A DNA stretch of 64,000 nt from Dudresnaya verticillata (GCA_977862235.1 OZ374559.1:1488001-1552000), one strand, 5' to 3'. Positions 1 through 64,000 are shown, counted from the stretch's first letter. Made by a program: numbers and translations. The notes: generated from the letters alone by a model not told the origin.

Positions 1-895
1 TTCCAAGACGGACAACGAGTCCGATTGTACCAAATGTTTTCAGGGGCGCCCCTTCTCCATCTCGAAAGTCTTGAAGCGCACTGGCGCGCGGTTGTGTCTT
101 GTTGTGGACCTTAGTGAGCGGATGTAACCGCGGAATATCGCAGCGGCGAATACAGTTTGGTCCAATCGTGGTATTTAGCACCGTTAAAAGTCGCACTGTG
201 CTTGACGAACGCAAGCCGCCATTGGCGTAGACCCTAAACTTCCGCCCATTCAGGACTCTTATTCCGCGATTAGGACGCACCTCGACTTGGTAACGCCAAG
301 GACGGCGAAGTGGACAATCCTCGGTCAAACGTGGTAATCCACGAGCATTGCGACGGACGAGAACCCTCAGGCCAATTGCGGAGCTTTTCTCCATTTGTCG
401 ACAACAGAATTTATCCTCGTCAATCGAGGTTTCGGTACTTGCAGCACACGTGAGCAAACCACAATAAAATCGTTACGCGGTATACCGCGGATCGGAGAGG
501 CTTTTGCATATGGCTCGGGCCCATCTCAACGAGCCTTTTGGAACTCGAGCCTTCTCAGCGTTGGTTAACAACGAGTAGTTCCGGACTACCTCCAAGTGGT
601 CGCGGCCTAGAATCGGACAGCCCGAGTGTAAATACTCGTGCGAGTAGCACATTGAGCAAATTGAATCGCGGTTATCCGCGTGCATCTTAATCGGAAGTGC
701 TTCCGGATGTCGCCGCGGAGGCGTTGGGATTGCGAAACATGGCGAAGACGAACCTGCCGAAAAGAGAGGAAGGGGTTGCCCAAACCAGTGTTCGAAGTGG
801 TCTTCCACGATGGTAGCAGGCGAGCAGCGGTGCGGCCGTGGCCAGGGGTGTGGTAGAGCACGGAGCACGGGGTGTGCCCCGGAATGTAGAAACAA
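1..895 (-). pseudogene. Decayed Ty3/gypsy Gag C-terminus (Zn-knuckle-like) followed by an aspartic protease remnant
   Basis: ORF 473-895 contains CSMCYSHEYLHSGCP (CCHC-like). My translation of the minus strand from ~260 to 1 gives LLTVLNTTIGPNCIRR...LKTFGTIGLVVRLG, resembling the degenerate protease ISVLGSGVGPNRIS at ~6410. Confidence 0.55.
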
Positions 896-2881
896 CGGGG
901 TTGGGTCGACTGTAAAGCCCCGATCACGTCGGTGGTTAACAGTGGTTCAAACCCACAAACAGTAATGCCGACGTCGGCTGCAGGATGAACAAAGCGGTTG
1001 GGCCGCGCAAGCAAGAATAGGGATACGTAGCCTGAGTCGCAAGCAGTGGCAGCACCGCGTGCAAGCACGGGGGTTCCCTAGACTCTGCTGCGGGCTTGCC
1101 GATCTACTGAGAGAGGGGCTCACCCCTTACACTAAGTACTCTCGCGCGCGCGCCGCGCGCGTGTCAGGCGCTGTGCGCCTGCCACTTGTCACGCCCTCAC
1201 GCTGCGAGTCTCCATAATATCGCGCTAAAATATCTATGTATAATTACTACACTCGCACTGTAAATCAGTGTAATATAAGGGTACGCATTGCTGGCGCGCA
1301 TCCGATCAAGGACTCCCTCGGATATTGTCCGCGCGTGTGTGCGCATGTAAACGTGGATGATTGTCCACACTTGTTCGCGTGTACTCCAGCGGGAGTCCGC
1401 GCGAAAACATGGTCCCGGGGCACTGCACCACAGTAGCGGTGGTAGAGCGGGAGGAACCCAGAGGGCAGACGAGGGTACGTAACCTAATTGGAAGCACGAT
1501 ACTGAAGGTAGTTCACTGGGCGGGCGGTTAACCGGGCACGGACGACAAGTGTGCAGCTTGTAGTGCAACGGCAAGGGGCCTCCGAAAACGAGCCGGTCGA
1601 CCGGGCCACGCAACCCGAATTGTCCAACTCACAGAAGACACTAGGCCCAAGTCACTACTGTACGACCGCGCGGACGGCGGTGGACAACGGCAAGGAACCA
1701 CACGCGTGACACGTGGGTCACACGCGTATACGTGTCAACCACGTGGCCAGCGCGAAGAAAAATTGTCATATCTGGACAGTCCGAACAATCTGGATACGCA
1801 AATCGGGATCGAAATGAGATCGGATTACGGAAAAGGATTTGGCCGCAATGCCATATCAAGGAATCAAGCACGGAAAAATCAAGGGCAAATCTAACTAATA
1901 CGACCACTGATCAACTGACAAGTACTCGATTTAATTCGGTAGGGCTCTAATATTGGCCCGAAGCCAGGATTCGAGGAAGATATTTCGGGCCCTGGTGAGT
2001 AACCTCGGCCACTAACTGTAGAATAGCCTTAGATTAGATCAGATGGCCGATTTTGGGTCTATTTAGATGGCCACACACCCCGTCTCAGCTGGCACAGGTA
2101 CGAAGCCGTCCCGCCAGAGGTTGGGAGTAAAGTTTTGCAACCTTTCCTCGACTTCGCCATTCTACTGTTCTCATCCAGTGTTTGGTCACGACTTCGTCTG
2201 CGCGCTCCCGCTCTACCACGCTTGCTACCGGCGCGCAGGTCCGGTCTACGTTCTGGCCAGTTTCTACGAAATCCGACAGGTCTTTTTGCTCTTCATGGGG
2301 TCTCGTTTTGGCCCCGCACCCGGTGGTGTTTTTCGAGATACGACGGTGTCGATGGCTTGGAGACGTAGTTGGGGCCGGAAGGTGCTTGTCTTTACTGTAC
2401 AGTGACCGCTCCGGGAGGTACCCTTATATGGTACTCCGAGTGTGATGCAACACCACTCATACCGGGCTATATACACGCCCCCTATCCTAAGCTATAATTT
2501 CTAAATAAATAGACAGATACTAAGTTACTGACCTACAGGGTAACACTTGGACTAATCATAGACCACCAGTCTTTTCCCTGCTGGCGACCCATAGTTAACG
2601 CTATTTAGGCGCATAAACGTGGGCAGAGGGCCCACTTCTGGAAGCCTTTCACTGGTTTACAATAAGTACTACTACGCGAGGACGAATACGCGTGAACCCG
2701 AGAGACGGTTCGTACTCGGCCAATTCGTAACGTCCGCGGAACTTACCAACGGTCTGCCGTATATTAGCGGATACGAGATCCGCCAGCAAGGCATACGGAG
2801 GGGCACGCGCACCGCAGGCCTCGGAGCGGTTCGCGCAAGAATCGAACGGGAAAACGCAGAGCAATCAGCGATTTCAATGCA

Positions 2882-3576
2882 TGTGGTGAAGTGAGCCGTG
2901 GCGCGCATGCGGCGCGCCGACGGCGGGGCAACCGTAACGGATGGTGTGGCACTACGCCACGCTGATGATGTGGCGACGTGTAACCGTGTCGATCGTGTGC
3001 GCTTTACTGTGAACTGGTACGCATCTCTGTACTGTAAGTGGAGCACACCAACCGTAGCGGAGTATTTGTGGGATTTATTCTTTATTTTTAGTGAGTATCT
3101 GTACAGTGTGCAGAGTAATGCGCCAGCCAATGAGATTGCTACGAATGTCCGTGTCGGAGATTGGGACCAGCAGGGCCGATTCCACCTTATGACCAGACCA
3201 CTAGGGTCTGGCCCCCATGGACCGGACAGCTCGGTGCCACCCTGACCTGTATATCAGGGCGACACCGCAGCGGATCCTAGGGTAAACGGGCAAGCAACCG
3301 TTGAGCCCCAATCCCACTGTACCTCTTTCCTTTACGGTTCTCCCCGCGCCGAGCCCGTTGCGGTCTACCACCACCACCGTTACGGAGTCTATCCCGGCAC
3401 TTGTACCACCCCCTTTTCTGTTGCTTCCCAATATCCGTTTCGGTTAGCCGCTCGCCGTTCTCCCGTCTCGGTGCGAACTCCTCTACCACCCCGTGGAGGT
3501 AGTGTCGCTCTCGTCCCGAGTAGGAAAGTCAGGCAAGCTGTCCGTTACGGAGTTCGTGGGTTTTCACTACTCCACA
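2882..3576 (+). repeat. Putative 5' LTR of the gypsy element (~695 bp)
   Basis: TGTGG(2882)...CCACA(3576) terminal inverted repeat, followed by a PBS-like motif. No second LTR in the window to confirm the left boundary. Confidence 0.55.
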
Positions 3577-3581
3577 TCTTT

Positions 3582-3600
3582 TAGTCTCCCGACCTAGAAC
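3582..3600 (+). promoter_or_regulatory. Primer-binding site (TGG>TAG mutated), possibly tRNA-Tyr
   Basis: TAGTCTCCCGACCTAGAAC just after the LTR end; a TGG version of the same motif follows a CA at 11596. The tRNA identity is inferred from the GGGAGACCA complement. Confidence 0.6.
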
Positions 3601-3832
3601 ACCGTCACGGTTGGAAGAAACAGCCATCGAAATCCGCTACGGTAGGAATTCGGCTGTACCGACATCCCGTCACGGAATATTGGATAGACAAGCAAGAACA
3701 ACCGTTGTGTTCCGTTAAGGTATCATGCAGAACGAATAACACGCAGACCCTCCCGTTACGGAACGTAAAGCGGGTGACACTACCCCCGCTGCACGCGGTC
3801 TGCGGAGTGAAGGAGGTGAAATCTGTTCTGGA

Positions 3833-6223
3833 GTGGAGAACCCAGAAGACATCCTTAAGGGTACTGCTGGTAAAGCTCCCCGTTCCCGTGTCGGATCAGA
3901 AGCCTCGAGGAAGGCAGCTCGGCAACCCAAACAGGAATCCCATCGGGTCCACTGGGTCCTGTCGGATGTCCTTCCTAGGGTGTTAGAGCATCTCCGATTG
4001 GAAGGACAGCCGGGAATGGTGAAAGAGGTGGAGATATCCCTCTCGGAAACTGTTCCGTCTTTGGTTAATTCCTATCTGGAGCAGCACATTCCTCGGATAG
4101 TGCAAGCTTTGATCCTACAGGAAAAGGTGGCCGCCGAGCTCGAGAACCAGATTGCTCGCGGCATGGCAAGGCCTCCCGCTACGGAAGCCCTTACCGAGCA
4201 ACCACCGTTACGGAATGACTTCCCGGTCGAGGGAAGAACACAGCAGCCGCAACACCCCCCGTTATGGGATTAAAGTCGGGTACAGTATCCTCTGGGCCAC
4301 TGCCACCGGCTCCCGTAACGGATTCTCAACATCAATACGCCCCTACGGGACCAACACACACTCAGCCACCGTTACGGTCTTCTCCTGGACACGTAGATGT
4401 GCCTACGCCAGGGCGCTATCAGCAAGAGCGCTCTACCGTTCCGGTTCGAGCGGGTGGAGGCAGCGCCCATGTCAGCGATGCGTCCAGCTCACCCCATCCG
4501 AGTCGGAGGACCGGTCGAGGTCGGCATAATCGAGATGCCCGACACTCCCGCTCTGCCCCGCCCCGTCGGTCGCACATGGGCGACCATACCCAGCGACGAC
4601 GCCACCAATCCGGCAGGGAATCTAATGAGACAAGCTCAGAAGATAGCCAGCACCGCTCGCGGAAAAGGAGAAACAGCAGATCGCGGAAAGACGAAAAAGG
4701 CATGACTCCTCTTCCTCTACGGATTCAGACGCGGACAGTTCTTCCATAACGGATAGAGAGAACAGGCAGCGGGCCAGAAAACACGGTGCCAAATCCGGAA
4801 AGGTGAAGGGAATCCGGCCGCTAGATGACAAGTTTGTCAAGGCGCTGGACTACCGCACCTACCGATTGGATAAGAGGAGTAAGAAGTACGGTTCTAAGTT
4901 CTCACAGAACATGAGCCGTATACGAAAGAAACTTGACGTCCAGATGTCGTCCCATACATTCGATGGGACGGACCCTATTACCGTCTTGGGATTTCTCGCC
5001 AAGTTCCGTGACGGTTGTAATATGAATGGCATCGCCGAAAGGATTGCCGTCAGGTGCTTGTAGTTTTTCCTAAAAGGACAGACCAAAGTCCTTCTACAGG
5101 CTAGGCTTGCTGGAGGTACCATGGCTGTTGATGTGGAGCAGGCTGAGATGCTCCGCTCCTACTCCGAGGTGGTGAATTTCCTACTGAGGACTTACGCTAC
5201 GGATGAAGTGATCGCTGAAGCCTATACAAATGTCAGCAATTTCAAACACCCGCCATGACGGAAGAGCAGTTCTCTAACCAACTCTGGGCAAATGCTCCCA
5301 GCTGCGGTACTGTATTTTCCGATCGGGCATTGAAGTCACTGTTCGTCGAGGGGCTCCTACCTAGGACACGTCAACAGATGCGAAATTATCTGGCAACGCT
5401 TTCCCAGCTGGATTACCAGGCCATCACTCGCTACGCGACTGGCCTGGGTCAGTCCCATCGGGCAGCTCGCCAAACCGTTCCGGCTCACGTCTTTGATGGG
5501 CGTACCCAAGCGCGCCCGTCTAAGGTGTTGCCATGGATTCCGTATTGGATGTACACTACGAGCCGCAAGGAAATCTTTCCGCTACGGATGATCATAATCA
5601 TACGTGATCATACGCATGATCAAGTGCTAGCAGTCGAGGGAGGCCACGGTGCCGCTATGGGAACAAGTACGGGGGTTACCTTTTCAACCCCGTACTCTTC
5701 ACCCCCGCAAAGCGTTCACCGTATGCGGCCCAGGATGCCACGAGCGCAAGGTCCCCCCTATGGTGGATCTCGCCCGGCTCCTGGCCCCCAACAGCAGCCG
5801 AGTCACCGTTACGGAAATAATGCCCACGATGGGCGAGGACAGCAGCAACCAGCACCTCCGCTACGGGATGAGTCGGATCCTCGGGTGCGACGCCTTTACG
5901 GAAGAGGCAATTGCCGCATCTGTCTTTCCGCAGAACATGTCGTTTGCCCGTGGATAAACGACGCCGATCGGGTTAAGCTGATGGAAGAGCGTGAGAGCAA
6001 CTTCCAGCGGCACTACCCTGTAGGCCGCAGGATTGTCGTGGGAACCAGTTCTAATCCGCAAAGGAATCGGGGCAAGCCGCAAACGCCTCCTCCGCAACGG
6101 AATGCCCCGATATTATCGGCTGAGGACCATGACGGGGTGGAATACGCGGAATTGCGCGAGCCCATGGAGGTGGATCGGACTGGTGCACTCTTGATTTCGG
6201 AAAACTCAAGGGGGGACGCGTAA
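3833..6223 (+). pseudogene. Gypsy gag, disrupted
   Basis: Collinear ORF pieces 3833-4273, 4264-4749, 4803-5063 (ALDYRTYRL..FDGTDPITVLGFL) and 5255-6223 (LKSLFVEGLL; CRICLSAEHVVCP knuckle). Confidence 0.8.
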
Positions 6224-6261
6224 GGGCGCCGCCATCCCCGCCTCACGGCGTTCCACCTCTC

Positions 6262-9200
6262 GTGAGTGTGGACTTGGCCCGGGATCGGCGAGGTACCGTT
6301 ACGGAACTCCCATTGGCTTTTCAGACCAATGATCCTATATGTGTTATGCAACAACAAAATTATAAGATTCAAATTACCGTGGGACGGACAGATAGCGTGA
6401 TGCTTCCTATAATCTCCGTATTGGGCTCTGGCGTGGGGCCAAATCGCATTAGTGCCAGGCGACTTCCCCGTCAATGGCTACCCCTGATTCGCACCGCCGC
6501 CAGTCCTCCCGGATGCATCTAATCGCGCTACCCGCCCCCTTGGTCAGATCTAACTTTTCGTCCGTATCGGAGAGCTCCGTGCTCGCGTCCATTTTCTAGC
6601 GGTCGCGAACTTGGCGGCTCCCTGTATTTTGGGAACTACCTTCATCGACCGCTACGTGAAGGCCATCCTCCCTCCGTTACGGAAAGTTGTTTTTCATCAT
6701 TACCCCCGGTATCCCTTGTTGGTCAAGCCAAAAATCCGAAGACGGGTACCGCCGCAACCCTACAGCCCTCACCTTTATCCACCGCTGCGGTTTCTCAGAA
6801 AATTCGTTTAGCAAGATCTACCCCTATTCCCCCTATGACTCAAACCTCTGTAACGGTTCATACCCTACGGGTGGGTTATGCTTTCTACAAAATCATCCTA
6901 AGCGGCTTTTAAGCACCTCACGTTAATGGCTAACGGTATTATGGATGTTGTACCTAACAAACCGTTTCGGATCTGGGTCTCTAATTATTTCTAACAAGCC
7001 GGTACAGTTGCCCAAATCTACTGTCGTGGGCCTCGCTACTGCTGCCCCTTCTCCTATTTTACCGTTGACGGTATACCTCCATTTAAGGAGGGGGAGGAAT
7101 TATTCAATCATTTAATTCTAACCTTACCTCCGAAAAGGCCAGCATCATCTCCCCTCACGACAAGGAAGTAACCAAACCCGTAATGGAAACTACAAATACT
7201 ACCGACTGTAAGGATCAAGTCCAGATCGGTACAGAAGAAACATCGCTCCGTAAACGGATTTTAGCCCTACTCGAGGAATGCAAGTCGATGTGGAGTGGCG
7301 ATCTTGGCAACATTACAGCTGCCAAGCACCGCATCGAGTTAACTCCCGGAGCTAAACCAGTATGTCAAGCCCCATACCGTGCCGGACATAAGCAGCGAGA
7401 CCTCGAAAAGACAGAGATCGATCGCATGCTTTCCGCTAAGGTAATTGAGCCAGCCTCATCGGAGTGGGCCAGTCCCGTGGTTTTCGTTCCAAAAAAGGAC
7501 GACACCATGCGGTTCTGTGTTCACTATAGAAGGCTCAATTCCGTAACAGTTAGGTACTCATACCCATTGCCCAGGATGGATGAGTGCATAGATTCCCTTG
7601 GGGAGGCTACTGTATTTACCACTCTGGATTGCGGATATTGGCAAGTCGAGATTCCGGAAGAGGAAAGGGACAAAATACCTTTACTAGCCATTTTGGCTTA
7701 TACCGTTTTCGGAGAATGCGATTCGGATTGAAGAATGCGCCGGCAACCTTCCAACGGGTATTGGATATAATCCTTTCTACGGTTAAATGGCAATTTGCCC
7801 TCGTCTACCTAGACGATGTAAGTGTCTACTCAAAAACCGTTACGGAACATTTCCACAACCTGAAGGAAGTCCTTACGCTTTCAAGATCCGCTGGGGTAAC
7901 GTTGAAGTTGTCAAAGTGTGACTTCTTCAACGCGTCTGTACAATACCTGGGGCATGTTATCCGTCCCGGAAAATTAGAAGTGGATAATCGGAATATGCAA
8001 TCCGTTACGGTCACGAAGCCGCCGACTAACCAAACGGAGTTACGATCCTTCTTGGGAATGTACAATGGGTATCGTTGCTTTGTACCCAACTTCGCTCGGA
8101 TTTCAGCGCCGCTGAATAAGAAAACCGGCAAGGGCTCACCCTTTGAGTTTGGTATATTATCCGATACGGAATACGAAGCCTTCGAGGAACTGAAGAGACG
8201 CCTCATCTCGCCACCTATACTGGCTCTACCCCGTCATGGATATAAATATACGTTGGCAACTGACGCATGTGACCATCAAGTCAGCTGTGTCCTTCTGCAG
8301 GAACAGCCGAATGGCGATCACCTCCCTATTGGATACTGGAGCCGGAGCCTCAACGATGCGGAGAAACATTATACTACAACCGAAAAGGAATGCTTAGCCG
8401 TGGTCTGGAGCATCTTAACACTCCGAACATAACTTTACGGTGACAAGTTTATTCTCCGAACGGATCACGATGCCCTGCGATGGATCCTGAACCTCGCAGA
8501 CTCATTTGGCCGCCCAGCCAGGTGGAGGCTCTGCCTATCGGAATTTGAATTTGAGGTGCAATACCGTCCAGGAATTAAGCATCAACTCGCCGATGGGATG
8601 TCGCGACTCCGAACGGATGGCGGTGGCGATAGACCTTTGGATGAAGAGATACTTTGCCTTGTCGCCGAAAATACCGTCGATGGATTATATGAACATGGAG
8701 TTTATTTAACCAATTGGGCCACATCACAAGAAACCGCTATGGAAAATGACGCAATATGCGCCGTGGAGCCCGCCGGTGGGAGTGCATCCGCCTCCCCTGA
8801 CAAGCCCGACGATATACCGTCACGGTTTACTATAATCCAAGAATCCGATGTTAAGGATGAGACAATAACCAGCGAGTATTTTCTCAAAGCGCAAGCCCGA
8901 GACTTTTTCTGTCGTCTCAAAGCCGATATGGTAGGCTCCTCTGGATCACAATTTGACTATGACCGTAACGGATTCTTGGTACGCAAGTCCCAATTGGATG
9001 GTGCTCTGCAGAAGGTGGTGCCAAGCGAACTCCGTGGACGGGTATTGTATTTATCCCACTACACCCTGATGTCGGGTCATCCAGGCGGAATTAAGATGTT
9101 TTATACACTCCGACAGGATTATTACTGGCCTCATATGGCCAACGATGTATTTGAATCCGTTCGGACATGTCACGCCTGCGTCAAGACGAAGGGAACCCGC

Positions 9201-9625
9201 TTTCGGAATCAAAGGTTTATGAAACTTTTCCAGGCTAGCGGACCCTTGTAGTTTGTTGCTATCGACATCCTGGGGCCACTTCCGAAGACAAAACGGGGTT
9301 ATATCTACGTTTTGGTAATAACCGATCGGTTCTCTAAGCTGACACGCTGTATTCCGTTGCGGACAACAACAGCCGTTGTGGTGGCTAACGCCTTTCTGGA
9401 CTTTTGGGTGTATGCGTATGACGCACCCCAATTTGTCCTAACCGATAACGGACCGCAGTTTACTGCTAAGTTCTTTGATGCGGCGTGCTCCCTGCTCGGA
9501 GTCAGGCATCTACTCACCGCCGCCCACCATCCGCAGACAAATGGGCAAGCTGAGCGATTTAATAAGATAATCGCCCAACGTTTGCGCCATTACGTTGAGG
9601 ATCATCACTCCGATTGGGATTTGTA
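6262..9625 (+). pseudogene. Gypsy pol (PR-RT-RNase H-integrase), disrupted
   Basis: ORF pieces 6262-6522, 6611-6811 (CILGTTFID), 7183-7731, 7584-8432, 8556-9251 and 9312-9650 carry the canonical motifs. Confidence 0.93.
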
Positions 9626-9775
9626 CCTGGTAGTAGTATTTCTAACCTAGATATTTTTGCGGGAGATTTCAGTTAGCTCGCGGTGTAGTACAGACGCTGT
9701 GCGCAAAACGACTCCGTGGTCTACGTGAAAATAATCGAGCAATACAAATTTCGAAGTGACTCCGCGAATGCGCAC

Positions 9776-9960
9776 GCCACGATGGCAAACGTACTACAGT
9801 GCGCATACTGTGCATGCGCCACGATGGCATTCGAATTACAGCACGCACGCGATACGAAATCGCTGACACCACCGGACGAATTCCGAGCTGACTCCGTGAT
9901 CACGCGCGCCACGATGGCATTCGCATTACAGTGCGCGCCCGATACGAAATCGCTGACACC
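9776..9960 (+). repeat. Short direct-repeat cluster (~55-bp unit, 90-bp spacing)
   Basis: GCGCCACGATGGCATTCG..GATACGAAATCGCTGACACC at 9816-9870 and 9906-9960, with a partial copy at 9776. Confidence 0.8.
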
Positions 9961-10399
9961 TTCGTGATCTTCCCGTTGTTTCCCGCGCGTGGCCGCACCG
10001 AGGCCCACGACGCGCGTGCACCTCCGCATACATCGCTGGCGCACTTCGTAACCGCCACCGTACTTGAGACGACCGTTCGTTGGCACCGAGGCCGTTACGA
10101 ATCATTCGACTACGAACCGTCTCCCGCGTTGACGTGTATTCGTGCTCACGTATTACCCCTTAGCCAGTCGTCTGGCACAACCTCCGAGGGTTTCCGGTAA
10201 GCGACTAGCGCCTGGACCTCGGAGTCTTCGGTAAACGCCTGTTTCTTCGAGTTCGGTGTCTTCGTCTTCGGGACCGCGGATAGGGTCGAGCTTCGCTTTC
10301 GATAGCCTCGCGCCCCCGGAGTCATCCCCGGTGATCGATCGCTCGAGTTCCGCCTTCCGCGCACGAATACGCTGACACCGTGGTCCTTCGTGTTGGTCG

Positions 10400-11043
10400 T
10401 GTGGCATAGACGTCAGGTCGAACTGACGTCTAGCTGCGCTGGTCGATCAGTCGCACCCAGACCCGTCGAAGGGCGGTTGCTGTGGTGGTAGAGCGGCGGT
10501 GTCGGCCGCGCGCGCCGTCGACGGTCGCGGATCAACGGCGTCGAAGCCTGAGCGCGCACGGGGCGTACTGTACGCGGGCGGCAGCGGCCGGATCCCTGCG
10601 TCCCCGTCGTGGGGCGGCACGAAGCCGACTGTAGGGAAAGGAAAAGGAAAGCCTAGACGGCTAGGGAAAGAGGGAAGCCGTAGGGCGAAGGACTGGGAAA
10701 GAAACCCAAAGCAGAAAGGGCAAGCCTGGCGTAGGCTGGCTTGCCTGGTTTACTGATGCCCAGAGGGGCGACTACTAGATATAATGTATTATATACAGGG
10801 CCTGCGGCGGCACCAACCCGGGAGGTGCGCCGGCGCGCCCCAACACGCGTCGACGCGTACGGGTAATGGTAACCCGGGGGCGCGCGTGGGCGAAACGGTC
10901 CACACGTACTCAACGGCTCGACGCCGGAGTGCGCGCGCCCGTGTCACGCACTCAACGGCTCTGCGCCGGAGTGCGTGCGCGCAGCGCGCAGGACAGCAGG
11001 GAGTTCGACCGCCGCTTACACTTAGACGGTGCTGTACACTACA
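10400..11043 (-). repeat. LTR remnant related to the chromovirus LTR at 55333-56107
   Basis: TGTGGCATAGACGTCAGGTCGA aligns with TGTAGTATAGACGTCGGGTCGA (55333). Shared blocks include GGGCAGCGGCCGGATCCC-like, GGGCGGCACGAAGCCGAC and CTCAACGGCTCGA. Right boundary approximate. Confidence 0.7.
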
Positions 11044-11106
11044 AAACAATAAACGTAGAAATTACATGGGAGTTTCAGTGTCACACGCGTACGCGTGCAC
11101 ACGCGG

Positions 11107-11445
11107 GCGCCACTGCGCACTTCCTTACAGTTCAGCGGGGCTTCGGCGCCACCGGCTGACAGCACGCGCACAGCAGTGCACACGTGGCGCAGCTGGTCTT
11201 ACAGCTGCGCGCGCCACTGCGCACTTCCTTACAGTTCAGCGGGGCTTCGGCGCCACCGGCGGACAGCGCGCGCACAGCAGTGGACACGTGGCACAGCTGG
11301 TCTTACAGCTGCGCGCGCCACTGCGCACTTCCTTACAGTTCAGCGGGGCTTCGGCGCCACCGGCTGACAGCGTGCGCACAGCAGTGCACACGTGGCGCAG
11401 CTGGTCTTACAGCTGCGCGTGCGTGGCACAGCTGGTCTTACAGCT
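11107..11445 (+). repeat. Tandem repeat, 104-bp unit, about 3.3 copies, probably inside a gypsy LTR ending at 11594
   Basis: GCGCCACTGCGCACTTCCTTACAGTTCAGCGGGGCTTCGG starts at 11107, 11211 and 11315. Confidence 0.9.
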
Positions 11446-11595
11446 ATGCCACACCACAGGTCGCTCCGCTCTACCACACTACCACCCCTTTTCCTTTCTC
11501 CGTTACGCTATGAGGCCACACACACGTTAGGCTCCGAGGCCATTCCTTACCGTGCGAGACTACCCCGCGTCACCGTGGACTTCGTTATACCACAC

Positions 11596-12120
11596 TGGTC
11601 TCCCGACCTAGAACGCGGTTCCGAAGTTTCGCATTTATTCGTAATTCGTTTATATCCGAGACACGATGTCTCACGCTCCGAGTCGTCCCGATTCGCCGGT
11701 ACCGAAACCCGATGACGTACCGATTCCGGAGCTCCCGTTGTTCGACTCGAACGCGAGTGACCGAGAACCGTTTTCTCGCACTCGCGCTTCACGTGTAAAG
11801 GTACCCGATCTTCGCACAGACTCGCGTTCGCAGCTCGCACGTGTTTACGGATGAACAGTTGAACGCTATTCGTGACATTGTGTCCGCCGCGTTACAGAAG
11901 GAAAAGACTTGAAGTCGCGAACATCGTCCCGATGCCCGTCCTGACCCCCGCAATTCGCCGCTAGTTCAACTCGTGCAAGGCCCGGATGCCCAATCTACGT
12001 TACCGAAAAACACGTATCCGAATCAGTCACCGCACCCTTCATCGTATCAGGCAACCGATGCCTCCGACAACCCCCGTATCAACCCCGCAGTATTCCGAGA
12101 TTCGCTTCAACCACCGATGT
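11596..12120 (+). mobile_element. PBS plus leader/gag start of a second, truncated gypsy element
   Basis: ...ACCACA (11594) is followed by TGGTCTCCCGACCTAGAAC (11596-11614), the same PBS as at 3582, then broken Pro-rich ORFs. Confidence 0.6.
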
Positions 12121-12419
12121 CCCCCGGAGGGGCCGTAAACACTAATTTCGCCGGCTACAGAATTTCCAAAACAGAACAGAATTTTTTGAGGGTCCTTGAA
12201 TCCCGGCGTTCGATAGCGCGTTGGAAAGGGGGCGCTACCCTGAGAATAGTGGTGCAAACAGATCGGAGCAAACGCATATAGTTTCGGAGTTATGCGCTCC
12301 GGCATATGGGGCCCCCCCGGGGTCGAAAGTTGTGATTTTTCCGAAAAGTTCCAATTAAAAATTCTCCAGAAATTGATTCTGGCCCGTCCCGCCGCCCGCG
12401 ACCACGCCCCCCGACCGCA

Positions 12420-13040
12420 CACCGCATTCTGGCGACTTCCCGCCGCATTCCGACGCGCTCGGACTTGGCTTCCCACCGCATTCCGACGCGCTCGGACTTG
12501 GCTTCCCACCGCATTCCGACGCGCGCTCGGCCACCTCCCCACGTCCGACAGCCACTCCCACCATCACCTTTCCTGGTGCTGCTACCGGCCCACGCATTCC
12601 GCATTCTGGCGCGTGCGCACGCGCTCTGCTTCTGCCTTGCGCGTAATGAGGCGCGCTTCCCCACCCCCTCCCAGACCCGTAGTGCCGCTCCCCGCCCAGG
12701 TCCGGCCTGTGACCGCACTCTGTCTCACGCTCCCTGCCGTTCACCGACACCTCGCCGTCACCCTTCCCCGCGCTCCTGCGCACCGCGCCCGGCCGCATTC
12801 TGACACGTCCACATGAAGTTGCCGAATTCGGGCGCACGGTCAGCCCCTCGCAGCAGTCTCCCGACACGCCTCCCTCACCCTTCCCCGCGCTCCTGCGCAC
12901 CGCGCCCGGCCGCGTACTGACACGTCCTCATCAAGTGCCCGCATTCTGACGCATGTTCAGCCCCGCCCAGCAGTCCCCCGACACGCCTCCCTCACCCCTA
13001 CCCCGCTCCTGTGCGGCACGGCCACCCGCATTCTGACCCG
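12420..13040 (+). repeat. C-rich degenerate repeat array (33-bp and ~117-bp units sharing a CCGCATTC core)
   Basis: CCGCATTCCGACGCGCTCGGACTTGGCTTCCCA about 2.7 copies from 12443; CCGACAC..CACCC..CCCCGC blocks at ~12744, 12861 and 12978. Confidence 0.8.
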
Positions 13041-13346
13041 TACTCACAACTGGGCCCACTACCCGTCCGACCTGGTACACTACCAGGTAGCTAAGCCACT
13101 TGCGCACCCGCGGTTCGGACTTAAATTGTGGCGTAGCCTGACGCTACAGGCGTCGATTTCCCTTGCGGTTCTACACAATGCCAGCCTGACCCCATTGCAT
13201 TCTGTTGTCTGCGCCGCGTTTATTTCGCCGCAGCTGAGGACCACGCCATACTTCAATGGGGCACATCCCCGATTGTAGGCCGCCAAATGGAATGAAGCGC
13301 ATTGCTGTGCTCATGGGAGAAGGCCACCACTTTACTATCTCTAGCG

Positions 13347-13868
13347 TTAGCAATCGCTGCTATCATGCTTCCGCATATACAGCCCTTCACAACTAGACAG
13401 TTCATTGTTCAGGCTCCTCATGATGCACATCCTCACCTCCGGTTTCATTGCGCGGCTGTTGGACATGTAGAATTTTTTGCAAAGCAGACGTATGTAGCGG
13501 TCCAGTTGATACGCGTTCTCTCCGCCCCTGTGCAGCGTTTCGACGATCGCGAAGTCTATAGCATGGGCTGCACCGTGCACGTACTTGCCCCTTCCCACGA
13601 GAAAGATTTTCTTCAGCAACAACCTGTACAGCTTGTCCAAAGCTTTCCGATGGTGGGAATGCTCCATCATCGTCTTGTCTGCGTAAAATTGCTGTGATGA
13701 TTCCCAAGCCATTTGGGCACGATCCAGGTCATTGTGGTTATCCAGAATGTCGTCGTCACTGCTAGGGCTTTGGTGCGTCCATTTTCGTGCCTCACGATTA
13801 AGATCTTCCTCCATCCGACGTTTAACGGCGTTGTACAGCTTTTCCACATCCAGAATCAAGTCATCCAT
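13347..13868 (-). pseudogene. Unknown helical protein fragment, co-oriented and downstream of the MTase gene
   Basis: 173-aa ORF with protein-like composition; broken frames continue upstream to ~14280. No motif recognised. Confidence 0.4.
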
Positions 13869-14376
13869 GGTCTCAATACAGCGGTATTCTGGTCACAGCA
13901 GATTATGGTGGTGAACGAACACTTCGTTTCATCTCAGCTCTCTTTCCGAAATGGCCGAGGCCTTTACCTACGACAGGATCACTGCGTGCCTGGGCAATAC
14001 ATGGTCCATCTTTCCACGAGCTGACGGGTATCCATTTCATATGCGTTGTAGACAGCCCTGGGCGCACTCCGGTACGTAGTCGATCAATCACTTACTGCCA
14101 ATATGCCGCAACGTTGCCAACAGCTGCAGCCGTACGGTACATGTGCCACACTCGCGACAGCCTTCCGTGACAGATTCTGTTTGGTGGACCAAATATAACC
14201 CCCGCGTTCATAGCACGGCACGTGGAAGCACTGGCGTTATTCGAGTAAATGGTGCCTGAACGACGTCGAATTCATGGACCATGGCGGAAGCAAGACGCAA
14301 AGACATGTTCAGAATACGGATGCTCGAGAAATGTTCAATTCGGCCTATGACAATAGTACTGTACTGACTATAATTC

Positions 14377-16374
14377 CTACCCAATCTTCTTCATGTTGTG
14401 CAAGTCCCACGAGAACAACAAGCCGTTTAGGCCCTTGAGATTGGCAGGAGGGTCCTCTACTCCCTTGAATATATACGGATACGAACTTAGCTCATACTCC
14501 GCCATGACCTTCAAACTGTAGACGACCACAAGATGCTCCCCTGGTTTGGCAGATTCTGACAGATCGTGGCCGTGCAAGCGTTCATTCCAGTTCCATCCTG
14601 GAGTCTTTTCAGGATGCAACACGGCCTCCCCCACTTCCTTATCATCTGCAAGAAGCGTGACTCTGTCTCCGGCCTTGGGCATTGCACAAGGTTCAGGGGT
14701 TTTCCTTCTCCTGCACTTTTCATTTTTCTCCACACTTCCTACAACTTTTTCTTCACTCCTGCCGTGCTTCTCTGTACTCTCTTCGGGGTCATCCAATACG
14801 TGCTCGGACGGTGTCGTCAGATGGGACATTTCAGGTCCCTTCCTCGTTACGGAATGGTTTGTTGGTGGAGCAGAATCTGTTTTGACAACACTACCTCTTG
14901 CTGCCTCACCGATACCATTCAGTTCGTCATGAGCACTTGATTCCAAACGTTTACGACCTGTCTTCATTTCATATGCTTCCGTGGCAAGCCTACGCAAACG
15001 TTCAGCCCCCAGCTTGAATGTTTCGACCTGTAATTCGATTACTGTACACCGACGATCTGTTCTGAGAGCTGCAATCCCAGTCGTCATGGTTCCGCTGTGC
15101 ATATCCAGAACTGACCCGCCCTCCGGACAGAATGTTGTCATTATCTCCACAAGTACTTCTGGAGACTTCTCTTCGACCAGAACTGGGGACTTGGTGCCTG
15201 GGCGTAGCAACTTGTGTTTCGGTGTTGGTAGAGAGGACATGCACGCGAATTTCCGCTTTTCCGGGGAGGGGATGCAGTGATACTCGCTCCTAAGGTCGAG
15301 CAAGAACCCTCCGCCATGCTGACCTGGGGCACGCGCCATGACGGCTATTTCCACACAGTTCTGGGGCATATCGCTCCCCCGATGTTCCTGCATGGTCTTG
15401 GGGTCTTTGGAGAATACGAATGGGTATGCTGGGCACATGAATTGTGCCTTCTTCAGAGCATCGTGGAATACACTGAAGTTCAGGAATGACGTGAAAACAA
15501 GCAACCACCCCCCTGCTACAAGTACGCGCCTCGAGAACTCAACTATCTTCTTAATGTCTTCCTCGCTGAGGTAATTATAGAATGACCTCCCCGACTTAGA
15601 CTGCGATTTCGGTGTACCGTATGGTGGATCAGTGAGGATTAAATCGAATCGTTTGTCACCTTCCTTCCTTACGGTACTGTCGTAGCTCTGCCATGTCATC
15701 TGAAAGCATGTCAGTTTCACTTCCGCAAGATAATCTATTGGAACAGAAAGCGATCCGTCCTCCACCGTCACAGCCTTAGTACCCATGTTGAGGCGAACAG
15801 ACTGCTTTGATGAAACAGTTGATACAGTGGGGTCTGTGGGACTCTTTTCCGGTATAGAAAGGTCTTTGGCTGCACATGCAGCTTTAGGGTCTGCGTTCTG
15901 GACGGGTGCCTGTCCAGATTCTGCTGGTTCCCGACCTTCTTCCCTTTTCGAATTGGTTGATGTTACTAAGTCTAAAACATCTTCGCCGTTAGAGATTCCA
16001 GTAGCGTCCACCTGCGGTGACAACGTGCAGTCCAAATTCTGTTGACCGTCAGAATCTTTTGCTCCACATTCATTGGAACCCGGGCGGGTCATGACAGCGT
16101 CATCATGTCTGCCTTCTGTCGAATCCATCACAGTTTGCAGATCTTTGTACTTCTGCAACTTCACTGGGGCCTCTTCCGGACAACACTCTCTGTACATCTC
16201 AACTATTGTTTTCAATAGTGTACGGTCATTACCTCGATTCAAGATGACCTCGACGTCCAGCTTCGTAGTGTGTAACAGGTTTTCTCTTAATGTACTCATG
16301 CCTGAAGGCCATTCTGTCCTCTCCCTCATCGCTTCAAACTTCCGAGTCTCGGAAACGGCGGCTGAAGCTTTCAC
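14377..16374 (-). pseudogene. Beta-class N6-adenine/N4-cytosine DNA methyltransferase (N6_N4_Mtase-like); C-terminal part of a disrupted ParB-MTase fusion
   Basis: FDLILTDPPYG (motif IV, DPPY at 15619-15630) precedes EKSPEVLVEIMTTFCPEGGSVLDMHSGTMTTGIAALRTDRRCTVIEL (motif X/I region), the beta-class order. Confidence 0.85.
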
Positions 16375-16586
16375 GAATTGCTCTTGCGTGTGTTTGGAAC
16401 AGGTTTGAAATTGTGTGTCCTTGACACCTCTCGAAGCCTGTACAGGGTAGCTATTTGAACAGTAATGCCGTTGTCAGAGCTGCCTGCATTCATAAAGGCC
16501 TTGGAAGACTTGATGGAACTGACGTGAATGATGAACAAATGAAGCGTCTGTATACTCTGCAATCCAGATTCTGCATCGCGACATTT

Positions 16587-17417
16587 TTAGTCTATGGCCT
16601 TTCCGGAAGCAGTCAACAGTTGCATAGTTGCTAGTTCAGGGACCTCCTCCTTCATTATCTTCCCAATTACATCGATAACGCGACGGTCAAGACGAAGAAC
16701 GGTTGCCGCTGTCTGTTTGATAGTGTTTTCCGATAGGTGACTGCATCCATCATATGCTTCGGCAACTGCCGTCGCAGTCGGAGTCTTCCCATTACTGGCT
16801 TCGAGACGGTCTGCCTCTTTCCTAAGACCGCATATCTGATCGTAAAACGTGGTCTCTACAAAAAGGCTGGAGTCGTGCTTTCTGTTCTGATGACGAGCCA
16901 GTTGCTTCAGAATCTGGATGTTGTGCCCCCCTTTAAGCACAGTGGCAGTCAAAGCAAACCCCTTCCATGTCTCCCGGTCTTCATCGATTAGCTCCATAAT
17001 GGCGATAAGTCGATGCATGCCATCAACAACTCCGAACCACTCCGACCAACTGGAGGCCTCTTCTTTCACCTGTTTCTCTGTGTACTCTGTCCCATCCGTA
17101 TTCCGTTTAGCTCGGAGAAACTCAAAAATGAAACTCCTGAAGGGACCTGTTAGGCGAGCCAGTATGGGCGCATCAGAACCGGCAATGTACCCGTTGTTGT
17201 AGTTAGCGCTCCTCGTCCCACCGCCCCTGAAAATCTTCTTGAGCCTCTCAACACCGGATCTCGAGATGTCCCTTATATCAGTCATCGGAACACAGGACCT
17301 GGGGTCTATTCGAATGTTGGTAGACCCCTCCATGACATCTGCAAACAGTGCCTGTGCCATCTCCTCCTTCCTCAAGGGCTCACTTGACCCCCTGCTCCGC
17401 TTCTTGCGCTTCGACAT
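16587..17417 (-). pseudogene. ParB/Sulfiredoxin-like N-terminal domain with a basic NLS-like start; N-terminal part of the same gene
   Basis: MSKRKKRSR start, IRDISRSGVERLK and FGVVDGMHRLIAI (ParB-like DGxHR). Coding-like sequence bridges to the MTase ORF across frameshifts. Confidence 0.7.
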
Positions 17418-18000
17418 GGTGTGCGAGAGAATGACTCACTGTGCTGGTGAAAAGCGCTCTCCTTGAAAGAGTACGGAAAGGGGTACTGCATGTCCGACGA
17501 GTTGTCCAGATTCTGTTCAGAAAACCTCCCGCAACAAGTTCTTTAAGTCCCCGGCTCATGTTTGCAGGGTGCCGTTTTCGACTGACACCATACGGGCTTT
17601 CGACACACTGGACGGCGGGAGTACGACATGGATGTGCCGCAAATTCTGAGATGGCACGGGAGGTCACGTGGATTGTTCACCGGGTGTGGGCAGTCTCCAT
17701 CAGAACTATTCTTAGCACAGGCCGTACAGTTGGAATTGGTAGAATGCAGGTTTCACCGGACCTGCACGGCGAGATGTAACAAAGTCAATTAGGGCATGCT
17801 GCTCGCTGTCCCAGCCGACTTGGCCGGGCTTTGAAGTTGAGGCCGGCCTGGCCAGGTGCTGATACTGCGAGTAAAATAGCATGCCACACACGGTTTCGGT
17901 GAGTACTGGCACACAGTTGCCAGCGGCGTGCCAGCGGGGGCCGCGGCGGTCAATTTACGAGGAACAGGTTCTCGGGGGTGGGAGGTGTCAACACCTGTGG

Positions 18001-18267
18001 GTGCAATATCAGTATCAGGGAACAGGTGGGGCGAGAGCGCCGGGCCAAAAAGCTGTTCATTTGATGTGGCAAAATGCGCGCTGAAAAACCTGTATAGATT
18101 TTCTGTCCAATGATATTGAATAAGCTTGTAAAAGGGTCTTTCCATTGGGCCGCCGTCAACACCTTTACAGCTTCTGAATGCGGCCCAGTCACATTGCTAT
18201 GAGAACAGATATTGCGCTTCACGGCAACGCAAGAGCCCAAAGTGCAATATCAGTATCGGGGAACAGG
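18001..18267 (+). repeat. 26-bp dispersed direct repeat upstream of the ParB-MTase gene
   Basis: GTGCAATATCAGTATC(A/G)GGGAACAGG at 18001-18026 and 18242-18267. Confidence 0.75.
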
Positions 18268-19126
18268 TCCTGAGAGCCCGCAAACTCCACAATCTATCTG
18301 GCCTCGGCGCTGCGAGCTCACGAGATGATTGCCCAGAATGCGGACACAAATACGCCTGCCACAACACACTGCCTCACAAACGCCCTTACCCTCGCCGCGA
18401 CGACTCCCGTTCCGCGAATCCATCACTCACGGTATCCTCCTCCACTCCCCTTCCTCTCCGCTGCTTAATACCGCCGTTGTGTTTGCCTGTTTGCTTACCG
18501 TCCTACGTTCGCTTCTGACACGAAAATTCTCGCTTGCCTTGAAAACCATAATTCAGCCTGCCATCATTCAGCCTGTCATCATGGTCGTCATGGTATTATT
18601 GTTCCCAACCCCTTCCTGAACCGAAAACGTTTAAATGCGAGCCGTGATCGTCGTGTTAGTCAACCGCACGTCTCTCAGATGCTCCCACAGCCCTCGCTTG
18701 CTATTCATATTCATCATTCCGTTATCGTGTCCAGAACTCAATGGCATTCTACAAGCGGTACGCAGGTCACCTCTAGCCATTCAAGCGCTCTGGACTGCCG
18801 CATGAAAGACGTCCGCATCAAGGAAGAGTACACTTGCTGTACAAGGGGCACGTTTCGCCGGCGTTGGATAGTGTGCTCGTGTCCAAGAGTTGTAGCAGTT
18901 GATGATGCTGGGTTCATAGGAGGTGCTATTTCGGAACCCTTCTCGGAAGCTTTTGGTCTTGAGAACGATATGTTTGGTAGTGATTTTATGCTCAGTACTG
19001 CTTGTGTCCCAGTTGCAATCCTTATTGATGTGCTTGACGTATGGGCACCAGCCAAACTTCTGTCATCCCGTGACTTTCGCTTAAGCGCACTAATTCGTTG
19101 CTGCACTCCGTGAAGAGCTTTCCGCA

Positions 19127-19945
19127 TTGCATGACGAAAGCCATATCCCTGTAGTCTTTATTACTACTACACGTAATCAACAAGGTGTATGCCCGAGTGT
19201 ATTTGGTTGCAAGCGTACATCGGCAGTGATCAGTTTGCATGCACTTGCATTCATCGAGAGGAGGAAACTGTCCCTCCACTGGCTCTCAAATATCTTTAGC
19301 AACAAGAGCCATGCTGATTTGAGACGTATGGCAGAAAGGATTGCCGTCGTTAGACCTGGGTTCATGTATGGCGACATGACAAGTTTGTTCTCTACACTGG
19401 AACGAGCCTGGTGAAGACCAACGATCAATTCTTAAGAGAGGAATTCCTCGCTCGAACCGCATGACCTTCTTTCTGCTCCGTAGTTTCGGGACTCCTTGAA
19501 AATGACAAAGGCAGCCTTGCGGTCGGCCGTGAAAGGAACCCCAGCCGACGAGATTTTTGATCCTGAGTCTATCAAGGCCTTTCATGGCTTGGATTCGCCA
19601 ATCAAGCGATTTCAGGAATGTCTGACAACAGTGCTTCGGGCTCGGAGTGGCCCCCCTTCGACTGATAGCAGCCAGGAAGCATTGCAAACGCTAGGGATAT
19701 GGAAGTGTTTAATCTGTTATGGTGCAACAGGATCTGGAAAGTCCGCAATCGCGCGACTGGCGTCGCAGACAGTTACCCATGGGAACATAAACAATCCATG
19801 CGTTGAAGGCACATCTATTACAAGCTGCATTGTCGGAGATGGTGAGATACGGCTATCAGAACTGTTCGCTACAGCGAGGGCCATACTCTAAACAGTCGTC
19901 GTCATTGAGAATGTCGATTTTCTCTCTCCGAGTCGTGGTCGTGCA
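19127..19945 (+). pseudogene. CDC48/VCP-like AAA+ ATPase fragment, truncated by the copia nest
   Basis: Lid-like RIAVVRPGFMYGDM, Walker A YGATGSGKS, IVGDGEIRLSELF, then a stop and Walker B-like VVVIENVD. Confidence 0.7.
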
Positions 19946-19961
19946 TCTGTAGGTTGCAATG

Positions 19962-20994
19962 TGTTGAGGACATGGTCGCTGGCGCCTCACGTCACGGGTC
20001 AGGCACCCCAGATGGCACCCTGGCACGCTGTCACCAAACCTTCCGGAGACGACAGCCCTTTTTCCGGGCTTCCAAAATCACGGCGCATTTAGGCCTTTTG
20101 CAAAAGCAACGTGAAACGGGCTTCTGATTGGTTGTTACAAACCGCCTCCATGGTCTATATGGCTTACAAGTGTTGTGCTGGAATTGGCGGTTATAACAGG
20201 AACGGCCAAGTGGAACGATCTGATTGGACCACATGGATGCACGTGGTATGGCATGGAATGGTACTGGTATGACGCGCACTGTACTCCACAAGTACACATG
20301 AACGTGCCATGCAATGTGCTGATGGCGTCTGAGTTGGTACTGCAGGGACTTGCGCTACGTGGAGCCTGGCTTGTGATATCAGCAGATGCAGTTGTCGTGC
20401 GGCCGACACGTTGGTTTACAGTTGGCACGTAGCTGTCGTGCGGCCGACACGTTGGTTTACGGTTATCACGTAGCTGTCGTGCGGCCGACACGTTGGTTTA
20501 CAGCTGCCACGTAGGCAAATCTGGGTGATTACGTGGTCAATGATCCAAGTTGGATATTCATGGACGGACTTCAGCTCGTAAGTGCGGCCACGTGGTATGC
20601 AGTGTTGTCCGACAGCAGCCATGCGGGGACACTCGATACTTTCGAGTTCCCGCCCAAAGTTGGAGTACATATGGATGGCAGGAAATGCGGTCGCAAGAGG
20701 GATTGCTGATGTCAGCAGTTAGCAACACTGGTGTGCAAGTTCCCGCCCATTTTGGTGGCGGATGTGAGTGTGCTGAGAGTATGATTTGGTAGATTTAATT
20801 GCTTTACTTTTTCCCGCCCATTTGATGATAGGGATTTTGGGCGTTTCTTTAATGATTTGTTTTGTTTGTGTTCACGCAGCAACTCATCCGAAAAGCTGAT
20901 ATAAGCCATGTCGGATGGTCGACTGCAGTAAACGAAGTCAAGCGACTTCCATTTCTCATCTTGTTCAACTCCAACCTCTCCATATTCCTTTTCA
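19962..20994 (+). repeat. Copia LTR1 (1,033 bp)
   Basis: TGTTGAGGA...CCTTTTCA; contains three 41-bp ACGT-rich repeats at 20393-20513. Left flank CAATG. Confidence 0.97.
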
Positions 20995-21008
20995 GGTTAT
21001 GGGCCCAG
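20995..21008 (+). promoter_or_regulatory. PBS complementary to the tRNAiMet half-molecule (Drosophila copia/Ty5 type); also at 29457, 30582, 36879, 38004 and 50807-50820 (-)
   Basis: GGTTATGGGCCCAG directly after the LTR. Confidence 0.9.
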
Positions 21009-23960
21009 AAGGTCGACCTACGCAGACTTCATCGCTTCGCTGCAACCTTCTTCCTTTTTCTTTTCATTCTTGATACTGTCCTGTCCCGTCCTGGCCTGTC
21101 CTGTCTGCTTGTGTCCTGTCCCGTCGGCTTGTGTCCTGTCCTGTCTGCTTGTTGTCTGTTGAAAGTGGTCCCTATCCCACTGTGTCGGCTTGTGTCTCTG
21201 ATTTTGTGAGAGAGTTCTCGAGGCTCTCGTCCGCTGTTGTCTTGGTCCGTGAGCTTGCTGAGAGGTTGAGTGTTGTGCGTGGTGACTCTCGTTAAGTCAG
21301 GACCTCGTTGGCCTAGGGGAGCAGCCTCCAGTAAGATCCAGAACCTTGACACGGTTGGGCCTAGTTCCATTCCTGTAAGAGACTGGACCTGTTCGTGTGG
21401 TGAACACTCGTTTTGAGTTAGTACCCATAAGGTGGACGTCTCGTAAGGATTGCATACTTCGTGTCTGTGTGCGCACGACACGAAAGGGCTGCTGAAAGAC
21501 GCATTTCACCCGGAGAATCATATCCGGGGGCCAGGAGTCCGACTCCTAGGGGTGACTAGGTAGAACCTGGTGCCAGAACATCCCGCGTCAAAAAGACGTT
21601 CAACTATCAAGAATCAACTTTTCAACTTCAAGTTTCAACTTTTCTTCTTCAGTCCAGGTGATCCCATCATCACCTGAGAGTTTCATTACTCCAAGCGTGG
21701 GAGCTATTTGGCAAAGTGTGCTCCGCTTGTGACTGTATTATATTACCGACGTGTTCGACACATTTCTCAGTTTCGTCGTCACGTCTTCGTTGTGTGAGCT
21801 GCACTGCTCTGCTTAACACGACTATTACCCTCTGGGCATCGACACTGTTGCACTAACAGCACTGCCCCAAGTTTACCAAGTTTTCTAAAACTATTCAAGT
21901 TATCTCTTCTCACCACCAGTCGCAACAGCGATGACTGATACCGAAGCCGAGATGGATACTTCGAGCGGGGTCAAGATACCCCGTTTCCACGGCAGGAGAG
22001 GTGACGACTACAGTCTCTGGCGTCATCGCCTTCGTGCCGCATGCCGCATCAAAGGGGTTTGGAATGTTGTCCACACCTCAAACGACACACCGAGCAGCTC
22101 ACAGTCAACTGGAGAGGCCTCAGCGGATACTTCCATTCTTCACGCCAGAACCTTGGCCAAACGTGAGAAGGCTTGCGGGATCATTATCTCCGCACTTGGT
22201 GATGCTCCGCTTCGTGTCGTTATGGAGGTTGATGATGACCCCAAACGCATGCTGGAGCTATTGGACTCGCGCTATGCGTCCAGTCGAACCGTATCCCGTA
22301 TCGCCGTACAGACCAAGCTATTCCGTATGACGTACACCGGTCAGAATATGTCCAGCTATGTCGACCAGTACACGTCACTGTTCGCCCAACTCGACCGCAT
22401 GGGCAACGACTCGGCGATACCGGAGACACATAAGGCACCTATGCTGCTTGCTTCCATTGATCCGTCCTGCCACCTGGAGTCAACAGCTGCAGCTCTTCGC
22501 ACCAAAGATGCTGCTGAGCTGACTTGGGACTACGTCGCAACCACGCTGATCGATGAGTACAACGCCAAAGATTGTCATGGATCAAACGCAGGTGGGAGAT
22601 CCAGTAAGTCGAAGAGTCGTCGGAAGAAGAAAAAGAAGTCCGCGTCGTCAGGTTCTCGCCAGCAACACAACCCGCTGGATGACAACGACGACTCCGATGA
22701 CTCTTCTGATATTGAATCCACCGTCCGTGCGTTGGCGGTTGCACTCAAGTCCGCCAAGCAGGCTCACTCCACCCCGAACCGGCACCTTCACTGTGATGTT
22801 TGCGACAAGGATGGACACACCGCGGATCGATGCTATCTCAATCCGGAAAATCCTAACAACAAGCTTCCTCCAAAGGTGCGACAGATGTTCACCAACCAGG
22901 GCAAAAAGGGCAACGCCAACTCGGCGGTAGCTGCATCTGGTAAGAACAATGGTAAATCTGCAAAGGTAGAAATCGCCGGTGCATCGGTTTCATCGGTTGA
23001 GATGACTACTGTTGTTCCTACGAACGACCAAGGAACGTATGCCGACAGTGGAGCAACTGTGCATTGCTTCCACTCAATGACTTCTTTTGTACCGAGCTCA
23101 GTATCGCGCTGCGAAAAGCGTACTGTAGTGCTTGCGGACAAGTCGTCTGTCACCTCAGACCTATGTGGAGATGTGATTCTGCCGTTTGAGCATGCTAATA
23201 TTCGGCTCAAGAAGGCCCTCTTCATCCCGCAGATGGGATACAATCTTGTCTCTACTGGGCGTTTGGCAGATAAAGGAATTGAATCCCACTTTCGCCGCTT
23301 GGACGTGCGCTTGGTACTCGACTCTGATGGGTACTATATTGGATCCGGTGTTCGCGGTGCGAGTTCTGGAATGTACATGCTACCAGAACCCGAGCCGCAC
23401 ACTTCGGAGGAGCAAGTACTGGCTGTCCCCAGCACGCAGCAAACTACTGAGCTCTGGCATCGACGTCTTGCCCACATTAATTTTCGGGACTTGGCCAAAG
23501 TGCACGAGCATGTTGAGGGTGTTCCGGAGTTGGGCTCCACTCATGAAGTGTGTCGGGCTTGTAGGCTTGGGAAAGCACACAAACAATCATTCCCAGGGCA
23601 CTTCCGCCCGGCCAAAGCTGTCGGTGATCTCGTGCATTCCGATATTGTTGGTCCAATCCAGATCTCCTTTCCCGATCGTTTCCGGTATGCCACGACGTTT
23701 CTGGATGACAAATCCCGTTTCTTGGTCGTCGCATGTATGAGAAGTCGCCGTATGTTGAGTGCAGCATTTGATCAAGCTTCAGCAAAGTTTATCGAGCTTG
23801 GAGGAGCGGAAATAACAAAACTCCACTCAGACGGGGCTCAGGAGTATTTGGCTTTGCAGAAAGATTTGGGAGGAGTTGGAGACAGTGGCAAATCCTTCTC
23901 CCCACCTTATACTCCGGAGCTCAATGGAATCGCGGAAAGGGTGAACCGAACCATGGTGGA

Positions 23961-26900
23961 TAATAAGGAATATGGAGAGGTTGGAGTTGAACAAGATGAG
24001 AAATGGAAGTCGCTTGACTTCGTTTACTGCAGTCGACCATCCGACATGGCTTATATCAGCTTTTCGGATGAGTTGCTGCGTGAACACAAACAAAACAAAT
24101 CATTAAAGAAACGCCCAAAATCCCTATCATCAAATGGGCGGGAAAAAGTAAAACAATTAAATCCACCAAATCATACTCTCAGCACACTCACATCCGCCAC
24201 CAAAATGGGCGGGAACTTGCACACCAGTGTTGCTAACTGCTGACATCAGCAATCCCTCTTGCGACCGCATTTCCTGCCATCCATATGTACTCCAACTTTG
24301 GGCGGGAACGTGAAAGTATCGAGTGTCCCCGCATGGCTGCTGTCGGACAACACTGCACACCACGTGGCCGCACTTACGAGCTGAAGTCCGTCCATGAATA
24401 TCCAACTTGGATCATTGACCACGTAATCACCCAGATTTGCCTACGTGGCAGCTGTAAACCAACGTGTCGGCCGCACGACAGCTACGTGATAACTGTAAAC
24501 CAACGTGTCGGCCGCACGACAGCTACGTGCCAACTGTAAACCAACGTGTCGGCCGCACGACAACTGCATCTCCTGATATCACAAGTCAGGCTCCACGTAG
24601 CGCAAGTCCCTGCAGTACCAACTCAGACGCCATCAGCACATTGCATGGCACGTTCATGTGTACTTGTGGAGTACAGTGCGCGTCATACCAGTACCATTCC
24701 ATGCCATACCACGTGCATCCATGTGGTCCAATCAGATCGTTCCACTTGGCCGTTCCTGTTATAACCGCCAATTCCAGCACAACACTTGTAAGCCATATAG
24801 ACCATGGAGGCGGTTTGTAACAACCAATCAGAAGCCCGTTTCACGTTGCTTTTGCAAAAGGCCTAAATGCGCCGTGATTTTGGAAGCCCGGAAAAAGGGC
24901 TGTCGTCTCCGGAAGGTTTGGTGAAAGCGTGCCAGGGTACCATCTGGGGTACCTGACCCGTGACGTGAGGCGCCAGCGACCATGTCCTCAACACTCCTCC
25001 TCGATGGCTCCTCCAAGTCCAACCCTTGGTAGAATCCTATTGAGCAAAGTGGGCCCGAGTGGCTTTGTCAGCAAGTCCGCGTCGTTGTCTTCTGACGGCA
25101 CATACACCACTTCCAGAACAGAGTCGGCGACAAGTTCGCGAATGAAGTGTACACGAACGTCGATGTGCTTGGCACGACCAGACGGACAGCGTTCTCCAGT
25201 AGCCCAATTGATGGCAGACTGGTTGTCTGATCTCAATGGAACCGGGCCTTCGACGTTCAAGTCGGCCTCCTTCAGCACTCGCGTGACCCAAACCGTCTCT
25301 TTCGCAGCCAGAGTCATTGCATAGTACTCCGACTCGCAAGTTGAGAGAGCAACAGTTGACTGCTTCTTGGATCCCCAAATACACACTGCATCTCCCAGTT
25401 TCACCATGTAACCAGACATAGATTTTCGGTCTGTGGTGTCACCGGCATAGTCAGCGTCCACATAAGCTTGGATACGAGTGCTTCCGGACTGGTACGTAAC
25501 TCCATGCTTGTGAGTGCCTCGAAGATATCGCAGAACCCTCTTTACACCACGGTGACAGTACGCAGTTGGAGCCTTCTGGAACCGTGCGAGGATAAGCACA
25601 GAGGCCAAAATGTCCAGCCTTGTGCGAAGCCCCAAGTACAGAAGTGACCCGATCATCTGCTGGTACGTCTCAACCGACACGACGGCCTTGTCCTCTTCGG
25701 CGGCAAGTCCAGTGAAGAAAGACTCAACCATCGGCGTACAAGCCGGCTTAGAGTTCTGAAGTCCAAATCGACGAAGAACACTTTCCGTGTAGACCTGTTG
25801 AGTCATCTTGAGGGACACAAATCTGCCATCAGAGTCTAGCTTCCATCCAAGCTCGACTCCGAGGAAGAGGTCAACCCCTTCAGACAGCCGTAGATCGTAG
25901 AGGCCCTGCAGTTCCTTAACAATGGCGTCTCTCTCCGCCTTTCTGGGCGCGAGGATGAGCAAGTCATCAACGTACACCAAGATGTATGCGTATCCAGAAG
26001 ACTTGGATTGATCATGGATTTGCGACGAAACACGCAAGGTGCACTTGGCAATTCCTCAAACATCATCCTAGCAAGGTCACCACACAGCTTGGTGTGCCAA
26101 GCTAGGTGAGCCTGTTTTAGCCCATACATAGCTTTCAGAAGTTTGTAACAGAGAGATTCCCTTCCAGGAATCCCACGCGGTGACATTACCCACACGTGTT
26201 CTGCCAGATCACCATTCAGGAAAGCCGTCTTCACGTCTAGCTGTGCAACAAACAGGTTCAAACACAGTACCAAGTATAGGAACATGCGCACCAGCGAGAA
26301 CGACACAACTGGGGCGTATGTTTCCATGTAGTCTTCACCATACGTCTGGAAGTTTCCACCAGCGACGACCCGCGCTTTGAAGCGCTCGACCGTCCCGTCG
26401 GACTTGCGTTTAACTTTCAGCACGGCGTGCGTTGGAAGCGGCTGTGCATCGGGACTGTCATCACGGACCCAAGTGCCTTTGGATTCCAAGGATGCGAACT
26501 CATCATCAATGGCAGATTGCCACAACCCGCGCTCCTCCGGAGTGGCAGACATGGCCTCTCGAAGAGTGGGCTCATCTCCAGTTGTGAGGGCAACCTGTTG
26601 TTCAGCTTGTGCAGAGCTTGCCATAAACCATTTCGACGTCTGGCGACGTTGGCGACGAGGATATCGACTCTGTTGGTGGCGTTCTGGATCTGAACTCACA
26701 CCAGCCGGAGGACTGTTAGAGACGTTTTCTTCCTCAGCCGTGTCATCAGATTCGAATGAGCTGGGTTCTGATGGAGGTAGTGGAGGTGAAGAAGGTGTGT
26801 CAACTTCAATCGCATCCTCTTCATCCTCAAAGTTACCCAGCGACACATCGTCATCAGAGTCCGAGTTGAAAATAGAGGCCTCTGAGTTAGACTCGTAATC

Positions 26901-28671
26901 TTCATCCGAATCTGCCTCGTCCTGCCCATATTCCAACAGGCTTGGAGCACCCGGGAATTTGGACTCGTCGAATGTGACATGCCGCGACTCAACCACACGA
27001 GGTATACCGTCACCGCCAGTGACCAATATCCTGTAGATCCCATGCTCTAGAGTCTCCAAGTGCACCCCCTCAAGTGCACGAGACTCGAACTTGGATCCGC
27101 GTGGGAGCCTTAGGACATATGCAGCACATCCAAACACTCTTAAATGTTTTAAATCAGGAACATCACCTGTCATGACCGAGTATGGCGTAGCCCCAACGGT
27201 TGAGTGTGGTACCCGATTGCGCACGTAGTTGACATGCTTCAGGGCAAACGGCCACAAACATCCCGGTAGATCAGCCTGGATCAGCAATGAAAGTCAGGGC
27301 AGCTTCCACCATGGTTCGGTTCACCCTTTCCGCGATTCCATTGAGCTCCGGAGTATAAGGTGGGGAGAAGGATTTGCCACTGTCTCCAACTCCTCCCAAA
27401 TCTTTCTGCAAAGCCAAATACTCCTGAGCCCCGTCTGAGTGGAGTTTTGTTATTTCTGCTCCTCCAAGCTCGATAAACTTTGCTGAAGCTTGATCAAATG
27501 CTGCACTCAACATACGGCGACTTCTCATACATGCGACGACCAAGAAACGGGATTTGTCATCCAGAAACGTCGTGGCATACCGGAAACGATCGGGAAAGGA
27601 GATCTGGATTGGACCAACAATATCGGAATGCACGAGATCACCGACAGCTTTGGCCGGGCGGAAGTGCCCTGGGAATGATTGTTTGTGTGCTTTCCCAAGC
27701 CTACAAGCCCGACACACTTCATGAGTGGAGCCCAACTCCGGAACACCCTCAACATGCTCGTGCACTTTGGCCAAGTCCCGAAAATTAATGTGGGCAAGAC
27801 GTCGATGCCAGAGCTCAGTAGTTTGCTGCGTGCTGGGGACAGCCAGTACTTGCTCCTCCGAAGTGTGCGGCTCGGGTTCTGGTAGCATGTACATTCCAGA
27901 ACTCGCATCGCGAACACCGGATCCAATATAGTACCCATCAGAGTCGAGTACCAAGCGCACGTCCAAGCGGCGAAAGTGGGATTCAATTCCTTTATCTGCC
28001 AAACGCCCAGTAGAGACAAGATTGTATCCCATCTGCGGGATGAAGAGGGCCTTCTTGAGCCGAATATTGGCATGCTCAAACGGCAGAATCACATCTCCAC
28101 ATAGGTCTGAGGTGACAGACGACTTGTCCGCAAGCACTACAGTACGCTTTTCGCAGCGCGATACTGAGCTCGGTACAAAAGAAGTCATTGAGTGGAAGCA
28201 ATGCACAGTTGCTCCACTGTCGGCATACGTTCCTTGGTCGTTCGGAGGAACAACGGTAGTCATCTCAACCGATGCACCGGCGATTTCTACCTTTGCAGAT
28301 TTACCATTATTCTTACCAGATGCAGCTACCGCCGAGTTGGCGTTGCCCTTTTTGCCCTGGTTGGTGAACATCTGTCGCACCTTTGGAGGAAGCTTGTTGT
28401 TAGGATTTTCCGGATTGAGATAGCATCGATCCGCGGTGTGTCCATCCTTGTCGCAAACATCACAGTGAAGGTGCCGGTTCGGGGTGGAGTGAGCCTGCTT
28501 GGCGGACTTGAGTGCAACCGCCAACGCACGGACGGTGGATTCAATATCAGAAGAGTCATCGGAGTCGTCGTTGTCATCCAGCGGGTTGTGTTGCTGGCGA
28601 GAACCTGACGACGCGGACTTCTTTTTCTTCTTCCGACGACTCTTCGACTTACTGGATCTCCCACCTGCGTT
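23961..28671 (-). mobile_element. Copia copy B: 3' LTR2 (23961-24993), PPT and frameshifted pol; gag truncated
   Basis: ORF pieces 24988-26037, 25836-27287 and 27271-28671; frameshifts caused by 11-bp (26009) and 4-bp (27288) insertions. Confidence 0.96.
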
Positions 28672-31517
28672 TGTGGAACGATCTGATTGGACCACATGGA
28701 TGCACGTGGTATGGCATGGAATGGTACTGGTATGACGCGCACTGTACTCCACAAGTACATATGAACGTGCCATGCAATGTGCTGATGGCGTCTGAGTTGG
28801 TACTGCAGGGACTTGCGCTACGTGGAGCCTGGCTTGTGATATCAGCAGATGCAGTTGTCGTGCGGCCAACACGTCGGTTTACAGTTGCCACGTAGCTGTC
28901 GTGCGCCCGACACGTTGGTTTACAGTTGCCACGTAGGTGTCGTGCGGCCGACACGTTGGTTTACAGCTGCCACGTAGGCAAATCTGGGTGATTACGTGGT
29001 CAATGATCCAAGTTGGATATTCATGGACGGACTTCAGCTCGTAAGTGCGGCCACGTGGTATGCAGTGTTGTCCGACAGCAGTCATGCGGGGACACTCGAT
29101 ACTTTCGAGTTCCCGCCCAAAGTTGGAGTACATATGGATGGCAGGAAATGCGGTCGCAAGAGGGATTGCTGATGTCAGCAGTTAGCAACACTGGTGTGCA
29201 AGTTCCCGCCCATTTTGGTGGCGGATGTGAGTGTGCTGAGAGTATGATTTGGTAGATTTGATTGCTTTACTTTTTCCCGCCCATTTGATGATAGGGATTT
29301 TGGGCGTTTCTTTAATGATTTGTTTTGTTTGTGTTCACGCAGCAACTCATCCGAAAAGCTGATATAAGCCATGTCGGATGGTCGACTGCAGTAAACGAAG
29401 TCAAGCGACTTCCATTTCTCATCTTGTTCAACTCCAACCTCTCCATATTTCTTTAAGGTTATGGGCCCAGAAGGTCGACCTACGCAGACTTCATCGCTTC
29501 GCTGCAACCTTCTTCCTTTTTCTTTTCATTCTTGATACTGTCCGGTCCTGTTGAGGACATGGTCGCTGGCGCCTCACGTCACGGGTCAGGTACCCCAGAT
29601 GGTACCCTGGCACGCTTTCACCAAACCTTCCGGAGACGACAGCCCTTTTTCCGGGCTTCCAAAATCACGGCGCATTTAGGCCTTTTGCAAAAGCAACGTG
29701 AAACGGGCTTCTGATTGGTTGTTACAAACCGCCTCCATGGTCTATATGGCTTACAAGTGTTGTGCTGGAATTGGCGGTTATAACAGGAACGGCCAAGTGG
29801 AACGATCTGATTGGACCACATGGATGCACGTGGTATGGCATGGAATGGTGTTGGTATGACTCGCACTGTACTCCACAAGTACACATGAACCTGCCATGCA
29901 ATGTGCTGATGGCGTCCGAGTTGGTACTGCAGGGACTTGCGCTACGTGGAGCCTGGCTTGTGATATCAGCAGATGCAGTTGTCGTGCGGCCGACACGTTG
30001 GTTTACAGTTGGCACGTAGCTGTCGTGCGGCCGACACGTTGGTTTACAGTTTTCACGTAGCTGTCGTGCGGCCGACACGTTGGTTTACAGCTGCCACGTA
30101 GGCAAATCTGGTTGATTACGTGGTCAATGATCCAAGTTGGATATTCATGGACGGACTTGAGCTGGTAAGTGCGGCCACGTGGTGTGCAGTGTTGTCCGAC
30201 AGCAGCCATGCGGGGACACTCGATACTTTCACGTTCCCGCCCAAAGTTGGAGTACATATGGATGGCAGGAAATGCGGTCGCAAGAGGGATTGCTGATGTC
30301 AGCAGTTAGCAACACTGGTGTACAAGTTCCCGCCCATTCTGGTGGCGGATGTGAGTGTGCTGAGAGCATGATTTGGTAGATTTAATTGCTTTACTTTTTC
30401 CCGCCCATTTGATGATAGGGATTTTGGGCGTTTCTTTAATGATTTGTTTTGTTTGTGTTCACGCAGCAACTCATCCGAAAAGCTGATATAAGCCATGTCG
30501 GATGATCGACTGCAGTAAACGAAGTCAAGCGACTTCCATTTCTCATCTTGTTCAACTTCAACCTCTCCATATTCCTTTTCAGGTTATGGGCCCAGAAGGT
30601 CGACCTACGCAGACTTCATCGCTTCGCTGCAACCTTCTTCCTTTTTCTTTTCATTCTTGATACTGTCCGGTCCCGTCCTGGCCTGTCCTGTCTGCTTGTG
30701 TCCTGTCCTGTCGGCTTGTGTCCTGTCCTGTCTGCTTGTTGTCTGTTGAAAGTGGTCCCTATCCCACTGTGTTGGCTTGTGTCTCTGATTTTGTGAGAGA
30801 GTTCTCGAGGCTTTCGTCCGCTGTTGTCTTGGTCCGTGAGCTTGCTGAGAGGTTGAGTGTTGTGCGTGGTGACTCTCGTTAAGTCAGGACCTCGTTGGCC
30901 TAGGGGAGCAGCCTCCAGTAAGATCCAGAACCTTGACACGGTTGGGCCTAGTTCCATTCCTGCAAGAGACTGGACCTGTTCGTGTGGTGAACACTCGTTT
31001 TGAGTTAGTACCCATAAGGTGGACGTCTCGTAAGGATTGCATACTTCGTGTCTGTGTGCGCACGACACGAAAGGGCTGCTGAAAGACGCATTTCACCCGG
31101 AGAATCATATCCGGGGGCCAGGAGTCCGACTCCTAGGGGTGACTAGGTAGAACCTGGTGCCAGAACATCCCGCGTCAAAAAGACGTTCAACTATCAAGAA
31201 TCAACTTTTCAACTTCAAGTTTCAACTTTTCTTCTTCAGTCCAGGTGATCCCATCATCACCTGAGAGTTTCATTACTCCAAGCGTGGGAGCTACTTGGCA
31301 AAGTGTGCTCCGCTTGTGACTGTATTATATTACCGACGTGTTCGACACATTTCTCAGTTTCGTCGTCACGTCTTCGTTGTGTGAGCTGCACTGCTCTGCT
31401 TAACACGACTATTACCCTCTGGGCATCGACACTGTTGCACTAACAGCACTGCCCCAAGTTTACCAAGTTTTCTAAAACTATTCAAGTTATCTCTTCTCAC
31501 CACCAGTCGCAACAGCG

Positions 31518-34500
31518 ATGACTGATACCGAAGCCGAGATGGATACTTCGAGCGGGGTCAAGATACCCCGTTTCCACGGCAGGAGAGGTGACGACTACAG
31601 TCTCTGGCGTCATCGCCTTCGTGCCGCATGCCGCATCAAAGGGGTTTGGAATGTTGTCCACACCTCAAACGACACACCGAGTAGCTCACAGTCAACTGGA
31701 GAGGCCTCAGCGGATACTTCCATTCTTCACGCCAGAACCTTGGCCAAACGTGAGAAGGCTTGCGGGATCATTATCTCCGCACTTGGTGATGCTCCGCTTC
31801 GTGTCGTTATGGAGGTTGATGATGACCCCAAACGCATGCTGGAGCTATTGGACTCGCGCTATGCGTCCAGTCGAACCGTATCCCGTATCGCCGTACAGAC
31901 CAAGCTATTCCGTATGACGTACACCGGTCAGAATATGTCCAGCTATGTCGACCAGTACACGTCACTGTTCGCCCAACTCGACCGCATGGGCAACGACTCG
32001 GCGATACCGGAGACACATAAGGCACCTATGCTGCTTGTTTCCATTGATCCGTCCTGCCACCTGGAGTCAACAGCTGCAGCTCTTCGCACCAAAGATGCTG
32101 CTGAGCTGACTTGGGACTACGTCGCAACCACGCTGATCGATGAGTACAACGCCAAAGATTCTCATGGATCAAACGCAGGTGGGAGATCCAGTAAGTCGAA
32201 GAGTCGTCGCAAGAAGAAAAAGAAGTCCGCGTCGTCAGGTTCTCGCCAGCAACACAACACGCTGGATGACAACGACGACTCCGATGACTCTTCTGATATT
32301 GAATCCACCGTCCGTGCGTTGGCGGTTGCACTCAAGTCCGCCAAGCAGGCTCACTCCACCCCGAACCGGCACCTTCACTGTGATGTTTGCGACAAGGATG
32401 GACACACCGCGGATCGATGCTATCTCAATCCGGAAAATCCTAACAACAAGCTTCCTCCAAAGGTGCGACAGATGTTCACCAACCAGGGCAAAAAGGGCAA
32501 CGCCAACTCGGCGGTAGCTGCATCTGGTAAGAATAATGGTAAATCTGCAAAGGTAGAAATCGCCGGTGCATCGGTTGAGATGACTACTGTTGTTCCTCCG
32601 AACGACCAAGGAACGTATGCCGACATGTTACACGACAGTGGAGCAACTGTGCATTGCTTCCACTCAATGACTTCTTTTGTACCGAGCTCAGTATCACGCT
32701 GCGAAAAGCGTACTGTAGTGCTTGCGGACAAGTCGTCTGTCACCTCAGACCTATGTGGAGATGTGATTCTGCCGTTTGAGCATGCTAATATTCGGCTCAA
32801 GAAGGCCCTCTTCATCCCGCAGATGGGATACAATCTTGTCTCTACTGGGCGTTTGGCAGATAAAGGAATTGAATCCCACTTTCGCCGCTTGGACGTGCGC
32901 TTGGTACTCGACTCTGATGGGTACTATATTGGATCCGGTGTTCGCGATGCGAGTTCTGGAATGTACATGCTACCAGAACCCGAGCCGCACACTTCGGAGG
33001 AGCAAGTACTGGCTGTCCCCAGCACGCAGCAAACTACTGAGCTCTGGCATCGACGTCTTGCCCACATTAATTTTCGGGACTTGGCCAAAGTGCACGAGCA
33101 TGTTGAGGGTGTTCCGGAGTTGGGCTCCACTCATGAAGTGTGTCGGGCTTGTAGGCTTGGGAAAGCACACAAACAATCATTCCCAGGGCACTTCCGCCCG
33201 GCCAAAGCTGTCGGTGATCTCGTGCATTCCGACATTGTGGGTCCAATCCAGATCTCCTTTCCCGATCGTTTCCGGTATGCCACGACGTTTCTGGATGATA
33301 AATCCCGTTTCTTGGTCGTCGCATGTATGAGAAGTCGCCGTATGTTGAGTGCAGCATTTGATCAAGCTTCAGCAAAGTTTATCGAGCTTGGAGGAGCGGA
33401 AATAACAAAACTCCACTCAGACGGGGCTCAGGAGTATTTGGCTTTGCAGAAAGATTTGGGAGGAGTTGGAGACAGTGGCAAATCCTTCTCCCCACCTTAT
33501 ACTCCGGAGCTCAATGGAATCGCGGAAAGGGTGAACCGAACCATGGTGGAAGCTGCCCTGACTTTGCTGATCCAGGCTGATCTACCGGGATGTTTGTGGC
33601 CGTTTGCACTGAAGCATGTCAACTACGTGCGCAATCGGGTTCCACACTCAACCGTTGGGGCTACGCCATACTCGGTCATGACAGGTGATGTTCCTGATTT
33701 AAAACATTTAAGAGTGTTTGGATGTGCTGCATATGTCCTAAGGCTCCCACGCGGATCCAAGTTCGAGTCTCGTGCACTTGAGGGGGTGCACTTGGAGACT
33801 CTAGAGCATGGGATCTACAGGATATTGGTCACTGGCGGTGACGGTATACCTCGTGTGGTTGAGTCGCGGCATGTCACATTCGACGAGTCCAAATTCCCGG
33901 GTGCTCCAAGCCTGTTGGAATATGGGCAGGACGAGGCAGATTCGGATGAAGATTACGAGTCTAACTCAGAGGCCTCTATTTTCAACTCGGACTCTGATGA
34001 CGATGTGTCGCTGGGTAACTTTGAGGATGAAGAGGATGCAATTGAAGTTGACACACCTTCTTCACCTCCACTACCTCCATCAGAACCCAGCTCATTCGAA
34101 TCTGATGACACGGCTGAGGAAGAAAACGTCTCTGACAGTCCTCCGGCTGGTGTGAGTTCAGATCCAGAACGCCAGCAACAGAGTCGATATCCTCGTCGCC
34201 AACGTCGCCAGACGTCGAAATGGTTTATGGCGAGCTCTGCACAAGCTGAACAACAGGTTGCCCTCACAACGGGAGATGAGCCCACTCTTCGAGAGGCCAT
34301 GTCTGCCACTCCGGAGGAGCGCGGGTTGTGGCAATCTGCCATTGATGATGAGTTCGCATCCTTGGAATCCAAAGGCACTTGGGTCCGTGATGACAGTCCC
34401 GGTGCACAGCCGCTTCCAACGCACGCCGTGCTGAAAGTTAAACGCAAGTCCGACGGGACCGTCGAGCGCTTCAAAGCGCGGGTCGTCGCTGGTGGAAACT

Positions 34501-35852
34501 TCCAGACGTATGGTGAAGACTACATGGAAACATACGCCCCAGTTGTGTCGTTCTCGCTGGTGCGCATGTTCCTATACTTGGTACTGTGTTTGAACCTGTT
34601 TGTTGCACAGCTAGACGTGAAGACGGCTTTCCTGAATGGTGATCTGGCAGAACACGTGTGGGTAATGTCACCGCGTGGGATTCCTGGAAGGGAATCTCTC
34701 TGTTACAAACTTCTGAAGGCTATGTATGGGCTAAAACAGGCTCACCTAGCTTGGCACACCAAGCTGTGTGGTGACCTTGCTAGGATGATGTTTGAGGAAT
34801 TGCCAAGTGCACCTTGCGTGTTTCGTCGCAAATCCAAGTCTTCTGGATACGCATACATCTTGGTGTACGTTGATGACTTGCTCATCCTCGCGCCCAGAAA
34901 GGCGGAGAGAGACGCCATTGTTAAGGAACTGCAGGGCCTCTACGATCTACGGCTGTCTGAAGGGGTTGACCTCTTCCTCGGAGTCGAGCTTGGATGGAAG
35001 CTAGACTCTGATGGCAGATTTGTGTCCCTCAAGATGACTCAACAGGTCTACACGGAAAGTGTTCTTCGTCGATTTGGACTTCAGAACTCTAAGCCGGCTT
35101 GTACGCCGATGGTTGAGTCTTTCTTCACTGGACTTGCCGCCGAAGAGGACAAGGCCGTCGTGTCGGTTGAGACGTACCAGCAGATGATCGGGTCACTTCT
35201 GTACTTGGGGCTTCGCACAAGGCTGGACATTTTGGCCTCTGTGCTTATCCTCGCACGGTTCCAGAAGGCTCCAACTGCGTACTGTCACCGTGGTGTAAAG
35301 AGGGTTCTGCGATATCTTCGAGGCACTCACAAGCATGGAGTTACGTACCAGTCCGGAAGCATTCGTATCCAAGCTTATGTGGACGCTGACTATGCCGGTG
35401 ACACCACAGACCGAAAATCTATGTCTGGTTACATGGTGAAACTGGGAGATGCAGTGTGTATTTGGGGATCCAAGAAGCAGTCAACTGTTGCTCTCTCAAC
35501 TTGCGAGTCGGAGTACTATGCAATGACTCTGGCTGCGAAAGAGACGGTTTGGGTCACGCGAGTGCTGAAGGAGGCCGACTTGAACGTCGAAGGCCCGGTT
35601 CCATTGAGATCAGACAACCAGTCTGCCATCAATTGGGCTACTGGAGAACGCTGTCCGTCTGGTCGTGCCAAGCACATCGACGTTCGTGTACACTTCATTC
35701 GCGAACTTGTCGCCGACTCTGTTCTGGAAGTGGTGTATGTGCCGTCAGAAGACAACGACGCGGACTTGCTGACAAAGCCACTCGGCCCCACTTTGCTCAA
35801 TAGGATTCTACCAAGGGTTGGACTTGGAGGAGCCATCGAGGAGGAGTGTTGA
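31518..35852 (+). CDS. Ty1/copia Gag-Pol polyprotein (Gag, CCHC, PR, INT, RT, RNase H), 1,444 aa
   Basis: CDVCDKDGHTADRC, DSGAT, LWHRRLAH..CRAC, VHSDIVGP, TPELNGIAER, FKARVVAGG, QLDVKTAFLNG, YVDD, YVDADYAG, KHIDVRVHF. The stop codon lies inside the 3' LTR. Confidence 0.97.
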   Translation: MTDTEAEMDTSSGVKIPRFHGRRGDDYSLWRHRLRAACRIKGVWNVVHTSNDTPSSSQSTGEASADTSILHARTLAKREKACGIIISALGDAPLRVVMEVDDDPKRMLELLDSRYASSRTVSRIAVQTKLFRMTYTGQNMSSYVDQYTSLFAQLDRMGNDSAIPETHKAPMLLVSIDPSCHLESTAAALRTKDAAELTWDYVATTLIDEYNAKDSHGSNAGGRSSKSKSRRKKKKKSASSGSRQQHNTLDDNDDSDDSSDIESTVRALAVALKSAKQAHSTPNRHLHCDVCDKDGHTADRCYLNPENPNNKLPPKVRQMFTNQGKKGNANSAVAASGKNNGKSAKVEIAGASVEMTTVVPPNDQGTYADMLHDSGATVHCFHSMTSFVPSSVSRCEKRTVVLADKSSVTSDLCGDVILPFEHANIRLKKALFIPQMGYNLVSTGRLADKGIESHFRRLDVRLVLDSDGYYIGSGVRDASSGMYMLPEPEPHTSEEQVLAVPSTQQTTELWHRRLAHINFRDLAKVHEHVEGVPELGSTHEVCRACRLGKAHKQSFPGHFRPAKAVGDLVHSDIVGPIQISFPDRFRYATTFLDDKSRFLVVACMRSRRMLSAAFDQASAKFIELGGAEITKLHSDGAQEYLALQKDLGGVGDSGKSFSPPYTPELNGIAERVNRTMVEAALTLLIQADLPGCLWPFALKHVNYVRNRVPHSTVGATPYSVMTGDVPDLKHLRVFGCAAYVLRLPRGSKFESRALEGVHLETLEHGIYRILVTGGDGIPRVVESRHVTFDESKFPGAPSLLEYGQDEADSDEDYESNSEASIFNSDSDDDVSLGNFEDEEDAIEVDTPSSPPLPPSEPSSFESDDTAEEENVSDSPPAGVSSDPERQQQSRYPRRQRRQTSKWFMASSAQAEQQVALTTGDEPTLREAMSATPEERGLWQSAIDDEFASLESKGTWVRDDSPGAQPLPTHAVLKVKRKSDGTVERFKARVVAGGNFQTYGEDYMETYAPVVSFSLVRMFLYLVLCLNLFVAQLDVKTAFLNGDLAEHVWVMSPRGIPGRESLCYKLLKAMYGLKQAHLAWHTKLCGDLARMMFEELPSAPCVFRRKSKSSGYAYILVYVDDLLILAPRKAERDAIVKELQGLYDLRLSEGVDLFLGVELGWKLDSDGRFVSLKMTQQVYTESVLRRFGLQNSKPACTPMVESFFTGLAAEEDKAVVSVETYQQMIGSLLYLGLRTRLDILASVLILARFQKAPTAYCHRGVKRVLRYLRGTHKHGVTYQSGSIRIQAYVDADYAGDTTDRKSMSGYMVKLGDAVCIWGSKKQSTVALSTCESEYYAMTLAAKETVWVTRVLKEADLNVEGPVPLRSDNQSAINWATGERCPSGRAKHIDVRVHFIRELVADSVLEVVYVPSEDNDADLLTKPLGPTLLNRILPRVGLGGAIEEEC

Positions 35853-38800
35853 GGACATGGTCGCTGGCGCCTCACGTCACGGGTCAGGTACCCCAGATGG
35901 TACCCTGGCACGCTTTCACCAAACCTTCCGGAGACGACAGCCCTTTTTCCGGGCTTCCAAAATCACGGCGCATTTAGGCCTTTTGCAAAAGCAACGTGAA
36001 ACGGGCTTCTGATTGGTTGTTACAAACCGCCTCCATGGTCTATATGGCTTACAAGTGTTGTGCTGGAATTGGCGGTTATAACAGGAACGGCCAAGTGGAA
36101 CGATCTGATTGGACCACATGGATGCACGTGGTATGGCATGGAATGGTACTGGTATGACGCGCACTGTACTCCACAAGTACATATGAACGTGCCATGCAAT
36201 GTGCTGATGGCGTCTGAGTTGGTACTGCAGGGACTTGCGCTACGTGGAGCCTGGCTTGTGATATCAGCAGATGCAGTTGTCGTGCGGCCAACACGTCGGT
36301 TTACAGTTGCCACGTAGCTGTCGTGCGCCCGACACGTTGGTTTACAGTTGCCACGTAGGTGTCGTGCGGCCGACACGTTGGTTTACAGCTGCCACGTAGG
36401 CAAATCTGGGTGATTACGTGGTCAATGATCCAAGTTGGATATTCATGGACGGACTTCAGCTCGTAAGTGCGGCCACGTGGTATGCAGTGTTGTCCGACAG
36501 CAGTCATGCGGGGACACTCGATACTTTCGAGTTCCCGCCCAAAGTTGGAGTACATATGGATGGCAGGAAATGCGGTCGCAAGAGGGATTGCTGATGTCAG
36601 CAGTTAGCAACACTGGTGTGCAAGTTCCCGCCCATTTTGGTGGCGGATGTGAGTGTGCTGAGAGTATGATTTGGTAGATTTGATTGCTTTACTTTTTCCC
36701 GCCCATTTGATGATAGGGATTTTGGGCGTTTCTTTAATGATTTGTTTTGTTTGTGTTCACGCAGCAACTCATCCGAAAAGCTGATATAAGCCATGTCGGA
36801 TGGTCGACTGCAGTAAACGAAGTCAAGCGACTTCCATTTCTCATCTTGTTCAACTCCAACCTCTCCATATTTCTTTAAGGTTATGGGCCCAGAAGGTCGA
36901 CCTACGCAGACTTCATCGCTTCGCTGCAACCTTCTTCCTTTTTCTTTTCATTCTTGATACTGTCCGGTCCTGTTGAGGACATGGTCGCTGGCGCCTCACG
37001 TCACGGGTCAGGTACCCCAGATGGTACCCTGGCACGCTTTCACCAAACCTTCCGGAGACGACAGCCCTTTTTCCGGGCTTCCAAAATCACGGCGCATTTA
37101 GGCCTTTTGCAAAAGCAACGTGAAACGGGCTTCTGATTGGTTGTTACAAACCGCCTCCATGGTCTATATGGCTTACAAGTGTTGTGCTGGAATTGGCGGT
37201 TATAACAGGAACGGCCAAGTGGAACGATCTGATTGGACCACATGGATGCACGTGGTATGGCATGGAATGGTGTTGGTATGACTCGCACTGTACTCCACAA
37301 GTACACATGAACCTGCCATGCAATGTGCTGATGGCGTCCGAGTTGGTACTGCAGGGACTTGCGCTACGTGGAGCCTGGCTTGTGATATCAGCAGATGCAG
37401 TTGTCGTGCGGCCGACACGTTGGTTTACAGTTGGCACGTAGCTGTCGTGCGGCCGACACGTTGGTTTACAGTTTTCACGTAGCTGTCGTGCGGCCGACAC
37501 GTTGGTTTACAGCTGCCACGTAGGCAAATCTGGTTGATTACGTGGTCAATGATCCAAGTTGGATATTCATGGACGGACTTGAGCTGGTAAGTGCGGCCAC
37601 GTGGTGTGCAGTGTTGTCCGACAGCAGCCATGCGGGGACACTCGATACTTTCACGTTCCCGCCCAAAGTTGGAGTACATATGGATGGCAGGAAATGCGGT
37701 CGCAAGAGGGATTGCTGATGTCAGCAGTTAGCAACACTGGTGTACAAGTTCCCGCCCATTCTGGTGGCGGATGTGAGTGTGCTGAGAGCATGATTTGGTA
37801 GATTTAATTGCTTTACTTTTTCCCGCCCATTTGATGATAGGGATTTTGGGCGTTTCTTTAATGATTTGTTTTGTTTGTGTTCACGCAGCAACTCATCCGA
37901 AAAGCTGATATAAGCCATGTCGGATGATCGACTGCAGTAAACGAAGTCAAGCGACTTCCATTTCTCATCTTGTTCAACTTCAACCTCTCCATATTCCTTT
38001 TCAGGTTATGGGCCCAGAAGGTCGACCTACGCAGACTTCATCGCTTCGCTGCAACCTTCTTCCTTTTTCTTTTCATTCTTGATACTGTCCGGTCCCGTCC
38101 TGGCCTGTCCTGTCTGCTTGTGTCCTGTCCTGTCGGCTTGTGTCCTGTCCTGTCTGCTTGTTGTCTGTTGAAAGTGGTCCCTATCCCACTGTGTTGGCTT
38201 GTGTCTCTGATTTTGTGAGAGAGTTCTCGAGGCTTTCGTCCGCTGTTGTCTTGGTCCGTGAGCTTGCTGAGAGGTTGAGTGTTGTGCGTGGTGACTCTCG
38301 TTAAGTCAGGACCTCGTTGGCCTAGGGGAGCAGCCTCCAGTAAGATCCAGAACCTTGACACGGTTGGGCCTAGTTCCATTCCTGCAAGAGACTGGACCTG
38401 TTCGTGTGGTGAACACTCGTTTTGAGTTAGTACCCATAAGGTGGACGTCTCGTAAGGATTGCATACTTCGTGTCTGTGTGCGCACGACACGAAAGGGCTG
38501 CTGAAAGACGCATTTCACCCGGAGAATCATATCCGGGGGCCAGGAGTCCGACTCCTAGGGGTGACTAGGTAGAACCTGGTGCCAGAACATCCCGCGTCAA
38601 AAAGACGTTCAACTATCAAGAATCAACTTTTCAACTTCAAGTTTCAACTTTTCTTCTTCAGTCCAGGTGATCCCATCATCACCTGAGAGTTTCATTACTC
38701 CAAGCGTGGGAGCTACTTGGCAAAGTGTGCTCCGCTTGTGACTGTATTATATTACCGACGTGTTCGACACATTTCTCAGTTTCGTCGTCACGTCTTCGTT

Positions 38801-38939
38801 GTGTGAGCTGCACTGCTCTGCTTAACACGACTATTACCCTCTGGGCATCGACACTGTTGCACTAACAGCACTGCCCCAAGTTTACCAAGTTTTCTAAAAC
38901 TATTCAAGTTATCTCTTCTCACCACCAGTCGCAACAGCG

Positions 38940-41900
38940 ATGACTGATACCGAAGCCGAGATGGATACTTCGAGCGGGGTCAAGATACCCCGTTTCCACG
39001 GCAGGAGAGGTGACGACTACAGTCTCTGGCGTCATCGCCTTCGTGCCGCATGCCGCATCAAAGGGGTTTGGAATGTTGTCCACACCTCAAACGACACACC
39101 GAGTAGCTCACAGTCAACTGGAGAGGCCTCAGCGGATACTTCCATTCTTCACGCCAGAACCTTGGCCAAACGTGAGAAGGCTTGCGGGATCATTATCTCC
39201 GCACTTGGTGATGCTCCGCTTCGTGTCGTTATGGAGGTTGATGATGACCCCAAACGCATGCTGGAGCTATTGGACTCGCGCTATGCGTCCAGTCGAACCG
39301 TATCCCGTATCGCCGTACAGACCAAGCTATTCCGTATGACGTACACCGGTCAGAATATGTCCAGCTATGTCGACCAGTACACGTCACTGTTCGCCCAACT
39401 CGACCGCATGGGCAACGACTCGGCGATACCGGAGACACATAAGGCACCTATGCTGCTTGTTTCCATTGATCCGTCCTGCCACCTGGAGTCAACAGCTGCA
39501 GCTCTTCGCACCAAAGATGCTGCTGAGCTGACTTGGGACTACGTCGCAACCACGCTGATCGATGAGTACAACGCCAAAGATTCTCATGGATCAAACGCAG
39601 GTGGGAGATCCAGTAAGTCGAAGAGTCGTCGCAAGAAGAAAAAGAAGTCCGCGTCGTCAGGTTCTCGCCAGCAACACAACACGCTGGATGACAACGACGA
39701 CTCCGATGACTCTTCTGATATTGAATCCACCGTCCGTGCGTTGGCGGTTGCACTCAAGTCCGCCAAGCAGGCTCACTCCACCCCGAACCGGCACCTTCAC
39801 TGTGATGTTTGCGACAAGGATGGACACACCGCGGATCGATGCTATCTCAATCCGGAAAATCCTAACAACAAGCTTCCTCCAAAGGTGCGACAGATGTTCA
39901 CCAACCAGGGCAAAAAGGGCAACGCCAACTCGGCGGTAGCTGCATCTGGTAAGAATAATGGTAAATCTGCAAAGGTAGAAATCGCCGGTGCATCGGTTGA
40001 GATGACTACTGTTGTTCCTCCGAACGACCAAGGAACGTATGCCGACATGTTACACGACAGTGGAGCAACTGTGCATTGCTTCCACTCAATGACTTCTTTT
40101 GTACCGAGCTCAGTATCACGCTGCGAAAAGCGTACTGTAGTGCTTGCGGACAAGTCGTCTGTCACCTCAGACCTATGTGGAGATGTGATTCTGCCGTTTG
40201 AGCATGCTAATATTCGGCTCAAGAAGGCCCTCTTCATCCCGCAGATGGGATACAATCTTGTCTCTACTGGGCGTTTGGCAGATAAAGGAATTGAATCCCA
40301 CTTTCGCCGCTTGGACGTGCGCTTGGTACTCGACTCTGATGGGTACTATATTGGATCCGGTGTTCGCGATGCGAGTTCTGGAATGTACATGCTACCAGAA
40401 CCCGAGCCGCACACTTCGGAGGAGCAAGTACTGGCTGTCCCCAGCACGCAGCAAACTACTGAGCTCTGGCATCGACGTCTTGCCCACATTAATTTTCGGG
40501 ACTTGGCCAAAGTGCACGAGCATGTTGAGGGTGTTCCGGAGTTGGGCTCCACTCATGAAGTGTGTCGGGCTTGTAGGCTTGGGAAAGCACACAAACAATC
40601 ATTCCCAGGGCACTTCCGCCCGGCCAAAGCTGTCGGTGATCTCGTGCATTCCGACATTGTGGGTCCAATCCAGATCTCCTTTCCCGATCGTTTCCGGTAT
40701 GCCACGACGTTTCTGGATGATAAATCCCGTTTCTTGGTCGTCGCATGTATGAGAAGTCGCCGTATGTTGAGTGCAGCATTTGATCAAGCTTCAGCAAAGT
40801 TTATCGAGCTTGGAGGAGCGGAAATAACAAAACTCCACTCAGACGGGGCTCAGGAGTATTTGGCTTTGCAGAAAGATTTGGGAGGAGTTGGAGACAGTGG
40901 CAAATCCTTCTCCCCACCTTATACTCCGGAGCTCAATGGAATCGCGGAAAGGGTGAACCGAACCATGGTGGAAGCTGCCCTGACTTTGCTGATCCAGGCT
41001 GATCTACCGGGATGTTTGTGGCCGTTTGCACTGAAGCATGTCAACTACGTGCGCAATCGGGTTCCACACTCAACCGTTGGGGCTACGCCATACTCGGTCA
41101 TGACAGGTGATGTTCCTGATTTAAAACATTTAAGAGTGTTTGGATGTGCTGCATATGTCCTAAGGCTCCCACGCGGATCCAAGTTCGAGTCTCGTGCACT
41201 TGAGGGGGTGCACTTGGAGACTCTAGAGCATGGGATCTACAGGATATTGGTCACTGGCGGTGACGGTATACCTCGTGTGGTTGAGTCGCGGCATGTCACA
41301 TTCGACGAGTCCAAATTCCCGGGTGCTCCAAGCCTGTTGGAATATGGGCAGGACGAGGCAGATTCGGATGAAGATTACGAGTCTAACTCAGAGGCCTCTA
41401 TTTTCAACTCGGACTCTGATGACGATGTGTCGCTGGGTAACTTTGAGGATGAAGAGGATGCAATTGAAGTTGACACACCTTCTTCACCTCCACTACCTCC
41501 ATCAGAACCCAGCTCATTCGAATCTGATGACACGGCTGAGGAAGAAAACGTCTCTGACAGTCCTCCGGCTGGTGTGAGTTCAGATCCAGAACGCCAGCAA
41601 CAGAGTCGATATCCTCGTCGCCAACGTCGCCAGACGTCGAAATGGTTTATGGCGAGCTCTGCACAAGCTGAACAACAGGTTGCCCTCACAACGGGAGATG
41701 AGCCCACTCTTCGAGAGGCCATGTCTGCCACTCCGGAGGAGCGCGGGTTGTGGCAATCTGCCATTGATGATGAGTTCGCATCCTTGGAATCCAAAGGCAC
41801 TTGGGTCCGTGATGACAGTCCCGGTGCACAGCCGCTTCCAACGCACGCCGTGCTGAAAGTTAAACGCAAGTCCGACGGGACCGTCGAGCGCTTCAAAGCG

Positions 41901-43274
41901 CGGGTCGTCGCTGGTGGAAACTTCCAGACGTATGGTGAAGACTACATGGAAACATACGCCCCAGTTGTGTCGTTCTCGCTGGTGCGCATGTTCCTATACT
42001 TGGTACTGTGTTTGAACCTGTTTGTTGCACAGCTAGACGTGAAGACGGCTTTCCTGAATGGTGATCTGGCAGAACACGTGTGGGTAATGTCACCGCGTGG
42101 GATTCCTGGAAGGGAATCTCTCTGTTACAAACTTCTGAAGGCTATGTATGGGCTAAAACAGGCTCACCTAGCTTGGCACACCAAGCTGTGTGGTGACCTT
42201 GCTAGGATGATGTTTGAGGAATTGCCAAGTGCACCTTGCGTGTTTCGTCGCAAATCCAAGTCTTCTGGATACGCATACATCTTGGTGTACGTTGATGACT
42301 TGCTCATCCTCGCGCCCAGAAAGGCGGAGAGAGACGCCATTGTTAAGGAACTGCAGGGCCTCTACGATCTACGGCTGTCTGAAGGGGTTGACCTCTTCCT
42401 CGGAGTCGAGCTTGGATGGAAGCTAGACTCTGATGGCAGATTTGTGTCCCTCAAGATGACTCAACAGGTCTACACGGAAAGTGTTCTTCGTCGATTTGGA
42501 CTTCAGAACTCTAAGCCGGCTTGTACGCCGATGGTTGAGTCTTTCTTCACTGGACTTGCCGCCGAAGAGGACAAGGCCGTCGTGTCGGTTGAGACGTACC
42601 AGCAGATGATCGGGTCACTTCTGTACTTGGGGCTTCGCACAAGGCTGGACATTTTGGCCTCTGTGCTTATCCTCGCACGGTTCCAGAAGGCTCCAACTGC
42701 GTACTGTCACCGTGGTGTAAAGAGGGTTCTGCGATATCTTCGAGGCACTCACAAGCATGGAGTTACGTACCAGTCCGGAAGCATTCGTATCCAAGCTTAT
42801 GTGGACGCTGACTATGCCGGTGACACCACAGACCGAAAATCTATGTCTGGTTACATGGTGAAACTGGGAGATGCAGTGTGTATTTGGGGATCCAAGAAGC
42901 AGTCAACTGTTGCTCTCTCAACTTGCGAGTCGGAGTACTATGCAATGACTCTGGCTGCGAAAGAGACGGTTTGGGTCACGCGAGTGCTGAAGGAGGCCGA
43001 CTTGAACGTCGAAGGCCCGGTTCCATTGAGATCAGACAACCAGTCTGCCATCAATTGGGCTACTGGAGAACGCTGTCCGTCTGGTCGTGCCAAGCACATC
43101 GACGTTCGTGTACACTTCATTCGCGAACTTGTCGCCGACTCTGTTCTGGAAGTGGTGTATGTGCCGTCAGAAGACAACGACGCGGACTTGCTGACAAAGC
43201 CACTCGGCCCCACTTTGCTCAATAGGATTCTACCAAGGGTTGGACTTGGAGGAGCCATCGAGGAGGAGTGTTGA
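38940..43274 (+). CDS. Ty1/copia Gag-Pol polyprotein, duplicate of 31518-35852
   Basis: The ORF-track translation appears identical, including the YADMLHDSG insertion. Confidence 0.97.
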   Translation: MTDTEAEMDTSSGVKIPRFHGRRGDDYSLWRHRLRAACRIKGVWNVVHTSNDTPSSSQSTGEASADTSILHARTLAKREKACGIIISALGDAPLRVVMEVDDDPKRMLELLDSRYASSRTVSRIAVQTKLFRMTYTGQNMSSYVDQYTSLFAQLDRMGNDSAIPETHKAPMLLVSIDPSCHLESTAAALRTKDAAELTWDYVATTLIDEYNAKDSHGSNAGGRSSKSKSRRKKKKKSASSGSRQQHNTLDDNDDSDDSSDIESTVRALAVALKSAKQAHSTPNRHLHCDVCDKDGHTADRCYLNPENPNNKLPPKVRQMFTNQGKKGNANSAVAASGKNNGKSAKVEIAGASVEMTTVVPPNDQGTYADMLHDSGATVHCFHSMTSFVPSSVSRCEKRTVVLADKSSVTSDLCGDVILPFEHANIRLKKALFIPQMGYNLVSTGRLADKGIESHFRRLDVRLVLDSDGYYIGSGVRDASSGMYMLPEPEPHTSEEQVLAVPSTQQTTELWHRRLAHINFRDLAKVHEHVEGVPELGSTHEVCRACRLGKAHKQSFPGHFRPAKAVGDLVHSDIVGPIQISFPDRFRYATTFLDDKSRFLVVACMRSRRMLSAAFDQASAKFIELGGAEITKLHSDGAQEYLALQKDLGGVGDSGKSFSPPYTPELNGIAERVNRTMVEAALTLLIQADLPGCLWPFALKHVNYVRNRVPHSTVGATPYSVMTGDVPDLKHLRVFGCAAYVLRLPRGSKFESRALEGVHLETLEHGIYRILVTGGDGIPRVVESRHVTFDESKFPGAPSLLEYGQDEADSDEDYESNSEASIFNSDSDDDVSLGNFEDEEDAIEVDTPSSPPLPPSEPSSFESDDTAEEENVSDSPPAGVSSDPERQQQSRYPRRQRRQTSKWFMASSAQAEQQVALTTGDEPTLREAMSATPEERGLWQSAIDDEFASLESKGTWVRDDSPGAQPLPTHAVLKVKRKSDGTVERFKARVVAGGNFQTYGEDYMETYAPVVSFSLVRMFLYLVLCLNLFVAQLDVKTAFLNGDLAEHVWVMSPRGIPGRESLCYKLLKAMYGLKQAHLAWHTKLCGDLARMMFEELPSAPCVFRRKSKSSGYAYILVYVDDLLILAPRKAERDAIVKELQGLYDLRLSEGVDLFLGVELGWKLDSDGRFVSLKMTQQVYTESVLRRFGLQNSKPACTPMVESFFTGLAAEEDKAVVSVETYQQMIGSLLYLGLRTRLDILASVLILARFQKAPTAYCHRGVKRVLRYLRGTHKHGVTYQSGSIRIQAYVDADYAGDTTDRKSMSGYMVKLGDAVCIWGSKKQSTVALSTCESEYYAMTLAAKETVWVTRVLKEADLNVEGPVPLRSDNQSAINWATGERCPSGRAKHIDVRVHFIRELVADSVLEVVYVPSEDNDADLLTKPLGPTLLNRILPRVGLGGAIEEEC

Positions 43275-44300
43275 GGACATGGTCGCTGGCGCCTCACGTC
43301 ACGGGTCAGGTACCCCAGATGGTACCCTGGCACGCTTTCACCAAACCTTCCGGAGACGACAGCCCTTTTTCCGGGCTTCCAAAATCACGGCGCATTTAGG
43401 CCTTTTGCAAAAGCAACGTGAAACGGGCTTCTGATTGGTTGTTACAAACCGCCTCCATGGTCTATATGGCTTACAAGTGTTGTGCTGGAATTGGCGGTTA
43501 TAACAGGAACGGCCAAGTGGAACGATCTGATTGGACCACATGGATGCACGTGGTATGGCATGGAATGGTACTGGTATGACGCGCACTGTACTCCACAAGT
43601 ACATATGAACGTGCCATGCAATGTGCTGATGGCGTCTGAGTTGGTACTGCAGGGACTTGCGCTACGTGGAGCCTGGCTTGTGATATCAGCAGATGCAGTT
43701 GTCGTGCGGCCAACACGTCGGTTTACAGTTGCCACGTAGCTGTCGTGCGCCCGACACGTTGGTTTACAGTTGCCACGTAGGTGTCGTGCGGCCGACACGT
43801 TGGTTTACAGCTGCCACGTAGGCAAATCTGGGTGATTACGTGGTCAATGATCCAAGTTGGATATTCATGGACGGACTTCAGCTCGTAAGTGCGGCCACGT
43901 GGTATGCAGTGTTGTCCGACAGCAGTCATGCGGGGACACTCGATACTTTCGAGTTCCCGCCCAAAGTTGGAGTACATATGGATGGCAGGAAATGCGGTCG
44001 CAAGAGGGATTGCTGATGTCAGCAGTTAGCAACACTGGTGTGCAAGTTCCCGCCCATTTTGGTGGCGGATGTGAGTGTGCTGAGAGTATGATTTGGTAGA
44101 TTTGATTGCTTTACTTTTTCCCGCCCATTTGATGATAGGGATTTTGGGCGTTTCTTTAATGATTTGTTTTGTTTGTGTTCACGCAGCAACTCATCCGAAA
44201 AGCTGATATAAGCCATGTCGGATGGTCGACTGCAGTAAACGAAGTCAAGCGACTTCCATTTCTCATCTTGTTCAACTCCAACCTCTCCATATTTCTTTTA

Positions 44301-47300
44301 CCGCCAATTCCAGCACAACACTTGTAAGCCATATAGACCATGGAGGCGGTTTGTAACAACCAATCAGAAGCCCGTTTCACGTTGCTTTTGCAAAAGGCCT
44401 AAATGCGCCGTGATTTTGGAAGCCCGGAAAAAGGGCTGTCGTCTCCGGAAGGTTTGGTGACAGCGTGCCAGGGTGCCATCTGGGGTGCCTGACCCGTGAC
44501 GTGAGGCGCCAGCGACCATGTCCTCAACACTCCTCCTCGATGGCTCCTCCAAGTCCAACCCTTGGTAGAATCCTATTGAGCAAAGTGGGCCCGAGTGGCT
44601 TTGTCAGCAAGTCCGCGTCGTTGTCTTCTGACGGCACATACACCACTTCCAGAACAGAGTCGGCGACAAGTTCGCGAATGAAGTGTACACGAACGTCGAT
44701 ATGCTTGGCACGACCAGATAGACAGCGTTCTCCAGTAGCCCAATTGATGGCAGACTGGTTGTCTGATCTCAATGGAACCGGGCCTTCGACGTTCAAGTCG
44801 GCCTCCTTCAGCACTCGCGAGACCCAAACCGTCTCTTTCGCAGCCAGAGTCATTGCATAGTACTCCGACTCGCAAGTTGTGAAAAGGAATATGGAGAGGT
44901 TGAAGTTGAACAAGATGAGAAATGGAAGTCGCTTGACTTCGTTTACTGCAGTCGATCATCCGACATGGCTTATATCAGCTTTTCGGATGAGTTGCTGCGT
45001 GAACACAAACAAAACAAATCATTAAAGAAACGCCCAAAATCCCTATCATCAAATGGGCGGGAAAAAGTAAAGCAATTAAATCTACCAAATCATGCTCTCA
45101 GCACACTCACATCCGCCACCAGAATGGGCGGGAACTTGTACACCAGTGTTGCTAACTGCTGACATCAGCAATCCCTCTTGCGACCGCATTTCCTGCCATC
45201 CATATGTACTCCAACTTTGGGCGGGAACGTGAAAGTATCGAGTGTCCCCGCATGGCTGCTGTCGGACAACACTGCACACCACGTGGCCGCACTTACCAGC
45301 TCAAGTCCGTCCATGAATATCCAACTTGGATCATTGACCACGTAATCACCCAGATTTGCCTACGTGGCAGCTGTAAACCAACGTGTCGGCCGCACGACAG
45401 CTACGTGATAACTGTAAACCAACGTGTCGGGCGCACGACAGCTACGTGGCAACTGTAAACCAACGTGTCGGCCGCACGACAACTGCATCTGCTGATATCA
45501 CAAGTCAGGCTCCACGTAGCGCAAGTCCCTGCAGTACCAACTCGGACGCCATCAGCACATTGCATGGCAGGTTCATGTGTACTTGTGGAGTACAGTGCGA
45601 GTCATACCAACACCATTCCATGCCATACCACGTGCATCCATGTGGTCCAATCAGATCGTTCCACTTGGCCGTTCCTGTTATAACCGCCAATTCCAGCACA
45701 ACACTTGTAAGCCATATAGACCATGGAGGCGGTTTGTAACAACCAATCAGAAGCCTGTTTCACGTTGCTTTTGCAAAAGGCCTAAATGCGCCGTGATTTT
45801 GGAAGCCCGGAAAAAGGGCTGTCGTCTCCGGAAGGTTTGGTGAAAGCGTGCCAGGGTACCATCTGGGGTACCTGACCCGTGACGTGAGGCGCCAGCGACC
45901 ATGTCCTCAACAAGTTGAGAGAGCAACAGTTGACTGCTTCTTGGATCCCCAAATACACACTGCATCTCCCAGTTTCACCATGTAACCAGACATAGATTTT
46001 CGGTCTGTGGTGTCACCGGCATAGTCAGCGTCCACATAAGCTTGGATACGAGTGCTTCCGGACTGGTACGTAACTCCATGCTTGTGAGTGCCTCGAAGAT
46101 ATCGCAGAACCCTCTTTACACCACGGTGACAGTACGCAGTTGGAGCCTTCTGGAACCGTGCGAGGATAAGCACAGAGGCCAAAATATCCAGCCTTGTGCG
46201 AAGCCCCAAGTACAGAAGTGACCCGATCATCTGCTGGTACGTCTCAACCGACACGACGGCCTTGTCCTCTTCGGCGGCAAGTCCAGTGAAGAAAGACTCA
46301 ACCATCGGCGTACAAGCCGGCTTAGAGTTCTGAAGTCCAAATCGACGAAGAACACTTTCCGTGTAGACCTGTTGAGTCATCTTGAGGGACACAAATCTGC
46401 CATCAGAGTCTAGCTTCCATCCAAGCTCGACTCCGAGGAAGAGGTCAACCCCTTCAGACAGCCGTAGATCGTAGAGGCCCTGCAGTTCCTTAACAATGGC
46501 GTCTCTCTCCGCCTTTGTGGGTGCGAGGATGAGCAAGTCATCAACGTACACCAAGATGTATGCGTATCCAGAAGACTTGGATTTGCGACGAAACACGCAA
46601 GGTGCACTTGGCAATTCCTCAAACATCATCCTAGCAAGGTCACCACACAGCTTGGTGTGCCAAGCTAGGTGAGCCTGTTTTAGCCCATACATAGCCTTCA
46701 GAAGTTTGTAACAGAGAGATTCCCTTCCAGGAATCCCACGCGGTGACATTACCCACACGTGTTCTGCCAGATCACCATTCAGGAAAGCCGTCTTCACGTC
46801 TAGCTGTGCAACAAACAGGTTCAAACACAGTACCAAGTATAGGAACATGCGCACCAGCGAGAACGACACAACTGGGGCGTATGTTTCCATGTAGTCTTCA
46901 CCATACGTCTGGAAGTTTCCACCAGCGACGACCCGCGCTTTGAAGCGCTCGACGGTCCCGTCGGACTTGCGTTTAACTTTCAGCACGGCGTGCGTTGGAA
47001 GCGGCTGTGCATCGGGACTGTCATCACGGACCCAAGTGCCTTTGGATTCCAAGGATGCGAACTCATCATCAATGGCAGATTGCCACAACCCGCGCTCCTC
47101 CGGAGTGGCAGACATGGCCTCTCGAAGAGTGGGCTCATCTCCAGTTGTGAGGACAACCTGTTGTTCAGCTTGTGCAGAGCTTGCCATAAACCATTTCGAC
47201 GTCTGGCGACGTTGGCGACGAGGATATCGACTCTGTTGCTGGCGTTCTGGGTCTGAACTCACACCAGCCGGAGGATTGTCAGAGACGTTTTCTTCCTCAG

Positions 47301-50300
47301 CCGTGTCATCAGATTCGAATGAGCTGGGTTCTGATGGAGGTAGTGGAGGTGAAGAAGGTGTGTCAACTTCAATCGCATCCTCTTCATCCTCAAAGTTACC
47401 CAGCGACACATCGTCATCAGAGTCCGAGTTGAAAATAGAGGCCTCTGAGTTAGACTCGTAATCTTCATCCGAATCTTCCTCGTCGTGCCCATATTCCAAC
47501 AGGCTTGGAGCACCCGGGAATTTGGACTCGTCGAATGTGACATGCCGCGACTCAACCACACGAGGTATACCGTCACCGCCAGTGACCAATATCCTGTAGA
47601 TCCCATGCTCTAGAGTCTCCAAGTGCACCCCCTCAAGTGCACGAGACTCGAACTTGGATCCGCGTGGGAGCCTTAGGACATATGCAGCACATCCAAACAC
47701 TCTTAAATGTTTTAAATCAGGAACATCACCTGTCATGACCGAGTATGGCGTAGCCCCAACGGTTGAGTGTGGTACCCGATTGCGCACGTAGTTGACATGC
47801 TTCAGTGCAAACGGCCACAAACATCCCGGTAGATCAGCCTGGATCAGCAAAGTCAGGGCAGCTTCCACCATGGTTCGGTTCACCCTTTCCGCGATTCCAT
47901 TGAGCTCCGGAGTATAAGGTGGGGAGAAGGATTTGCCACTGTCTCCAACTCCTCCCAAATCTTTCTGCAAAGCCAAATACTCCTGAGCCCCGTCTGAGTG
48001 GAGTTTTGTTATTTCCGCTCCTCCAAGCTCGATAAACTTTGCTGAAGCTTGATCAAATGCTGCACTCAACATACGGCGACTTCTCATACATGCGACGACC
48101 AAGAAACGGGATTTATCATCCAGAAACGTCGTGGCATACCGGAAACGATCGGGAAAGGAGATCTGGATTGGACCAACAATGTCGGAATGCACGAGATCAC
48201 CGACAGCTTTGGCCGGGCGGAAGTGCCCTGGGAATGATTGTTTGTGTGCTTTCCCAAGTCTACAAGCCCGACACACTTCATGAGTGGAGCCCAACTCCGG
48301 AACACCCTCAACATGCTCGTGCACTTTGGCCAAGTCCCGAAAATTAATGTGGGCAAGACGTCGATGCCAGAGCTCAGTAGTTTGCTGCGTGCTGGGGACA
48401 GCCAGTACTTGCTCCTCCGAAGTGTGCGGCTCGGGTTCTGGTAGCATGTACATTCCAGAACTCGCATCGCGAATACCGGATCCAATATAGTACCCATCAG
48501 AGTCGAGTACCAAGCGCACGTCCAAGCGGCGAAAGTGGGATTCAATTCCTTTATCTGCCAAACGCCCAGTAGAGACAAGATTGTATCCCATCTGCGGGAT
48601 GAAGAGGGCCTTCTTGAGCCGAATATTGGCATGCTCAAACGGCAGAATCACATCTCCACATAGGTCTGAGGTGACAGACGACTTGTCCGCAAGCACTACA
48701 GTACGCTTTTCGCAGCGCGATACTGAGCTCGGTACAAAAGAAGTCATTGAGTGGAAGCAATGCACAGTTGCTCCACTGTCGGCATACGTTCCTTGGTCGT
48801 TCGGAGGAACAACAGTAGTCATCTCAACCGATGCACCGGCGATTTCTACCTTTGCAGATTTACCATTATTCTTACCAGATGCAGCTACCGCCGAGTTGGC
48901 GTTGCCCTTTTTGCCCTGGTTGGTGAACATCTGTCGCACCTTTGGAGGAAGCTTGTTGTTAGGATTTTCCGGATTTAGATAGCATCGATCCGCGGTGTGT
49001 CCATCCTTGTCGCAAACATCACAGTGAAGGTGCCGGTTCGGGGTGGAGTGAGCCTGCTTGGCGGACTTGAGTGCAACCGCCAACGCACGGACGGTGGATT
49101 CAATATCAGAAGAGTCATCGGAGTCGTCGTTGTCATCCAGCGGGTTGTGTTGCTGGCGAGAACCGGACGACGCGGACTTCTTTTTCTTCTTCCGACGACT
49201 CTTCGACTTACTGGATCTCCCACCTGCGTTTGATCCATGAGAATCTTTGGCGTTGTACTCATCGATCAGCGTGGTTGCGACGTAGTCCCAAGTCAGCTCA
49301 GCAGCATCTTTGGTGCGAAGAGCTGCAGCTGTTGACTCCAGGTGGCAGGACGGATCAATGGAAGCAAGCAGCATAGGTGCCTTATGTGTCTCCGGTATCG
49401 CCGAGTCGTTGCCCATGCGGTCGAGTTGGGCGAACAGTGACGTGTACTGGTCCACATAGTTGGACATATTCTGACCGGTGTACGTCATACGGAATAGCTT
49501 GGTCTGTACGGCGATACGGGATACGGTTCGACTGGACGCATAGCGCGAGTCCAATAGCTCCAGCATGCGTTTGGGGTCATCATCAACCTCCATAACGACA
49601 CGAAGCGGAGCATCACCAAGTGCGGAGATAATGATCCCGCAAGCCTTCTCACGTTTGGCCAAGGTTCTGGCGTGAAGAATGGAAGTATCCGCTGAGGCCT
49701 CTCCAGTTGACTGTGAGCTGCTCGGTGTGTCGTTTGAGGTGTGGACAACATTCCAAACCCCTTTGATGCGGCATGCGGCACGAAGGCGATGACGCCAGAG
49801 ACTGTAGTCGTCACCTCTCCTGCCGTGGAAACGGGGTATCTTGACCCCGCTCGAAGTATCCATCTCGGCTTCGGTATCAGTCATCGCTGTTGGGACTGAT
49901 GGTGAGAAGAGATAACTTGAATAGTTTTAGAAAACTTGGGGAACTTGGGGCAGTGCTGTTAGTGCAACAGTGTCGATGCCCAGAGGGTAATAGTCGTGTT
50001 AAGCAGAGCAGTGCAGCTCACACAACGAAGACGTGACGACGAAACTGAGAAATGTGTCGAACACGTCGGTAATATAATACAGTCACAAGCGGAGCACACT
50101 TTGCCAAGTAGCTCCCACGCTTGGAGTAATGAAACTCTCAGGTGATGATGGGATCACCTGGACTGAAGAAGAAAAGTTGAAACTTGAAGTTGAAAAGTTG
50201 ATTCTTGATAGTTGAACGTCTTTTTGACGCGGGATGTTCTGGCACCAGGTTCTACCTAGTCACCCCTAGGAGTCGGACTCCTGGCCCCCGGATATGATTC

Positions 50301-51853
50301 TCCGGGTGAAATGCGTCTTTCAGCAGCCCTTTCGTGTCGTGCGCACACAGACACGAAGTATGCAATCCTTACGAGACGTCCACCTTATGGGTACTAACTC
50401 AAAACGAGTGTTCACCACACGAACAGGTCCAGTCTCTTGCAGGAATGGAACTAGGCCCAACCGTGTCAAGGTTCTGGATCTTACTGGAGGCTGCTCCCCT
50501 AGGCCAACGAGGTCCTGACTTAACGAGAGTCACCACGCACAACACTCAACCTCTCAGCAAGCTCACGGACCAAGACAACAGCGGACGAGAGCCTCGAGAA
50601 CTCTCTCACAAAATCAGAGACACAAGCCAACACAGTGGGATAGGGACCACTTTCAACAGACAACAAGCAGACAGGACAGGACACAAGCCGACAGGACAGG
50701 ACACAAGCAGACAGGACAGGCCAGGACGGGACCGGACAGTATCAAGAATGAAAAGAAAAAGGAAGAAGGTTGCAGCGAAGCGATGAAGTCTGCGTAGGTC
50801 GACCTTCTGGGCCCATAACCTGTAAAGGAATATGGAGAGGTTGAAGTTGAACAAGATGAGAAATGGAAGTCGCTTGACTTCGTTTACTGCAGTCGACCAT
50901 CCGACATGGCTTATATCAGCTTTTCGGATGAGTTGCTGCGTGAACACAAACAAAACAAATCATTAAAGAAACGCCCAAAATCCCTATCATCAAATGGGCG
51001 GGAAAAAGTAAAGCAATTAAATCTACCAAATCATGCTCTCAGCACACTCACATCCGCCACCAAAATGGGCGGGAACTTGCACACCAGTGTTGCTAACTGC
51101 TGACATCAGCAATCCCTCTTGCGACCGCATTTCCTGCCATCCATATGTACTCCAACTTTGGGCGGGAACGTGAAAGTATCGAGTGTCCCCGCATGGCTGC
51201 TGTCGGACAACACTGCACACCACGTGGCCGCACTTACCAGCTCAAGTCCGTCCATGAATATCCAACTTGGATCATTGACCACGTAATCAACCAGATTTGC
51301 CTACGTGGCAGCTGTAAACCAACGTGTCGGCCGCACGACAGCTACGTGAAAACTGTAAACCAACGTGTCGGCCGCACGACAGCTACGTGCCAACTGTAAA
51401 CCAACGTGTCGGCCGCACGACAACTGCATCTGCTGATATCACAAGCCAGGCTCCACGTAGCGCAAGTCCCTGCAGTACCAACTCGGACGCCATCAGCACA
51501 TTGCATGGCACGTTCATATGTACTTGTGGAGTACAGTGCGCGTCATACCAGTACCATTCCATGCCATACCACGTGCATCCATGTGGTCCAATCAGATCGT
51601 TCCACTTGGCCGTTCCTGTTATAACCGCCAATTCCAGCACAACACTTGTAAGCCATATAGACCATGGAGGCGGTTTGTAACAACCAATCAGAAGCCCGTT
51701 TCACGTTGCTTTTGCAAAAGGCCTAAATGCGCCGTGATTTTGGAAGCCCGGAAAAAGGGCTGTCGTCTCCGGAAGGTTTGGTGACAGCGTGCCAGGGTGC
51801 CATCTGGGGTGCCTGACCCGTGACGTGAGGCGCCAGCGACCATGTCCTCAACA
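44301..51853 (-). mobile_element. Copia copy D: 5' LTR10 (50821-51853), PBS, polyprotein interrupted by a solo LTR, partial 3' LTR8 (44301-44529)
   Basis: ORF 49884-45913 resumes at 44879-44524 (CESEYY..EEEC). Confidence 0.96.
44880..45912 (-). repeat. Solo copia LTR9 inside the RNase H of copy D, 5-bp TSD AGTTG
   Basis: AGTTG at 44875-44879 and 45913-45917 flanks a full 1,033-bp LTR. Confidence 0.97.
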
Positions 51854-54800
51854 GACGGTATACCTCGTGTGGTTGAGTCGCGGCATGTCACATTCGACGA
51901 GTCCAAATTCCCGGGTGCTCCAAGCCTGTTGGAATATGGGCAGGACGAGGCAGATTCGGATGAAGATTACGAGTCTAACTCAGAGGCCTCTATTTTCAAC
52001 TCGGACTCTGATGACGATGTGTCGCTGGGTAACTTTGAGGATGAAGAGGATGCAATTGAAGTTGACACACCTTCTTCAGCTCCACTACCTCCATCAGAAC
52101 CCAGCTCATTCGAATCTGATGACACGGCTGAGGAAGAAAACGTCTCTGACAGTCCTCCGGCTGGTGTGAGTTCAGATCCAGAACGCCAGCAACAGAGTCG
52201 ATATCCTCGTCGCCAACGTCGCCAGACGTCGAAATGGTTTATGGCGAGCTCTGCACAAGCTGAACAACAGGTTGCCCTCACAACGGGAGATGAGCCCACT
52301 CTTCGAGAGGCCATGTCTGCCACTCCGGAGGAGCGCGGGTTGTGGCAATCTGCCATTGATGATGAGTTCGCATCCTTGGAATCCAAAGGCACTTGGGTCC
52401 GTGATGACAGTCCCGGTGCACAGCCGCTTCCAACGCACGCCGTGCTGAAAGTTAAACGCAAGTCCGACGGGACCGTCGAGCGCTTCAAAGCGCGGGTCGT
52501 CGCTGGTGGAAACTTCCAGACGTATGGTGAAGACTACATGGAAACATACGCCCCAGTTGTGTCGTTCTCGCTGGTGCGCATGTTCCTATACTTGGTACTG
52601 TGTTTGAACCTGTTTGTTGCACAGCTAGACGTGAAGACGGCTTTCCTGAATGGTGATCTGGCAGAACACGTGTGGGTAATGTCACCGCGTGGGATTCCTG
52701 GAAGGGAATCTCTCTGTTACAAACTTCTGAAAGCTATGTATGGGCTAAAACAGGCTCACCTAGCTTGGCACACCAAGCTGTGTGGTGACCTTGCTAGGAT
52801 GATGTTTGAGGAATTGCCAAGTGCACCTTGCGTGTTTCGTCGCAAATCCATGATCAATCCAAGTCTTCTGGATACGCATACATCTTGGTGTACGTTGATG
52901 ACTTGCTCATCCTCGCGCCCAGAAAGGCGGAGAGAGACGCCATTGTTAAGGAACTGCAGGGCCTCTACGATCTACGGCTGTCTGAAGGGGTTGACCTCTT
53001 CCTCGGAGTCGAGCTTGGATGGAAGCTAGACTCTGATGGCAGATTTGTGTCCCTCAAGATGACTCAACAGGTCTACACGGAAAGTGTTCTTCGTCGATTT
53101 GGACTTCAGAACTCTAAGCCGGCTTGTACGCCGATGGTTGAGTCTTTCTTCACTGGACTTGCCGCCGAAGAGGACAAGGCCGTCGTGTCGGTTGAGACGT
53201 ACCAGCAGATGATCGGGTCACTTCTGTACTTGGGGCTTCGCACAAGGCTGGACATTTTGGCCTCTGTGCTTATTCTCGCACGGTTCCAGAAGGCTCCAAC
53301 TGCGTACTGTCACCGCGGTGCAAAGAGGGTTCTGCGATATCTCCGAGGCACTCACAAGCATGGAGTTACGTACCAGTCTGGAAGCATTCGTATCCAAGCT
53401 TATGTGGACGCTGACTATGCCGGTGACACCACAGACCGAAAATCTATGTCTGGTTACATGGTGAAACTGGGAGATGCAGTGTGTATTTGGGGATCCAAGA
53501 AGCAGTCAACTGTTGCTCTCTCAACTTGCGAGTCGGAGTACTATGCAATGACTCTGGCTGCGAAAGAGACGGTTTGGGTCTCGCGAGTGCTGAAGGAGGC
53601 CGACTTGAACGTCGAAGGCCCCGTTCCATTGAGATCAGACAACCAGTCTGCCATCAATTGGGCTACTGGAGAACGCTGTCCATCTGGTCGTGCCAAGCAT
53701 ATCGACGTTCGTGTACACTTCATTCGCGAACTTGTCGCCAACTCTGTTCTGGAAGTGGTGTATGTGCCGTCAGAAGACAACGACGCGGACTTGCTGACAA
53801 AGCCACTCGGGACCACTTTGCTCAATAGGATTCTACCAAGGGTTGGACTTGGAGGAGCCATCGAGGAGGAGTGTTGAGGACATGGTCGCTGGCGCCTCAC
53901 GTCACGGGTCAGGCACCCCAGATGGCACCCTGGCACGCTGTCACCAAACCTTCCGGAGACGACAGCCCTTTTTCGGGGCTTCCAAAATCACGGCGCATTT
54001 AGGCCTTTTGCAAAAGCAACGTGAAACGGGCTTCTGATTGGTTGTTACAAACCGCCTCCATGGTCTATATGGCTTACAAGTGTTGTGCTGGAATTGGCGG
54101 TTATAACAGGAACGGCCAAGTGGAACGATCTGATTGGACCACATGGATGCACGTGGTATGGCATGGAATGGTGTTGGTATGACTCGCACTGTACTCCACA
54201 AGTACACATGAACCTGCCATGCAATGTGCTGATGGCGTCCGAGTTGGTACTGCAGGGACTTGCGCTACGTGGAGCCTGACTTGTGATATCAGCAGATGCA
54301 GTTGTCGTGCGGCCGACACGTTGGTTTACAGTTGCCACGTAGCTGTCGTGCGGCCGACACGTTGGTTTACAGTTATCACGTAGCTGTCGTGCGGCCGACA
54401 CGTTGGTTTACAGCTGCCACGTAGGCAAATCTGGGTGATTACGTGGTCAATGATCCAAGTTGGATATTCATGGACGGACTTGAGCTGGTAAGTGCGGCCA
54501 CGTGGTGTGCAGTGTTGTCCGACAGCAGCCATGCGGGGACACTCGATACTTTCACGTTCCCGCCCAAAGTTGGAGTACATATGGATGGCAGGAAATGCGG
54601 TCGCAAGAGGGATTGCTGATGTCAGCAGTTAGCAACACTGGTGTGCAAGTTCCCGCCCATTCTGGTGGCGGATGTGAGTGTGCTGAGAGCATGATTTGGT
54701 AGATTTAATTGCTTTACTTTTTCCCGCCCATTTGATGATAGGGATTTTGGGCGTTTCTTTAATGATTTGTTTTGTTTGTGTTCACGCAGCAACTCATCCG

Positions 54801-54904
54801 AAAAGCTGATATAAGCCATGTCGGATGATCGACTGCAGTAAACGAAGTCAAGCGACTTCCATTTCTCATCTTGTTCAACTTCAACCTCTCCATATTCCTT
54901 TTCA
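51854..54904 (+). mobile_element. Copia copy E: 3' half (INT C-terminus, RT, RH; frameshifted) plus 3' LTR11 (53872-54904)
   Basis: Starts at GACGG (DGIPRV); 11-bp insertion at ~52851; PPT GAGGAGGAG; right flank TTAAC. Confidence 0.96.
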
Positions 54905-55332
54905 TTAACGAACGGGATACACGAAGTCAGCCCGAATCGCGAGTTTTCGATGTTGATGGCGAACTTCACGGATAAGCCTCGAGCTCTACCGAAGGGAACC
55001 GTCATCGGATACGCAGATCGCAACCCGCTCGCGATTTTGACACCCGATCGCGAAGTCGCGGATTCGTTTGACAAGGTGCTCAACATCTCTACGCTACGTG
55101 AGCACGACGACTCGAGGTCACCCGAAGAATCCGTATCCACGACGAAAAACCGCTCACGAAGGGCGCTGCGACTGCAGCAGCCGAAACCAATTCGAATTCC
55201 CGCGATTGGGAAGAACGCGTAGACGTTTCGAACATACCCGAAGAAGCTATGCGAAACGAGGTCCTCGAGATGCTACGTAAGCACTAATCTATGTGGAACG
55301 GAGACCTCGGAACGATCCCAGCCATGGATCAT
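54905..55332 (+). pseudogene. Fragment of an older gypsy pol (protease-RT linker)
   Basis: LTNGIHEVSPNREFSMLMANFTDKPRALPKGTVIG resembles MANGIMDVVPNKPFRIWVSN at ~6926; ends with MWNGDLGTI. Confidence 0.75.
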
Positions 55333-56107
55333 TGTAGTATAGACGTCGGGTCGATCCGACGTCTAATACTTGCTGATCCGAAGCCGCCACACAGACCCGT
55401 CGATGGGTAGCTGTTGGGGTTGGTAGAGCGGCGTCGGCCGCGTGCGCCCCGCAGGTGCGGATCGACGGCGTCGATGCTGGAGCGCGCACGGGGCGTACCG
55501 TACGCGGGTGGGCAGCGGCCGGATCCCAGCGTCCCTGTCGAAGGGCGGCACGAAGCCGACGGAAAGGAAAAGGAAAGGGGAAAAGCCTAGCGAGGCAAGG
55601 GGAAAAAGGGAAAACCGCCCGCTGGCGTAAGGCAAAGGGATCGAACCCGAAAAGGCTGGGGGCAAGCTTCAGCTCGAGCTGTTGCTTGCCCGGTTTACTG
55701 AGCCGTCGATGGCAGACGGCCTTAAATACCCTACGCTATGTACAATACGGCTACTCTACAGTAGGTGCGCCCCACAACACCAACGCGGGAGGTGTGCGAG
55801 CGCGCGCCCATACACGTGTCGACACGTCCGGGTAACGGCTACCCGTGGGCGCGCGCGGGGCGTAACGGGCAGCGGCCTTCTCAACGGCTCGATGCCGGAG
55901 AGCGTCACTGGGGCGCGCCGTGTGCGGAACGGCGCGCGGCGGCTGCCGGCAGCAATGTGGTCGACCGCTACGAAAACAACGAAACAACTAAGGGCACGCT
56001 GCCCAACCCCGACTCGCCAGCGGGCGTCATCGTGTGCACCATTACAGTGTAGGGCTGCCAGCATACCTTACAGCCGCTGCTGATAGTGTGCTGACAGCTG
56101 TAATACA
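55333..56107 (-). repeat. 3' LTR of the chromovirus (775 bp)
   Basis: TGTAGTA...TAATACA terminal inverted repeat; adjacent PPT (TTGAGGGGGGGCCG on the minus strand); interrupts the gypsy fragment at 55332. Confidence 0.8.
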
Positions 56108-56426
56108 CGGCCCCCCCTCAAGCGTGAGCGTCCCGCTCACGGCCGTTGAGGTTTCCCGGGGCCACGATGGCGATCCCGAGTGGCCGTTGACAGTGATTGG
56201 CACGCGCGCCCGTCGACGGTGTATGCGCGTGCCCGCCCGTCTGGGCCGCTGCCCATATAAGGATTACCGCGCAGTCGGCGCAGGGGAGGTTGCCGGTATC
56301 GCTCGCCACGATCCCCCCTTTGCCCACACGCTCCAGCACACCAGTGACCGCTGTCGTGTGTGTGTGTCGTGTTCCGCTACCTCCGCCCCCTTTGCTTCGA
56401 CGCGATTGCCCACGTCGACGTGCGGT

Positions 56427-59337
56427 ATGGCTAGGACGCGCTCATCTGCCACTCGGGGCGCCACTGAAGAAGGGGCGCCCGCAACCACGCTGCCGCCGGC
56501 CGTTGGTGCGCCATCGACGGCTGCACCGGCGGAACCGGTGGCGGATGCCTAGCAACCCCAGGCGCAGGATGCGCCTGGGGAAAGCGCCGCTGCGCCACCA
56601 CGCTCACCGCCCGCTGCGGTGGCGGCTTTGGTGCCCACTGGCCTCGCTGCCGCTGCGGTGGCTGGGGCCGGCGCCGCTGCGCATACCGGTCCACCAGCTG
56701 CCGACAAAGTTGGAACGGGCGCCGCTTCGCCCGCCAAGACATCGGAGATGCGTCTCGCAGCTGCGGTTGACACGTCTCCTGCCGAAGTACCCCCGGAGCC
56801 AGCAGCCGCTGCGCTAGCTCGGGGCAAAGCGACCCGACCTCTGCCGAGCTACGGGAAGATCGAGGTGGCCACCCAAGACACGCTGCTGCAAAGATTGGGA
56901 GGCCTGGACCGGAGTGGAGCGGCCGCTGCCGCTCCATGCCCAGAGGAGACGGCTCCGGTCGCTGTGCCCTTCACTGCTCCGCGCGTCGATGCGCCACCCG
57001 TGGCTCGTGCCCTTGACCTGACGGGGTCATCGACGGCCTCCGCGTCAAGAGGCAGCAGGATACCGCCTGCTGCGGCTCCATTTGTGCCCCGCCGGGGCCT
57101 TAGCGCATCGGCGCAAGGCGACCCCGGTGCAAGGCGTCGAGCGCCCCTGGCACAAGCATGGCCGCTGCCATCGAGTTGTCATCGGCCGCTGCCGTGGCTC
57201 CCCCTCTGCCGGTTAGCACCATGCGAGGGGTGTCTCTGACTATTGGGCCCCAGCGACTCGGTGTCGCGGTGCCCAATGCAGATGCATTGCCTCCCATTGT
57301 CTTCGCGTGGGAGGCACCGCGCCACCAGATCCCGCTGGACCAGTGGCGGCGGTTGCCCGTGCAAAGGATTGACGTCCAACATCTCCTGCGCGTTGCAGAT
57401 GCGGGCGATGATGGCGGGGCCGCTGCCTACAACGCCTTCATGCCCGCAACGCCGGTATGGCTCGTACCGAACGGCCTACCGTGTGACGTCTCGTTGGCCA
57501 CCACGATCAAGCAGCTGCTGATCGTGGATAAGGGTGCCGAAACCCTTTTTCTGAAACCCGTCGATGGGTTCCACAAGCCCCTCGCGGCCTCGTTGGCCTG
57601 GCTGAGGGACGTCCCCATCGAGGAGACGCCGGAGGAGGCGCGAGGTCTGGCCGATACCGACTGCGTGCGCCGCCTCCTCGGAGTGTGTATGGGGGAGCGG
57701 GACTGGGCGACCTGCCGCGCCCCCGGTGATGGACGCATCACCACGGGTGCAAGCTTGCACCCGGCGCTCGACGCGTCGTGTTTTCCCTCCGCGGAGTGGT
57801 ATTCCCACTGGGACGTGCCCGCTGGCATGATCGTCCCGTGGCCCAGCATCGAGCGGTATTTCCACTACACCACGGCGGGGAATGAGGCAGTTCGTCGAGA
57901 GCTCCTCGCTAGGCGCTCCGACGAGTATGTCTTAGAGGTGGGGCTTCGCTACGCCTCCGAGATCCTATCGAAGGAAATTTGCTGGGTCCTCGACGACCGC
58001 ATCTTGGTGTACCTCGATGTCCTGTGGCGTAGCAGGCGCCCGGGATTTCCACGCCTCCGAGGCGCGGCCGGCCCGGACAACACATCGGTGACGTTCGAGT
58101 TCAAGCAGCTGCTGAACACGACGAGCTTTGTGGCCGCTGCCAGAGAGAAGCACACCCGTCGCCGCCACTTTGCAACACGCGTCGATGCGTTCATTTGCGG
58201 GGTCAACCCGGTGGCGGGGACCTTTCACAAGATCCAACGCGCTCGCGCGCCGCGGAAGGATCGTGGATACCCCTCGATAGCGGACATGGCCCGAGTCGAG
58301 CGGGCCGCTAGGCCGCGCGCCCGTCGGGGCATAGGTGGGGCATCCAAGTCGGCCGCTGCCGTTATGGCCTCGGAGGCCGGGCCCTACTTACCACCGGTGC
58401 CACGCGTCGCGGCACCGGCACCCCGAGCTGTGGCACCACCTCCCCCGGCCGCTGCCATGAGTGGAGGTCAGGAGCAGCAGGCAGCGGTCGATCCACTGCC
58501 CGCTGCTTATACGCCGTCGAGGCAGGCGGTGAGATATGGCCCACCGCCGTCGATGGCGGTGGCCGCTTATGTGCCGCCGCCAAAACCGATGCGCTCGACG
58601 CGCCGGCGGCGGCGAGCCTCTGGAGTGACCAAAACGTACGCCGCGCCGCTGCGCTGGTACAGTTGGGTGAGGACGCGCCGCTGCGCACTCTTGTTGCTGC
58701 CTTTGTGGCCCATCTAGCGGGGACGCATGACGATCTCGCCGCTGCGAACGCCATTGCCCTCCGCTACCGCACCGAGCGGGACAGGTTTGCGCACGATGCG
58801 CAACGACTGCAGGGGGAGCTGAGGCGCGCTACCCGCTCGTCCCCAGTCGTTGGATGCCTCGGCAAGCGGTCACGAGAGGAGTACCGGCCGCCCCCAACGC
58901 TGGCGCCGACGCAGCAGCCGATGCCGTCGTATGCGCCAGCGCAGGCTGCGCAGCAACCGATGCTGCCTTATGCCGTCGGGCCCGCTGGCCATATGCTCCC
59001 ATGGGGGGCCTCCGGCTACACCCCGTCGATGGTGTTGCAGGGCGGTGGAGTCCCACAGTAGCCGGGCGCCGCTGCGCCCGTCCCCCCGGGCTACGTGCCG
59101 CAGCGGTATGGTCCCCCAGTGGGGCAAGTGAGCCCTGCTGGGTTAGCGGCCGCTGGCGCCGCTGCGGTGTACCACGCGCCGGGTACCGCGGCGGGCGCTG
59201 TTGCGCCAACTCAGCCGCACGCTGCGGCCGAGGTGACCGGCTATGACCCCTCCGCCCCTGGCTTTGCGTCGTCGACGACTGCTCAGCCGGAGCGGGGGCC
59301 GGGGGCAACGCTGCCCAATAATGCGATCATGGCATAG
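56427..59337 (+). pseudogene. Decayed antisense accessory ORF (~970 codons) of unknown function within the chromovirus
   Basis: ATG at 56427 (MARTRSS) below a TATAA at 56256; in-frame stop at 56550-56552; overlapping pieces 56619-57239, 57158-58717, 58663-59061 and 59095-59337. Ala/Pro-rich ends surround a Trp-rich globular-looking core. Confidence 0.6.
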
Positions 59338-60667
59338 AGTTCGCGGGCGCCGCGGCGCCCAGCGATTAGAGCGCCGCTGCGCCTTTTAGTCCAGTTACGC
59401 CGCTGCGTCTATAGACATGTTTAAAGGGAAAGGGGTGGGATTTGGCTTCGGCCCGCGTCGATGCGAACTTCTTTTGGCGAGAGCGTTCGCCGGCGCAGCA
59501 GCTCACCACCTCGGACCGCTGCCCAAGGTGAGTGCTGCGCGCGCGCGCGTCAAGTCCGCGTGCATTGCCACTGCGCTACGACAGTGGTCGTCTCGGCCCG
59601 GGGCTTGCGTGAGCCGCTGCTCAGGGGCAATAGGCAAGCGTGCCGACCCCATGTGGCGCCCCAGCGCCGCTGCGTGGCATTCCACCTTGGCATGGGGGAG
59701 ACCACAGTGGTTGCCCTTGCGCACCGGTCTTGGGCGCCTGGTGCCACTGCGGCTAGCCTCGGCGAGGCCGCTGCCTCGCGCCCACTTGCCGGCGGCGTGT
59801 CGCTTCTGGCTACTTGATCAGCCGCTGCTGTTGCCCCCCCGCCGGGAGGCGGTTTGCGGCCAAATTATAGCCAATCGTTGGCCGGGGATTTTCGCAACCC
59901 CTTTCATTGGCTGTTGCCTTCCGGTCCGCTGGCCTGGTTGGGTGTTTCCCAACCCCCCGGCTACAGTACGTACTTTAGCCGAAACACTTTTCGCGCTCGA
60001 TGCGCTGCGTGCGCCCCGCGCCGGGGCGCACGCCAAAAGTGACGCACGCTTTTGGGGTGCCGTTGCACATCGAGTGCAACGGCACTTCGGTGCACCCGGG
60101 TGAGATGGCGATCGGGCCGCTGCCCTTTGTCTCACACCGCTTCGCTTCGAAAGCGACGGCCTTGGGCGCGTCGACGCGCCCGCTCTGCACCCACGCTGGT
60201 GCGACCCATCCTCGCTCAGCAGCCGCTGCGGCTGGCGCGTTGGGTTGCACTGGCGTGCGCGCAGGTCGTACCGCGTGTGCGGCGCTGGTTAGCGGCTTCG
60301 GTAGCCGCTGGTCAGCGCCCCTTACCTTGCGTGCGTGAGGCGTCGGCGCCTGTCACGCGCGAAGGCGAGGTAGTGGTTGTGTCTCATCGCCGCTTGCGAA
60401 TGCGTGCGACCAACCCAGGGCCGCTGCCCCAGGCTTGGTTAGCTGGCAGCCGCCCTGCGCGCATCGATGCGCCGGAATCGGCGTTCTGCTGCCCCCTCTT
60501 GCGCTGCTGCCGCTGCCGCTGGCGCAAGGGTGACCTGCCTGGGCTCGGTGCCCACTGCAGGGTAGGGTGAGGCATCGGTTGCCTTCGCAAAAAGGAAACG
60601 AATGCCCAAAAAGGCAAGCGAATGCCTACGGCCCCCTCCTCAAGCGCGAGGCGCCCCCGCCGAGGGG

Positions 60668-63600
60668 TTACGAGGAGGAGCGAACGGCTTCGAGCCGGTT
60701 GGTGTTTCGCCGCCGCTGCGATGCGAAGTAGTGGCTCACCATCTCCTGGGGGAGATGGGAACGTGGCTCCCTGTTGAGGACATGGTCGCTGGCGCCTCAC
60801 GTCACGGGTCAGGCACCCCAGATGGCACCCTGGCACGCTGTCACCAAACCTTCCGGAGACGACAGCCCTTTTTCCGGGCTTCCAAAATCACGGCGCATTT
60901 AGGCCTTTTGCAAAAGCAACGTGAAACGGGCTTCTGATTGGTTGTTACAAACCGCCTCCATGGTCTATATGGCTTACAAGTGTTGTGCTGGAATTGGCGG
61001 TTATAACAGGAACGGCCAAGTGGAACGATCTGATTGGACCACATGGATGCACGTGGTATGGCATTGAATGGTGTTGGTATGACTCGCACTGTACTCCACA
61101 AGTACACATGAACGTGCCATGCAATGTGCTGATGGCGTCCGAGTTGGTACTGCAGGGACTTGCGCTACGTGGAGCCTGACTTGTGATATCAGCAGATGCA
61201 GTTGTTGTGCGGCCGACACGTTGGTTTACAGTTGGCACGTAGCTGTCGTGCGGCCGACACGTTGGTTTACAGTTATCACGTAGCTGTCGTGCGGCCGATA
61301 CGTTGGTTTACAGCTGCCACGTAGGCAAATCTGGGTGATTACGTGGTCAATGATCCAAGTTGGATATTCATGGATGGACTTGAGCTGGTAAGTGCGGCCA
61401 CGTGGTGTGCAGTGTTGTCCGACAGCAGCCATGCGGGGACACTCGATACTTTCACGTTCCCGCCCAAAGTTGGAGTACATATGGATGGCAGGAAATGCGG
61501 TCGCAAGAGGGATTGCTGATGTCAGCAGTTAGCAACACTGGTGTGCAAGTTCCCGCCCATTTTGGTGGCGGATGTGAGTGTGCTGAGAGCATGATTTGGT
61601 AGATTTAATTGCTTTACTTTTTTCCGCCCATTTGATGATAGGGATTTTGGGCGTTTCTTCAATGATTTGTTTTGTTTGTGTTCACGCAGCAACTCATCCG
61701 AAAAGCTGATATAAGCCATGTCGGATGGTCGACTGCAGTAAACGAAGTCAAGCGACTTCCATTTCTCATCTTGTTCAACTCCAACCTCTCCATATTCCTT
61801 TTCACTCCCACGTCGGCTTGCGATAGCCGGTCCACTTCACCTTGAACACGAGCGTGCCATCGTCGGCCGTGCCGTGGTCAAGGACCTTATCCACCATGAA
61901 CCGCGGGCCGTCGACGGCTTTGGATGCGAGTTCCTTAGTGGTGGGTAGGTATGCGCTGCGCTGCGCAGTATCCTCCCGCATCGGCGGGGGACAGTAGACG
62001 GCGTGGTCCGCTGCGATGCGTTCGGCCAAGCCGCTTCTGTCGATAAACAGCGTGCGCTTGTCGTTAAGCAGCACGCAGTACGGCCCTATCGCTGGGCTCT
62101 GGAGCTTATTGGGTTTCTTAACCCCGTCGCTCGCGTCGATGAATACGTAGTCTCCAGCTCGAATGCGGGAGTTGACTTTTGTGACACGCTTGTCGAAGTC
62201 TTTCTTGTAACGCCGCTGCGTTTTGTCGAGAGCGCTCGATGCGCTTGCGAAGGCGGCGTCGAGCCGCTTAAGGAAGTCCGCGAGCACGTCCTCACTAGGT
62301 TTCGGTCTGGCCGCTGCCTTATGAAACTTAGTGAACTCCGGCGGCGGCCGGGACAGCACGAGGCTGAAGGGTGTCGTCCGCGTCGTGCGATGGACATGGA
62401 AGTTGTAGGAATACGTCAACACCGCTGCGTATCGATCCCAGTCGTCCTGGTGATCGTTGATGTAATTCCTCAACATGGCCATGACGGTCCGGTTGTAGCG
62501 CTCAACCTGACCGTTCGCCTGCGGGTGGTAGGTGGACGTGAACACGTTGTTCAGTCCGAGGTAGCGGCACACTGCCTGGAAGAACTGAGAGGTGAATTGC
62601 TTCCCGTTGTCGGACAACAGAGACCTCGGTGGTCCGTAGTGGAAGATCCACCTCTCACAGAACTTCACTGCGACGTAGTACGCTGTGATGGTGCGCAGCT
62701 GCGCTACTTGAGTCAGCTTCGTGAATCGGTCCGTCATGACGAGCAGGAATCGCTTTCCTGACTTCTTGTTGGGCAGCGGCCCTAGGATATCGATCGCGAG
62801 CGACTCGAGCGGCCTCGTGGCCGGGAACAAATTCAACAGTTGAAGGACCTCCGCAAGCTTATGCGGTTCCTGGCACAGTGCAGACAGTTCCGAACTGTCA
62901 TGGCTATGTCCGTTGACATATGTGGCTAGTAGTAGCTCTCGCGGAGCGTGTAGAATATCCTGTTCTGGCCAGGGTAGCCAGCCAGGAGGGAGTGGTGAGC
63001 GAGCGTGAGAAGCCGCGGCTGTAGCGCTTCGGGCACCATTATTTGCTCCAACGAGGAGATGACGGGGTGACGCCGGCACAAGATCCCGTCCTCGTCCTCG
63101 AAGAAGTGGCTATCCCGTCGACGGGACTGCCGTGCGAACACTGTTTGGCAAAAGGAATCGCGCCACTTCGCATCCAACAATTCCTCGACGGTTATTGGTG
63201 AAGGGAGCTTCACCGGTTCGACCCGGGTGAGGTCCGTCGGCTCTTGGCTCGCGTCGATGCGGCCGAGGTCGAATAGGTCGACGTCGTCGCAGTCGTCCCA
63301 GGCTTCGTCGTCGGCAAGCCCCGGTGGCTCGCCGCTGTCCGAGGGCTCCTTGGATTCGCTGGCATTGCCGCCCACTGCAGCCGGTCGATCCGGCGCCTTC
63401 CGCTTCGAAGCGTTGGCTTGGGACCGCGTGGTCAGCAAGACCGGCTGTGCCTTCGGTTCGGTACTCGAGGCACCCTCCTTCTGCCGGTCGACCACCGGGG
63501 GGTCATAGGTAGGGACGTCGTCGTCAACCTCCTCTTGCTGCCGTCGAGGCCTCAACAGGCGGGACAGCGCGTCCGGCACCTGGTGTACCCTACCCGGGCG

Positions 63601-64000
63601 GTACTCGATCTGGAAGTCGAATTCCGCGAGTCGTAACCGCCAGCGGGTAAGGCGACCGGACGAGTCGTTCAAGTACATGAGCCAGCGCAAGGCGTCATGG
63701 TCGGTTCGTACCGTGAACCGGGTCCCTTCAATGTTGGGACGCAGGGTTGTGATCGACCACACCACTGCAAAGCACTCGCGCTCCGTGGCCGAGTAGTTTC
63801 GCTCTGCTGAGCTTAGTGAGTAAGACCAGTACCCAACGGGGTGTAACTGGCCGTCCTCTTGCTCCTGGAGCAGGGCGCATCCGAGCTGGTACGCCGATGC
63901 GTCCGTGTTGAGGACGTACGGTTTGCCTTCGCGAGGGAGCCGTAGGATAGGAGGCGATAAGAGTGTCGCTCGCAGCGTCTCGAATGCCTCTAGCGCCGCT
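60668..64000 (-). pseudogene. Gypsy pol 3' part: RNase H, integrase and chromodomain (split by a solo LTR)
   Basis: TDHDALRW, LLSDNGKQF, PQANGQVER, AIGPY, then VDKVLDH..FKVKWTGY..TWE|PRSHLPQEMVSHYF; stop at 60668-60670. Confidence 0.93.
60772..61804 (+). repeat. Solo copia LTR12, 5-bp TSD CTCCC
   Basis: CTCCC at 60767-60771 and 61805-61809 flanks a full 1,033-bp LTR. Confidence 0.97.

Follow-up and report, generated by a model that had tools for sequence, protein, structure and literature searches.

The window, that is, the whole 64,000-nucleotide stretch of DNA analysed, carries tiny insertions built of a 5-bp duplication around fused TG..CA termini, and these insertions are genuine. An LTR-retrotransposon origin of the resulting scars, with removal and aborted integration taken together, is somewhat probable; on the sequence evidence, removal of integrated copia LTR copies by cuts within about four bases of each end is put forward as a tentative reading that falls a little short of probable. 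Seven scar sites were inventoried, and in all seven intervals the sequence is exactly the one given in the first-pass annotation. The sites, together with the gene that carries the first of them, are as follows:

14377–17417, reverse strand: broken DNA-methyltransferase gene (PF01555), carrying scar 1 and two other small frameshifts
16527–16542, reverse strand: scar 1, TCATT-TGTTCA-TCATT, an 11-nt insertion causing a frameshift in the PF01555 gene
22984–22997, forward strand: scar 2 (weak), TCGGT-TTCA-TCGGT, a 9-nt in-frame insertion in copia copy A
26004–26019, reverse strand: scar 3, ATCCA-TGATCA-ATCCA, an 11-nt insertion that breaks the ORF of copia copy B
27283–27295, reverse strand: scar 4 (weak), GACT-TTCA-TTGCT, a 4-nt insertion in copia copy B
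32621–32637, forward strand: scar 5, CGACA-TGTTACA-CGACA, a 12-nt in-frame insertion directly upstream of the protease DSGA motif of copia copy D
40043–40059, forward strand: second copy of scar 5, in copia copy E, an identical tandem duplication
52846–52861, forward strand: second copy of scar 3, in copia copy H

Because two of the sites are duplicated, the seven represent five independent events. The sites at 32621 and 40043 lie within a tandem duplication of 8,204 nt whose two units show no mismatch, and those at 26004 and 52846 within a 799-nt tract (52475–53273) that is identical in copies B and H, so that scar 3 in these copies is one event; outside the tract, the two copies differ at 20 of 2,018 sites. 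The perfect 8,204-nt duplication may be an assembly error, but to regard the scars themselves as assembly artefacts is barely credible, since scar 3 is present in two opposite-orientation copies distinguished by those 20 differences, and sequencing errors do not produce a TSD-TG..CA-TSD arrangement at independent places.

Three scars are robust, with a 5-bp duplication around TGTTCA, TGATCA or TGTTACA, and the two TTCA sites are weaker. The 5-bp duplication described earlier is retained for the robust sites (a 6-bp parse is also possible at 26004) but not for the others: the site at 22984 is read equally well as an 8-bp duplication plus T, and the site at 27283 has no 5-bp duplication and may be parsed as a 2-bp duplication plus CA. 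Both TSD copies are thus kept around element-end bases at three sites, with one site ambiguous and one lacking a duplication. All five events are insertions, because sister copies or protein homologs show the empty state. For each of the four copia scars an empty allele is available from sister copies, as had been annotated, with inserts of 9, 12, 11 and 4 nt, and these four are the only multi-base indels in the 19.2 kb of internal copia sequence compared. The four extra residues at 32621 are absent from 15 of 15 homologous polyproteins, and at 16527 the methyltransferase reading frame shifts exactly at the 11-nt insert, as judged against 8 of 10 homologs, those in which the conserved stretch is recognizable (in the other two, the motif search found no usable stretch). 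At none of the scars does the sequence of the window show a filled allele.

Among the elements found in the window, only a nested copia family, with the LTR TGTTGA...TTCA, combines TG..CA ends with a 5-bp TSD. The candidate donor is a Ty1/copia LTR retrotransposon with the gag-protease-integrase-RT order: the Pfam domains gag_2, Pol_BBD, gag_pre-integrs, rve, SH3 and RVT_2 follow one another in one ORF between the LTRs, and the only PDB sequence match is 7z0h_W Integrase. The LTR ends are TGTTGAGG...TTTTCA, the PPT is GAGGAGGAG, and the PBS is GGTTATGGGCCCAG, which we take to be of the half-tRNA-iMet type. The LTR termini (TGTT at the start, TTCA at the end, TTACA in L10) and the 5-bp TSD, present at both solo LTRs, agree with the first-pass annotation. 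The nest and the second solo LTR are arranged as follows:

19962–23960, forward strand: copia copy A, LTR L1 (19962–20994) and the 5' internal part, truncated
23961–23964, reverse strand: junction J2, the 3' end of L2 without its last 4 nt (ATTA for TTCA), joined inside copy A
23965–28672, reverse strand: copia copy B, 3' half with LTR L2 (23965–24993)
28673–29548, forward strand: LTR fragment L3p, from LTR position 249, with the PBS and about 90 nt; junction J3 at 28673
29549–36878, forward strand: copia copy D, LTR L4 (29549–30581), gag-pol ORF and LTR L5 with a TTTAA end
36971–44299, forward strand: copia copy E, duplicate of D; L7 ends in TTTT without the terminal CA, at inversion junction J6 (44299/44300)
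44300–51853, reverse strand: copia copy G+F, split by solo LTR L9; the 5' LTR, L10 (50821–51853), ends in TTACA
44880–45912, reverse strand: solo LTR L9, with the 5-bp TSD CAACT
51854–54904, forward strand: copia copy H, 3' half with LTR L11 (53872–54904)
60772–61804, forward strand: solo LTR L12, with the 5-bp TSD CTCCC, inserted where a gypsy integrase-chromodomain ORF ends

The gag-pol ORF of copy D spans 1,458 codons (31476–35852), and its LTR L4 reads TGTTGAGG...CCTTTTCA, with the PBS directly abutting. Solo-LTR formation, through LTR-LTR recombination, also removes the element and keeps the TSD, but it leaves the whole 1,033-nt LTR, as in the solo LTRs of this family, whereas the remnants in the scars measure 4–7 nt. 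The window contained no remnant of intermediate length, no longer TGT..WWCA filler (sizes to about 65 nt were covered) and no LTR fragment beyond the copia nest.

The bare N5-TG..CA-N5 pattern, for which a genome-wide excess had been anticipated, is not enriched when the window alone is examined: it occurs 3 times in 34 kb of non-redundant sequence, against 1.7 ± 1.4 in 100 Markov shuffles. One of the three matches, ACTTC-TGCA-ACTTC at 16149, was rejected as a chance match, as it shows no insertion relative to homologs. The signal lies not in the frequency of the bare motif but in the copia multi-base indels: each of the four allows a parse that closes with CA in front of a 5-mer, and two of them are TG..CA fillers with an exact 5-bp duplication. 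The chance that a random 5-bp-duplication insert allows a TG..CA parse is 0.007–0.008, which by simple arithmetic gives about 3 × 10−4 for two of four unbiased indels. Exact fusions of clade ends occur as fillers 3 times in the window against a mean of 0.09, and none of 300 shuffles reached 3, for a pattern that was picked post hoc and with the null computed on 34 kb and the observation made on 43 kb. Clustering of scars on copia copies is not demonstrable, as one scar is also found in about 8 kb of other checkable ORFs; the frameshifts in two gypsy pol regions are read as 1-nt shifts and stops, with no scar at them.

Ordinary break repair or slippage, which would yield short tandem duplications filled with templated or random bases, or else chance microhomology deletions near both termini, agrees with the chance frequency of the bare motif, with the false positive at 16149 and with the alternative parses at 22984 and 27283. 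It leaves the three robust sites unaccounted for, each at the above chance level, and gives no reason for deletions of 1–7 kb to end no more than 4 nt from both termini; as a general explanation it is highly unlikely. Repair of hAT-type hairpins fails because the CA-side filler is not a palindrome of the duplication. Hairpin P-nucleotides, which the first-pass annotation had named as a possible refutation, were rejected on the same comparison, the CA side being palindromic to the duplication at no site; on the left side, the palindrome fits 2–3 nt at two sites where the TSD ends in CA.

If the scars derive from removal of integrated copies, a full element or solo LTR would take a break at each terminus, most simply as a staggered cut of 4 nt across TGTT and TTCA. 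Both TSD copies and up to four terminal bases would stay in the flanks, and end-joining would likely close the gap. Joining through the TT overlap would yield TG[TT]CA, the loss of one overhang would leave TTCA, and variant ends (L10 has TACA, clade relatives have ATCA) may account for TGTTACA and TGATCA. The 2-nt microhomology proposed earlier explains TGTTCA but, given the standard ends of the family, not the other fillers, and the match of fillers to copia termini is exact from standard ends in three of five cases, whereas TGATCA is unlike the family's own ends. The origin of TGATCA needs a family or variant outside those found in the window. The notion of near-precise LTR excision is partly supported: the footprint reading is backed by the sequence, and an LTR origin is moderately favoured by the fillers, by damage at LTR 3' ends and by a related locus, L122, described below. 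The predicted cutter would be the copia integrase, which would bind the element's ends again and leave the second strand to a host nuclease; a nuclease directed by the host would be an alternative on equal footing. Retroviral-type integrases are known for nicking only one strand, which counts against the proposal.

A break at one end only would, in the same scheme, leave either an LTR end altered where it stands (L3p) or a junction of rearranged sequence (L2, L7). In L3p, the 3' end reads TTTAA for TTTTCA at about 29452–29456. Overall, 4 of 9 independent LTR 3' ends are altered within the last 4 nt, two of them at rearrangement junctions, and the 5' ends are intact in 10 of the 10 listed. Two of six breakpoint ends lie within 5 nt of an LTR 3' end (P ~ 3 × 10−5, post hoc), as do two of seven in-place variants (P = 0.035, post hoc). 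Put together, the two junctions of the inversion give TTTT^CA-AACGC, with a break 2 nt inside an LTR end and 0–1 nt lost; on the reciprocal side, however, copy B has a CA of its own at that place. The TACA of L10 alone can be explained by ordinary divergence (1.1% per site). Errors of reverse transcription at the LTR-PBS junction, as in Ty1, could yield the ends of L3p and L10. The damage is one-sided: every altered end is a 3' end, although excision requires cuts at 5' ends as well.

The same end product would arise from aborted integration, in which integrase joins both cDNA ends to the target with a 5-bp stagger and the cDNA is then lost, so that an integrated element never existed. The transferred strands would be nicked 2–5 nt inside the LTR before gap repair, and fill-in and ligation would give TSD-TG..CA-TSD; one nick per side is sufficient because the other strand is already gapped. 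With two cDNA molecules, TGATCA (U5/U5) and TGTTACA (U3/U3) become exact fusions of the family's own ends and all five fillers fit, although 4 of 16 and 8 of 64 random middles, respectively, would match too. In aberrant or one-ended retroviral integration, LTR ends short of terminal bases are joined with target deletions or inversions, and J2 resembles such events in end loss and joining. On the other hand, L3p is the 3' end of a 5' LTR and was never an integration junction, the break at L7 appears to be later than integration and LTR-LTR recombination, and the scars (five) are about as many as the completed insertions of the family in the window, which would imply a very high failure rate. 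Aberrant retroviral integration is not known to leave both TSDs around fused termini with the element gone. Aborted integration is considered unlikely.

Footprints of the same anatomy are known from Tc1/mariner and Stowaway elements, where, according to PMC4561436, staggered cuts inside the termini followed by end-joining leave both TSDs and a few end bases. The scars share these retained TSD copies and element-end bases, but have a 5-bp TSD instead of TA and TG..CA remnants, and the element proposed as their donor is an LTR retrotransposon whose two ends differ, rather than a TIR element. An unseen cut-and-paste DNA transposon of Ginger2/Tdd type, with TG..CA inverted ends and a 5-bp TSD, could have left the scars by excising like mariner, the copia copies being only passive targets. 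It would require no new chemistry, and the frequency of scars in other ORFs would suit a process acting across the whole genome. According to PMC2836005 and PMC10045372, Ginger2/Tdd elements have TG..CA ends, a TSD of 4–5 bp (5 bp in TDD-4/5) and an integrase-like transposase, so that the 5-bp TSD and TG..CA remnants of the scars are matched; they also have TIRs of 50–180 bp and no RT, and the window yielded none. With a TIR that begins TGAA, four of the five fillers result exactly (TG+TTCA, TTCA, TGA+TCA, TTCA), and TGTTACA is obtainable from a second TIR (TGTT or TGTAA). The published Ginger2 ends, TGTNR (PMC2836005), are unlike TGAA, and as inverted ends they suit TGTTCA and TGTTACA (TGTT..AACA) but not TGATCA or TTCA. 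No TG..CA TIR element is present in the unique regions of the window apart from one weak 14-kb pair at the mismatch limit. In the accessible text, the Ginger paper (PMC2836005) mentions red algae once, as a copia reference, and the main text of a Bostrychia preprint has 0 mentions of Ginger. This explanation leaves the LTR 3'-end damage unexplained and does not suit the unlike ends of L122 (TGTTGA/ATCA), which match the LTR clade; it is regarded as somewhat unlikely. The excision mechanism of Ginger1 was stated to be unknown in the 2010 paper (PMC2836005), and no published Ginger2/Tdd footprints were found in the literature search.

Among clade relatives, PPT-LTR junctions start with TGTTGA in 4 of the 4 seen (L001, L004, L083, L088), and LTR-PBS junctions end in ATCA in two of three (L001, L003; L008 ends in CTTA). 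At L122:1728–1747, a candidate site outside the window on a contig from another assembly, CGACG-TGTTGAATCA-CGACG combines asymmetric TGTTGA/ATCA remnants that match these clade ends. This type of pattern gave one match in 28 retroelement contigs (141 kb), was reached in 1 of 150 shuffles and had 0 matches in 20 coding-dense contigs. No empty allele of L122 was found, and the protein of a second assembly has the same residues. In another host (G001, contigs C1–C48), whose rve-bearing contigs were classed solely by similarity to copia/gypsy queries, a perfect duplication was present in 1 of 39 pattern matches checked, out of 61 listed. Three further candidates were discarded: L168, with an LTR-start-like TGTTGAATCA, is similar to bacterial contigs and lacks a copia match; L086:485 (TGTTGACTTCA) shows no clean duplication; and in L176, on a bacterial-looking contig, there is one mismatch. 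Viral contigs contained no related loci. Of 79 related metagenome loci, 5 are close and have 0 clade-end fusions (12 kb); the 74 distant ones contain five short fusions in 623 kb, two of them identical, which were left unused as they have no matched null.

LTR insertions are treated as irreversible save for solo-LTR formation and slow erosion, and genome-size models and insertion-based dating depend on this. A stereotyped scar would be a searchable, countable record of near-precise loss or failed integration, and would make testable by genome comparison both LTR integrase excision in vivo, as claimed for gypsy, and the way in which integrase-type DNA transposons such as Ginger excise. With a Ginger2-like donor, the scars would still reveal the cleavage geometry, a smaller result. 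The precise excision described for gypsy in Drosophila (Kuzin 1994; Nefedova 2006), which two reviews (PMC5443660, PMC3383448) ascribe to the integrase, is likewise a way of losing an LTR element that does not involve LTR-LTR recombination. As described there, it is traceless and restores the target, whereas here both TSDs and fused termini remain; gypsy-type precise excision was ruled out for the scars on this ground. The present case also differs in concerning a copia element, a probable red alga and evidence in the form of genomic scars. A literature search, with subscription journals and Repbase Reports outside its coverage, returned no account of TSD-TG..CA-TSD scars from LTR elements.

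A stronger proposal, that a red-algal copia clade with a shortened D–E spacing in its integrase excises itself by cut-and-paste, with mariner-like footprints and chromosome breaks at LTR ends, is quite unlikely. If true, the clade would be an extant link between LTR retrotransposons and DNA transposons of the Ginger type and, beside solo-LTR formation, retrotransposon loss would have a further route that can be counted. The integrase region of copy D is the following:

32943–33905, forward strand: integrase region with HHCC, core and SH3, D-D(34)-E

Its fold is of the ordinary retroviral type and uninformative on excision, and no second or extra nuclease domain was seen in the region. The D–E spacing of 34 departs from the usual D-D(35)-E. 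In 35 close relatives it is 29–33 in 32 and 36–38 in three, with 35 in none, and it is 35 in 24 of 24 distant copia rows. The departure from 35 is a clade trait, and the copia assignment stands.

The window has a G+C content of 54%, and one copia family is nested over 19962–54904. The LTR of this family is 1,033 nt long (TGTTGAGG...CCTTTTCA), with the PBS abutting its 3′ end, and the polyprotein ORF of copy D is open over 1,458 codons. Divergence among the copies is ~0.5% in internal sequence and 1–3% in the LTRs, while each of the two solo LTRs is bordered by a 5-bp TSD (CAACT and CTCCC). The tandem duplication listed below represents either a very recent unequal crossover or an assembly artefact. 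The flanks of the nest (19484–19961, with a weak AAA-ATPase-like ORF, versus 54905–55330, with a gypsy pol fragment; flanking 5-mers, CAATG versus TTAAC) are unrelated; thus, the nest either bridges two loci or conceals a large deletion.

Features of the copia nest and of the gene carrying the 16527 scar
14377–17417, minus strand, broken gene: uncharacterised N-terminal region and PF01555 DNA methylase domain
28673–44298, tandem duplication: 8,204-nt overlap, 7,422-nt unit (LTR, ~90 nt, LTR, internal), 0 mismatches
32943–33905, integrase region of copia copy D (alignment A2)

All of the results are based on the window and the sequences of its relatives. The first-pass annotation cited seven scar intervals, in which a short filler lies between duplicated 5-mers, and the sequence agrees at 7/7. 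When the copia copies were aligned pairwise to copy D, the 19.2 kb of internal sequence contained four multi-base indels, which are the very four sites for which an empty allele had been claimed. The scars at 32621 and 40043 are a single event, as both lie inside the 8,204-nt duplication. The polarity is clear here, since the four extra residues are absent from 15/15 relatives; this 12-nt scar (32621–32637) adds them directly before the protease DSGA motif and, being in frame, does not close the ORF of copies D and E. In copy A, the 9-nt scar is likewise in frame. The scars at 26004 and 52846 also constitute one event: copies B and H, with 20 differences in 2,018 sites overall, are identical across 799 nt around it. 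This tract (52475–53273, with an inverted partner in copy B; elsewhere the two copies differ by 1%) suggests a probable gene conversion or recombination/template switch that copied the scar. At 16527, outside the nest, the frame of the PF01555 methyltransferase gene shifts exactly at the 11-nt insert, where homologs read DCRV(Y/F)R(K/R/N)F(I/V)(N/H)x(S/T)S(I/L)KS. The 22984 scar parses also as an 8-bp duplication plus T, and the 27283 scar has no 5-bp duplication; therefore, three events are robust and two are weak. The breakpoint of copy A (23960, element position ~4002) lies 14 nt from the 27283 site (~4016 in copy B), and positions ~4002–4016 are a possible hotspot. The scars are a real, unusual footprint, and misassembly is an extremely unlikely source of them.

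The expectation that the TG..CA motif would exceed its frequency in shuffled sequence was not borne out for the bare motif (3 observed versus 1.7 ± 1.4 expected in the window). One of the three matches, at 16149, was rejected because no insertion is found there, and the 16527 site was chosen by motif and verified as an insertion afterwards. The signal rests on verified insertions: a random insert with a 5-bp duplication parses as TG..CA with P = 0.007–0.008, so that such a parse in 2/4 unbiased copia indels has, by our own arithmetic, P ~3 × 10−4. Ordinary repair is an improbable origin of these inserts.

Mariner and Stowaway footprints are described as both TSD copies with a few element-end bases, left by staggered cuts inside the element, whereas hAT elements leave palindromes of the flank (PMC4561436). 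The scars show the former arrangement, and the palindrome reading is ruled out, since the CA side is not palindromic at any site; therefore, the donor must be an element that is bounded by TG..CA and generates 5-bp TSDs. Known elements of this kind are LTR elements and Ginger2/Tdd (PMC2836005, PMC10045372), and the copia family is the only one found in the window. An unseen Ginger2-like DNA transposon is a somewhat unlikely donor. In its favour, a TIR starting with TGAA would give 4/5 fillers exactly. A search for TIR elements in the unique regions of the window returned only one weak pair, although such an element may well lie outside these 64 kb. The excision mechanism of Ginger1 was termed unknown by Bao et al. 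(PMC2836005). LTR elements are probably the source.

The proposed derivation of the fillers from joined LTR ends is compatible with TGTTCA (16527) and both TTCA (22984, 27283), which fit the standard ends, and with TGTTACA (32621), which fits LTR L10; TGATCA (26004) fits the ends of relatives. In relatives from other assemblies, the PPT–LTR junction starts with TGTTGA in 4/4 and the LTR–PBS junction ends with ATCA in 2/3. Damage at the LTR ends of the family itself speaks for a copia donor, but its confinement to 3′ ends counts against this reading: the 5′ ends are intact (10/10 listed), and 4/9 independent 3′ ends are altered within the last 4 nt.

Altered 3′ ends of nest LTRs
L2, lacks TTCA, rearrangement junction
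L7, lacks CA, inversion junction
L3p (fragment)/L5, TTTAA
L10, TTACA

The post hoc P is ~3 × 10−5 for breakpoints at 3′ ends and 0.035 for the in-place variants; the L10 variant alone is within the 1.1% background divergence. Errors of reverse transcription at the LTR–PBS junction are an alternative origin for the L3p and L10 ends. The two inversion junctions reassemble as TTTT^CA-AACGC, with the same CA also native to copy B. In a clade relative (L008:985–1008), the LTR–PBS junction reads CCTTA-GGTTATGGG; as in L3p, the final CA is missing.

From the observed insertions and end damage we infer cuts, their geometry and an enzyme, and tentatively propose that integrated copia copies were removed, leaving the scars. 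Each LTR terminus would be broken, most simply by cuts staggered by 4 nt across TGTT and TTCA; both TSDs and up to ~4 element bases per side would remain, and end-joining of these remnants would yield the fillers. A break at one terminus only could produce the damaged LTR ends and junctions. Against this, a filled allele is seen at no scar in the window and relatives, and a preference for the nest is weakened by one scar in ~8 kb of other frame-checkable ORFs. No scar was seen at the gypsy frameshifts of the window. Aborted integration, with one nick per side, would give the same product and, with ends from two molecules, derives 5/5 fillers from the family's own ends; it is nevertheless unlikely, as it does not account for L3p, nor for L7 in the inferred order of events. 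Precise excision of Drosophila gypsy has been reported and credited to integrase (PMC5443660, PMC3383448), but it leaves no trace in the target, whereas the scars keep both TSDs and a filler. No description of TSD-TG..CA-TSD scars from LTR elements was found in the literature searched (outside subscription journals, Repbase Reports and bioRxiv supplements).

Excision by the copia clade of its own integrated copies appears distinctly unlikely. The integrase model (mean pLDDT, 90.7) has an ordinary HHCC-core-SH3 fold with best matches to retroviral intasomes, and nothing in it would supply second-strand cleavage. The D–E spacing is 34 in the window, 29–33 in 32/35 close relatives, 36–38 in three and 35 in none, compared with 35 in 24/24 distant copia rows; the clade carries an insertion of variable length before the second aspartate.

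A further candidate, CGACG-TGTTGAATCA-CGACG, was found at L122:1728–1747, a gypsy contig of G001, a bacterial bin that also contains contigs with retroelements resembling the window's. Across 28 retroelement contigs (141 kb) there is no other clade-end fusion, 20 coding-dense contigs have none, and shuffles gave a fusion of this length in 1/150. Among the 39 TGTTGA..WTCA matches examined (61 were listed), no other shows a perfect duplication. No empty allele was found among related loci, and the site is therefore only a lead. The eukaryotic LTR-retroelement contigs of G001 (L083, L086, L121–L136, L159–L166) are probably host contamination of the bin; one copia is 75% identical to the RT region of the window. 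At L086:485–495 (TGTTGACTTCA), in the 5′ region of a relative, the first 7 nt match the L083 LTR start; the site was rejected as a scar because its flanks form no clean duplication.

Full-length homologs of the broken gene at 14377–17417 are 890–1,010 aa long, and it has two more small frameshifts, near 16590 and 16410. Giant DNA transposons of red seaweeds are described with a PF01555 accessory gene (bioRxiv 10.1101/2025.02.11.637652), which, in contrast to the window gene, also has SET in that account. The closest named relatives of the gypsy elements come from Agarophyton chilense and Chondrus crispus, which makes a red seaweed the probable host. Segments 10400–10933 and 55333–55904 (73% identical, starting with TGTGG/TGTAG) are probably ends of related gypsy elements; more gypsy remnants lie at ~4600–9630 and 61805–64000, and tandem repeats at 11103–11422 and 12744–13046.
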